A stretch of 64,000 bases of DNA from Haliotis rufescens. Its lineage: Eukaryota. The stretch covers positions 2,108,001-2,172,000 of the forward strand of contig NW_025963957.1 of assembly GCF_023055435.1 (NCBI RefSeq), given 5' to 3'. Below, one piece after another: positions 1-64,000 of this stretch. The number at the start of each line of letters is the position of its first letter. Position 1 is the stretch's first letter. Under the pieces are notes generated by a model. The model was not told the origin of the DNA. It did not search any database and saw nothing but the letters and a program-made list of their open reading frames with translations. Position numbers and translations under genes: made by a program.

Positions 1-424
1 AATCAAGCGTGTAGGGCATGCAGGATTTATCCATTAGGTTCCATAAACCTCCTACTCCCAGCTGTCGTAATTAAATGTTTTGTAAACACAATGTGTGCTC
101 TGAGCATGTATACCGGATGATGTTTAAACTAATGACCACTCAACCTGCGTGTGCTAAATGATATATCCACACACGTATAACATGTATATGTGTTAAAAGG
201 CTTATCAGCAGGTCTTATCGTTTCTGGTCAATAAAATCTTTACCGTTATATTGGCACACCATTCAATGTTTATGTGCTTTGGCTGTAGCTCCTTGGTACG
301 TATATGCCATATTTTCTCGGTTGAAGTATACGTACTCCGCCATCACACTACACTGAGTAAGTAGCTCTCTGCTTAATGGTATGCCTTACTTGACTAACGC
401 CCCTTGTGGATTCCATGTCAGAGT

Positions 425-593
425 GAGTGGCGGTCGGGTAGCCCAGTGATTAAAGCGTTCGCTCGTCACGCCGATGATCCGGGTTCGATTCCCGACATGG
501 GTACAATGTGTGAAGCCCATTTCTTGTGTCCACCGCCATGGTATTACTGAAATATTGCTAAAAGCGGTGTAAAATCATACTCTCTCACTCACA
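425..593 (+). mobile_element. SINE family A (tRNA-Asp-like head, (ACTC)n tail)
   Basis: A box tagcccagtga, B box ggttcgattcc, 11-bp TSD catgtcagagt (414-424, 594-604). Other copies on minus at ~31066-31226, 41380-41527, 48160-48314, 50245-50394, 60280-60436. Confidence 0.85.
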
Positions 594-955
594 CATGTCA
601 GAGTAGGTCCCAGCAACTAAATGGATCGGGTGGTCAGGCATGGTGACTTAGTTTATTGCGTGTCATCGTATCCTTATAACGTTGAACGTTGCACATAATA
701 CCAATCACTGATTTATCTGGTCGGGATTATATTCTTTTAAGTCAGCCGTCCTACCTGGCATGGACTATTGCTGAGTACGACGGTTAAAAAAACGAGCAAA
801 TAGACGGGCTTGATTTGCCTGTTTGGTTAACTTCCTGAAGGGACATTTCAAGCAATAATAGACTTATACATTGCTTGATGTATAGAGTGGTAGGGTCTTG
901 TTGGTTTTCAGCCCGAAAAAGCTGCATCTAATCCTGTCCATCAAGAGGGCCTTTC

Positions 956-1055
956 AGAGTGAACGAGTGAGTATGGTTTACCCATGTCGGTTATCGAACC
1001 CGGGTCTTCGGCGTGACGAGCGAACGCTTTAACCACTAGGCTACCCGACCACCCC
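956..1055 (-). mobile_element. Short SINE A variant lacking the body
   Basis: tRNA head joined directly to the tail. 10-bp TSD agggcctttc (946-955, 1056-1065). Confidence 0.75.
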
Positions 1056-2399
1056 AGGGCCTTTCGGAATGCATGGTTCCATCCTTGCATTTCATTTTCC
1101 TATGAAAGGATTATCTCATCAGGATTATCATCTCAAGATCTGAACAGTAAAATCAGACTTTCTGGACCCCCGCATCACTTCAATTATATGGTAATTAGGT
1201 CTAAAGTTGTTGTTGCTCCGATTACGCATCGACACATAGAACATCAGTAAAATTATTTTTCATTGAGTGCATACCAATTATGAATCGAATCGGTTTTAAG
1301 GTTGTATTTTGAAAATAATGTTTGTTAAAAAGTTAGTTTGTCAACCAATCGACACACATGGATTTGAAATCCATGTAATCGGATTGACAACATGAAGTCA
1401 TTCATATCTGTTAAGCCTCAGGATTTGTTCAGTTCACCGATTCTTCAAACAGTTACCTAACACGAATGTTTAGTGATGACGACCAGTATCTAAGTGCTGA
1501 AGCATTAGATCATTATCGATATCGTAGCGTTAGATCATGTATCGATATCTCAGCGTTGGATAAATTATCGATATCGCATCGCGTACACTGTACGTCAAAA
1601 AAGGACAATTTTCCGTATGAAAATAAAATGTAAAATTGTAGTCTATCACATTATTACGGCATTAAACAGTAACAGTAATGTTAATGTCTTTAACATACCA
1701 TTGATCCCATACCATATACATACCATTGATTCAAGTTACAACTTTTGATGTATGGAAAATCTTAAAGCGATCTTACTATCGCGATACATTTCGTATCGTG
1801 ACAAAATGTATCCTACAGCCCTATACAAAATCCTTCATTACAATTCCATGTAATGGTGTTAACAAAACGTGCTCGGCGTACTCAATAATGTACTCATTAA
1901 CGTCAATTTGAACTATTCAGCTGAATTCGTGCTGAAAAGAAAAGCTGCTTGAAGTTATCCGTCACAACTAACCACAAGTTAATGCGGATAAATCTATCAC
2001 CGTCAAATCCCCTATGATTAGGAATTAGTAACCTACCTGTGGTACACGTCTTAACGCTGATACACATATCAGATTAATCAGAAATAAAGCACTAAGCTAC
2101 TCAGATAATGTCTTGGCTTCCGACCCAAATCTGTTGATATGACATGTGTGTGGACGGGGTTAGTGACTGTGGATCAAAGTTTGACAGAAAGGGGTTTAGA
2201 ACCTGGTTATCTGGCGAGTAAATGGACTCTGGAAACTGGAAACTGGAAATTGTGATTTATGTACAGAGTACGTGAATGTTCTTAATATTTTTTTCCATTT
2301 TTACTCCATAGCGATACATCACTGAGCTTGGGTCAAAAGTTAATAACATGATCAACGATCCACACAATGAGATCGAAATACCAATACACCCCGCTACAT

Positions 2400-2543
2400 C
2401 AGGGTGATCCAGATATGGAGTCAAGGTGGTCCGGACCACCCCATTTTGAAAACCACATGTAGTATGTTGTAGGCAGTAAAATTGACAGAGAGAGGATTTT
2501 GATATTTCGGACCCCTCCCTTTAAAAATGGTAGATTCGCCCTT
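2400..2543. mobile_element. Degenerate short MITE
   Basis: cagggtgatcca ... tagattcgcccttg imperfect termini with internal (t)ccggacc motifs. Confidence 0.35.
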
Positions 2544-3698
2544 GTACAGTGTTAAAACCTGTTTATTGACTGTGTTTTATAATTATCGAAAATAGCCCCC
2601 ACACAAACAAACCGATACAACTGAAACACGTTTCCAGTGAAATAAATGTTTATACAAAGACGGGAGATAAATATAAGCGTCAACATCTTGTCCATAATCT
2701 CAGAAATCTCTGCTAAAGCAGTGTCGACTAACCATTTGGACAAATTCATGCACATGCGTTAATGAATCACTATCAAATGGTTATCCTACCAGGTGTTTGC
2801 GAAAGGTGACCACTTGTCAGAACTACCAATTACCACAGTTCTGAAATAATTCATCAAAAATCCATTTTGACCAATGAGTCAAACTGAATATGAAACCGTT
2901 TACGATGAACAAATGCTGTTGACGTATTCAAATTCATCACCTGAGGTTAACTTCAACTGTTTGAATCAGCCTTCACGCCATGTCGTGAAATGAGAATCAG
3001 TTGTCTCTTTGTCAACCAAATGCAAATATCATGTTTTCAAAATAAACAAATAGAACAACCCTATCGTTTGCATATACACACCTCTCGTATTGCTCCCTGT
3101 TTATACTACTAATGCCCTGACATAATCAGTGAAAAATATACTTACAACAGACCAACGAGTCAACCCGTCTCATGTCCGGGTGTAAAAGCAGACGACATTT
3201 CTGTTGAGAATATGCTCGCGTATTTCCAACCCGTCAAACCACTACCGCGATAAACAATCTTACTCTGCTCCACGAAACGGGCGACAGGCATCAACACTGG
3301 CCGATCTTCCGCCCGACTGGTCGTCAATAAATGCCGGATCAAGTCAACCCCACATGGCCGTAACGAGCAGGCCCGGCAACGACAAGGGGGGTAACTCGTA
3401 CTGACAACAATGTCGTAATGAAGGTTGTGTGAAGTTATGCATCGGCATGATCGATACAAGCACTCTGTTGAATGGGGTTGTTTTTATTTGTGATTTTATG
3501 GATTAAGTGGGTCTATTGTTAGGGGAGAGTATTGAGATTTGTTTGAGTGCTCAATCTAGTGCGTTTCTGCCTTTCTACTTAAGAAATCTATTAATGTTGT
3601 GATTAAACAGCATTCAGTCTTCACCAATTACATCGTCATTAAAGGGACACCCCTGACTACATCATATGGCTGTATTAAGCTACAGTAATTTAAAAATA

Positions 3699-3740
<42 letters not shown>
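3699..3740. repeat. (GAT)n microsatellite
   Basis: Direct. Confidence 0.95.
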
Positions 3741-3741
<1 letters not shown>

Positions 3742-4472
3742 GTGCCCTCTGTCAATTATAAGCCCATGCTATATCACCGGTATACGACTGGAATATTGTT
3801 AAAAGCGGCGTAAAACCTTACTCTCTCCCATATCTACGTAGCGTCTTCCGAGCCAAGCGTTGTGTGTTATTCACTTGGTGAAGTAAACATCACAACTGAC
3901 ACTGTGAGTGTATGTTATGTTACGCCGCAATCAGAAATAGTCCAGCTATATCGCAACGGTATGTTAACAATGACGTCTAAACCAGTGGTTGATATCATGA
4001 GTGACGATCTACACCCTCGTGTCGGGGTAACGCACAGTCAGCCATGTCAGACATTGCAGCCACCCAATCCCCATAACCACGGGATCCATTTAACCCGCGT
4101 TCTCCACGGGGATCACACCCCTTTAAGATCCACGCAGTTTCCGCTGCAAGCTGTGACCTCTGTAAGGTCACACCGACCTCATCACAAATCCTAATCACAT
4201 TGTGTTATATTAAGGCCTTTATTTATGCATCATGTAATTTTATACATGGGAACATTCAAACACCCGATAATCACGATATGAATGGGCGGTTATATAAAAT
4301 GTTTGCGGGTAGGTAACTGTATATCCTTTTATTATCGCAGGGGACATTGCAAGATATGTCTAAAACTTACTGTACTACTGGTTAAGTGATTGTGAACCTT
4401 CCTACGCCTCACAGGCAGCTTAGGTTGTATACTCCCCAGGGAGCTGAGAATGAACACTCATCCATTGACCGG

Positions 4473-4474
<2 letters not shown>

Positions 4475-4511
<37 letters not shown>
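4475..4511. repeat. (TAA)n microsatellite
   Basis: Direct. Confidence 0.95.
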
Positions 4512-4512
<1 letters not shown>

Positions 4513-6049
4513 TAGCGCCATAAGCATGCACTTGGTGAATGGCGCATAATAATGGACTTATTTATTATTAGTATATTATTACTATTATCATTATTATTAT
4601 TGTGAGTAGTAGTAGTAGTATTTGTAGTAGTAGTGGTAGTAGTATGTAGAGAGAATATCGCTGTCTGCGGCATACAACTACATTCATTTACATCCACAAG
4701 GGGCGGTCGTATAGCGGAATTATACCCCAATAGTTGATAGAAAATGAGCCTTATGTCAGTGACATAAAAACGGAAGGAATCCAACACCCTTCTGCTGTAT
4801 CCGTCTCTCCCGTACAAACCTCTCGTTCCAAACATTCATACACTTACTCAGTGAGATAATAAATGTGTTTTCACAATGCGAGTGAGTTGGGTTTAACGCC
4901 ACTTTTAACAGCAATCAGCTTAATGTGTGAGGAAAGCCCGAAGTGATGCAGGTCTCAGACGTTTAACCCACGAGCACGGGTATGGTGCTTGCAAACCTAG
5001 AAACATAATCGGGGCGAGCCGGGATTCGAACCCATAATCATAGGTTTCTGGCGTGCCCAAGGAGACGCAACTCTGCACAGCGAATCGCGGCGCCTTAGAC
5101 GACTGGGCCACCCGTCCTATTTTAATGTTGTCATAATATTGTAGGGCGGTTATTTCATGTTTATTGAAAATGAGCATGCATTGTGTATATTGGTGCAATG
5201 TAGTCCCTATAATGGAATTGACAATTGAGTTCATTGGATAATGATAAAGAACAATGCCAATTTTGAATCTACATCTCTTTCAAAGCCTGAGTGAAACCAT
5301 CTATGGAATGATCTGATATATTACTACATGAATAAATGTTCAGCGCAGTCCGAATCACCATCAGCCATCATCTGTGCTTCGTACATTTATACTACGATCG
5401 TGCGGACATACGCCTTGTATTATCAACACTAAGCAAGGTCAGACTATTTTTGAACCACGGGAAAAGTTATAAGTTAGCGCTTTCGTAAACTGATTATTCG
5501 TGATACGAGATGAATTGTAAGAAAGAATATCGCTTTATTAACGAATATAGAATTACACATTCTAAGGAATAGGTAATACTTGGTCTTCGACACGTTGTGC
5601 ACTGTGATCAAATGTTTCCGATTGTTTGGTGACATGTCACGTTTCGATGACTTGTAAAGGATATCATATACGCCCTTCAAGGTCTGTTTGTTTGTTGTTT
5701 AACGCCGCAATCAGCAATATTTCAGCTATATGACGGCGGTCTGTAAATAATCGAATGCAGTGACTGACATCATGAGCACGATGACATGCATGAACCAAGT
5801 CAGCGAGCCTGACCACCCGATCCCGTTAGTCGTCTCAACAACAGATACAACACGAGGTTGAAGCTCGAGAACGGCTGATTCACAGTCACATCGACGGCGC
5901 TAACATGTCTATATACTGATGGAAGGAAGTATGGCAACGCTTGGCAATGAGCTAGATTATCCTAGATTGGCAATGAAGTGCACTGTAAGGAGACTGGCAG
6001 TTCGCTAACATTGTTCGGTAATATTGCCCATGCTTTCACGTCGTTTTCT

Positions 6050-6860
6050 TCGACACCGCGCATACCGTAGACTCCAAAACGACACCCCGTATTCTGTGGG
6101 CTCCAATACGACACCCCGTATACTGTAGGCTTTTTATACGACACCCCGTATACTGTAGGCTTTTTATACGACACCCCGTATACTGTAGGCTTCAATACGA
6201 CACCCTGTATACTGTAGGTTCCAATACGACACCTACGTTGAATGTAGGCTGCAATACGACACCCCCGTATACTCCTGGCTCCAATACGACACCCACGTAT
6301 ACTGTAGGCTCCAAAACGACACCCCGTATACTGTAGGCTTAAATACGACACGTCATATACTGCTGGCTCCAATACGACACCCACGTATACTGTAGGCTCA
6401 AATACGACACCCCGTATACTGTAGGCGCCAATACGACATCCCGTAAACTGTAGGCTCCAATACGACACGTCATATACTGCTGACTACAATACGACACCCA
6501 TGTATACTGTTGGTTCCAATACGACACCCCTACTATACTGTAGGCTCCAATACGACACCCCGTATACTGTAGGCTTCAAAACGACACCCCGTATACTGTA
6601 AGCTTCAATACGACACCCCTACTATACTGTAGGCTCCAATACGACACCCCGTATACTGTAGGCTTCAAAACGACACCCCGTATACTGTAGGCTTCAATAC
6701 GACACCCCTACTATACTGTAGGCTCCAATACGACACCCCGTATACTGTAGGCTTCAAAACGACACCCCGTATACTGTAGGCTTCAATACGACACCCCTAC
6801 TATACTGTAGGCTCCAATACGACACCCCGTATACTGTAGGCTCCATTACGACCCCGCCCC
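6050..6860. repeat. 30-31-bp minisatellite (ccccgtatactgtaggctccaatacgacac), ~26 copies
   Basis: Direct tandem repetition visible. Confidence 0.95.
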
Positions 6861-8505
6861 TCTATACTGTCCGCCCCCAGGTCGGACTACACAGTACTTC
6901 AAGTTGTGAATTTCAGGAATGGCAGTAACAGTTTCAGTGATGTTTATCCAACACTTGCGTTTTGATAAGAGGGCAGTTAAGCTAGACACTAGAAACCATC
7001 CACGGGAAGGTAGGTAAAGGTTTAATGTCTCTGGCATTATTGCCACCGCATATTTGCCGAAATCATATATCAGTAGTGTTTACATGCTCTAGTGACGCTG
7101 TCGTTTATGTCCATGCCCTCGCCGACATATATGGATGTTCTATAAATCTCCCAGTGGTGAGTTGAAGACGCATCAATTCGTGGTGCAGAGTTGGGTCCCT
7201 TAGCAGTGCTAGGATCCAATGACCGAATGTTCGAATCCTAGATTCAGACTGATTACGACCTATGGTATGTCAGTACCATTTCTGTGCTCAAGGATTTCAA
7301 GTACTGCGACACGTGCCTCCACGCGAAGTTAACCCTGAAATAATAAAGTCATATTGGTGAAAACAAATGACAAATGTCATGTGGTGTGTTCCAAATTCAT
7401 TACAAATGAAATGCGATACAGTTAAAAAGTTTCGAATGTTTTTAGGTTGCTGTTTTATTTCTTAAATTTACGCGTGAATCGAGCGCCTAAACGTTCTATG
7501 TGTTTATTTCTAATTATGAAACATTTATAACAGGGTTTGTTGCGATAAATGTACACTCGTTTCCTATTATCTTTTATTTTTTATCGAATGCTGAGATGTC
7601 GCCTTTATTTGTTATAAGAGAATACCGAGAGTTCATTCTGTCATGACTCTAGTGATTTGACGGCCGCTTCTAAAGATTAGTGAGTGTAAATATTTTTAGT
7701 TTCCGATGGATTAGTCTGAGTGACTGAGGTTGGGGATTTTACGTGCGCTTTCAGACTGCAAGCGTATGTCGCACACGGAGATCAGTCAATGATGGATGTT
7801 TTCCTGAAACGTTAAACGTTGATAGTTTGTATTTCATTTATTAGACCAAGTGTATTAGGCCAGAGCTATAAGTGACCAGCAGAAGTAGACCACACAAACA
7901 GTTTGAGGAACCGAGTATGACATTTATCTGTGTTTTGTAAGGTCCTGTACTGTTAAAGGTTTCCTAGGAACTATGAAGATTATTCTACCCAGTACACAAA
8001 TGTCAGAAGTGATACCCTATAAGTCGGGAAACCTCTGCTCTGGACGTTCATATTTGGGAAAATCTACAAAAATACAATGTTCATTACTCCAATACACGAT
8101 TTGTTAATCCAGATTTTTAAAACTCTAGATTGAACTGAGAACGGTGCCGCCTGGATTAACGAAGCCGCGCTGTATATTATGAAGCTGTAGGTCTGCCCGA
8201 AACACAAAAAGCTTTGAGGTTGAACTTGAAATGTATTTTATTTATTTCTCATAATTTCTTTGGTAGGAAGGCTAATGTTTTTGTCTTTCTATTTCTTGGT
8301 ATTTTATCTGCAGTGAAACAAACGGTACTGCTAAAATCAAATATATTTATATAAACGTAATTAAAAGTCTTGCATTACATTAATGATTGATTTACCTGTA
8401 TTGTCTATTATGGACTTTTATTAGTGGAAGTAAAAATCTGGACGCAGGTAGAAGTTGTACATGACTAGCTACATATCAGCTTCTTGCTAATTTGTGAATG
8501 TTGGG

Positions 8506-8513
8506 TCTCTCTC

Positions 8514-8576
<63 letters not shown>
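8506..8576. repeat. (CT)n microsatellite
   Basis: Direct. Confidence 0.95.
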
Positions 8577-8578
<2 letters not shown>

Positions 8579-8590
8579 TTCTTCTTTCTT

Positions 8591-8950
8591 ACCCGTGAAG
8601 ATCCCATGCTTGCCGTAAAAGGCGACTGTGCTGGTCGTACGAGGCGACTAATGGATCCCGTGCATCGCTGATACGTCAATCCGTGAAGATCTGGGGTAGA
8701 ATAGGTCTTCAGGTAATAGGCAACTATGCTTTTCGTAAGAGGCGTCGAATGGGATCAGGTGGTCAGTCTCGCTGACTTGGTTGATGCATGTCATCGTATC
8801 CACGTTGCGTGGATCGATGCTCATGATATCAATCACTGGATTGTCTGGTCCAGTCCCAATTATTTACATACCGCCGTCATATAGCTCGGATATTGCTGAG
8901 TACGGCGTTAAACAATAAATAAACAACAAATAAACAAACAATAAGCAAAC
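8591..8950 (+). mobile_element. SINE family D (acccgtgaagatc... aggcgactaa.gggatc.ggtggtcaggctcgctgacttggttga... tail (AAAC)n)
   Basis: Many dispersed copies: ~610-800(+), 5685-5835(-), 9290-9545(-), 21250-21450(-), 21460-21755(-), 24958-25145(-), 31420-31600(+). This copy has a duplicated head. Resembles an abundant Haliotis repeat as recalled from memory. Confidence 0.8.
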
Positions 8951-9994
8951 TTGCATTGGGAAGGAAGCAGCATCCGGGGTATGATGCTGAAAATTAATAG
9001 AAGCGCCAATAAAATATGAACGTTATGACTAAGACTTGCGACGTTGAGACAATCTTACGGCGTCTGAGGGAGTTAAAATCCCATGTCCCCTTTATGGTAG
9101 TTGTTCACCGACATTGCCGTCAGAGTTAGCCTTGTTTTGGTAACGCACGTGCCGGGTGGCACCGTTAGGGAAGGATATGATCACCTAATCATAACTATTG
9201 ATAATGATTCATAAATACAAATTATGCTTATGATGTAGTCGGCATCGCACAGAAGAAGATCGTACAATAAGATATTTCTAATGATAATGTTTGTTTGTTT
9301 GTTGTTTAACGCCGCACTCAGCTATATTCAAGTTATATGACGGCGGTCTGTAAATAATCGAGTTTGGACCAGACAATACAGTGACTGACATTATAAGCAT
9401 CGATCCACGCAATTGGGATACGATGACATGCATGAACCAAGTCAGCGAGCCTGACCGTCTGTCCCCTCTTGTGACAAGCCTAGTCGCCTTTTACGGCAAG
9501 CCTGGGCTGCTGAAGACCTGTTCGACCCGGGATCTTCACGGGTCGCTTATGATAATGGAAAGGGTTTTATTGCTTTATTGTAAATCCTCTCACTAAGTAC
9601 AACAGATTTCGAATACAACCCATTGGGTAGCATTTGTGTATATGTGTACGAGTAAGGGAGCGAGATTGGTTGAGGCCCGTTGGATGGGCATCAAGGGGTA
9701 AGTGAATGAGATTGAGGGGTAAGGGAAGGGTTGGTAAAATGTGAGATCTTTGGATGGAATGAAGGCGAGGGTTTTGTGGTATAAAGGAAGGGGATTGAGG
9801 GGATGGGTACTACCGGTAGGGCAGGGCAGGCCCTTTTAGCATATAACTGGTGTCATCACTGTCAGGATTTTCAGTGATTCATTCATATTATATTTACTGC
9901 TATTTTGCCTTTTACACCCAATGGTGCATGTATATAATTCGTCGTTTAATCAAGAATGATTATTCTCTGGCACTGACATTTTAATTAAATATTG

Positions 9995-10190
9995 GGGAGT
10001 GATATGGGAAAACGAAAAAGAGGACGGCCAAGAAACACTTGGCGACGGGACCTCGAGGCAGACAGCAAGAAGATGGGACACACCTGGAAACAACTAGAGA
10101 GGGCAGCCCAGGACCGAGGAATCTGGCGGACTGTTGTCGGCGGCCTATGCTTCGGGAGGAGCGATGGGCATAACTGACTGACTGAACTGA
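9995..10190 (+). mobile_element. 3' end of an RTE-clade LINE
   Basis: GKRKRGRPRNTWRRDLEAD...AAQDRGIWRTVVGGLC followed by an (ACTG)n tail. Confidence 0.8.
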
Positions 10191-10313
10191 TATGGGAGGG
10201 GAAATGAGGGAGGGAACCAGAGCATGACTATTCTCATAAGAACGAAAGTTTATGGATGTCAATTGTTGTACTTGTTGATGGATGTTACTGTATCATCTCC
10301 ATGTTAATGTCGA

Positions 10314-10424
10314 ATCAAGTCTTTGAAAGGCATTTTGAATTGATACACATAAGGAAGAGAATTTGACATCCATAAATTCTCTTCCTTTTGTGTATCACTT
10401 CTAACTGCCTTTCAAAGACTTGAT
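10314..10424. repeat. 111-bp fold-back inverted repeat
   Basis: 51-bp arms with 4 single mismatches and a 9-nt loop (gacatccat). Confidence 0.85.
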
Positions 10425-10574
10425 GATTATTCTCTTCCGAAAGAACCCATTACATCAGCTTATAAAAACACGGTACAATGGAACTATGTATTTTACTGAT
10501 TAGTTCTCCGCACATTTTCACTTTTGCTGACCTAACATACTCTGAGTCACCCACTGCGTGCATCATTACCCTGT

Positions 10575-11240
10575 GGCTGTTAATACAGAGAGATATAGTT
10601 AATTCGTTCTGTGTTGAGACAACGTAACCCTATGGTCAGGGCAGTTCATACATACAGAGAACTATCGTTAATTCGTTCTGAGTTGCGATATGGTAACTCT
10701 ATGGTCAGGGCAGTTCATATGGGTAAATATCGTCAATATGTTCTGTGTTGAGACAAAGTAACACTGTGGTCAGGGAAGTTAAAAAAGTGTTATATCGTTA
10801 ATTCGTTCTGTGTTGAGACAACGTAACTCTATGGTCAGGACAGTTCGTACAGAGAAATATCGTTAATTCGTTCTGTGTTGAGACAACGTAACTCTATGGT
10901 CAGGACAGTTCATACAGAGAAATATCGTTAATTTGTTCTGTGTTGAGACATGGTAACTCTATGGTCAGGGCAGGCCATACCGTGAAATATCGCTAATTTG
11001 TTCTGTGTTGAGACAACGTAACTAACTCAGTGGTCAGGGCATTTATTACGGTGAAATATGGTTAATTCGTTCCGTGTTGAGACAAGGTAACTAACTCAGT
11101 GGTCAGGGCAGTTCATATGGTGAAATATAGTTAATTCGTTCTGTGTTGTGACATGGTAACTCTATGGTCAGGGCAGTTCATATGGGGAAATATCGTTAAT
11201 TTAATCTGTGTTGAGACACGCTAACTCTATGGTCAGGTCA
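10575..11240. repeat. ~65-bp tandem repeat, ~10 copies
   Basis: aatatcgttaattcgttctgtgttgagacaacgtaactctatggtcagg recurs with period 65 (e.g. 10856, 10921). Confidence 0.95.
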
Positions 11241-12713
11241 TAATTCTTGTCCAGGGCATAATCCTTGTCGTTGATATGCACTTATATTGGCAACCTCGAA
11301 TTACGGACTGCTCGACGTACTTCCAGGTCTCTAGGGCCTGACGTTCGAATATCAGGTCATGTCATTGTCTGACGATAACTAAATAATTGACCAAATTCAG
11401 TCGACATGTACATTACAAACATTTTTATTGGAATTGGGACTGATCGATGTCTTCCCGATTATAAGTAGACACTGGCTGCTTACCCGTTTCGCAAACCTGG
11501 TGTAATCCTAGGCCTGGTTATCAGTGATCTAAGCATATAATTGTCATCCCTATTTTGCCTTTTGTGCCAAATGGAACCTGTTCGGCACATAGTCGAGACG
11601 TTGACGTTATATATTTAGTGTAGTTGTTAAAACATAACAGATATATAGTCAGTGTCATTAGTGAGGGTTCACACAGATAATATGCGATAAGTGTCTTCAG
11701 AAACGTCGCGTTTTCAACTTCCAAGAGTGCGGTTCATTTGCATGAATAATGACACAGTATATACCCACATTGACTGGTACTTGTCGTGCCCTGCACGTTC
11801 AAGGGCTAAACCACTGTTTTTTTAAGCTGTTTTCACAACCTTCAATCTTGCACGTGCCATTGCTTTTAAAAGTCATCCATTTTTCCAGTTTCATAAAATC
11901 AAATCCAACCACTGTGACATAGACATTAACAACATGATCTTCAACTGTTAATCACATTCTCAATATACTCAGACCTATTGACGCTTGCTAGCATATGTTC
12001 ATGTGTGACATTCTACAAACCTAGGCGACCCTTCAATAATGACGCAGAGTATAGATCTTACAAGCATATGTTATGTAATCATCGCGATATTGTTTTCTCA
12101 TGAATAAACATTCTGAGGATTGAAAGTCCTCGCAATCATTGAAATGGCCACCAATTAAAATAGCACTTGCACGACCGTACTCTTCTTTCAATGATAAATT
12201 GTTGACATAAATGAACATAAACACTTTGATAACACAATATCATCCACTCCCAAATCGCGCTTCACGCATCCAAAAAATAGTATTGTTCATCTGACGCTAC
12301 AGCAGAATGGACGTTTTTATCCAAACGTTTAAATTAAGAAAATACACCCATTTGACAAACATACTGTCTGTCAATATATAAACACCATGCACGTGCTGGG
12401 GGCCAGACCGCAGGTGTTGATCACAGCAACACTCTTGTCACACGTGCACATCCTTGAATGGATCCACCCGAGACGACTACATACTGAACATGTATATAAT
12501 AATGTAGCATGTTTGCTTGGAAATCTCGCTTGGTTTCGCCTTTAACATGTGTAAAAAGCACAAAGCATCTTCAGAATCTCTCGGTGGAGCTATTCTGTTA
12601 CGTTTAAAGTAATGTTTATGCTTAAAGTGCACTGAAAGGGTACCCATTTACCCTCACGGAGATCCAAGTTAAGATTGTGACATACCATATCACAATATTT
12701 ATTCAGTATCATG

Positions 12714-13063
12714 TGAGGTGAAATTGGGTTTAACGTCGCGTCCAAGATTATTGCACTTATATAGCGACGTGCATGCACGTGTATGTGTGTGTGTGGCTGC
12801 TTGTACTAGTCCGGACTGATGCCGATTTATAGTGCTAGCTCACTGAGATACCATGCCGCAGTTTAACATGAATTCCCCACTCAGACACAGTATACTGACT
12901 CCGAGCCGACCAGTCCTTGTTTTAGCCCCTTAATGCCGAGCGCCAGACAGGGTAACAACAAGCACAATCTTTTAACGTCTTTTTGTATGACGCGGCCCGG
13001 GATCGAACCCCGGACCTTCCGCTCTCCGGGCGGACGCTCTACCACAAGACCACGGAGGCGGTC
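12714..13063 (-). mobile_element. SINE family B (~350 bp, tRNA-derived, internal CA repeat, (CACCT)n tail)
   Basis: A box tggtcttgtgg, B box ggttcgatccc, 13-bp TSD attcagtatcatg. Other copies at ~15140-15490(-), 34205-34590(+), 42284-42622(+), 43340-43646(+), 51102-51442(+), 52147-52450(+), 62530-62880(+), 63570-63848(-). Confidence 0.88.
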
Positions 13064-13120
13064 ATTCAGTATCATGAATAATTATAAATTAAATTCACAT
13101 CGACATCATTAAATATAAAA

Positions 13121-13531
13121 TGTGACCAACCATGAGATAAGGGGCCTTGTTGGTGAAAAATCACATTTTGACTTCTTAATATATTTTCAAAGTGCAGTAT
13201 CGTAGCACCACAGAATTACAATTCATAACCTTCAATTAATATTTATAATTTACATAGCATCAAACAGTTGGCCTCATTTTCTGCGAGGTCCCCTTTTCAG
13301 ACGTAAAACTGTTTATGTAAAGATTGCAGTAGACATATGAGCTGAAACGTTTTGAAATAATGTTTTTATGACATTATGAACTAACAGGTAAAAAATAAGA
13401 CATGTTTGTACAGTCGTCACACATGGCGATGTTTTACGGAAGTAAGTTGACGTCAAACATCTTTCTTTATGACGTCGCATCATAATTGTATCCTGGTGCC
13501 TATGAGGTTCCTTTTCTCCTGGTGGGTCACA
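13121..13531. mobile_element. ~410-bp non-autonomous DNA element with TGTGAC termini
   Basis: tgtgaccaaccatgagataaggggcct vs reverse complement of the right end, tgtgacccaccaggagaaaaggaacct. Confidence 0.55.
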
Positions 13532-13905
13532 TATCTTATCTGACAATTCCGATTTTTTAAGCTTACAACAAACTCATTTCAGAATTTTTGTCATTTTCAT
13601 GTTAATATCTATGTCACGTCTTGATCAGCAATCGATAAAACTCACACATGTTTTTAACATGTTCTAAATACCAATGTATTCACTGTTCGAACTTTGGGAT
13701 GATAGCACACTTGAAACATTTGAAGGTGAGTCAGGGCAAGTGTAAGGTGTGATGGTTACGTTCAACATCACACTGTTTATTCAAAATTATAATGCTTCCA
13801 CGCTCGTTTCTGATTCATGAAAAATAACTGACTTCTTCTTTGGCAGAATTAGCGCATCTTTAAAAAATCAGAGATCACACTGCCAGGACCGTTGACGTCA
13901 AAAGA

Positions 13906-15069
13906 CTATTCGGTAATTTCTAGTTTCTCAATAGACTGTGACTCGGTGTCGTGGGTGTCGTCGCTGACGGCGGAGGAGGCAAGAGAGATGGCGGAGTGGA
14001 GACGTTGCCTCATGGTGTCTACAAACACCAACTTATCAGGAAGTCTTTCAGGAAGCTTGTATTCAAAGTCAGAACCCGCAAAAAAAGAGGGTTCAGGTTT
14101 CTGGCTAGCTCTCGGCAGTAAAGGGGGCCCGAAATATGTCTTGTACGATGGCTCCTTATACATTGTGACTTTTCGCGGACTCACGAAAACAGGGAACAAG
14201 GAATCGACAGTGGATTCTCGCCTTGTCTCGTTTTTCTTACTGGCGTGGGATTTTGACACGTTACTGAATCCTAACTCTCGCGGGACCTTTCCCGACATAA
14301 TTTTGTAATTAAGGTCCCGGATGTTATGGAAGTACATTGGGGTGCTCGGCGTACCCCTCTTCAGCTTGTGTTTAAGCCGGGCTATCGTAAAAGCAGTTTT
14401 TTCGTTTTGTTTGAGTTTCTCTCTACGCGTTGAATCGTCATCTTCGTCTGGTTTCTTATGAGGGACGGGATGGCACTGTAAAGCCTTGGGGAGGTGAGAC
14501 CGTGCTATTTCACCACGGGCTATTTTTGTTTGAATATCGGTATTACTCATCCCAGGGTATAAACGCTTCACCAGGGTAGATGTGGTGATATTCTGCTGAG
14601 TCACCCTCAGACTTGGAAACGAGGCATCTGCATGATCCCTACTCTTGGCACGTGACTTGGACTTCCGGCACTCCTCACAAGCGCTAGGTCCCATGACTTC
14701 ACAGGAGTGAGAAGACCTCATCTCATCCAGGAGTTCATCGTCCGGGTCTGGAGTGTTCGGCTTGAGCGTGGATTGGGCTGAACTTATTCGGCTTCTTCCA
14801 TCCCTGGGGTCGATTGATGGGGTGAGGCTCTGTTGCTTGTGGAGGATGCGGCTGGCACTGGAGTGTGGTCTTGACAGACCGTCATCGCGGCGCACATCCT
14901 TCTGCGCAAGTTCTAGAACATGGCGGCGGTTCCGGTAGGATGACCTTGCCCTTTCTTTTTCTGCTAGAAGGTATATATCGTCCACACTCAGAGTTTTGAT
15001 ATCACCAGGGGTGCATATGTTCCTCTTATAGGACAGAGACATGTTGGGTTGGCCGACACATCTTGTCAT
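13906..15069 (-). CDS. Uncharacterised 387-aa basic, Ser/Arg/Lys-rich protein (single large exon)
   Basis: 1164-nt non-repetitive open frame, more GC-rich than its flanks. The ATG directly follows a good acceptor (tatattttcag|ATG), so upstream exons exist. No recognisable domain. Confidence 0.7.
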   Translation of the reverse strand: MTRCVGQPNMSLSYKRNICTPGDIKTLSVDDIYLLAEKERARSSYRNRRHVLELAQKDVRRDDGLSRPHSSASRILHKQQSLTPSIDPRDGRSRISSAQSTLKPNTPDPDDELLDEMRSSHSCEVMGPSACEECRKSKSRAKSRDHADASFPSLRVTQQNITTSTLVKRLYPGMSNTDIQTKIARGEIARSHLPKALQCHPVPHKKPDEDDDSTRREKLKQNEKTAFTIARLKHKLKRGTPSTPMYFHNIRDLNYKIMSGKVPRELGFSNVSKSHASKKNETRRESTVDSLFPVFVSPRKVTMYKEPSYKTYFGPPLLPRASQKPEPSFFAGSDFEYKLPERLPDKLVFVDTMRQRLHSAISLASSAVSDDTHDTESQSIEKLEITE

Positions 15070-15178
15070 CTGAAAATATACAAGACAAAGATTGTAACAT
15101 ATTTCGTAACACAGACGGATGAATATTGCAAGGTGGTGTAAAGTGAAATGGGATTTAACGTCGTGTTCAAGATTGTTT

Positions 15179-15310
15179 NNNNNNNNNNNNNNNNNNNNNN
15201 NNNNNNNNNNNNNNNNNNNNNNNNNNNNNNNNNNNNNNNNNNNNNNNNNNNNNNNNNNNNNNNNNNNNNNNNNNNNNNNNNNNNNNNNNNNNNNNNNNNN
15301 NNNNNNNNNN
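15179..15310. other. Assembly gap inside a SINE B copy
   Basis: Run of N. Confidence 1.
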
Positions 15311-15786
15311 GAGTTAAACTACCGCAGTTCAACATGGATAGCCCACTCTGCCCGGCCAGACCGCGATTTATCCCTTTAATACCGAGCGCCAAGAAGGGTA
15401 ACAGCAAGTAATAATATCTATTTTAGCGTCTTTGGTACAACGCGGACTGGATATCTGACCACCGACCTTCCGGTCTCCGGGCAGACTTTTCGTCACTAAA
15501 GTCGTCGAATTAATTAAATTTTGATGACGTGTTAATAATCCACCATCCAATCTTCAAATGAGTTGGCTTTATAGTTTTTAGCAAAATACCTTTACGCTTG
15601 GTATACCCGATGATCACATATAAAACCTTTGAATGTAAAAAGGTTCAGTACCCTTCAAAAAGGGAGGGTGCACATCTCTGGATCTACGTTAGTCTAATGT
15701 ATACAGTTTTGTGTGTCATGGTGACAGACACGTGTAATTCATATCATCTTACATTGTCAGTCACGTTTTAATATAACAACGCTCCA

Positions 15787-18483
15787 GTGAGAGGGGAGAG
15801 TGCAGTGCGAGGGGGTTGTGTAGTGTGAGGGGAGGGTGTAGTGTGAAGGGAGGGTGTAGTGTGAGGGGAGGGTATAGTGTGAGGGGAGCGTGTATTGTGA
15901 GGGGAGTGTGTAGTGTGAGGGGAGAGTGTAGTGTGTAGTGTGAGGGGAGGGTGTATTGTGAGGGGAGTATGTGTGAGGGGAGCGTGCAGTGCGAGGGGAG
16001 GGTGTAGTGTGTAGTGTGAGGGGAGGGTGTATTGTGAGGGGAGGGTGTATTGTGAGGGGAGCGTGCAGTGCGAGGGGAGGGTGTAGTGTGTAGTGTGAGG
16101 GGAGGGTGTAGTGCGAGTGGAGCGTGCAGTGCGAGTGGAGTGTGTAGTGTGAGGGGAGCGTGCAGTGCGAGTGGAGTGTGTAGTGTGAGGGGAGCGTGCA
16201 GTGCCAGGGGTGTGTGTAGTGTGAGGGGAGAGTGTAGTGCGAGGGGAGGGGGTAGTGTGAGGGGGGTGTGTAGAGTGAGGGGAGGGTGAAGTGTGAGGAG
16301 AGTGTGTAGTGTGAGGGGAGAGTTCAGTGTGAGGGGAGCGTGAAGTGTGAGGGGAGTGTGTAGTGTGAGGGGAGTGTGTAGTGTGTGGAGAGTGCAGTGT
16401 GAGGGGAGAGCGTAGTGTGAGGGGAGTGTGTAGAGTGAGGGGAGTGTGTAGTGTGAGGGGAGGGGGTAGTGTGAGGGGAGCGTGCAGTGCGAGGGGGGTG
16501 TGTAGTGTGAGGGGAGAGTGTAGTGCGAGGGGAGGGGGTAGTGTGAGGGGAGCGTGCAGTGCGAGTGGAGTGTGTAGTGTGAGGGGAGGGGGTAGTGTGA
16601 GGGGAGCGTGCAGTTCGAGTGGAGTGTGTAGTGTGAGGGGAGCGTGCAGTGCGAGGGGGGTGTGTAGTGTGAGGGGAGAGTGTAGTGCGAGGGGAGCGTG
16701 AAGTGTGAGGGGAGAGTGTAGTGCGAGGGGAGGGGGTAGTGTGAGGGGAGCGTGCAGTGCGAGTGGAGTGTGTAGTGTGTAGTGTGAGGGGGGTGTGTAG
16801 TGTGAGGGGAGCGTGTAGTGTGAGGGGAGGGCGTAGTGTGAGGGGAGAGTGTAGTGCGAGGGGAGAGTGTAGTGCGAGGGGAGCGTGCAGTGCGAGGGGT
16901 GTGTGTAGTGTGAGGGGAGAGTGTAGTGCGAGGGGAGCGTGCAGTGCGAGGGGGGTGTGTAGTGCGAGGGGAGGGGGTAGTGTGAGGGGAGCGTGCAGTG
17001 CGAGTGGAGTGTGTAGTGTGAGAGTGTAGTGTGAGGGGAGAGTGTAGTGTGAGGGGAGGGTGTAGTGTGAGGGGAGCGTGTAGTGTGAGGGGGGTGTGTA
17101 GTGTGAGGGGAGCGTGCAGTGCGAGTGGAGTGTGTACTGTGAGGGGAGCATGCAGTGCGAGGGGAGCGTGCAGTGCGAGTGGAGTGTGTAGTGTGAGGGG
17201 AGAGTGTAGTGCGAGGGGAGCGTGCAGTGCGAGTGGAGCGTGTAGTGTGAGGGGAGCGTGCAGTGCGAGGGGGGTGTGTAGTGTGAGGGGAGAGTGTAGT
17301 GCGAGGGGAGGGGGTAGAGTGAGGGGGGTGTGTAGTGTGAGGGGAGCGTGCAGTGCGAGGGGGTTGTGTAGTGTGAGGGGAGAGTGTAGTGCGAGGGGAG
17401 GGGGTAGTGTGAGGGGAGTGTGTAGTGTGAGGGGGGTGTGTAGTGTGAGGGGAGAGAGTAGTGCGAGGGGAGGGGGTAGAGTGAGGGGAGCGTGCAGTGC
17501 GAGGGGGGTGTGTAGTGTGAGGGGAGGGTGTATTGTGAGGGGAGGGGGTAGTGTGAGGGGAGGGGGTAGTGTGAGGGGGGTGTGTAGTGTGAGGGGAGTG
17601 TGTAGAGTGAGGGGAGGGGGTAGTGTGAGGGGTGTGTGTAGTGTGAGGGGAGTGTGTAGAGTGAGGGGAGGGGGTAGAGTGAGGGGAGCGTGCAGTGCGA
17701 GGGGTGTGTGTAGTGTGAGGGGAGAGTGTAGTGCGAGGGGAGGGGGTAGTGTGAGGGGAGTGTGTAGTGTGAGAGGAGTGTGTAGAGTGAGGGGAGGGGT
17801 AGTGTGAGGGGGGGGGGGTGTAGTGTGAGGGGAGTGTATAGAGTGAGGGGAGGGTGAAGTGTGAGGAGAGTGTGCAGTGTGAGGGGAGAGTTCAGTGTGA
17901 GGGGAGCGTGAAGTGTGAGGGGAGTGTGTAGAGTGAGGGGAGGGTGAAGTGTGAGAAGAGTGTGTAGTGTGAGGGGAGAGTTCAGTGTGAGGGGAGCGTG
18001 AAGTGTGAGGGGAGTGTGTAGTGTGAGGGGAGCGTGTAGTGTGTGGAGAGTGCAGTGTGAGGGGAGAGCGTAGTGTGAGGGGAGTGTGTAGAGTGAGGGG
18101 AGTGTGTAGTGTGAGGGGAGTGTGAAGTGTGAGGGGAGTGTGTAGAGTGAGGGGAGGGTGTAGTGTGAGGAGAGTGCAGTGTGAGGGGAGAGTGTAGTGT
18201 GAGGGGAGAGTTCAGTGTGAGGGGAGGGTGTAGTGTGAGGAGAGTGTGCAGTGTGAGGGGAGGGTGTAGTGTGAGGGGTGGGTGCAGTGTGAGGAGAGTG
18301 CAGTGTGAGGGGAGCGTGCAGTGTGAGGGGAGGGTGTAGTGTGAGGAGAGTGTGCAGTGTGAGGGGAGGGTGTAGTGTGAGGGGTGGGTGCAGTGTGAGG
18401 GGAATGTGCATTGTGAGGGGAGGGTGTAGTTTGAGGGGAGGGTGTAGTGTGAGGGGAGGGCGTAGTGTGAGGGTAATGTGTAG
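15787..18483. repeat. 18-bp G-rich minisatellite (gtagtgtgaggggagtgt), ~150 copies
   Basis: Direct tandem repetition with extreme G/C strand skew. Confidence 0.97.
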
Positions 18484-19406
18484 CGAGACAAGAGGCGTTC
18501 AGCTGCACCGTCATGTGCCTGTTACTGTTTCGTATATCTGGCACAACTCGCTGTTAATAACCATTGTACTTAGCCAGTGAGTCGTAACCATCACGCGAAC
18601 AAATATACCGCGGCTTTATGACACATTGTGGTCTTAACAATGTCTCAAAGAAGGGTCAAAATGAAAGGTCAAGTCTTACACCAGCGTTTTACGGGAACAT
18701 TTTGTTACATGTTGCTGGGTCGCTAAATTACTGAAACAATACCAATGTGGCGTGATGTTTTGGATGTAAAACATAATATTTATAATATCTACACATTCAT
18801 AGCGTAGTTACCATACTTGGAAATATGAACACTGAATAATATCTGAATGAAATATGTTTAAGAACCATGCCTTTATTCAGCGTATGATACGATCAATGAG
18901 AACCTCGGTACTATAGTACAGCATTTCAACCAAAAAAAAGCATTGGACGATTCCGTCTATGGCATAAGCGTGCGTTAATGAATCATTAAGAAATAGAGAT
19001 AATACGACAAGGGTTAATGTTCTGTATTAACTCATCATATTGTTATTTAAACATAATTACATGTTTCAACAGTCATCTTTCTCATTTAAAATTGAGATTT
19101 TCAATTTTTTAAACAGTTGTTTTAAATCAAAACTTTAACAATCAAATTCTTCCCAAAAGAGTGGGCAAGAGATGTGTGTAGATATTTTTATTGCCCAGTA
19201 GAGATGTAAAGCAGTTTGAAGAGGGTTTTTTCAACCCCAATAAAAGTTAAGATGAAATCAGGTTGGCCTGAGTGTTAATAATACATATTTACGATCTCTA
19301 TAACTTGAGGACTACACTGTCCACACTGTTACTGTCTAGCTTCAGAAAGGGCTAGTAAACAGTGCGGTGACAAACATATACAAATGTCAGGTTTTGAATA
19401 TCAGTA

Positions 19407-19537
19407 CAGTAAACTACGGTTATAACGAACACGCTTATAACGAACTACGGTTATAACGAACTAAAATTAGTAGTCCCTTTGAGTTCGTTATAACCGTAGT
19501 TCGTTATAAGCGTGTTCGTTATAACCGTAGTTTACTG
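19407..19537. mobile_element. 131-bp MITE with ~56-bp perfect TIRs and TA TSD (Tc1/pogo type)
   Basis: TA|CAGTAAACTACGGTTATAACGAACACGC... and its exact reverse complement ...TTTACTG|TA. Confidence 0.85.
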
Positions 19538-19844
19538 TATTTAAAACATTCAAGTCGTTGCAATATACATATGTCGACATGATCAGCAGATCTTATGTTT
19601 TTAAATCCCAGATTAGCTCTGGTTATTATCCTAGGTTTGTCAGCACCATACCGGTGCTCGTGCATAAATATCTACCACCTGCGTGACTGTGGGCTGAGAA
19701 AGCCGGCACACCGTGATATAAATTAAATATTGCCTTCTCACTCACAATTAACATCAGCAACATGCATCGGGAACTGATGAACGTACATGGATGCGTCTTA
19801 CTGCAAGGATTATTAGGCGCCGTTTTACTGTTTATTAACGTGTT

Positions 19845-20230
19845 GTATGACATCAATAATTTATTTATCGATTTCACCAACTGTTCTATTGGTATTACAA
19901 ATTCTAATTTTTGGTATGAAAAAATAAGTATTGATTTCTCAAATGTGTTTTGTATTGTTTAAATGAATTGTTTTTATGATCGAGTTTGTGATGTCAACAA
20001 TGTTTCATTCTTTTAAAACATTAAATCTTTTTACTATATATTGAAACCTACAAATACACCCATTTCATTTTTGTCTAAAAAATGTTTTGTGATTTAAATA
20101 AATGTATTTATTGAGATCTAAAAATACCCACTGTATTGTTATCTCAAAATCGATTTTGTGATACAAATAAATGTATTGATTTGATATCTTAAAATCAAAT
20201 TCGTAATATCAATGCATGAATTGTTGATAG
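19845..20230. repeat. Degenerate ~21-22-bp AT-rich periodic repeat (ttgtgatatcaa-like)
   Basis: Recurring ttgtgat/ttgatat/ttgagat + caa/aaaa motifs. Confidence 0.5.
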
Positions 20231-20593
20231 CATCGTGACGGCGACTCGTGAAGAATTTTTCACTTTTTTACAAGTAAAACTCGGTTATACCGAATGCACT
20301 TCCTCCAACCTAATCGCTTGTTCCGAATGTTCTATTAAGAAAATTATTAAGAATTCGGGATAAACTTGATGTGTATTTCCAAGTGTATGTTTGTATCCTC
20401 TTCTTGGTACACTTCATTATATCATAGTTAATGTATACACACACCCCGTACATCAGCCCTGTTCATCACATAGAAGTTGCGTGATAACCCGAAATACAAT
20501 TGTATCTTGTGTCTTTACTTTGAATGCTCCTAATTGCAAAACAACGTATTTCAAAACCACACCATCCAACCCGACCCACCCAACCCAACCCAT

Positions 20594-20658
20594 CACGCCA
20601 TGCCATGCCACGCCACGCCACGCCACGCCACGCGCCGCGCCATGCCACGCCACGCCAC
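20594..20658. repeat. (GCCAC)n pentamer repeat
   Basis: Direct. Confidence 0.9.
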
Positions 20659-21076
20659 TCTCCCCCACTCTCCCACAACGCTCACACCCTGCTCACACCC
20701 AGCGCTCTTAACTCTAAACCACACCCCCAACCCGATGCCAACAAAATAAATGTACCTATATCACTACCCTGTCACAGGATCCATATCGGTCTGCTCCCAA
20801 TCAGTGATAGGCAAGTGTCTAGCGTGACATAGTCCTGTATACCCCGGCGGTATTTCACAACAATAATCCGAGCTGTGTTTTGATATGTGTGTCTTTGTCC
20901 AGTGGGTCAAAACAATCTGAAATACATATCTTCTTGCCATGGCGTGAACATCGACCTCCGCCACACCGGCCTCGGTCGCACTGCGAACACACCACATTCA
21001 GTATATTACCATGTTGGTGAACGTGTGCACGGGATGTTGAATAAGTGAGTGAATGTGAATGATATTCCAGCCATAT

Positions 21077-21246
21077 CAGTGAGTGAGTGAGTGAGTATGG
21101 TTTTACGACGCTTTTAGCAATATTCCAACAATATCACGGCGGGGACACCAGAAATGGGCTTCACACATTGTACCCATGTCGGGAATCGAACCCGGGTTTT
21201 CGGCGTGACGAGCGAACGCTTTAGCCACTAGGCTACTCCACCGCCC
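21077..21246 (-). mobile_element. SINE A inserted into the tail of a SINE D copy
   Basis: 11-bp TSD tccagccatat (21066-21076, 21247-21257). Confidence 0.85.
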
Positions 21247-22045
21247 TCCAGCCATATGAAGACGGCCGGTAAAAAAAACCGAGTCTGTATCAGACAAACC
21301 AGTGATCGACTGCATGAGAATCGATGCAAGCAATCGGAGTACTATGACCAAATCCACCAACTGACAGAGCTTGACCTCCCGATTCCCTTTTAAGTCGACC
21401 CTCACTACAAGCATAACGTGCAAGGGATCGTTCTGACCTTGAATCCCACAATGAAGTATTGGTTTGTTTGTTGTTTAACGCCACACTCAGCAGTATTCCA
21501 GTATATGCCAGCGGTATGAAAATAATTGAGTCTGGACCAGACAATCCAGTGATTGATGTCATGAGCATCGATCCACGCAATTGGGATATGATGACATGCA
21601 TCAACCAAGTCAGCGAGCCTGACCACCCGAGAGACCCAACATTCACAAATTAGCAAGAAGCTGATATGTAGCTAGTCATGTACAACTTCTACCTGCGTCC
21701 AGATTTTTAACTTCCACTAATAAGACCTATTCTACCCCGGATCTTCACGGGTTGACGTATCAGCAATGTACGGGGTAGTAGTTCATCAGTCCTTCATCAC
21801 AATTACATGTGTTGACTTATACACAACTTATTGGCCCAAGCAACCTATATGCTTGTCGTATGAGGCGCCTAAAGGATCGGCTGGTCGGGTTCAGGTGAAT
21901 CAAACAATGACACCAGGTGTTCGCGAAAAGGTGAGCGTATCCTGGCCCCCGGTAGCACTCGTCACACACACATGAAACAGACACGGACAAAAACGATGTA
22001 AAAAGAAAGGTTAGGTTTAATGTTTACTGCACATACTGTTTACTG

Positions 22046-22351
22046 GGGGGCACGGGTGGCCCAGTCGTCAAAGGTGCCGCGATTCGCTGTGCAGAGTTGC
22101 GTCCCTTGGACACGTCAGAAACCTATGATTATGGGTTCGAATCCCGGTTCGCCCCGATTATGTTTCTGGGTTTGTCAGCACCATACCCGTGCTCGTGGGT
22201 TTCACCGAAGTGGTAAACGTCTGAGACCTGCATCACTTCGGGCTTTCCTCCCACATTAAGCTGACACGCCGCGATATAACTGGAATATTGTTAAAAGCGG
22301 CGTAAAACCCAACTCACTCACTCACTCACTCACTCACTCACTCACTACCTG
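22046..22351 (+). mobile_element. SINE family C (tRNA-Leu-like head with long A-B box spacer)
   Basis: 10-bp TSD ctgtttactg. Head GGTGGCCCAGTCGTC(T/A)AAGG(C/T)GCC...GGGTTCGAATCCC. Other copies at ~4880-5117(-), 25450-25620(-), 39910-40050(-), 43980-44130(+), 44327-44560(+), 52690-52915(+). Confidence 0.85.
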
Positions 22352-25300
22352 CTGTTTACTGAGGCAAGCCTCGTGGAGATTCCGGGGCAGAAGAAATCCC
22401 AAATACGCCATTTTTGCCATGAGAGCTGTCTAGAAATAGACTAGATGGTTATACACTGTGACTTGTCGGGGTGTGTGTCATTCTATCAACATTTGTCATT
22501 CAAAACAAAGTCAATAAAGAACATATTTGTCACAAATGTCTTAACCAGATTCATACAGAGCCGTGACGAAACGTCTTTTGAAATTGTATTCCCCTACAAG
22601 CATTGAACCAGACACAAGCAATCAGACATATCTGTTCAAAAACAGGAGACACCATGGAATACTCACCACGACACGGCGAGTAATTTATCCTCAGTTACAT
22701 CCAATTTCAAGCATATACGGTTCACGCTGTGCACGCTGACTTCACAACACCACCCAGTAGCTAGCTCTGCTCACCGACAGGAATCTTACAGAGAAGCAAC
22801 TCCGGGTTGTAAACAAATATCTCGTGTGAGCTGTAAAGTAGCCTGCGTTTACCGAGCGCTTGGAAACCAATATTGATTATAAGATAATTCAGTAACAGGT
22901 CAGAGGTTAACCCAGAGATACAAGTGAGACAATTACTCAATGTAGTGTTATCTTTTGTTAAATTATTTACTGTATTGTTCAGTTGTTGAACGATCTTTTC
23001 AAATATATTTGGTTAAATAAGTATTTTCATGGTATTGTATATTTTAACGTTAATGGGTATTTGTTGCTTCTTATTGTTAAATGGAGTGCCATCTTGAATA
23101 GACTGTTTGGTTTGGCGACACGGCAATGGTAACGTCACGTTGTACAAAGTAGGGGCGATATAGTAAATATACCTTAACCGATTTTAATATATATCCGATA
23201 GCCAATAGGGGCAGTTCAAACACGTTTACAAATGCCAATGTCAATCCTACCATTAGTGTTGTCAAATAAGTGAAGACAGGCACGTTGCACGTGATTTGTT
23301 CCGTCTTTTACTTGATACTGTTAACTTCGAGCGGGATTGCTACCATGTTATTTTATAAAAGGTTTTAAGTAACATATCACATGTCTATATTAAATGTTCA
23401 TTTATTTCTGCGTTATTTTATTATGTGACAGTTCATGCCATTTACAATTCATAATTAATGAAAGCCTTTCAATCCGATAACTTGAGCAGTTTCCAGTATT
23501 CTATAAGAACATGTAAATAATGTCTTAGATTAAAAAAACCCCACATATTCAAACATTGGTCCAACCAATTTGAAACTGTTTCTATGTTTTTGAGAAACAT
23601 TTGTTCCAGAGCCTACTGGATTTTTTTTTTAAATTTGCTCAACTCATGGAAAATTGTTATAGCGCGGTGTGGTACACCGAAAGCGTGCATCATTGCTCAT
23701 AATATCAATCACTGGATTGTCTGGTACAGACTTAATTGTTTACAGGCCGCCGTCATATGGAGCAGGACATGCGTGCTCTTTTCGCGAACACCCGGTATAT
23801 CATCACTGATTTTCAGTGACCCATTCATATAATTTTCATTACCATTTTGTCTTTTACGCCAAGTGAAATATGTTTGGACAGATAATTCAGACTCATAATT
23901 CTCTTACGTTGACGTACGTTTTGAATTATTCTTCCACTTATCAAAAGTGTATTTCAGCTATGTATACATTACAGTATTCAATTCAATCAAAATTTAATAT
24001 ATATGACACATTTCTTAAAAATTCCCTGTATGTGTTAATTTTGTTGGGCTTCTCCTTCAGAGAAATGAATGGTCTAGTCTGTCTCGAACAAACTCATGGA
24101 GCGCCTCCATGGTCTAGTGGTATAGCATTCGGCCGTGTCATGTTAAACAGCACGCACGCACGCACGCACGCACGCACCCGCGTCGCTATATAAGTTCAAT
24201 AATCTTTGACGCGATTATTTCACCTCACCCCCTAACGAACTCATCGCAATGTTTACACACTCGTTTCTCTCTTGATCTGTTGAAATTATGGAAAAAGTTA
24301 ATAGTTTTAGAATTGTGATATAGAGATTTCTGAGCAACACTGCAGAACATAATGAATATGCTGACTGCGCACATATTTCATTAACGCTACACCACATTAG
24401 CCATTGCAACTCTTGTCGGGAGAGGCATCGCAGATTACCTAACACCTAAACCCTCTGTCTGAATAACACAATAGACTCGGTAACAATAAACACAGCCTTT
24501 GTCAACACTGCTCTGATATACAGCAGTGCATGGCGTGGTTGTGTAAACCAACCTTTGGAGACAGTTGATAGCGGATTTTATGCTCTGTCCGGTCCATAAA
24601 TATCTTGAATTTCCACTTCAGTGTGTAGACAATGTGAAGTCACTTTATATGCCCTTGACAAGTCCTAACAAACCAGCCGGCCCTTCCCCGACACGTCTAT
24701 ACCGTTGGACACGATGACAAAGAAACAGTCAGGTGTTACAATGTGACAACTCGATCCTCATTTCAGTCAGTTCTTACCACAAACAGAGGTTCTGGGTAAC
24801 TAGAGTGTTTGTCAATTAAATTTGTTTGGGAATCTTTGTAAATTTGAATTTGAAGCTCGGACATGTTCTATTCGCTGCATATACCTGTCCGTTTGTGATA
24901 GTCATCGATACTTTCGTTGCATGAATTTTATGACGAGAGAGAGCAAGAAAGAAGAGTGTTTGTTTGTTTATTGTTTAAAGACACACTCAACAATAATCCA
25001 GCTATATGACGGTGGTATGTTTATGATCGTGTCTGGCTGTTGATGCCATGAGCATCGATCCACGCAATTGGGATCGATGACATGCATCAACCAAGTCAGC
25101 GAGCCTGAACATCCTAACCCGTTAGTCGTCTTTTACGATAAGCATAATCATAAAGAGAGAGAGAGAGAGAGAGATAGAGAGAGAGACTCAACACCCACCA
25201 ATTAGGAAAGGATCTTATATGGAGCTAGTCATGTCTTCTATTTCCATCATCATGTTTAAATTCCACAAATTCAAGTCCATAGTAGACAAAACAGGTAAAT

Positions 25301-27014
25301 TAATAATTAATGTACCATCATGTAAATTTGAATAATGTTGATTTCATTAATGTGTCAATAAGTATAATCTTAAACACAATTACATGTAGATATAATACCC
25401 CATAAGTATTAATGTATCAGTTATTACAAAGAAATACTGGAATAGCCCTAGATACCACTTTGGTGAAACCCACGGACACGTGCATGGCGCAGACAACCCA
25501 GAAACTTTATCGGGGCGATCAGGGATTCGAAGCCACAAGCATAGGTTACTGGCGTGCCCAAGGGACGCAACTCTGCAGAGCGATTTGTGTCGCCTAAGAC
25601 GACTGAACCAAAGGCCCCCACTAGCTGTTGATTATGTACTCGCAGTCACATTATCCCGTCACAACCACACCGTTTTGCATCAAATGTTGTGGCCGTAGCT
25701 CTATTTCACGTAATATCCTTTTAAGCTTCAGATCAACGTTTATCGTTCTCTGATCTTAATGCGGCAGTAAATCAGCTGTACGACCGCTGTGATGTTCTCT
25801 ATGACGCTGTATGGGATTAATATCCGGAGGTTTGTCGTCCGCGTCCGCCACCCCACGTTATGAATACAGAGAAGGGTTAGTTACCTGGATATGGGGTGAT
25901 CAATAATCGGTAAATCAGCAAATATTGATTTCATACACAAACATATCAGCTGTAACGTAACGTTGCTTGTAGGAACCGTCGATTACACACCGAGAAAGTG
26001 AACCATTGTAAACGCCTGTTGGATTATGAATATATTTCTGTAGCAAAACATGGCTGCCCTAGCGTTACCATGTACCAGAATAGAACCACGACAAATGCTA
26101 TGTCTTAAAATTATCCGTTTAAAAATATTTCCTTTAAGGCTTCAAAATCCGTTGGGGCCTTTTTCAAAAAGGGTTATTCACTTAATGTTTGTAATGTATA
26201 TAATTTCTTTGGTATTTTAGACGGTTTGCACAGTTCACCATTAACAAAGAGATGATGACGACTTGACTAAAACTTGGGGAAGTGATTCTAATATCCTACA
26301 CATATTTGCCGTGTACTTGGACATTAAATAGTACTTTGTCAACTGATATATGGTATCGAATCAAAGTGTTTTTTCTAAATGATTTGTGTCTGAATATTCC
26401 ACTTGTGCACATTATTATTTACAGGTTCCGAAATTCGTATTGTAGACACTAGAAGTTTCAGATAGTCGAGCATCTGTCGAGAAACCCGAATTCGAGACAT
26501 CGGTATGTAACTGATACATTATTAAGTTAGGGACAATAACGAAGTCCTCCTAAACCCGCCTTCTAAATACTGTGTGTATATATGTCCAGAACATAAGATC
26601 GAGAAAACGCAATTAAAAATACATTTCTACATTTTCGAATTCCAAATGTAGAAGGAATGGACGTGAAAAAAAATAGAAAGCATATTGATGATATAGGAAT
26701 AAATATTCATTTTAATATATCTAACCCTCCACTATATAACCATAATGTCTTATTGTACAAAACATATAAATCCAGTTCTTGTATCTGAAATGTTGTATAC
26801 TTTCTTGCAAGCATGACCCTTATGACGGTAGACTTGGAGATGACGAATGTTATTCGCTTCATACATGATTAATTTTATGTACGCGAACTTTAAAATGAAG
26901 AATGTGATTCGTTGTACGCATAATCTTAACGTACATGTACATGCAGGTGAAATTCCAGATATCATTTCAGTTCATACCGGTGGACTTCGAATAGTTCTCC
27001 TATGACTCGTTTAA

Positions 27015-27430
27015 TTAATGTGGATGGACTCCGATATTAGTCACCCTCGTTTCAACATTAGTGTGGATGGACTCCGAAATAGCAGATTTCCCTAATTTCA
27101 TATATAACATTAGTGTGGTTGGACTCCGAAATAGCAAATCTCCCTCGTTTCATATATAACGTTAATGTGGTTGGACTCCGAAATACCAGATCTCCCTCGT
27201 TCGTTTCATATATGACAATAATGTGGTTGTACTCCGAAATACCAGATCTCCCTCGTTTCATATATAACCTTAATGTGGTTGGACTCCGAAACAACAGATC
27301 TCCCTCGTTTCTTATATGTTATATGACCTTAAGGTGGGTGAACTCCGAATAAACAGATCTCTCTTTTTTCCCAGATAATGTCAATGTAGGTGGACTTCGA
27401 CATCATAGATGTCCTTCGTTTCATACACGT
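27015..27430. repeat. ~53-bp tandem repeat, ~8 copies
   Basis: tgtggttggactccgaaata.cagatctccctcgtttcatatataac recurs. Confidence 0.92.
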
Positions 27431-28309
27431 CCTTAATGGAAACCAGAGAATTTTTTGTAATGATTTACGTTGTGTTTTAATTCGATTATTCTTCTCAACC
27501 AAAAAGCAATAACTATGTTATGGCCTGATAGTGCTATGATATCAACGGGATACATAACTTTAGCTGCCCCGTGCGTTATTCACAGCGACCTGTCTAGAAC
27601 GCTATCATTATGCAGAGACATGTGTCTTTGGCGTTGATAGAGGTCGGGATAAGGTACATGGTTCATTTGACACGTTACCCGCTCATAGTTAGGATTATAT
27701 AGGTATTTATAGTTATGCCATGTTTTATACACAACGAAACCCCATACCCCTGACATATGTAATGTATTTTTAAAATCTCAACCGCTTGCAGCGATGTGCG
27801 TATTATCATAAAACGTGACACACTGTGTTTGGTCGTATATACATCTGTGTGAAGAATGTGATCATTAATGCTAAATATGTAATTAACTGATTAGGTCATA
27901 CATATAAAACGTAATGCTGAGCCTAATACTCAATCGCCAAGTGATTGCTCATGGCGCTAGACTTAGAGCACCAGGCTTTACTACCCCAGATAACGGATCA
28001 GTACGCATTCCGATTGCATTCTCAGCTCCACGGGGAGTATACAATCCAAGCTGGGCGTTGGAAAGTTTTTGCATTCAAAATACCGATACCACTAGTTTCC
28101 GATTTAAAATCCACCTAAATTATCATGACATTATCATGACATTATCATGACATTTGTCCTTTCCTTGTGTGCAATGTTTTTGAAAATCTTATATTTGGTT
28201 AACACACATAATTCTTCACATTATTAATATTGTTGACTTTTACACACTTAAGTCTATAAAAGAAACATAGAGCGTTATACGAAAATATAGGATGAAGAGT
28301 TATACTTAC

Positions 28310-28709
28310 AGCATGATGGACATGACATCCTGAGTCTTAACATCAGCATTCTATCCTGATCAGACCCTCTCACGCACCTGTATACTACCTGAACACAACA
28401 TTGTAACTCCCGGGTGTATTAGATCAACACAACATTAGGAAACCGAGGTGTATTAACTAAACACGTTATAACAGAGGACTAAGTGACGATACCATCGCCG
28501 AACATATATCTACCTCTCGTATCAGAGAAGACCCATGATAACATCGGTTGAAGACTCGTGTCAGGTTTGTCTACTTACAGGTGCACTTCGACTCACAACT
28601 CCCATGAACCTCCTGGGGGTAATCGATCCCGTCCGGATATTGATTCCACGGCCGTTGATCTCTAATAGTCTCGTATCCATTGTCAATCAGTTGATCAACT
28701 CCAAGATCA
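28310..28709 (-). other. Two candidate spliced exons (28709-28579 and 28388-28310)
   Basis: Acceptors ttttcccccgcccag and ttgtgttcag; both donors are GTAAGT. ATG at 28680 reads open across the phase-0 junction (MDTRLLEINGRG...SAP|VVYRCVRG...SCPSC). Confidence 0.35.
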
Positions 28710-29205
28710 CTGGGCGGGGGAAAATCAATTCACAAACGAACAAAACGGTTTCTATACAAACTCATTCCAGTCACGCTTGTGGAGACATTACGTTAGAAAT
28801 AAACCACAAACTAGGCTAGTAATGAACTAGTCCCGTCAACAGAAATATCGCACTAACATCGAACCGGTGAACAATGGGTAGACCGAGTGAGATATTTGTA
28901 CCAGCTTGTGACGAAAACGGGATTTACATGCACTAGACTGGCATTCTTTAACTGGGTGTAAAGTTCCCTGCTAAAACCTAATCACGCCGCCACGCTTCAC
29001 CCCATGCTGCTCATTGTAATACGCATTAGATCAAGGCAGATTTTGTTCGCTCAGGGGCAGGTAGCTAATGCGGGTATGTTAAGGTATATACTCCAACCTT
29101 GAGCTTATGCGCTTGTGGAATGGGAGTTAGGGCCTCCTAATACCCCATTGTATAATCATACAGGATGCTTCTCCTGTTTGGTAATGAGTTTGGTGATTGT
29201 AATTG

Positions 29206-29336
29206 NNNNNNNNNNNNNNNNNNNNNNNNNNNNNNNNNNNNNNNNNNNNNNNNNNNNNNNNNNNNNNNNNNNNNNNNNNNNNNNNNNNNNNNNNNNNNNN
29301 NNNNNNNNNNNNNNNNNNNNNNNNNNNNNNNNNNNN
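29206..29336. other. Assembly gap
   Basis: Run of N. Confidence 1.
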
Positions 29337-29947
29337 AATAATAAAAGAAGAAGTCTCCATTTCTAATGCGTCAAATGCCACTCAAATAAATGCTGATGAC
29401 GGATGGTGCTTCATTACTATTACCCGGGGCGATGGATCAGTGTGCGCTCGATTTTCATTCTCAGCTTCCTGGGGAGTACACAATACAATATGTCTGTGGG
29501 GAAGATAGTCCCATTACCATCACATCCTTCTGCTGCCTGGTATCAAATATACTTTATTTATAAACTGTTTTCTCAAATATAGTATGTCTTGAAGTTTTGA
29601 TTCAGCATTCTATTTCTGTCCTGGGTTTTGGTATAAACGTTTTCCGAATTGCATAAAGATGTGTTTATACATCTTAAGGATTGAATTTGGCAGCTAATTA
29701 TTGACATTGACATTAATTTGTGAGTGAGTACGTGCGTGCGTCAGTGAGTGAGTGAGTGGGTGAGTGAGTGAGTGAGTGAGTCAGTCAGTAATAATAATTG
29801 TGTGTCTCACTCACCAAAATAACAACATTCATCACCACTATCGAGCTTAAGTTTACTTTATTTTCATGATAGTTCAATACAGAGCCCTATAATTTGAGAT
29901 TTTACATGAAAAAAAAAAATCAATCGGTCTGATTTCTCATTTATATT

Positions 29948-31306
29948 CTAACAGTAGGTATCTTTGAGGAGGAACAGCCTGACATAGGCATTCTGGTCGA
30001 CAGGACTGGCGGAACATGCCGAATTGCCACCGAAGAAAGACGAAAATATGATGCCGTCGATTTGAACATCAGCAGCATTCCTCATAGTGACCCCAGTGAC
30101 GTCAAACAGCTTACCGAGGCCGTTCGCCGAGAGCCTGATGTAGCCGTCAGCCTGCCCGGGGGTGTTCAGTCGGACGGTCATCATCAAGGTGTACCACGTA
30201 TTGTAGTCGAAATAGAAGCTGTTCCCCCCAGTCTTGTGTCCCCAGTCTTGATTACAATCGACTTCAGGTGAGCTACAGAATCCTTCCTGCTGGGTGACAT
30301 CGGGGGCAAAGAGACTGATCCCTCCCATGCCCGCTGTTCTCCAGATGAGGCGGGAGGTGAAGCAGTCCTTGCCGGGGTCACCCCCAGCCGTACAGTTGAC
30401 CCCACCTCCGTACAGACCCGGCAACTTTCCACCGTAGGCGAAGTCGAACCCTGTTGGAAACAGGACCTTGTATTGGAGGGTGACGCATTCCCTGGGTGCC
30501 ACTGGGCTGGCGTAGAACTGTAGGCCGCTGTTCGGACCTGTCATGGCGTATGAACCTTGGGAGAAGGAGATGTCGTAAACTTTGTTGTTTTTACCATCGG
30601 GGTTGGGAGATACGGAAACTGAATCGCCCCCGATGTAAGTGTCTTGGTGTATATTCCATCCGTTTCGCCACATGTTGTTAATCAGTGGGTTTCCTGAGCT
30701 CCAGAACTTTACTGCAGCTGGGGATGTATAAAATTTTGTTTGTTTTATGTATTAATCCATTAATGTTGTTTGAGAACATGACAACGCTAAATTATTTTGG
30801 TCAATATTTCAAGATGCAGTTGGCCAAGAAACCAGATGTTGTCAGGGATGATTTGAGGTTTTTGATCCAAACGAACTCTTGAAATCAAACTTTTAAAACG
30901 CATCACTTTAAAAAATACTTTGTAGCAAAATCATTCTAAAAATCAAAATAATTGTCTGGCTCAAATAAAAGTATAGTGAAGTAGGTAGAATCGAACACAT
31001 TGACTGTATTGACGAGGCTTGTAATCTGTTCTGACCGCATTTCATTTATGTATTTTCTGTACTGAATGAGTGAGTTTATTTTTTTGCCCCTATTAGAAAT
31101 TTTACAGAAATATCATTGTCGTTGGCACCAGAAAATGGCTTCACACATTGTACCCATGAGGGGAATAGAACCCGAGCCTTCAGTGTGACGAGCGAACGCT
31201 TTCATCGCTAGGCCACCGCACCGCCCCCGTGTGATGCGTGATGAGGTCACTGACCTGTGGTTGAGATACAGCACCCCAGCAGCGTCAGCGTCAGCATCAT
31301 CGTCAT
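29948..31306 (-). CDS. Secreted PL14 (alginate-lyase-like) protein, type A copy 1, 273 aa; coding exons 31306-31255 and 30717-29948
   Basis: PL14 motifs FDFxxGGKLPGLYGG, CFTSRLIWR, VRLNTPG.ADG, IDGIIFSSFFGG. The 52-nt exon encodes a signal peptide MTMMLTLTLLGCCISTT(A), with acceptor ttgtccag and donor G|gtcagt. It joins in phase 1 to acceptor atccccag|CT GCA GTA AAG; 52+770 nt = 274 codons. AATAAA at 29857-29862. Confidence 0.9.
31244..31256. promoter_or_regulatory. Perfect IR1 palindrome AGGTCA-c-TGACCT overlapping the exon-2 splice donor of type A genes
   Basis: Exact match here and at 41546-41558 and 50413-50425. Confidence 0.35.
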
Positions 31307-32018
31307 GGTATCTGGACAAGAGAAAAGGGGTTTTCATTCATGAGTTCAGCATTCAACACACAGAGACAACGATAGGACGTTGCACACTCAGTGTATATAC
31401 ATTGGGAACCTTGTCATCATAGGCGACTAAATGGATCGGGTGGTTAGGCTCGGTAACTTCGATGATGCATGTCATCGAATCCCAGTTGCATAGATCCATG
31501 CTCAGTCACTGGATTGCCTGGTCCACACTAGATAATTTATTGACCACCGCCATATAATGGAATATTGCTGAGTGCGGCGTTAAACAACAAACAAACACTC
31601 ATGCCGTTTTGAACAACGATTCGGTTATACCGCGATATGCCAGCTTAAATAGAAACTAGGATCTCACCAATGACAATACCACCAACTTTATTCATCTAAC
31701 GATCTAAATATAAATACTCGTATCTGTAGGCAAATGTCTCAGGAAGTGAATCATGTTTCATTTGTCGTTTGATTACGACGCATGCACTTTGCTGATTTAT
31801 TAGGAAGACACGATGGGACGCAGCTCTATTTAGCGACACGTTAATATTAAAATCGTTTACAGGGAGCAGCACAGTCATGAACGTATTTATACACCTAATG
31901 ACCTTCGTTTTGAATGCACGACATTTGCAACTGTGCTTCTCGAATAAACCATAGTGACTTCTATAACAACAATAAAAGTCGGATTCCGATCGGGCAAAGT
32001 GTCTCTATTTCTACCTGG

Positions 32019-32019
<1 letters not shown>

Positions 32020-32066
<47 letters not shown>
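32020..32066. repeat. (TAA)n microsatellite at the 5' junction of the R4/Dong-like element
   Basis: Direct. Confidence 0.95.
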
Positions 32067-32067
<1 letters not shown>

Positions 32068-32069
32068 TA

Positions 32070-33410
32070 TAAATAAAGTAAAATTAAGTAATACGTATGC
32101 TGTACCCGTCCTTTCATATTCTTTTGGTATTGTTGATTGGACGAAATAAGAAATTCATGGTATTGACACCTTCACAAGGAGAATCATATCAGACAATAGA
32201 TCCCACCACCCTCCCTCTTCCCTCAATCGCATATATTTACCAATCATTATGGGAGGACGTGGTTTGATTAACGTTGGGGCTCTTCATGATAGAATTGTTT
32301 TGTGCACCTTTGCACACATTTATTTGTCTGATGATCCTCATGTGAAGCACGTCAAGAGTCATGATGAAAACAAGGCATTCCACAGTTTTCTAAAACGAGC
32401 CAAGGATGTGGGACATAATCTCAATGCCGGTGTTGATTTTGTTGATGGTTCTGTACTGCTGGACGGTACAGGAATGAGTGTCAAACAAGCGAAGTGCCAT
32501 ATTAAGTCGCCCAGACTCAGTTTTTAAAGGAGAGGCTATCTGAACGACCACTGCATCGAGTTTATGGGCAGTGTGTTGCGAAGATCAACATTCCTGCAGA
32601 GTCCTTTGCTTGGATGAAGTCGTCTGGCCTGAAAAGTGAAACAGAAGGCTTTCCGTTTGCTGCTCAGGACCAGTCACTTCCCACTCGAAACCGTCAATGT
32701 GTGATTTTGAATCAAAATGTAAATATGACATGTAGATTATGTAATGAATTCAATGAGACTGTCCAACACATTGTCAATGGATGCCCAGCTTTGGCACAAA
32801 GACAGTATCTAAAACGACATGATGGTGAAGCTCGATCATTTTATTACCGTCTTTGCTATGCTTGTGGTTTTGACACAGAGGTCCACCCATGGTACGACCC
32901 GGTATATGTAGAGGGCGTCATGGAAAATGATAAATACAAAATTCTTTGGAATAGGCCCATTTAAGCCTCAGACGTAGCCAGGCCAACAAACCTGATCTTG
33001 TCCTTTTTGATAAATCCAATAAAAGAATTTATATCATTGAATTTTCTGTCCCCTTTGACAGCAATGTGATTGACAAGATTGAGGAAAAACATGGCAAATA
33101 TGCAGACCTCGCTTTCGAAATGTCACGCTTGCATCCCAAGTACCAAGTTGTCCGACTCCCCATTGTTCTCGGTGCCTTAGGTTTGGTACCTCCCAATCTG
33201 TTGACTGACATTGGGAGAGTACCCGGGTTTGCTTCTGACAATCTGGGTAATGCAGAAGGCTGCAGTGTTGGGAAGTCTTCATATTCTCCGAAACGTTCTG
33301 GGTGGGTTTGACATGGCAGCGCTTTTTGGGAGAAGTCCCATTCGCTGTCTGGGCTGCGTGTAGAGGGGGCAAGGGCCCTGAGCTGATGATGAGCCTAACC
33401 TGACCTTAAT
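32070..33410 (+). mobile_element. 5'-truncated, decayed R4/Dong-like non-LTR retrotransposon (REL endonuclease) in intron 1 of type A copy 1
   Basis: Fragments NTYAVPVLSYSFG, GGRGL, ETEG..AAQDQSL.TRN, zinc knuckle CRLC...HIVNGC, KPDLV...IIEFSVPFD...KYADL. Preceded by (TAA)n. Confidence 0.8.
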
Positions 33411-33601
33411 AATTATATTAATCTATCATAGACATTTGGTTACGCATCACTATGAAATAGTGATGATACCAGGTGTTCACGAAAACATGAGCGTATCGTG
33501 CCCGACCGGGGGTACCTGTCACAAACACATGCAAAGGCTAAACTAAACTGTCATGTTAACAAGCAATACCTCACAGGAATAGTGACATTCACACAGCCTA
33601 C

Positions 33602-33664
33602 CTTGTCTCTGTTGTCAGCGAGGGAGAAGAGTGACAACACCGGACTACTGATGGTTTAAATATA
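33602..33664 (-). promoter_or_regulatory. Putative TATA box + short non-coding exon 1 of type A copy 1
   Basis: Minus strand: TATATTTAAA (33664-33655), TCACTC Inr-like ~30 nt downstream, donor AAG|GTAGG at 33602/33601. Conserved at the same place in copies 2 and 3. Exon 2 has an acceptor 5 nt before the ATG, which implies an upstream exon. Confidence 0.6.
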
Positions 33665-34282
33665 CACAACCCATATTATCTGTAGATCAAATTACCTGAC
33701 TTTAACATAGAAAGGAAGGAAATGATTTCTGTTGTAGCCTGAAGGCGTGCATATTGTGACACCAAGTAATGGAGGTACAGTTGTTGCGCGTGTCGATTGA
33801 CAAAAGCATCACACTCCAGAATTGCCGTGCACATGACCTTGGATATATACATCTAGTCATCAAAGCCAGGTCGCGTGTCTTCATATGCCTTTAGGAACAT
33901 TAAGTTTATGCCTCTTTAAGCGCACCTGAACTGACCAATGATATCTTGAAATCTTTCGATATTCCACTGCCACTGTTGTTTTATAGCGTAGATATTATGC
34001 CTTTGACCTCCACGTGTCTCTGTTTGTCTAATTTTACTGTCTCAACCAATTTAGATGATGCTTCAGCGTTGATGAAGCTGCAATTGTGTGTATTATATTC
34101 CAGCAATACTGACTCTAAACGTTGCTCGACAAAATCCAAAAAAATTCTCAACGTAGACTGACTAATTGGCCATTTGCACCCATCCGTATTTTCCTACCCG
34201 TACCTGCCTTTCGCTCGGCATTAAGGGACTAAAACAAGGACTGGTCGGCTCGAAGTCAGTATACTGTGTTTGAGTCGGGTAT

Positions 34283-34539
34283 NNNNNNNNNNNNNNNNNN
34301 NNNNNNNNNNNNNNNNNNNNNNNNNNNNNNNNNNNNNNNNNNNNNNNNNNNNNNNNNNNNNNNNNNNNNNNNNNNNNNNNNNNNNNNNNNNNNNNNNNNN
34401 NNNNNNNNNNNNNNNNNNNNNNNNNNNNNNNNNNNNNNNNNNNNNNNNNNNNNNNNNNNNNNNNNNNNNNNNNNNNNNNNNNNNNNNNNNNNNNNNNNNN
34501 NNNNNNNNNNNNNNNNNNNNNNNNNNNNNNNNNNNNNNN
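34283..34539. other. Assembly gap inside a SINE B copy
   Basis: Run of N. Confidence 1.
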
Positions 34540-34590
34540 GTGCAATAATCTTGGACGCGACGTTAAATCAAATTTCACCTCACCACCTCA

Positions 34591-34719
34591 CTGTATCCGC
34601 AAAAATAACTTTTGCAGAAACCACACTGGGACATCTACACCCATCAGTAAACGTACATTTGGGGTACGTGTCCCGCATGCGTGTTATTCTATTTTAGACC
34701 CATGTTTTTGCGGATACTG
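34591..34719. mobile_element. Small MITE-like element
   Basis: Terminal inverted repeats gtatccgcaaaaa ... tttttgcggatac. Confidence 0.45.
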
Positions 34720-35159
34720 ATGGACCTGCGGATGGAATAGCCACTGTTGTGACGTCACACTGAGTTGTAGATATGTGTTTAAACGTATATGTTCTTAATA
34801 GGATTCATGTGACTCCATGTTTATTTTCGCTGTTTCATATTTTACTGTTTCACGGTTAATAAAATAAAGTTCAAAGGCTTCAAAAGGAATTTGTTTATTT
34901 CCAGATTATATTTATAGCATTGTGTCCAAGATAGTGTGAATTGTTGTTTTCTGATATAATGCACTTCAAAAACATTCAGCCAGTCGTATCGCAATCATGC
35001 TTTTTGCACATTACCATAATTACATATTCCCGCAATGAATGGGTTCCTCCCTTAAATTATGAACGTAAAAGAAAAACATATATTTTGCCTGAAAGCTATA
35101 GATTGCACGAAGATGCTGAAGATGAGTAGATATCACTCGAGAAAAACTAAAAATGTGCA

Positions 35160-35950
35160 ATCAATCGGTCAGTCAGTCTGTCATGAGAAGGCCAAAGGCC
35201 TATAGTACATGTATACAAAGAAGTTGAGGGTACATTTATGCAATAGAATATACATCAAATGCCATGATAACTGTTATATTGCCTCAAGTCGTGGAGTAAG
35301 TGCATGCTTTCTGAGATTCAAGGCATGGAAAATGAACATTAATATAAATATCTTCGCGATATATTTTGTCTGCATTTGTAAGTAAAATTTGTGAGGATCC
35401 TTGAAAAAATGATCATAAATGAATAAGTAAATAGTGATATTCTTATCTTCTATATTATTACAACTACACAATTGACATATTCTGTCGTCTCTTTGAATGC
35501 TGCAGTGTCTACCTGATTCATTAAGGAGGCCATGAGAGCTGCATCTAAATCGTGCTAACGCCACTCGGAACTTCTTTAAATCTATTTCAACCAAATAGTG
35601 CTCTCTATTGAAGTTTCTTTTGATATCCGAATAGTGATTTAATTTATTGGACAAAGGTAGAGAAGATAACCACTTTGGGAAGTACATGTCTTTTATAATC
35701 TGTGTGAAGTCAATAATAATTCGCTCTGGAGTATCTACATTTTGACCACACAAAACCATACTCGTTGAATTAATTACCTAGCTGACACACGGTACCCAGT
35801 AAGATTTACCATGACGATCATAGAGTAACGTCTTATTGTAACATTACATCTGGAAATCTTGAATTTGGCATTTGTAGTCATTTTAGCCAGTAATTAAGAA
35901 CCTTTATATGTACAATGGACATCTTCCACATTCACCATAAATGTTGAAAC
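35160..35950 (-). mobile_element. Decayed 3' LINE fragment (RTE-X-like)
   Basis: LARFRCSSHGL...GRH...RICQLC..IED C-terminal motif, then a short tandem tail near 35160-35180. Clade assignment is from memory. Confidence 0.65.
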
Positions 35951-36380
35951 ATGTACTATAGGTTACATATCCAAGTCGCTTAAGGTACTGGAAAGTGCCA
36001 ATTAAAAGTTTTATTATCTAAAGCAGCCTTAATAATATGCAAAGTCCACGACAATCTGTTAGTAAAATAGACGCTAGGTTATTTAGAAAAAGTAACAACA
36101 TCTAGAGGTTGTCCTCTGTAAAACCATTTTTCTCATTGTCATTTTTTGACATGTTTAGGAATTGTTTCAATCCTGAACGGTATGCACATTTGGTGTGTTC
36201 TTTCTAAGCATGTTTAGGGCCCAAACACATCGCCCCATAGCCTAAACACCACCTAAACACAACACAATCCAAACATGTTTAGAATAAGACACCTTTAACC
36301 ATGTTTTGAAATTAAATTTAATGTTAAGAAAGTAGATATCATCAGACTATGAACCGAATTTGGATGAGATGTATGACATA

Positions 36381-37850
36381 TACTAAACAAAAGTTCCTGT
36401 GACATTGAATAAGATTCAATGCAAAGTTATGTTTTTTCCAAATCTGAAACAATTTCGGTTTCGAACAGACTCATGTAAGTGTTCAAATGGTTTAATTTGC
36501 CATACTGACTTCCGAAAATGCGTGATTTCATAAAAATCATGAACATGCCAAAATGTCAATTTGCAAATCAATAGTGTGTGTGTCCTCCTCTGGTTGCGAT
36601 GCAAGCAACACATCTTCGTCTCATGGAATGGACCAGGCGTCGCACAAAGTCCTGTGGGATATCTGTCCATATTTGCTGGAGCATGTTTCGAAGTTCCTGG
36701 AGTGTCTGTGGAACACGTGGTTGAAGGCGCGGATCCATCTTATGCCACATGTGCTCGATTGGTGAGAGATCAGGGAAGCGAGCCGGCCAGGGGATGACAT
36801 TCACGTTGTTTTGTTGAAGAGAATCCTGAACAAGTCGAGCAATATGAGGCCGGGCGTTGCCATGTTGAAAGGTAATGCCTGGGCCATGACGACGCAAAAA
36901 CGGTAGAACAACAGGGCCGATAATCTCGTCGCGGTAGCTCTGTCCATTGAGATTTCCCTCTACCACTATCAAACGGGTCCTTTGTCTTGCTGTGATCCCA
37001 CCCCATACCATAACGCTGCCGCCACCGAACCGATCTTCTTCCATGGCACAATGATTCACGTAGCGTTCACCTCGACGTCGGTACACTCGAATCCGTCCAT
37101 CGCTGTGGCTGAGGTGAAAACGAGACTCGTCAGTGAATAGAACTTGTCCCCACTGCATCGCCGAAACGCTGTCTGCACCACTGTAGACGTGCTTGACGGT
37201 GGTTTCCTGTCAAAATGGGACATCTGGCGGGTCTTCTGGCGACAATCCCAGCACATCTGAGGCGGTTTGTGAAGATATTCGTCGAAGGCCAGGGATGCTT
37301 CTTGCAGTCACTGTTGCTGGCTCGATTTCGTAGGTGTGTTGTTCGAATCCAGTTGTCTTGTCGATTAATGGTTACGCGTGGCCTGCCACTCCGAGGATGG
37401 TCTCTGACTGCATTCGTCTGTTGCCAACGTTGCCATAACCACCAAATGGTGTTTCTGTGGACGTTAAATTGTCGTGCAACATCACGTTGACTCGATCCTG
37501 CTTCAAGCATACCAATGGCTCGCACACGCTCATTTCCGGACAGGTGTGGCATTTCGTAATGTTGAATAATTGCGTAATTTTGTTGTTTTTCTGAGTGGTT
37601 GTTGTCAGCACGATGCTGAACAATGCATATGGAATCCCGTTAACGCACATGTTTTTATACCCATTCTTGGGTAGTGAAATGCATGGGGCTTGCATAAAAG
37701 TCAAGTTTTGCATGGAATGCGTGCTTTTCTGTAGCAGTTGCGTTTTTGTGACTTGATTCCATACATGTACTACAACATTGAAAACCAAACTTTACTTGTT
37801 TGAAAAATACACTAAAATATTGGTGTCACGGGAACTTTTGTTGTTGAGTA
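36381..37850 (-). mobile_element. Tc1/mariner DNA transposon, full length but frameshifted
   Basis: Imperfect TIRs (tact..aacaaaagttccYgtgaca) with TA on both sides. Transposase 37552-36568 has HTH/GRPR, FTDESRF and PDLSPIEH. The second catalytic Asp is lost (QHGNA) and there are frameshifts. Confidence 0.92.
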
Positions 37851-38099
37851 TATATTGAAATTATATGTGCAAATCAGATTGACAGGTACTTGCATAACAC
37901 ATATACCACCAGCACTAACAACGAACTTTGTTCAATATTAACATAAACATGTACATATTTACCAAGCTGATGGTGACAAGAACAATTCACGGAAGTAACT
38001 ACGGATAAGTGGTAACGTAAGTATGGATACGTGTCTTTGATACGGGCATGGAGACGACATAACGGACAGGTGTGATCCCGGCTTAAGATTGTTTGTGTG

Positions 38100-39840
38100 C
38101 TGCCTGTAGGTTACGCGTAGAGTGCTTGTAGACTGTCTGAAGACTTCCTTTAGACGGCCTGTAGAATGTCTGTCAACTCTGTAAAGACTACGCACAGGTT
38201 GCTGCTAGATGACTGCCCGTAGACGCCGCTAGACTGTCCGTAGACTGTCCACATACTGCCTGTAGCTGCCAATCTAGCTGCCTGTAGACTGTCTGTGTAT
38301 CTTGCTGCCTGTAGACTGTCTGTGTATCTTGCTGCCTTTAGACTGTCTATGTATCTAGCGACCAGTGGAATGTCTTTGTATCTTGCTGCCTGTAGACTCT
38401 CTGTGTATCTAGCGACCAATGGAATGTCTTTGTATCTTGCTGCCTGTAGACTCTCTGTGTATCTTGCTGCCTGTAGACTGTCTGTGTGTCTTGCTGCCTG
38501 TAGACTATCTGTGTATATTGCTACCTGTAGGCTGTCTGTGTATCTAGCGACCAGTGGAATGTTTGTGTATCTTGCTGCCTGTAGACTGCAGCTGTCTGTG
38601 TATCATGCTGCCTGTATATTGTCTGTGTATCCTGCTGCCTATAGACTGTCTGTGCATCTAGCTGCCCGGATATTGTCTGTATATCCAGCGACCAGTGGAA
38701 TAGCTGTGCATCTAGCTACCTGTAGACTGTCCGTGCATAAAGCTGCCTGTAGTCTGTCTGTGCATCAAGCTACCTGTTTACAATCTGTGCATCAAGCTAC
38801 CTGTAGACTATCTGTGCATCAAGCTGCCTGTAGACTGTCAATGTATATTGCTACCTGTAGGCTGTCTCTGTATCTAGCGACCAGTGGAATGTCTGTGTAT
38901 CTTGCTGCCTGTAAACTCTCTGTGTATCTCGCTGCCTGTAGACTGTCTGTGTATCTAGCGACCAGTGGAATGTCTGCGTATCTTGCTGCCTGTAGACTAT
39001 CTTTTTATATTGCTGCCTGTAGACTGTCTGTGTATCTAGCGACCAGTGGAATGTCTGTGTATCTTGCTGCCTGTAGACTCTCTGTGTATCTCGCTGCCTG
39101 TAGACTGTCTGTGTATCTAGCGACCAGTGGAATGTCTGCGTATCTTGCTGCCTGTAGACTATCTTTTTATATTGCTCCCGTTTGACTGTATGTGTATATT
39201 GCTACCTGTAGGCTGTCTGTGTATCTAGCGACCAGTGGAATGTCTGCGTATCTTGCTGCCTGTAGACTATCTTTTTATATTGCTGCCTGTAGACTGTCTG
39301 TGTATCTAGCGACCAGTGGAATGTCTGCGTATCTTGCTGCCTGTAGACTATCTTTTTATATTGCTACCTGTAGACTGTATGTGTATATTGCTACCTGTAG
39401 ACTGTATGTGTATCTTGCTGCCTGTAGACTGTCTGTGCATCAAGCTGCCCGGATATCGTCTCTGTATCTAGCTGCCTGTATTTCGTCTGTATACCTAGCG
39501 ATCAGTGGAATGTCTGTGAAGCTGATAGACGGTCTGTGCATAAAGCTACCTGTAGACTGTCTGTGTATCTAGCGACCAGTGGAGTGTCTGTGTATCTTGC
39601 TGCCTGTAGACTCTCTGTGTATCTCGCTGCCTGTAGACTGTCTGTGTATCTAGCGACCAGTGGAATGTCTGTGTATCTTGCTGCCTGTAGACTTTCTGTG
39701 TATCTAGCTGCCTGTATTTCGTCTGTATAACTAGCGATCAGTGGAATGCCTGTGAAGCTGATAGACGGTGTGTGCATAAAGCTACCTGTAGACTGTATGT
39801 GTATCTAGCTCCCCACGGAATGGCTGTGCTTTTAGCAGCC
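38100..39840. repeat. 27-bp minisatellite (tgtgtatcttgctgcctgtagactgtc) with a second variant unit (ctagcgaccagtggaatgtc)
   Basis: Direct repetition, giving a 9-aa periodic ORF. Starts with a degenerate 11-bp periodic zone. Confidence 0.95.
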
Positions 39841-40268
39841 TGTCTTATCACGACGCACCAGCATTTTTGAAATCCAATGCTGACATGGCTTGTATACCTT
39901 TTCGGAGAAAACCATAAGCACGAGCATGGTGCTGACAAACCAAGGATCTTAATCGGAGAGAGCCTGTCAATCGACCCATCACCAGCAGCAAAGGGACATA
40001 ACCCTGAACAACAAATTCCGAGTGCATTGGGCCACCAGTGTGCCCAACACGAAGAGCCTACCAGATAGCTTAGTTATGGTGACTTCGGTGGCACCTCTTC
40101 TGAAGTCCAATGTGTTCTTCTAAAAATTGTGTGTCTCTCCATAATAACAACATTCATCACCACCATCGAACTTAGTTAACTTTATTCATGATAGTTAGAT
40201 ACAGAGTCCTAAAACTTGAGATTTTACATTACACAATAAATCAATCGGTCTGACGTATAATATAAATT

Positions 40269-41608
40269 TTAACAGTAGTTATCCTTGAGTTGGAAGCTCC
40301 TGAAAAAGGCATTCTGGTCGACAGGACTAGCGGAACATGCCGAATTGCCACCGAAGAAAGCCGAAAAGATGATGCCGTCGATTTGAACATCAGCGGCATT
40401 CCTCATAGTGACCCCAGTGACGTCAAACAGCTTACCAAGGCCGTTCGCCGAGAGCCTGATGTAGCCGTCAGCCTGCCCGGGGGTGTTCAGTCGGACGGTC
40501 ATCAACAGGGTGTACCACGTATTGTAGTCGAAATAGAAGCTGTTCCCCCCAGTCTTGTGTCCCCAGTCTTGATTACAATCGACTTCAGGTGAGCTACAGA
40601 ATCCTTCCTGCTGGGTGACATCGGGGGCAAAGAGACTGATCCCTCCCATGCCCGCTGTTCTCCAGATGAGGCGGGAGGTGAAGCAGTCCTTGCCGGGGTC
40701 ACCCCCAGCCGTACAGTTGACCCCACCTCCGTACAGCCCCGGCAACTTTCCACCGTAGGCGAAGTCGAACCCTGTTGGAAATAAGACCTTGTATTGGAGG
40801 GTGACACATTCCTTGGGTGCCACTGGGCTGGCGTAGAACTGTAGGCCGCTGTTCGGACCCGTCAAGGCGTATGAACCTTGGGAGAAGAAGATGTCGTGAA
40901 CTTTGTTGTTGCTACCATCGGGGTTCGGAGATACGGAAGCTGAATTGCCTCCGATGTATGTATCTTGGTGTATATTCCATCCGTTTCGCCACATGTTGTT
41001 ATTCTGCGGGTTGGCTGAGTTCCAGAACTTTACTGCAGCTGAGGATGTATAAATTATTATATTATTATTATATAAAGGATGTCTAATGTATTAATTCATA
41101 ACGTTCTTTGAGAATATGACCGCGTTGAATTTTTTAGGTCAGTATTCCAAGATGCAGTAGGCCCAGAAACCGGATAGGGATAATTTGAGGTTTTTGTCCT
41201 TATACTGAACTTTTAATAAGCATTACTTTTAAAGAATATTTCATTGCAAAATCATTCTAAAAACCAGAATAATTAACTGGCTCAAATAAAAATATAGTGA
41301 AGTAGGTCGAATCAAACACATTGACTGTATTGACGAGGGTTGTAATTTGTTTCATTCATGTATTTTCTGTACTGAATTAGTGAGTACAGATTTGCGCCCC
41401 GACTTGCTATTTTACAGAAATATGATTATCGTTGGCACCAGAAAATGGCTTCACACATGTGGGAATAGAACCCGAGCCTTCAGTGTGACGAGCGAATGCT
41501 TTAATCGCTAGGCCACCACACCGACCCTTTGTTTAATGCATGATGAGGTCACTGACCTGTGGAGGAGATACAGCATCCCAGCAGCAGCAGCGTCAGCATC
41601 ATCGTCAT
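40269..41608 (-). CDS. Secreted PL14-like protein, type A copy 2, 273 aa; coding exons 41608-41557 and 41038-40269
   Basis: Same motifs and exon sizes (52+770 nt) as copy 1. Signal peptide MTMMLTLLLLGCCISSTA, canonical GT/AG, AATAAA at 40181-40186. Confidence 0.9.
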
Positions 41609-42895
41609 GGTATCTGGCCAAGAGAGAAAACGGCTTTCATTCATGGGTTCAGCATCCTGCACATGAAAGCAACGATGAAACGCTCCTCACTCTGTATATT
41701 CTCTAGGAACCTTGCCACAGGCGACTAAATGTCAGGGGAGCTAGGGTCTTGCCATCAACCTTATCAAAATGCGTTTTGTTTGTCTGCCAACTCTGTTCAA
41801 AATTATACAGTCATTAATGATTATAGTGAAGAAATAAAGACAACTTCTCAGTTTGAGACATGGCACACATGATATCATCTAGCCCTAGGCTGGCAATGGG
41901 ATCCATGTAGTGGAGCAGGGCCCCTTCAGTGCGGAAACAATCTCCAAGTGACGCAGGTCGTAGACGTTTACCCATTGGTGACGCCCACGACCACGGGCAT
42001 GGTCGTGCCACGCGGAGGCACTAGTTAGAACGAATCTTGGATTCGATTCAAGACGAACGGAACCTAGCACGACTTTTTCTCGAAGATACAGGCGATGGAG
42101 CTGACCACAGCTTTACTTCCGGGTGAGCACTCAAGGACGTTTGGTCGTCACAGCATTTGTAGCCATTAACGTATTTATACACCTGATGACCTTCGGACAT
42201 TTACAACGATGCTTCACGAATACACCATAGTGACATTTATAACAACAACCGATGCCCGGCATCTCAGCAAAGTCTTTCCAACACGACCGCCTCCGTGGTC
42301 TAGTGGTAGAGCGTCCGCCCGGAGAGCGGAACGTCCGGGGTTCGTCCCCAGCCGCGTCATACGTTAAAAGATCATACTAGTTGTATCGTTCGGCATTGAG
42401 AGACTAAAACAAACTGGTCGGCTCGGAGTCCGTATACTGTGCCGGAGTGGGGTGTTCATGTTAAACTGCGGCATGGTATTTCAGTTGGCTAGCACTATAA
42501 ATCGACATCAGTCTGGACTAGAACAAGCAGCCACACACACGTGCATGCACGACGCTATATAAGTGCAATAATCTTGTACGCGGCGTTAAACCCTATTTCA
42601 CCTCACCTAACCTCACCTCACCTTTCAAACACCACATTGACTGTCTGTTATGTATATTCTTGAAATTAACGATAACCATAAACAATACCCTATGTTTCCA
42701 TAATCAAAAGAAATCCATTGTACGATTCCGACTATATCATACGCATATGTTTATGAATCACTATTAAATAGTGTCACCAGAGGTTCGCGAAATGGCGAGC
42801 ATACCCGGCCCACTGGTGGCACCCGTCACAAACACATGCAAAGGCATAAGCTAACCTGGCATGTTGACAAACAATGCAACATTCACACAGCCTAC

Positions 42896-42958
42896 CTTGT
42901 CTCGGTTGTCAGCAAGGGAGAACAGTGAAAACACAAGGCCACTTGAGGTGAATATATA
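42896..42958 (-). promoter_or_regulatory. Putative TATA + non-coding exon 1 of type A copy 2
   Basis: Homologous to 33602-33664: TATATATT then AAG|GTAGG donor. Confidence 0.55.
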
Positions 42959-45375
42959 CTGCCTATATTATCTATAGATCAAATTAACTGACGTTAACAC
43001 AGAAAATTACTTCCGTTAAGGCCTGAAGGTGATCATAGTGTGACATCCAGAAAAGGAGATTTGATTGTTACGTGTCAAAGTCAGGTCGCGTGTCTTAGTA
43101 AGCCCTTAGGAACATTCAATTTAGGCCTCTTTAAGCTCACCTGATCTGACCAATGTTATCTAAAATTTCGGTATTCCGATCTGATTTTAAACATGCCACT
43201 GAAGGCGGCTATATCGAAAAAATGTCATTTAAAACATAACTAAGTCATCATGCAGAAAATTTATGGTATGCTTGAAAACATATATGGTATATTTCTGTGG
43301 CGTAGATGTGCTTTGACCCTCACGGGGCCCTGTGTTGGCGATCGACTCAGTGGTCTAGTGGAAGAGCGTCCGCCAATGAGACGTTAAAATATGGTTCTTG
43401 TTGTTACCCTGTCTGGCGCTCGGCATTAAGGGGCTAAAACAAGGACTAGTCGGCTCGAAGTCAGAATACTGTGTGGGGTATTCATGTTAAACTGCGGCAT
43501 GGTATCTCAGTGGGCTCGCGCTATGAATCGGCAACTGTCCTGACTAATACAAGCAGCTAAACACACAAACACACATGTGCATGCACGTCGCTATATAAGT
43601 GCAACAATCTTGGACGCGACGTTAAACCCCATTTCACCTCACCTCACCCTGTGTTGGTGAAGCTGCAATTCCGTGTATTTGTGGCTCTGTTTATCTGTTT
43701 TTTACTGTCTCTCCCAATTGAAATGATGCTTCGGCGTTGATAAAGTTGCAATTCCGTGTATTTGATCCCAGCAATATTGTTCAAAACGTTCGCTGAATCC
43801 CCATTCAATATTAAACATGGCCACCAAGGCAGCCATTTTAAACATGTCATTTTCAATCACACAGACATTTCTTAATGTTCTGATGAAACTAGGATAGGAA
43901 TAACACGTGTTGCATTATGTTATGTGTTCTAATATTTGTCACAGCCTCAACATGTATTTATGTTCATCCCCATTTATTCAGGGGCATGGTTTGCCCTGTT
44001 GTCTAAGGCGCCGCAATTCGCTTTTCAGAGTTGCCTCTCTTGGAAATCTAATGATATGATCGTGGGTTCGAATCCAGATTCGACCCAATTATGTTTCTAG
44101 GTTGGTCAGTACCATACCGATGCTCGTGGATGATAAGAAACAAAGTAAAGATTCAAATTAGAGACGTCTTATGGGTATTGATGGTCGTGGAATAAAGTAA
44201 AATGAAATCACAGAAAAGGATCACAGAATTATTCATCAGACATGCCAGGAAGGCAAAACAAATACAGACATAAACTATTTTTATTTATGTTAATTATTAT
44301 ATTGAAGTCGTATCAATAGTACACTGCCGTCTAAGGCGCCGCGATTCGCTGTGCAGGGCACGCCATAAACCTATGATTGTGGGTTCGATTACTGGTTCGC
44401 CCCAATTATGTTTCTAGGTTTGTCAGCACCATTGCCGTGCTCGTGGGTTTCACCGAAGTGGTAAAGGTCTAAGACCTGCAACACATTAAGCTGAAACGCC
44501 GCGACATAACTGTAATACTGTTAAAAAGTGGCGTTAAACCCAACTCACTCACTCACTCACTTTTAAAGTAAACGCTTGGAAAGGATGGAGGATGACCGCA
44601 CAGTGCACGTTTAACAGCCTGGTGTTTATTTAGCCGTTTGGCATTTCATATGTGTGAACACTATTGGTATATTAACCTCTTAACAGCCACGACGTCCACA
44701 GTGTACATAACGTTATACTCTGTTATTGAAAATCGAAATTTAATCCTGTATTTCTGCCATGAGTAAGGACAGAGAAACGTATTAGGCCTAACTGTACAAG
44801 GCTTGAAGTTGACAGGTTCTACAACTGTCGTTGCATGGCGATTTTCAAATCAAAGCGCAATGGTTACCAAATCGGGAAGATTTAAATGACCACACAAAAT
44901 CAATGAATAATCAATAAAATATTTTCAAACACCCATTTCAGGTTTTCGATAAAGAACGGCAATACAAGATGTAAAATAACCAACAGGTTGTAAACTGCTT
45001 GTACACTTGCAGTAGTGTGCCTGTTGACTTCCTGTATACTGCCCGTAAACTGCCTATTGACTGCCAGTATACTGCCCGTAAACTGCCTGTAGACCGCCGG
45101 TAAACAGCCTATTGACTGTCAGTATACTGCCCGTAAACTGCCTATTGATTGCCTGTAGACCGCCGGTAAACCGCCTATTGGCTGCAGGTAGACTGACCGT
45201 AAACCGCCTATTGACTGCCTGTATACTGCCCGTAAACTGCCTATAGACAAGCTGCCCTTTTAAGTTATCCAGTCATGAAATGTTTTTAAAACCGTAGATT
45301 GCCTGTAGGTTAAATGTGATGCTGGAAACACTATGACAAAAAAACAAAAAACAATTCTGAACTCTTCTATTTATA

Positions 45376-46744
45376 TACTCCTCAAAGAAGGAAACGCAAA
45401 GCCAGATTTGTGTGAGGTAGGAACATACATTTTTACGAGAGAACACTTGGTGATTGTTATCATCTCAGTTATAGGTACATAGAAAAGGTGAAGGTCAGCT
45501 ACCATCAATAACGCGTATGTCTACGGTTGGAATCGATAGCGGCCTGACATATCATGCCAAAGGAAGAGACGAGTATGCGAATCACACCCTGGGGGATGTT
45601 AGCCCAATCGGCCTGCAACGCAAAAGCCAACTGCTGCAACATCTTGGGTTGTGGTTGACGTCGGCGTAACCGTCTATCCAATTCATCCCACAGGTGCTCT
45701 ATCGAGTTCAAATCCGGGGATCTTGAGCGTTGTTGTTGTGTAGACAGGCTCTTGTAATCCATGCTGTATGCGGTCGAGCGTTGTCCTCCTGGAATACACC
45801 GTTGCCGTTGGTTGCAATTGGGAGGACATGTGATAGGAGAATTTCGTTGATGTATCGTTGAGCCATAAGATTGCCCTGGATATGGACCAAACCTGTTCTG
45901 CCATGATGAGAGATAGCCGCCCACATCATAACACTACCCCCACCAAACCTGTCCACTTTCTGTACGCAGTTTCCGGCGTAACGGTCTGACTGACGTCTTC
46001 CATCCCCTCGACGGAGGAGAAATCTTGATTCGTCACTGAACCAGACATCTCTCCATCGCAGTTGAGGCCCGTACCCTGTGTTGGCTACTCAATATGACGC
46101 GTCGAACAGGACGTCTTGCTCGTAGACCTGCTGCTCTTAAACGGTTTCGTACAGTCTGGTCGGAGATTCTGCGCAGTCCGGGTATTTGGGATGCGGTTGA
46201 GGTGGCTGTGGTCGTACTTTTACGTAGGTGGCGCAGTCGGATGTAGCGATTTAGGCGGGGATGGGTACTCTTGGTCGTCCCGACCTTGGCCGATTACGTT
46301 TTGACCCATGCTGTTGAAACCGATCCCATAGCCTTGTGATGGTGCTGGGCGCTACATTGATAACCCTGGCTACAGCTGATCGGGATTCACCGGTCTATGA
46401 CGTTGTTTCTTTGCACTTCTGTTAATCTTGGCATGCTTAACTGTCACTGTTCGATTGACGCAGATGCCAAGCAGACACATCCCTGCACTTTAATACCGTT
46501 TATACTGCTGCTGCACGTGCAGTACGTGCAGCTCCGTGGCCTTTTTGTTAATGCACTGGGTGCGGTTTTTCCGAATCGTACGTGTTTCCCGACTAATGGT
46601 TTGCATGTCCTTGTGATCATCATGATCTTGGAAATTTGTCACTGAAACTATAACACATCAAACCTCTTCATTTTGCACCTCTTGGTCCTCTATTTGCTTT
46701 TATTGCCAAAAAATTCGTATTGCGTTTCTTTTATTTGAAGAGTA
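45376..46744 (-). mobile_element. Decayed Tc1/mariner transposon (second family)
   Basis: TIRs tactcYtcaaa..a(a/g)gaaacgcaa with TA flanks. Broken transposase: FGGGSVMMW, FQEDNARPH, RSPDLNSIEHLWDEL. Confidence 0.9.
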
Positions 46745-47604
46745 TATATTTGGTATATTTGAGATGACAAGAACTAGTTAGTTAATTACAAATAAAAACG
46801 CGCCTGTAAAAAAAAGATGTTATTCAAAATAGCATAATGTTTGTTGTTTTTATCTTTATTTTACAATGTTTACATGCCAAGGGGATATAACTGAATTATA
46901 CTGTTGACTTCGGCGTTAAGTAACATACACTTACTCATTTGCATATGTAGCAGGACAAGTCGAATGGTCATGGTGACAAATGCACTAGAAACAGGAGATT
47001 GTTTAGAAACCACAGAAGCGTCTGTAAAATACACATATTGCATTTTATTTGTATGTCAGAACGTTATTTTTACAGACAAGTTACGCTGCAAGATTTGTAT
47101 TGATTTTAAAGCTGTTTGTGTACATCAGAATATATAAGTCCATTAATAATGCTTCAGATTCAGTTCACCAAGTGAATGTTCATAGCCATTACATTGTCTG
47201 GGTCTTCAAGGGTTTCGCTCAAAAGAAAGCCTTCCTTCACCCAGCAGTGAGTGGGTACCCGGTAGGATGAAATTGTAATATGACTAAACCTTGGTGTATA
47301 ACTCCCAATGGGAATGAGAGTGAAATTTGAGTGCACACTGATCCATCAACATCAAACAAAGTCACTTGCTAAGGGATACACAACATGTTGGGGAGCAGGG
47401 CGCCTGAAAAACTCTCTTGAGACAAGTTTCGAAATATGAATATGTAAAACAAAAACAGAAAGTGTGTTTCACTGTTTATTTAAATTCAAATAACATCTGG
47501 TATAGTGTGATTATGTTCACATGATGCCCATTTATTATATTTAAAATGACGATGATGAGGATGTGGAAACTTCGAAGTTGAGAGAAAACACAGTTGGGCA
47601 GGTT

Positions 47605-47972
47605 TTAGCAGACGTTGTCCTTGAGGGCGAAATACCGGAAGTAGACATGAGTATCAACAGGACTTCCGGAACATGACGATGTCCCGCCGAAATAATTGGA
47701 AAACAGAATGCCGTCGACTTTAACATCGGAAAACATATAATTTTTACCTCGCATTAAGGGACACATGATGGCCTCTGAACATTACATTCAGTGAAAAACA
47801 ATCAAGACCGGTTCCTTCCGGTCACATTTTGTAACAGAAATACATGAATGAGTGTCGTATATACTTAATACCTACATGGGCTTATATATCTACCTGTACG
47901 GGGGTCAGTTATCTTACCTGTGAAATGGCTGAGGGTGACAGTGGCCAGGAGCAGGTATCGGAGCTGAGACAT
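47605..47972 (-). pseudogene. Type-B PL14-like pseudogene with ~920-bp internal deletion
   Basis: Keeps the signal-peptide exon (47972-47918) and only the last ~40 codons (VDGILFSNYFGG...KDNVC*). The junction at ~47725-47727 (acATCgga) fuses sequence equivalent to 58927 and 59845 of the intact copy, removing the acceptor and most of the domain exon. Confidence 0.88.
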
Positions 47973-49223
47973 CGTCCTGTAACACTGACGTACCCCAAAC
48001 ATGCGGAACATTATCGGAGTGAAGAACACAACACAACACGTGAAGGACCTACCAAGGACGTGTCAGGAACATGGATATTACAGCTATATGGACATATGGA
48101 CAATAACGGACATAAAACACATAGACATTAAAAGAATAATACCTTTGTGACATAAACGAAGTGAGTATAGTTTTACGCCGCTTTTCCCAATATTCCAGCT
48201 ATATCACGGCGAGGGAAACCAGAAATGGGCTTCACACAATGTCCCCATGTGGGGAATCGAACTGAGTCTTCGGCGTACGAGCGAACGCATTAACCACTAG
48301 GCTACCCACCGCCCCCTCATATACGATGCATAAGACATTGAATATATAGGACAAATTAGAACCTTCAGTGTACTTCAGATACAAAACATTTACAAACGAG
48401 CGAAATATTTCAAGCACAAAATCGGAATAAGTGTTACTGTTATCGAAATATCACTCAATCATAATAGTTATGTTCACTTAGAGAATCGCCGTCATAGACG
48501 ATGACGGTTAGTTGGGCAACATGCGTTATTTAATAAAAAGTGACACTATTCGACTGTGGGTAACATACCTGTCCAACGCTGTTCCGTTGACGTGGAGTGA
48601 CGATTCTTCGGATGTGCTGTGCTTATAAACGGGTATTTCCTATCGTCGGATCATTTTGTTTGTGTTGATAGATAGGAGACGTGTACCATTTAATTCACAT
48701 TTAATTACTTTATCAACGAGTTTTATACCATTCATTATTTCCGCGTTCCCTCAGGTCACGGTGACCTAGCGAAAGACCACCTGCAGATAAATGTGTAGGC
48801 GCGATGATGTCACAAGTGTTCTCCACGTACATTGACACAGTCTCGGGTTGCTATAGCAAGAAAAAAACATAAGCACGAGCATGGTGCTGACAAACCAAGG
48901 ATCCTAATCGGAGAGAGCCTGTCAATCGACCCATCACCAGCAGCCAAGGGACATAACCCTGAACAACAAATTCCGAGTGCATTGGGCCACCAGTGTGCCC
49001 AACACGAAGAGCCTACCAGATAGCTTAGTTATGGTGACTTCGGTGGCAACTCTTCTGAAGACCAATGTGTTCTTCTCAAAATTGTGTATCTCTCCATAAT
49101 AACAACATTCATCACCACCATCGAACTTAGTTAACTTTATTCCTGATAGTTAAATACAGAGTCCTACAACTTGAGATTTTACATTACACAATAAATCAAT
49201 CGGTCTGACGTATAATATATATT

Positions 49224-50475
49224 TTAACAGTAGTTATCCTTGAGTTGGAAGCTCCTGAAAAAGGCATTCTGGTCGACAGGACTAGCGGAACATGCCGAAT
49301 TGCCACCGAAGAAAGCCGAAAAGATGATGCCGTCGATTTGAACATCAGCGGCATTCCTCATAGTGACCCCAGTGACGTCAAACAGCTTACCGAGGCCGTT
49401 CGCCGAGAGCCTGATGTAGCCGTCAGCCTGCCCGGGGGTGTTCAGTCGGACGGTCATCAACAAGGTGTACCACGTATTGTAGTCGAAATAGAAGCTGTTC
49501 CCCCCAGTCTTGTGTCCCCAGTCTTGATTACAATCGACATCAGGTGAGCTACAGAATCCTTCCTGCTGGGTGACATCGGGGGCAAAGAGACTGATCCCTC
49601 CCATGCCCGCTGTTCTCCAGATGAGGCGGGAGGTGAAGCAGTCCTTGCCGGGGTCACCTCCAGCCGTACAGTTGACCCCACCCCCGTACAGACCCGGCAA
49701 CTTTCCACCGTAGGCGAAGTCGAACCCTGTTGGAAACAGGACCTTGTATTGGAGGGCGACGCATTCCCTGGGTGCCACTGGGCTTGCGTAGAACTGTAGG
49801 CCGCTGTTCGGACCCGTCAAGGCGTATGCACCTTGGGAGAAGAAGATGTCGTGAACTTTGTTGTTGCTGCCATCGGGGTTGGGAGATACGGAAGCTGAAT
49901 TGCCTCCGATGTATGTATCTTGGTGTATATTCCATCCGTTTCGCCACATGTTGTTATTCTGCGGGTTGGCTGAGTTCCAGAACTTTACTGCAGCTGAGGA
50001 TGTATAAATTATTATATTATTATTATATAAAGGATGTCTAATGTATTAATTCATAACGGTTTTTGTCCTTAATGAACTTTTAATAAGCATTACTTTTAAA
50101 GAATATTTCATTGCAAAATCATTCTAAAAGCCAGAATAATTAACTGGCTCAAATAAAAATATAGTGAAGTAGGTCGAATCAAACACATTGACTGTATTGA
50201 CGAGGGTTGTAATTTATTTCATTCATGTATTTTCTGTACTGAATTAGTGAGTACAGATTTGCGCCCCGACTTGCAATTTTACAGAAATATGATTATCGTT
50301 GGCACCAGAAAATGGCTTCACACGTGTGGGAATAGAACCGGAGCCTTGAGTGTAACGAGCGAACGCTTTAGTCGCTAGGCCACCACACCGCCCCTTTGTG
50401 TAATGCATGATGAGGTCACTGACCTGTGGAGGAGATACAGCATCCCAGCAGCAGCAGCGTCAGCATCATCGTCAT
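49224..50475 (-). CDS. Secreted PL14-like protein, type A copy 3, 273 aa; coding exons 50475-50424 and 49993-49224
   Basis: Near-identical to copy 2, with intact frame and splice sites. AATAAA at 49136-49141. Confidence 0.9.
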
Positions 50476-51710
50476 GGTATCTGGACAAGAGATAAAACGG
50501 CTTTCATTCATGGGTTCAGCATCCTCCACATGAAAGCAACGATGAAACTCTGCTCACTCTGTATATTCTCTAGGAACCTTGTCATGGGCGACTTAATGTC
50601 AGGGAAGCTAGGGTCTTGCCATCAACCTTATCAAAATGCGTTTTGTTTGTCTGCCAACTCTGATTTTATTAGATATTTCAAAATTATACAGTCAATTATG
50701 ATTATAGTGAGAAATAAAGACAACTTCTCAGTTTGAGACATGGTAACATGATATCATCTTGCCCTAAACGGGCACTGGGGTCCATATCATGGAGCAGTGC
50801 CCCTTCAGTGCGGAAACAATCTCCAAGTGACGCAGGTCGTAGACGTTTACCTCTTTGGTGATGCCCGCGACCACGGGCATGGTCGTGCCACGCCGAGGCA
50901 CTAGTTAGAACGAATCTTGGATTCGATTCAAGACGAACGGAACCTAGCACGCCTTTTTCTCGAAGATACAGGCGATGTAGTTGACCATAGCTTTACTTCC
51001 GGGTAAATGCACGGATATTTACAACGATGCTTCTCGAATAACCATAGTGACATTCATAACAACAACTGATGCCTGGCATCTCAGCAAAGTCTTTCCAACA
51101 CGACCGCCTCCGTGGTCTAGTGGTAGTGCGTCCGCCAGGACCGGAGAGCGGAAGGTCCGGGGTTCGATCCCGGCCGCGTCATGCGTTAAAAGATTATACT
51201 AGTTGTTACCCTGCGCTCGGCATTGAGGAACTAAAACAAAGACTGGTCGGCTCGGAGTCAGTATACTGTGTCTGAGTGGGGTGTTCATGTTAAACTGCGG
51301 CATGGTATTTCAGTGGGCTAGCACTGTAAATCGACATCAGTCTGGACTAGAACAAGCAGCCACACACATGTGCGTGCACGACGCTATGTAAGTGCAATAC
51401 TCTTGTGCGCGGCGTTAAACCCTATTTCACCTCACCTCACCTTTCCAAAACCACATTAACTGTGACTATTATGTTAACAGAAACCATGCGCAATGTTTCC
51501 ATAATCAAATGTAACCCATTATACGATTCCGACTATATCATAAGCATATGTTTATGAATCACTATTAAATAGTGTTACCAGAGGTTCGCGAAATGGCGAG
51601 CATACCCGACCCACTGGTGGCACCCGTCACAAACACATGCAAAGGCATAATCTAACCTGGCATGTTGACAAACAATGCTGTACAGGAGTAGCGACATTCA
51701 CACAGCCTAC

Positions 51711-51772
51711 CTTGTCTCGGTTGTCAGCAAGGGAGAACAGTGAAAACACAAGGCCACTTGAAGTGATATATA
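51711..51772 (-). promoter_or_regulatory. Putative TATA + non-coding exon 1 of type A copy 3
   Basis: Homologous to 42896-42958. Confidence 0.55.
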
Positions 51773-53379
51773 CTGCCCATATTATCTATAGATCAAATTA
51801 ACTGACGTTAACACAGAAAATTACTTCCGTTATGGCCTGAAGGTGATCATAGTGTGACATCCAGAAAAGGAGATTTGGTTGTTATGTGTCAAATTCAGGT
51901 CGCGTGTCTTAGTAAGCCCTTAGGAACATTCAATTTAGGCCTCTTTAAGCTCACCTGATCTGACCAATGTTATCTAAAATTTCGGTATTCCGATCTGATT
52001 TTAAACATGCAACTGAAGGCGGCTATATCGAAAATGTCATTTAAAACATAACTAAGTCAGAAAATTTATGGTATGCTTGAAAACATATATGGTATTTTTC
52101 TGTGACGTAGATGTGCTTTGACCCTCACGGGGCCCTGTGTTGGTGATCGACTCAGTGGTCTAGTGGAAGAGCGTCCGCCAATGAGACGTTAAAAGATGGT
52201 TCTTGTTGTTACCCTGTCTGGCGCTCGTCATAAACGGGCTAAAACAAGGACTAGTCGGCTAGAAGTCAGTATACTGTGTGGGGTATTCATGTTAAACTGC
52301 GGCATGGTATCTCAGTGGGCTAGCGCTATGAATCGACAACAGTCCTGACTAGTACAAGCAGCCACACACAAACACACATGTGCATGCACGTCGCTATATA
52401 AGTGCAACAATCTTGGACGCGACGTTAAACCCCATTTCACCTGACCTCAACCTGTGTTGGTGAAGCTGCAATTCCGTGTATTTGTGGCTCTGTTTATCTG
52501 TTTTTTACTGTCTCTCCCAGTTGTAATGATGCTTCGGCGTTGATAAATATTGCTCAAAACGTTCGCTGAATCCCGATTCTATATTAAACATGGCCACCAA
52601 GGCAGTCATTTTAAACATGTCATTTCCCATCACACAGACATTGCTTAATGTTTTGATGAAACTGGGATATGAATAACAGGTTTTGGAGTTGGAGTTGCTG
52701 TGCAGAGTTCTGTCCTATGATTGTGGTTTCGATAACAGTTTCGCCCCGATTATGTTTCTAGGTTTGTCAGCACCATACCCGTGCCCGTGGGTTTCACCGA
52801 AGTTGTAAACGTCTGAGACCTGCATCACTTCAGGCTTTTCTCATACATTAAGCTGACACGCCATGATATAACTGTAATACTGTTAAAAGCGGCGTTAAAC
52901 CCAACTCACTCACTAACTTTTAAAGTAAACGCTTGGAAAGGATGGAGGATGACTTCACAGTGCACGTTTAACAGCCTGGTGTTTATTTAGCCGTTTGGCA
53001 TTTCATATGTGATGATATTGCATATCGAACACTATTGGCGCATTAACCTCTTGTCGCTTTCTACAGCCACGACGTCCTGAGTGTACATAACGTTATACTC
53101 TGTTATTGAAAATCGAAATCTAATCCTGTATTTCTGCCATGAGTAAGGACAGAGAAATGTATTAGGCCTAACTGTACAAGGCTTTAAGTTGACACGTTCT
53201 ACAACTGTTGTGCAACGATTTTCAAATCAAAGCGCAATGGTTACCAAATCAGGAAGATTTAAATGACCACACAAGACCCATGAATATTTAATAAAAGATT
53301 TTCAAACACCCACTTCAGGTGTTCGATAAAGAACGGCAATACAAGGGGTAAAATAAGCAACAGCTTGTGAACTGCTTGT

Positions 53380-56300
53380 ACACTGCCAGTAGTCTGCCTG
53401 TTGACTGCCTGTGTACTGTCCGTAAACTGCCTTTTGACTGCCCGTAAACCGCCTATTGACTGCCTGTAGACCGCCCGTAAACTGCCTATTGACTGCCTGT
53501 AGACCGCCCGGAAAACCGCCGATTGACTGCCAGTATACTGCCCGTAAACCGCCGATTGACTGCCAGTATACTGCCCGTAAACCACCTATTGACCGCCAGT
53601 AGACTGACTGTAAACTGCCTATTGACTGCAGGTAGACCGCCCGTAAACCGCCTATTGACTGTCAGTATACTGCCCGTAAACTGCCTATTGACTGCCTGTA
53701 GACTGACCGTAAACCACCTATTGACCGGTAGTAGACCGCCCGTAAACCGCCTATTGACTGCCAGTATACTGCCCGTAAACCGCCGATTGACTGCCTGTAG
53801 ACTGACCGTAAACCACCTATTGACCGGTAGTAGACCGCCCGTAAACCGCCTATTGATTGCCTGTAGACTGACCGTAAACTGCTTATTGACTGCAGGTAGA
53901 CCACCCGTAAACTGCCTACTGACTGCCTGTAGACCGCCCGTAAACCGCCGATTGACTGCCAGTATACTGCCCGTAAACTGCCTGTTGGCTGCAGGTAGAC
54001 TGACCTTTAACTGCCTATTGACTGCCTGTAGACCGCCCGTAAACCGCCTATTGACTGCCAGTATACTGCCCGTAAACCGCCTATTGACTGCCTGTATACT
54101 GCCCATAAACCTCCTCTTGACTGCCAGTATACTGCCCGTAAACTGCCTATTGACTGCCTGTATACTGCCCATAAACCGCCTCTTGACTGCCAGTATACTG
54201 CCCGTAAACTGCCTGTTGGCTGCAGGTAGACTGACCGTAAACCGCCTATTGACTGCCTGTAGACCGCCCGTAAACCGCCGATTGACTGCCAGTATACTGC
54301 CCGTAAACCGCCTATTGACTGCCTGTATACTGCCCATAAACCGCCTCTTGACTGCCAGTATACTGCCCGTAAACTGCCTGTTGGCTGCAGGTAGACTGAC
54401 CGTAAACCGCCTATTGACTGCCTGTAGACCGCCCGTAAACCGCCTATTGACTGCCAGTATACTGCCCGTAAACCGCCTATTGACTGCCTGTATACTGCCC
54501 ATAAACCGCCTCTTGACTGCCAGTATACTGCCCGTAAACTGCCTGTTGGCTGCAGGTAGACTGACCGTAAACCGCCTATTGACTGCCTGTAGACCGCCCG
54601 TAAACCGCCTATTGACTGCCTGTATACTGCCCGTAAACCTGCAGGTAGACCGCCCGTAAACCGCCTATTGACTGCCAGTATACTGCCCGTAAACTGCCTA
54701 TTGACTGCCTGTATACTGCCCATAAACCGCCTCTTGACTGCCTGTAGACCGCCCGTAAACCGCCTATTGACTGCCAGTATACTGCCCGTAAACCGCCTAT
54801 TGACTGCCTGTATACTGCCCATAAACCGCCTCTTGACTGCCAGTATACTGCCCGTAAACTGCCTGTTGGCTGCAGGTAGACTGACCGTAAACCGCCTATT
54901 GACTGCCTGTAGACCGCCCGTAAACCGCCTATTGACTGCCTGTATACTGCCCGTAAACCTGCAGGTAGACCGCCCGTAAACCGCCTATTGACTGCCAGTA
55001 TACTGCCCGTAAACTGCCTATTGACTGCCTGTATACTGCCCATAAACCGCCTCTTGACTGCCTGTAGACCGCCCGTAAACCGCCTATTGACTGCCAGTAT
55101 ACTGCCCGTAAACCGCCTATTGACTGCCTGTATACTGCCCATAAACCGCCTCTTGACTGCCAGTATACTGCCCGTAAACTGCCTGTTGGCTGCAGGTAGA
55201 CTGACCGTAAACTGCCTATTGACTGCCTGTAGACTGACCGTAAACCACCTATTGACCGGTAGTAGACCGCCCGTAAACCGCCTATTGACTGCCAGTATAC
55301 TGCCCGTAAACCGCCGATTGACTGCCTGTAGACTGACCGTAAACCACCTATTGACCGGTAGTAGACCGCCCGTAAACCGCCTATTGATTGCCTGTAGACT
55401 GACCGTAAACTGCTTATTGACTGCAGGTAGACCACCCGTAAACTGCCTACTGACTGCCTGTAGACCGCCCGTAAACCGCCGATTGACTGCCAGTATACTG
55501 CCCGTAAACTGCCTGTTGGCTGCAGGTAGACTGACCTTTAACTGCCTATTGACTGCCTGTAGACCGCCCGTAAACCGCCTATTGACTGCCAGTATACTGC
55601 CCGTAAACCGCCTATTGACTGCCTGTATACTGCCCATAAACCTCCTCTTGACTGCCAGTATACTGCCCGTAAACTGCCTATTGACTGCCTGTATACTGCC
55701 CATAAACCGCCTCTTGACTGCCAGTATACTGCCCGTAAACTGCCTGTTGGCTGCAGGTAGACTGACCGTAAACCGCCTATTGACTGCCTGTAGACCGCCC
55801 GTAAACCGCCGATTGACTGCCAGTATACTGCCCGTAAACCGCCTATTGACTGCCTGTATACTGCCCATAAACCGCCTCTTGACTGCCAGTATACTGCCCG
55901 TAAACTGCCTGTTGGCTGCAGGTAGACTGACCGTAAACCGCCTATTGACTGCCTGTAGACCGCCCGTAAACCGCCTATTGACTGCCAGTATACTGCCCGT
56001 ATATACTGCCCGTAAACTGCCTATTGACTGCCTGTATACTGCCCATAAACCGCCTCTTGACTGCCTGTAGACCGCCCGTAAACCGCCTATTGACTGCCAG
56101 TATACTGCCCGTAAACCGCCTATTGACTGCCTGTATACTGCCCATAAACCGCCTCTTGACTGCCAGTATACTGCCCGTAAACTGCCTGTTGGCTGCAGGT
56201 AGACTGACCGTAAACTGCCTATTGACTGCCCGTAAACTGCCTATTGACTGCCTTTAGACCGCCCGTAAACTGCCGACTGACTGCCAGTATACTGCCCTTA

Positions 56301-56400
56301 ATCAGCCTATTGACTGCTTGTAGAATGCGCATCTAGCCTCCTGCAGACTGCTTGTAGCTACGTATTGCTGTCTGGAGGCTATAGCTGCAGTAGCCGTAGG
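53380..56400. repeat. 33-bp (3x11-bp) minisatellite with higher-order blocks; short paralogous array at ~45000-45245
   Basis: Unit ttgactgcctg-tagaccgcccg-taaaccgccta. Re-duplicated blocks at offsets 320 bp (54635/54955) and 1531 bp (53691/55222). Confidence 0.97.
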
Positions 56401-56543
56401 CTGTCAGTGGATGCCCTTTAGCTGCCCTTTTAAGTTATCCAGTCACGAAATGTTTTTAAAACCGTAGATTGCCTATAGGTTAAATGTGATGCAGAAAACA
56501 CTATGACATAAAAAAATAATAATTCTGAACTCTTCTATTTATA

Positions 56544-57952
56544 TACTCTTCAAAAAAGGAAACGCAAAGCCAGATTTGTGTGAGGTAGGAAAATACATTT
56601 AAACGAGGAACCTTACAAGGTATTGAGCCAAAATGATGTGGAGAGAACACTTGGTGATTGTAATCATCTCAGTTATAGGTACATAGGATAGGTCCAAGGT
56701 GAAGGTCAGCTACCATCAATAACGCGTATGTCTCCCGTTGGAATCGATAGCGGCCAAACATGTCCTGCCCATGGAAGAGACGAGTATGCGAATCACATCC
56801 TTGAAAATGTTAGCCCAATCGGCCTGCAACGCAAAAGCCAACTGCTGCAACGTCTTGGGTTGTGGTTGACGTCGGCGTAGCCGTCTATCCAATTCAACCC
56901 ACAGGTGCTCTATCGAGTTCAAACCCGGGGATCTAGAGCGCCAGGGGAGAACTTCAACGTTGTTATTGTGTAGACAGACTCTTGTGATCCGTGCTGTATG
57001 CGGTCGAGCGTTGTCCTGCTGGAATACACCGTTGCCGTTGGTTGCAATTGGGAGGACATGTGGTAGAAGAATTTCGTTGATGTATCGTTGAGCCATAAGA
57101 TTGCCCTGGATATGGACCAAACCTGTTCTGCCATGATGAGAGATAGCCGCCCACATCATAACACTACCCCCACCAAACCTGTCCACTTCCTGTACGCGGT
57201 TTCCGGTCTCACCGACGTCTTCAATCCCCTCGACGGAGGAGAAACCTTGATTCGTCACTGAACCAGACATCTCTCCATCGCAGTTGAGGCCATACACCAT
57301 TGTTGTCGACTCAATATGACGCGTCGAACAGGATGTCCTGCTCGTAGACCTGCTGCTCTTAAACGGTTTTGTACAGTCTGGTCGGAGATTCTGCGCAGTC
57401 CGGGTATTTGGGATGCGGTTGAGGTGGCTGTGGTCGTCCTTTCACGTAGGTGGCGCAGTCGGATGTAGCGATCTAGGCGTGAATGGATACTCTTGGTCGT
57501 CCCGACCTTGGCCGATCACGTGTTGACCCATGCTGTTGAAACCGACCTTGTGATGTGTGCTGGGCGCTACATTGATAACCCTGGCTACAGCTGATTGGGA
57601 CGTTGTTTCTTTGCACTTCTGTAAATCTTGGCATGCTGTTGAACTGTCACTGTTCAATTGACGCTGCTGCCAGGCAAACAAAACCCCTGCACTTTAATAC
57701 CGTTTATACTGCTGCTGCACGTGCAGTACGTGCATCTCCGTGGCCCTTTTGTTAATGCACTGGGCGCGGGTTTTTTTCCGAATCGTACGTGTTTCCCGAC
57801 TAATGGTTTGCATGTCCTTGTAATCATTATGATCTTGGAAATTTGTCACTGAAATTATAACACATTAAACCTCTTCATTTTGCACCTCTTGGTCCAGTAA
57901 TTTTGCTTTTATTGCCAAAAATAGCCGTATTGCGTTTCTTTTTTTAAGAGTA
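56544..57952 (-). mobile_element. Decayed Tc1/mariner transposon, duplicate of 45376-46744
   Basis: Same TIRs and identical flanks, so it was copied with the segmental duplication. ORF 56716-57300 has QQDNARPH...SIEHLW. Confidence 0.9.
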
Positions 57953-58804
57953 TATATTTGGTATATTTGAGATGACAAGAACTAGTTCGTTAATTATAAA
58001 TAAAAACGGCGCCTGTAAAAAAATACATGTTATTCAAAATAGCATAATGTTTGTTGTTTTTATCTTTATTTTACACGGGGACATAACTGAATTCTACCGT
58101 TGACTGCGGCGTTAAGCAACACACACTTACTCATTTGCATATGTAGCGGGAAAAGCCGAATGGTCATGGTGACAAATGCACAAGAAACAGGAGATTGTTT
58201 AGACACCACAGAAGCGTCTGTAAAATACACATATTGCATTTTATTTGTATGCCAGAACGATATATTTCACAGACAAGTCACGTTGCAAGCTTTTTATTGA
58301 TTTTAACGGTGTTTGCCGTGTATATCAGATCATATAAGTCCATTGATAATGCTTCAGATTCAGTTCACCAAGTGAATGTTCATAGCCATTACATTGTCTG
58401 GGTCTTCAAGGGTTTCGGTCGAAAGAAAGTCTTCCTTTACCCAGCAGTGAGTGGGTACCCGGTAGGATGAAATTGTAATATGACTAAACCTTGTTATATA
58501 CTCCCAATGGGAATGAGAGTGAAATTTGAGTGCACACTGATCCATCAACATCAAACAAAGTCACTTGCTAAGGGATACACAACATGTTGGGGAACTGGGC
58601 GCCTAAAATAATCTCTTGAGACAAGTTTCGAAATATGAATATGTAAAACAAAAACAGAAAGTGTGTTTCATTGTTTATTTAAATTCAAATAACATCTGGT
58701 ATACTTTGATTATGTTCACATGATGCCCATTTGTTATAATTTATAATGACGATGATGAGGATGTGGAAACTTCGAAGTTGAGAGAAAACACAATTGGGCA
58801 GGTT

Positions 58805-60093
58805 TTAACAGACGTTGTCCTTGAGGGCGAAATACCGGAAGTAGACATGAGTATCAACAGGACTTCCGGAACATGACGATGTCCCGCCGAAATAATTGGA
58901 AAACAGAATGCCGTCGACTTTTACATCCGAGGATTCTCTGATTACAACGTTACTGACGTCGTACACTTTACCGACGCCCCCAACAACGATTCGAACGTAG
59001 CCATCTGCCTGGCCGGGTGTGTTAAGGCGAACAGTTTGCTGGATTGTGTACCAGGTCCCGGTCTGGAACTGGAAACTTCCGCTGCCCAGTCGGTGCCCCC
59101 AAGCATCATTACACTCCACCCCTTCAGTGGTACAGAACTCGGGTGTCTGCTGAGATGTGGTGAAGAGTGCCACTCCAACCATGCCTCCTGTTCTCCAGAT
59201 GAAGCGGGATGTGAAACAGTCCTTGCCTGGGTCACCTCCAGCCGTACAGTTGACCCCGCCACCGTACAGACCAGGCAACTTTCCACCGTAGGCGAAGTCG
59301 AAGTTGTCATCGAACCACACTTTGTAGGAGAGTGTCAGGCACTCCCTGGGCTCTAGAGGAGTGGAGTAGAACTCAGCTCCACTGAAGAGATCGGTGAGGC
59401 CGTAGGATCCCTGGGAGAGAGAGATGGCGCTGACTTGGTAGTTACTGCCATCGGGGTTTGGTTCAGCAGACACCGACTCCTGACCCCTGTATGTGGAGGT
59501 ATCCAGGTTCCAGTTCCCGCGCCATATTGTGTTGCGTCTTGGGTTCTTAGAGTTCCAGAGTTTAATCCCATCTAGTCAGAATATAGTTGATATAACAATC
59601 GTAGGTAATATGCCATTAGTATGTTGTAATTAAGGGAAATCAAAGCATAATAATTTGTGTGTGTAAAAATTTAGTCCGAGCTGGAGGGAGGAAAACATAA
59701 AGTTTGTTTAAATATAATAATTAATTCATAAACGTGCTGTGAAGTGTCATGTATATAGTTTAAATCATTGTTTTGCTTTATATAAATGGTTTCAAATTCA
59801 ATGTTCAAATTACTTTAGCGCCACAAATACCCAAAATACTCAGAATCGGAAAACATATAACTTTTACCTCGCATTAAGGGACACATAATGGCCTCTGAAC
59901 ATTACATTCAGTGAAACACAATCAAGACCGGTTCCTTCCGGTCACATTTTGTAACAGAAATACATGAATGAGTGTCGTATATACTTAATACCTACATGGG
60001 CTTATACTGTCTACCTGTACGGGGGTCAGTTATCTTACCTGTGAAATGGCTGAGGGTGACAGTGGCCAGGAGCAGGTATCGGATCTGAGACAT
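58805..60093 (-). CDS. Secreted PL14-like protein, divergent type B, 273 aa; coding exons 60093-60039 and 59571-58805
   Basis: The 55-nt exon encodes MSQIRYLLLATVTLSHFT(D), with acceptor gttacag and donor G|gtaaga. It joins in phase 1 to acceptor ctgactag|AT GGG ATT AAA CTC TGG; 55+767 nt = 274 codons. PL14 motifs GGKLPGLYGG, CFTSRFIWR, VDGILFSNYFGG. AATAAA at 58674-58679. Confidence 0.88.
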
Positions 60094-60688
60094 CGTCCTG
60101 TAACACTGACGTACCCCAAACATGCGGAACATTATCGGAGTGAAGAACACAACACAACACGTGAAGGACCTACCAAGGACGTATCAGAAACATGGATATT
60201 ACAGCTATATGGACATATGGACAATAACGGACATAAAACACATAGACATTAAAAGAATAATACCTGTGTGACATAAACGAAGTGAGTATAGTTTTACGCC
60301 GCTTTTCCCAATATTCCAGCTATATCACGGCGAGGGAAACCAGAAATGGGCTTCACAAAATGTCCTCATGTCAAGAATGGAACCGGGTCTTCAGCGTACG
60401 AGCGAACGCATTAACCACTAGGCTACCTATCGCCCCCTCATATACGAAGCATAAGACATTGAGTATATAGGACAAATAAGAACCTTAAATAAAATTCAGA
60501 TACAAAACATTTACAAACGAGCGTATGCTCATATTCCAGTCACAGAATCGGAATAAGTGTTACTGTTATCGAAATATCACTCAATCATAATAGTTATGTT
60601 CACTTAGAGAATCGCCGAAGATGACGGTTAGTTGGGCAACATGCGTTATTTAATAAAAAGTGACACTATTCGACTGTGGGTAACATAC

Positions 60689-60749
60689 CTGTCCAACGCT
60701 GTTCCGTTGACGTGGAGTGACGATTCTACGGATGTTCTGTGCTTATAAA
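60689..60749 (-). promoter_or_regulatory. Putative TATA + non-coding exon 1 of the type-B gene (paralogous copy at 48569-48629)
   Basis: Minus strand: TTTATAAG, TCACTCC Inr-like ~25-30 nt downstream, donor CAG|GTATGT. Confidence 0.6.
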
Positions 60750-60872
60750 CGGGTATTTCTTATCGTCGGATCATTTTGTTTGTGTTGATAGATAGGTTAC
60801 GTGAACCATTTAATTCACATTTAATTACTTTATCAACGAGTATCATACCATTCATTATTTCCGCGTTCCCTC

Positions 60873-60887
60873 AGGTCACGGTGACCT
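60873..60887. promoter_or_regulatory. Perfect ERE-type palindrome AGGTCA-cgg-TGACCT (IR3)
   Basis: Exact consensus, ~160 bp upstream of the putative type-B TSS. Copies at 48753-48767 and 63920-63934. Function is inferred. Confidence 0.55.
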
Positions 60888-61521
60888 AGCGAAAGACCAC
60901 CTGCAGATAAATGTGTAGGCGCGATGATGTCACAAGTGTTCTCCACGTACATTGACACAGTCTCGGGTTGCTATAGCAATGTAGTCAATGTTTTATCAGA
61001 AAGTACTGCTAGATTGAGTCACTGTACTTACGAAATAACGTTTACCCTACCCCCGTAAGTAGTGCTACAAAGTATCGTTTTGCCATGAGCTATTGTAACG
61101 TCAAGCTTCATGTTGACGTTTACGTTCATAGTTCACGGCAAAACCATACCGTATTACATACACATGGTGTTAGTGCAAGCTTTATTACTTTTCTAAGATG
61201 CTGAGTTTACGACTAACCTTGTGTATTTTTTAGTATCTGGTTAAATATGTCCCATTATATTATCCGTTCAGTGTATGACTGTTCACAATCCCATGTAAAT
61301 AAGATTTAAATCTTAGTTTCTTAATATATAGATTTGCTTCAGTTTAATCACATGATTCGAAACATTCCAGAGTGCATTGAGGTACACACGGAATGATGTC
61401 TGATGATGTCCTGTGTCGCTTGTTAGTGTGAGTTTACGTGTTTTCTGTCGTAAGAAAATCACATTTGATGTAAGCAGACTGCCTAAATGCAGCGATGGCA
61501 TTGTTGGAATAAAAGAAGTTG

Positions 61522-61523
<2 letters not shown>

Positions 61524-61601
<78 letters not shown>
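61524..61601. repeat. (GA)n microsatellite
   Basis: Direct. Confidence 0.97.
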
Positions 61602-61603
<2 letters not shown>

Positions 61604-64000
61604 AGTGTTTGCCTTGGAGCAGTGGCCGAAAAAGCACACTCAGGCCTTAAATACTGTTTATACATCTAGAAGAAGCATCAACAGTAATATCAGGACGAAG
61701 ACATTCCACAACACTTCAACATCTGTAGTTTCAGAATAAACACCCAATAAAAATTACTAAACTTTGCTTGTAATGTTCGAGAATGCAACCAGTAAGAACA
61801 CCACAAATATATATAACTAGAACTAATCTATTTTTGGGGGACTACAGTTTTGTCTGAACCGCCTCATACTAACAAATGAATGTATTTTCAGAGGTATGCT
61901 TTAACAAAAACTGCAGTGTGTAGAAAGCGAGTCGGTACGGCTCAGTGATTACAAATATTAGGTACCACTCTGGGTTCGGTGTTAATTAGATGATGAGATG
62001 ATGAGAGATTTTATTAGGTGGGGGCATGAGGCAGTCGGGTACACGCCAGGCAGATTCTGGTGATGTAGCCTGAAGGAAGGTAAGGCTGCCTGATTGAGTT
62101 GCACCTGGCGGAGAATGACCAGTCGGAGACTCTCAAATATCCTCGTAACTTCTGGCACGTGTGCGTGCGTGTGTGCGTGCCTGTGTGTGTGTGTGTGTGC
62201 TGGGTGTTTGAATGTAGATCATTATCAGCAACATAAGACAATATGTGCGTGACATCACGTTCTCAGCTGTCTCAGCTGTCTTTTATGTGTGTTTGTGTTT
62301 TATTCCCTAAAAACATTTAACTTGACAATCCCATGGAAACTTCAAATATTTCAAGATCATCGAATCATCGTTACTACTTTTCGAGATGTGTGCGAAACAA
62401 ATTATTACTATTTCATGAACTGTCATTTTGGTGGAAAATGTTAAAATACTGGAGTATATTATACAAAGGTAAATAATTTTTTGTCGGATAATCAGCAGCA
62501 TATTATGTCAGTCTCAAAGGCAGGGCAAGGACCGCCTCTTGGGCCTGGTGGATAGAGCGCCTGCGACGAGAACGGAAGGTCGGTGGTCCGATGCCCGCTC
62601 GCATCATACAAAAAGACTTTAAAAGATGTAACCTGCAGTTGTTACCCTGGAGCTCGGCATTAAGGGGACAAAACAAGGAATAGTCGGCTCGGAGTCAGTA
62701 AACTGTGTCTGAATGGGGTAACCGCGGTACGGTAGCTCAGTGGGTTAGTACTATAAAACCCGCATGAGACCGTACTAGTACATATACAAGCAGTCACATA
62801 CACGCACGCACGCAAGCACACACACGTGCATGCACGTCGCTATATGAGTGCAATAATCTTGAACGCTCCTTTAAACCCTTTCTAAATCATTTAATGTCAC
62901 AGCGGGGTTTACAAGATATAGCACGTGGCTGTTTTCTAGATGAAGGAAGGGTTTTCTAGATGAAGAGGATAAAACAACAACTGGTCGATTTTGAGTTACT
63001 TTCACGTGTGTGAGTGAGGTATCCACGTTAATCTTCAGCGTGGTATCTCAGTATCCTAGTTCTATCATACCAGCATTAGCCCGGACTAGTACACATGCCC
63101 GCACGCACACCCGAACACACACGCACACACACACGCACATACACACACGCACATACACACACGCACACACGTGTTTAAACCTTATTTTCACCTAACCTTG
63201 GGTATTTACATTTAAACTTGAAACAATAATATGAGGAATAATGTTTTTGTCATCCCGATTCTGAAAAATGTTCTTACCGATGCCTTCTTGAAATGACATT
63301 AAAAAACATCATGAATGGACTCACTCGTGGAATAATAGTGTAATATATCAATTCTGAAACCAATTTAGATTATACACTATCTAGAATGTTGATGGTGTAC
63401 TCTAGCCTAAAATATATTGCTCAGCACAAACTACACCATTGAGAAACAATATTTTAGAAAACTTCAAAATGTGCACAATAAATCCGGACGAACCTTACAC
63501 AACCATGCCCATCTTGTACTCCCCGCATTGACATTATGTGCGATGAAGGGGTTTACGTCTCACTCATATAGCAACGTGCATGTTTTTAGTGTGTGGTTGA
63601 GACTAGTGCCGGTTTTTAGTGCCAGCCAAATGAATTACCATGCCTCAATTTAACATGGATACCCCACTCAGACACAGTATACTGACTCCGAGCCGACCAG
63701 TCCTTGGTTTAGCCCTTTAATGCCAAGCGCCAGACAGGGTAACAATAGTCCCATCTTAAAAACGTCTTTTTGTATTCGCGGGCGGGGATCCAAATCATGA
63801 AATCCGAAATCCTGACACACGCTCTTGCTCATCAGACCACGGAGGCGCGATGACATAATATGTCAGACTGAGCAGGTGCATATGAACTCTTCATGACGTC
63901 GCTATGCATGTGGTCTTTCAGGTCACCGTGACCTGGGGGAAACTGAATCAATGCATCCTCTTTAATAAAGTAATGAAAAATAGATAATACGGAATTCACT

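What the first reader, a model, noticed from the sequence alone, without database searches (positions are those of the whole stretch)
29948..60093. Tandem cluster of secreted PL14 alginate-lyase homologues that appear to lack the catalytic tyrosines: candidate pseudo-enzyme or repurposed subfamily
Seen: four intact 273-aa secreted genes with clear PL14 motifs. Known (recalled): characterised PL14 lyases (abalone HdAly, Aplysia AkAly30, chlorovirus vAL-1) use the GGKLPG Lys, the SxRxMWR Arg and a YxY pair shortly after WR (HdAly WRADGDGEVYGY), with one Tyr proposed as acid/base. Here the Lys and Arg are kept, but the gap-free equivalent is WRTAGMGGISLF (type A) or WRTGGMVGVALF (type B), i.e. 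Y->S/A and Y->F. Other positions also differ in both types: DFRRGGK->DFAYGGK, CSGGR->CTAGG, GYSMGRG->GHKTGGN/GHRLGSG, FGGHDSTWA->FGGNSACSA/FGGTSSCSG. Inference: these are not decaying genes but a lineage that has given up classical beta-elimination of alginate. It could be a glycan-binding lectin-like or accessory protein, a mucus or shell-matrix component, or an enzyme with new chemistry or substrate.
Basis: partly seen in the sequence, partly recalled or inferred. Interest (0 to 1): 0.88.

Follow-up and report, generated by a model that had tools for sequence, protein, structure and literature searches.

The report
Abalone lyase-like genes lacking tyrosines
Red abalone carries a tandem array of intact, secreted, selectively maintained copies of an alginate-lyase-fold protein that have lost the tyrosine pair kept by almost all other family members, so they probably no longer cut alginate in the usual way; what they do instead was not tested.

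Summary
The window (Haliotis rufescens, from matches to RefSeq models) holds four intact two-exon, 273-aa genes with a predicted signal peptide on the minus strand. Each matches Pfam PL14 at about 1e-53. The AlphaFold model (pLDDT 92) superposes on Aplysia AkAly30 with TM 0.89.

All copies keep the GGK lysine, the Arg of the SxR motif and the WR motif. They replace the E-x-Y-x-Y motif by G-x-S/A-x-F. That motif is 90/98/99% conserved in 172 other PL14 domains from molluscs, fungi and bacteria.

- There are 15 hits in the assembly, at least 9 on this contig.
- A tenth, internally deleted type-B relic lies at 47.6-48.0 kb.
- I found the clade only in Haliotis (four species).
- It sits on the longest internal branch of the mollusc PL14 tree.

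Purifying selection is clear, with dN/dS of 0.1-0.57. Type B is 90% identical between H. rufescens and H. asinina.

The assembly gap is intergenic. It touches no gene model, but the adjacency of gene 1 to genes 2-4 rests on scaffolding across it.

The pseudo-enzyme reading is plausible but unproven. Reviews say the PL14 mechanism is unresolved, and the related PL36 enzyme uses lysine alone. No paper was found on this clade.

The parts
29948..31306 (-). Gene 1, type A (exon 1 31306-31255, intron, exon 2 30717-29948 including the stop). It encodes 273 aa and corresponds to XP_046365474.2. Key codons in exon-2 numbering: Y94 30434-30436, K97 30425-30427, R122 30350-30352, G132 30320-30322, S134 30314-30316, F136 30308-30310.
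40269..41608 (-). Gene 2, type A (exon 1 41608-41557, exon 2 41038-40269). It encodes 273 aa and corresponds to XP_048258483.1.
49224..50475 (-). Gene 3, type A (exon 1 50475-50424, exon 2 49993-49224). It encodes 273 aa and corresponds to XP_046365473.2 (isoform X1 is XP_046365472.2).
58805..60093 (-). Gene 4, type B (exon 1 60093-60039, exon 2 59571-58805). It encodes 273 aa and corresponds to XP_046365402.2. Its motif is GVALF.
47608..47972 (-). Broken type-B copy. Exon 1 (47972-47918) and the first ~195 nt of the intron are intact. An internal deletion of about 920 bp then joins the intron to the last 123 nt of exon 2 (47730-47608).
39905..58927 (.). Two copies of a duplication unit of about 8.95 kb (39905-48859 and 48860-58927, 91-97% identical). 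Each originally carried one type-A and one type-B gene.
34283..34539 (.). Assembly gap. It is intergenic and outside every gene model. It was not filled or inferred.
30350..30448 (-). Codons for the 33-aa block from the FDFAYGGK motif to the CFTSR motif (Lys97, the Cys108-Cys118 loop, Thr120, Arg122). The block is identical between types A and B. The type-B equivalent lies at about 59205-59303.

Best explanation
These genes are a tandemly amplified paralogue family of the molluscan PL14 polysaccharide lyases, found here only in Haliotis. It has two types, A and B, and each encodes a 273-aa protein with a predicted signal peptide.

Shown:
- The proteins keep the PL14 beta-jelly-roll fold.
- They keep the cleft lysine (K97), the arginine (R122), the W125-R126 motif and the disulfide-bridged loop next to the lysine.
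- They have replaced the family-wide Glu-x-Tyr-x-Tyr strand by Gly-x-Ser/Ala-x-Phe, and the Ser and Arg of the SLGRG loop by other residues.
- They have turned acidic: pI about 5, against 7.1-9.4 for this genome's canonical copies.
- They are under purifying selection. It is strongest on the lysine-loop-arginine segment.

Inferred:
- They no longer carry out the tyrosine-assisted beta-elimination of alginate proposed for AkAly30.
- They act instead as secreted, non-lytic carbohydrate-binding proteins (pseudo-lyases) that still use the conserved pocket.
- Their ligand is probably no longer long polyanionic alginate.
- They arose by duplication of a canonical Haliotis PL14 gene of the L002/L003 type. 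A burst of change followed, and then an A/B split that predates the H. asinina - H. rufescens divergence.
For: Family and fold:
- PF21294 matches at about 1e-53.
- AF2 model with pLDDT 92.3 and pTM 0.91.
- Foldseek TM 0.89 to 5gmt, 0.79-0.80 to vAL-1 and 0.72 to PL36 Aly36B.

Motif loss:
- All 15 divergent copies in the genome have S/A-L-F, while all 8 canonical copies have Y-A/G-Y.
- In 172 non-divergent PL14 domains Glu is 90%, Tyr1 98% and Tyr2 99% conserved. The Ser and Arg of the SLGRG loop are 90% and 91% conserved. All five are changed in the clade, while K, R, W and R are kept.
- The 22 best of the 150 listed representative hits, checked by motif, keep E-x-Y-x-Y, and the best single-domain hit outside Haliotis (a chiton protein, 176 bits) keeps it too.

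Selection:
- Pairwise dN/dS is 0.10-0.57 among recent copies and 0.20-0.25 between A and B.
- In the 33-aa block there are 5-7 synonymous and 0-1 non-synonymous differences.
- The block is nearly invariant in four species.
- Type B is 90% identical between H. rufescens and H. asinina, against 78% for the canonical L002-type enzyme.

Charge shift: pI 4.9-5.2 and net charge -4 to -6, against pI 7.1-9.4 and net charge 0 to +12.

Origin:
- The same phase-1 intron lies before the x-L/F-W motif in canonical and divergent genes.
- The Cys77 plus C-terminal Cys pair is shared only with L002/L003-type copies (2% elsewhere).
- The clade has 100/100 support on the longest internal branch (1.26) and lies outside the gastropod alginate-lyase clade (99/98). 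The ML tree joins it to the L002 type.

Mechanism (recalled, primary paper not held): the AkAly30 structure paper places Tyr140 next to C5 of the +1 mannuronate.
Against:
- The review PMC13709232 states that the PL14 mechanism is unresolved, that Lys and Ser are the residues shown essential in vAL-1, and that PL36 Aly36B uses one Lys as base and acid. The Lys is kept and Ser to Thr is conservative, so residual or altered lyase activity is possible.
- The strongest constraint falls on the very segment that would matter for catalysis as well as for binding.
- The clade gained residues that could serve in catalysis: Tyr94 (His in two H. cracherodii copies) next to the Lys, and an invariant extra Cys234.
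- The low synonymous divergence of the 33-aa block (dS 0.24-0.37, against more than 1.8 elsewhere) shows that part of its identity comes from an old gene-conversion event and not from selection alone.
Confidence: 0.5

Rival explanations
1. They are still polysaccharide lyases. They use a lysine-centred mechanism (as reported for PL36 Aly36B) or relocated acid/base residues (Tyr94/His94 or Cys234). Their substrate or pH optimum is changed, for example another uronate polymer such as cellouronate/glucuronan or ulvan.
For: - The review reports Lys as sole base and acid in Aly36B, and Lys plus Ser as the essential residues in vAL-1.
- Lys97, Thr120 (for Ser), Arg122 and the subsite -1 loop with its disulfide are kept, and they are the most constrained part of the protein.
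- A scallop PL14 is named a cellouronate lyase, so mollusc PL14 enzymes are not limited to alginate.
- The clade gained Tyr/His94 and an invariant Cys234.
Against: - Tyr1 and Tyr2 are 98-99% conserved across fungal, bacterial and animal PL14, which suggests they are needed for activity.
- Aly36B Tyr185 was mutated together with Lys143 to trap substrate (PDB title), so the equivalent Tyr matters there too.
- Five conserved polar cleft residues are lost at once.
- The proteins are acidic, which is unusual for enzymes that bind polyanions.
Confidence: 0.3
2. They have a role unrelated to the old cleft. Examples are a structural or matrix component of mucus, shell or egg coat, or a covalently linked partner protein, using the odd seventh cysteine for intermolecular disulfides.
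For: - The mature protein has seven cysteines. Cys234 is unique to the clade and invariant.
- pI is acidic.
- Copy number is high through tandem amplification.
- An N-glycosylation sequon (N107-C-T) lies on the cleft loop.
Against: The most constrained segment is the cleft lysine-loop-arginine block, which is hard to explain if the pocket were unused. No proteome or literature link to shell or mucus was found.
Confidence: 0.15
3. They are recently inactivated, decaying lyase genes (pseudogenes in the making).
For: One type-B copy in the window is broken by a deletion of about 920 bp. Four type-B copies carry Asp at the otherwise invariant first Gly of the FFGG motif.
Against: - All 15 other copies are open.
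- The clade predates the H. asinina split and is kept in four species.
- dN/dS is well below 1.
- Type B is 90% identical across that split.
Confidence: 0.03

Closest known systems
Molluscan PL14 alginate lyases (Aplysia AkAly30, PDB 5GMT; abalone HdAly/HdAlex type; Littorina LbAly)
   Same: - The same Pfam family.
- The same fold (TM 0.89).
- The same two-exon structure, with a phase-1 intron after the predicted signal peptide.
- The same GGKLPG lysine, SxR arginine, WR motif and disulfide-bridged loop beside subsite -1.
   Different: - The Glu-x-Tyr-x-Tyr strand and the SLGRG Ser and Arg are replaced.
- Met becomes Ile before the WR motif.
- pI is about 5 instead of 7-9.
- There is an extra invariant Cys234.
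- The clade lies outside the gastropod alginate-lyase clade on a very long stem.
Canonical Haliotis PL14 copies of the L002/L003 type (G000 contig C1; orthologues in H. cracherodii and H. asinina)
   Same: - They are the nearest relatives by score (185-198 bits).
- They share the rare Cys77 plus C-terminal Cys pair and the PR-x-C-L/V-T-L motif.
- The ML tree joins them to the divergent clade, with weak support (49/69).
   Different: The L002/L003 copies keep V-V-Y-A-Y and a basic pI of 8.6-9.4.
Chlorovirus vAL-1 (PL14, glucuronan/alginate lyase) and PL36 Aly36B
   Same: They share the beta-jelly roll and the GGK lysine and arginine. Aly36B is reported to use the lysine alone as base and acid.
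   Different: Both keep a Y-I-Y motif on the neighbouring strand, which the abalone clade lacks.
Catalytically inactive glycan-binding relatives of glycan-degrading enzymes: GH18 chi-lectins, invertebrate GH16-derived beta-glucan recognition proteins, and the Rv0315 pseudo-glucanase (an analogy from general knowledge; Rv0315 appears)
   Same: An enzyme fold and binding groove are kept, catalytic residues are replaced, the proteins are secreted, and the genes are under purifying selection.
   Different: These belong to different folds or families. No polysaccharide-lyase example turned up in the papers searched here, and binding is not shown for the abalone proteins.

Membership tests
CAZy PL14 / Pfam PF21294 (Polysacc_lyase_14) | Sequence match above the curated Pfam threshold | tested here: met
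   181.5, 183.3, 178.7 and 180.1 bits for genes 1-4, against a cut-off of 27, covering 4-215 of 215 profile positions.
CAZy PL14 / Pfam PF21294 (Polysacc_lyase_14) | Beta-jelly-roll fold superposable on solved PL14 structures | tested here: met
   AF2 pLDDT 92.3. Foldseek hit to 5gmt at E 2e-25 and TM 0.89, and to 3a0n/3gne at TM 0.79-0.80.
CAZy PL14 / Pfam PF21294 (Polysacc_lyase_14) | Cleft lysine of GGKLPG and arginine of S-x-R (100% conserved in 172 domains) | tested here: met
   K97 and R122 are present in all 19 divergent sequences. The Ser of S-x-R is Thr.
CAZy PL14 / Pfam PF21294 (Polysacc_lyase_14) | Glu-x-Tyr-x-Tyr strand (90/98/99% conserved; Tyr pair named as catalytic for AkAly30, recalled) | tested here: not met
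   The clade has G-x-S/A-x-F in all copies. Only one H. asinina type-B protein keeps the second Tyr.
CAZy PL14 / Pfam PF21294 (Polysacc_lyase_14) | Beta-elimination activity on alginate or glucuronan | not testable with these tools
   This needs recombinant protein and an A235 assay.
Pseudo-enzyme / enzyme-derived lectin | Residues needed for catalysis are lost while the gene stays under purifying selection | tested here: inconclusive
   The loss of conserved residues and dN/dS below 1 are shown. That the lost residues are indispensable is not settled in the literature read.
Pseudo-enzyme / enzyme-derived lectin | Ligand binding without turnover | not testable with these tools
   This needs glycan arrays, ITC or affinity gels.

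The most novel reading that the evidence does not exclude
The clade is a working enzyme that has rebuilt its active site. Lys97 would act alone, or with the clade-specific Tyr/His94 or the invariant free Cys234, in place of the lost tyrosine pair. This would give an acidic PL14-fold enzyme with new chemistry or a non-alginate substrate in the abalone gut.
Probability: 0.15. Interest if true: 0.85.

Novelty: new variant of a known kind. Interest (0 to 1): 0.58.

Why it matters
About two thirds of the PL14 hits in this abalone genome (15 of 23) belong to this clade. Counts of 'alginate lyase genes' taken from Pfam or dbCAN hits would therefore overstate the animal's alginolytic repertoire.

If the proteins are non-lytic binders, I know of no earlier example of a polysaccharide lyase turned into a lectin-like protein in an animal. 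That would parallel the chi-lectins and the beta-glucan recognition proteins.

If they are still active, they are a natural experiment on the unresolved PL14 mechanism: which of Lys, Ser/Thr, Arg and the Tyr pair is really needed. Either outcome can be tested directly with two recombinant proteins.

Tried and rejected
Tools that gave nothing:
I therefore had no coding DNA from H. asinina or H. cracherodii and could not measure cross-species dN/dS. I used within-genome paralogues and protein identity instead.
- The primary AkAly30 and vAL-1 papers were not held. Statements about Tyr140, Tyr142 and Lys99 rest on my recall plus reviews.
- Literature searches for the LOC ids, for abalone proteomes and for shell matrix with alginate lyase found nothing on this clade. 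One search was uninformative.
- The structure tools return no coordinates. Whether Tyr94 or Cys234 reaches the old Tyr position was therefore not tested.

Readings considered and rejected:
- Horizontal transfer from fungi. The first word-based search listed Mortierellomycota as the best hits outside Haliotis. Against this, the genome's own canonical copies score higher, the intron position is shared, and the tree puts the clade among molluscs.
- 'The identical 33-aa block is pure selection'. Its synonymous divergence is 5-8 times lower than in the rest of the gene, so an old conversion tract is also involved.

Exons were searched by reference, and each was matched separately to the RefSeq models.

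Full report
**What is there**

The window is G000:C179:2108001-2172000 of a 1.33-Gb mollusc assembly. Exact matches of the exon translations to RefSeq proteins identify it as Haliotis rufescens.

Four genes lie on the minus strand between 29948 and 60093. Each has three parts:
- a short first exon (52 nt in type A, 55 nt in type B) that encodes a hydrophobic N-terminus, which I read as a signal peptide by inspection since no predictor was run;
- a GT-AG phase-1 intron of about 470-540 nt;
- one large exon of 767-770 nt.

They correspond to XP_046365474.2, XP_048258483.1, XP_046365473.2 and XP_046365402.2, all named 'uncharacterized protein'. All searches used exon 2 by reference (for example window:29951-30715:-), and each exon was matched separately to the RefSeq models.

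**The assembly gap**

The gap at 34283-34539 lies in intergenic DNA. It is 2.98 kb upstream of the gene-1 start codon and 5.7 kb downstream of the gene-2 stop. tblastn finds no PL14 homology next to it. It affects no reading frame. Only the adjacency of gene 1 to genes 2-4 rests on scaffolding across it. I did not try to infer its content.

**Family and fold**

- All four exon-2 products match Pfam PF21294 (Polysaccharide lyase 14) at about 1e-53 over the whole profile.
- phmmer against PDB sequences finds Aplysia AkAly30 (5gmt, 1.9e-31) and chlorovirus vAL-1 (3a0n, 3e-8).
- An AlphaFold2 model of type A, built on a 76-sequence alignment, has pLDDT 92.3 and pTM 0.91.
- Foldseek places the model on 5gmt with TM 0.89, on vAL-1 with TM 0.79-0.80 and on PL36 Aly36B with TM 0.72.

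**The missing tyrosines**

The HMMER alignments pair AkAly30 E-L-Y-A-Y-I-P and vAL-1 D-Y-I-Y-P-P with G-I-S-L-F-A-P in type A and G-V-A-L-F-T-T in type B. In exon-2 numbering for type A, the changed residues are G132, S134 and F136. The residues kept are K97 (GGKLPG), R122, W125 and R126. The Ser of S-x-R is T120.

This is not a quirk of two reference enzymes. In 172 other PL14 domains collected from two database searches (molluscs, a chiton, an annelid, fungi, bacteria), the conservation is as follows:

| Position | Conservation in 172 other PL14 domains | State in the abalone clade |
|---|---|---|
| Glu of E-x-Y-x-Y | 90% | Gly |
| First Tyr | 98% | Ser (A) or Ala (B) |
| Second Tyr | 99% | Phe |
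| Ser of the SLGRG loop | 90% | Lys or Arg |
| Arg of the SLGRG loop | 91% | Gly or Ser (Lys in one sequence) |
| Met before the WR motif | 97% | Ile |

The genome itself gives the cleanest contrast.

**Extent of the family**

- The array does not stop at the window edge. Contig C179 has nine intact copies between 2.138 and 2.201 Mb: three of type A and six of type B.
- Two small contigs, C521 and C548, carry three type-B copies each. These are identical or nearly identical to each other and to C179 copies, so they are probably alternative-haplotype or redundant assemblies.
- Inside the window, a self-comparison shows a duplication unit of about 8.95 kb at 91-97% identity that originally carried one A and one B gene.
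- In the unit between genes 2 and 3, the B gene is broken. Its exon 1 (47972-47918) and the start of its intron are intact. A deletion of about 920 bp then joins the intron to the last 123 nt of exon 2 (47730-47608).
- Homologues with the same substitutions are annotated in H. cracherodii, H. rubra and H. asinina.
- In a search of 1.84 billion cluster representatives, the only clade member among the 150 best hits is a Haliotis protein. The next-best single-domain hit (a chiton protein, 176 bits) keeps E-x-Y-x-Y, as do the other 21 hits I checked by motif.

**Origin**

- Canonical and divergent genes share the phase-1 intron just before the conserved x-L/F-W motif. The clade is therefore a duplicate of a molluscan gene and not a separate acquisition.
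- The fungal hits that topped the first word-based search score below the genome's own canonical copies.
- In a maximum-likelihood tree with named molluscs, the clade has 100/100 support and sits on the longest internal branch, 1.26 substitutions per site. It lies outside the well-supported gastropod alginate-lyase clade (99/98). The best tree joins it, weakly (49/69), to the canonical L002/L003-type copies.
- That pairing is backed by a rare shared character. Cys77 and a C-terminal Cys are present in both groups, while a Cys at the Cys77 position occurs in only 2% of other sequences.
- Types A and B each include an H. asinina sequence, so the A/B split predates that species divergence.

**Selection**

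- All 15 copies are open.
- Nei-Gojobori dN/dS is 0.10-0.42 among type-A copies and 0.15-0.57 among type-B copies. Between A and B it is 0.20-0.25, although dS is saturated there.
- Canonical paralogues give 0.08-0.25, with 0.73 for the youngest pair.
- At the protein level, type B is 90% identical between H. rufescens and H. asinina, type A is 74% and the canonical L002-type enzyme is 78%.

**The identical 33-aa block**

The block runs from the FDFAYGGK motif to the CFTSR motif. It holds K97, the Cys108-Cys118 loop, T120 and R122.

It carries 5-7 synonymous and 0-1 non-synonymous differences between A and B. Its dS (0.24-0.37) is far below that of the rest of the gene (more than 1.8). I draw two conclusions:
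- An old gene-conversion tract is the best explanation for the low dS.
- Since that event, selection on the block has been very strong, because neutral change would have produced roughly 20 amino-acid differences.

The block is also almost invariant in the other three species. According to a review, the equivalent loop and disulfide in AkAly30 shape subsite -1.

**Other clade-specific features**

- The domains are acidic: pI 4.9-5.2 and net charge -4 to -6. Canonical copies have pI 7.1-9.4 and net charge 0 to +12.
- There is a seventh, unpaired cysteine, Cys234. It is invariant in the clade and absent from all 172 other domains.
- The residue three positions before the lysine is usually Lys or Arg in the family. 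In the clade it is Tyr94, or His in two H. cracherodii copies.
- An N-x-T sequon (N107-C-T) lies on the cleft loop.
- Four type-B copies have Asp at the first Gly of the FFGG motif, a position that is Gly in every other domain sampled.

**Interpretation**

The descriptive part of the finding is solid. The functional inference needs care, for these reasons:
- From memory, the AkAly30 structure paper names Lys99, Tyr140 and Tyr142 as catalytic and places Tyr140 near C5. I could not read it.
- A 2026 review states that Lys197 and Ser219 are the residues shown essential in vAL-1, that the PL14 mechanism remains to be elucidated, and that PL36 Aly36B uses a single lysine as both base and acid.
- The PDB holds an Aly36B K143A/Y185A substrate complex. 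Its Y-I-Y motif probably matches the PL14 pair. The tyrosine therefore matters there too.

My weights for the readings are:

| Reading | Weight |
|---|---|
| Non-lytic, pocket-using binding protein | about 0.5 |
| Still-active enzyme with a lysine-centred or rebuilt site and a changed substrate | about 0.3 |
| Role unrelated to the cleft | about 0.15 |
| Decay | about 0.03 |

The acidic charge argues that long polyanionic alginate is no longer the ligand, whichever reading holds.

**Limits**

- Expression could not be tested.
- Orthologue coding sequences could not be fetched.
- No coordinates were available for a residue-level superposition.
- No paper on this clade was found in the library.

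Noticed in passing
window 47608-47972 (-): A type-B gene copy is broken by an internal deletion of about 920 bp. Its exon 1 and the start of its intron are intact and are joined directly to the last 123 nt of exon 2.
   Followed up: yes
window 36568-37158 (-) and 56716-57300 (-): Two ORFs of 196 and 194 aa match the DDE_3 transposase domain (PF13358). They are probably Tc1/mariner-like element remnants between the PL14 genes.
   Followed up: partly
window 38272-39716, 53371-56357, 15786-18483 and 6051-6852: There are large minisatellite arrays with periods of 27, 33 (or 11/22), 18 and 29 nt. They produce the long repetitive ORFs in the ORF list. The 16-18 kb array is very G-rich (GC skew 0.85).
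   Followed up: no
G000:C179:2174370-2200621, and contigs C521 and C548: Five further intact type-B genes lie just beyond the window end, in alternating orientation. Two small contigs carry identical or near-identical triplets of type-B genes and are probably redundant haplotype assemblies.
   Followed up: partly
L002 and L003 (G000:C1:16.50-16.52 Mb): These two canonical PL14 paralogues keep the tyrosines and are the closest relatives of the divergent clade. The young pair has a high dN/dS of 0.73.
   Followed up: partly
window 29206-29336 and 15179-15310: There are two more assembly gaps. The first lies about 610 bp downstream of the gene-1 stop codon, beyond the AATAAA signal at about 29865.
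   Followed up: no
protein P0311: A scallop (Mizuhopecten yessoensis) PL14 protein is named a cellouronate lyase by its source. Mollusc PL14 substrates are therefore not limited to alginate.
   Followed up: no
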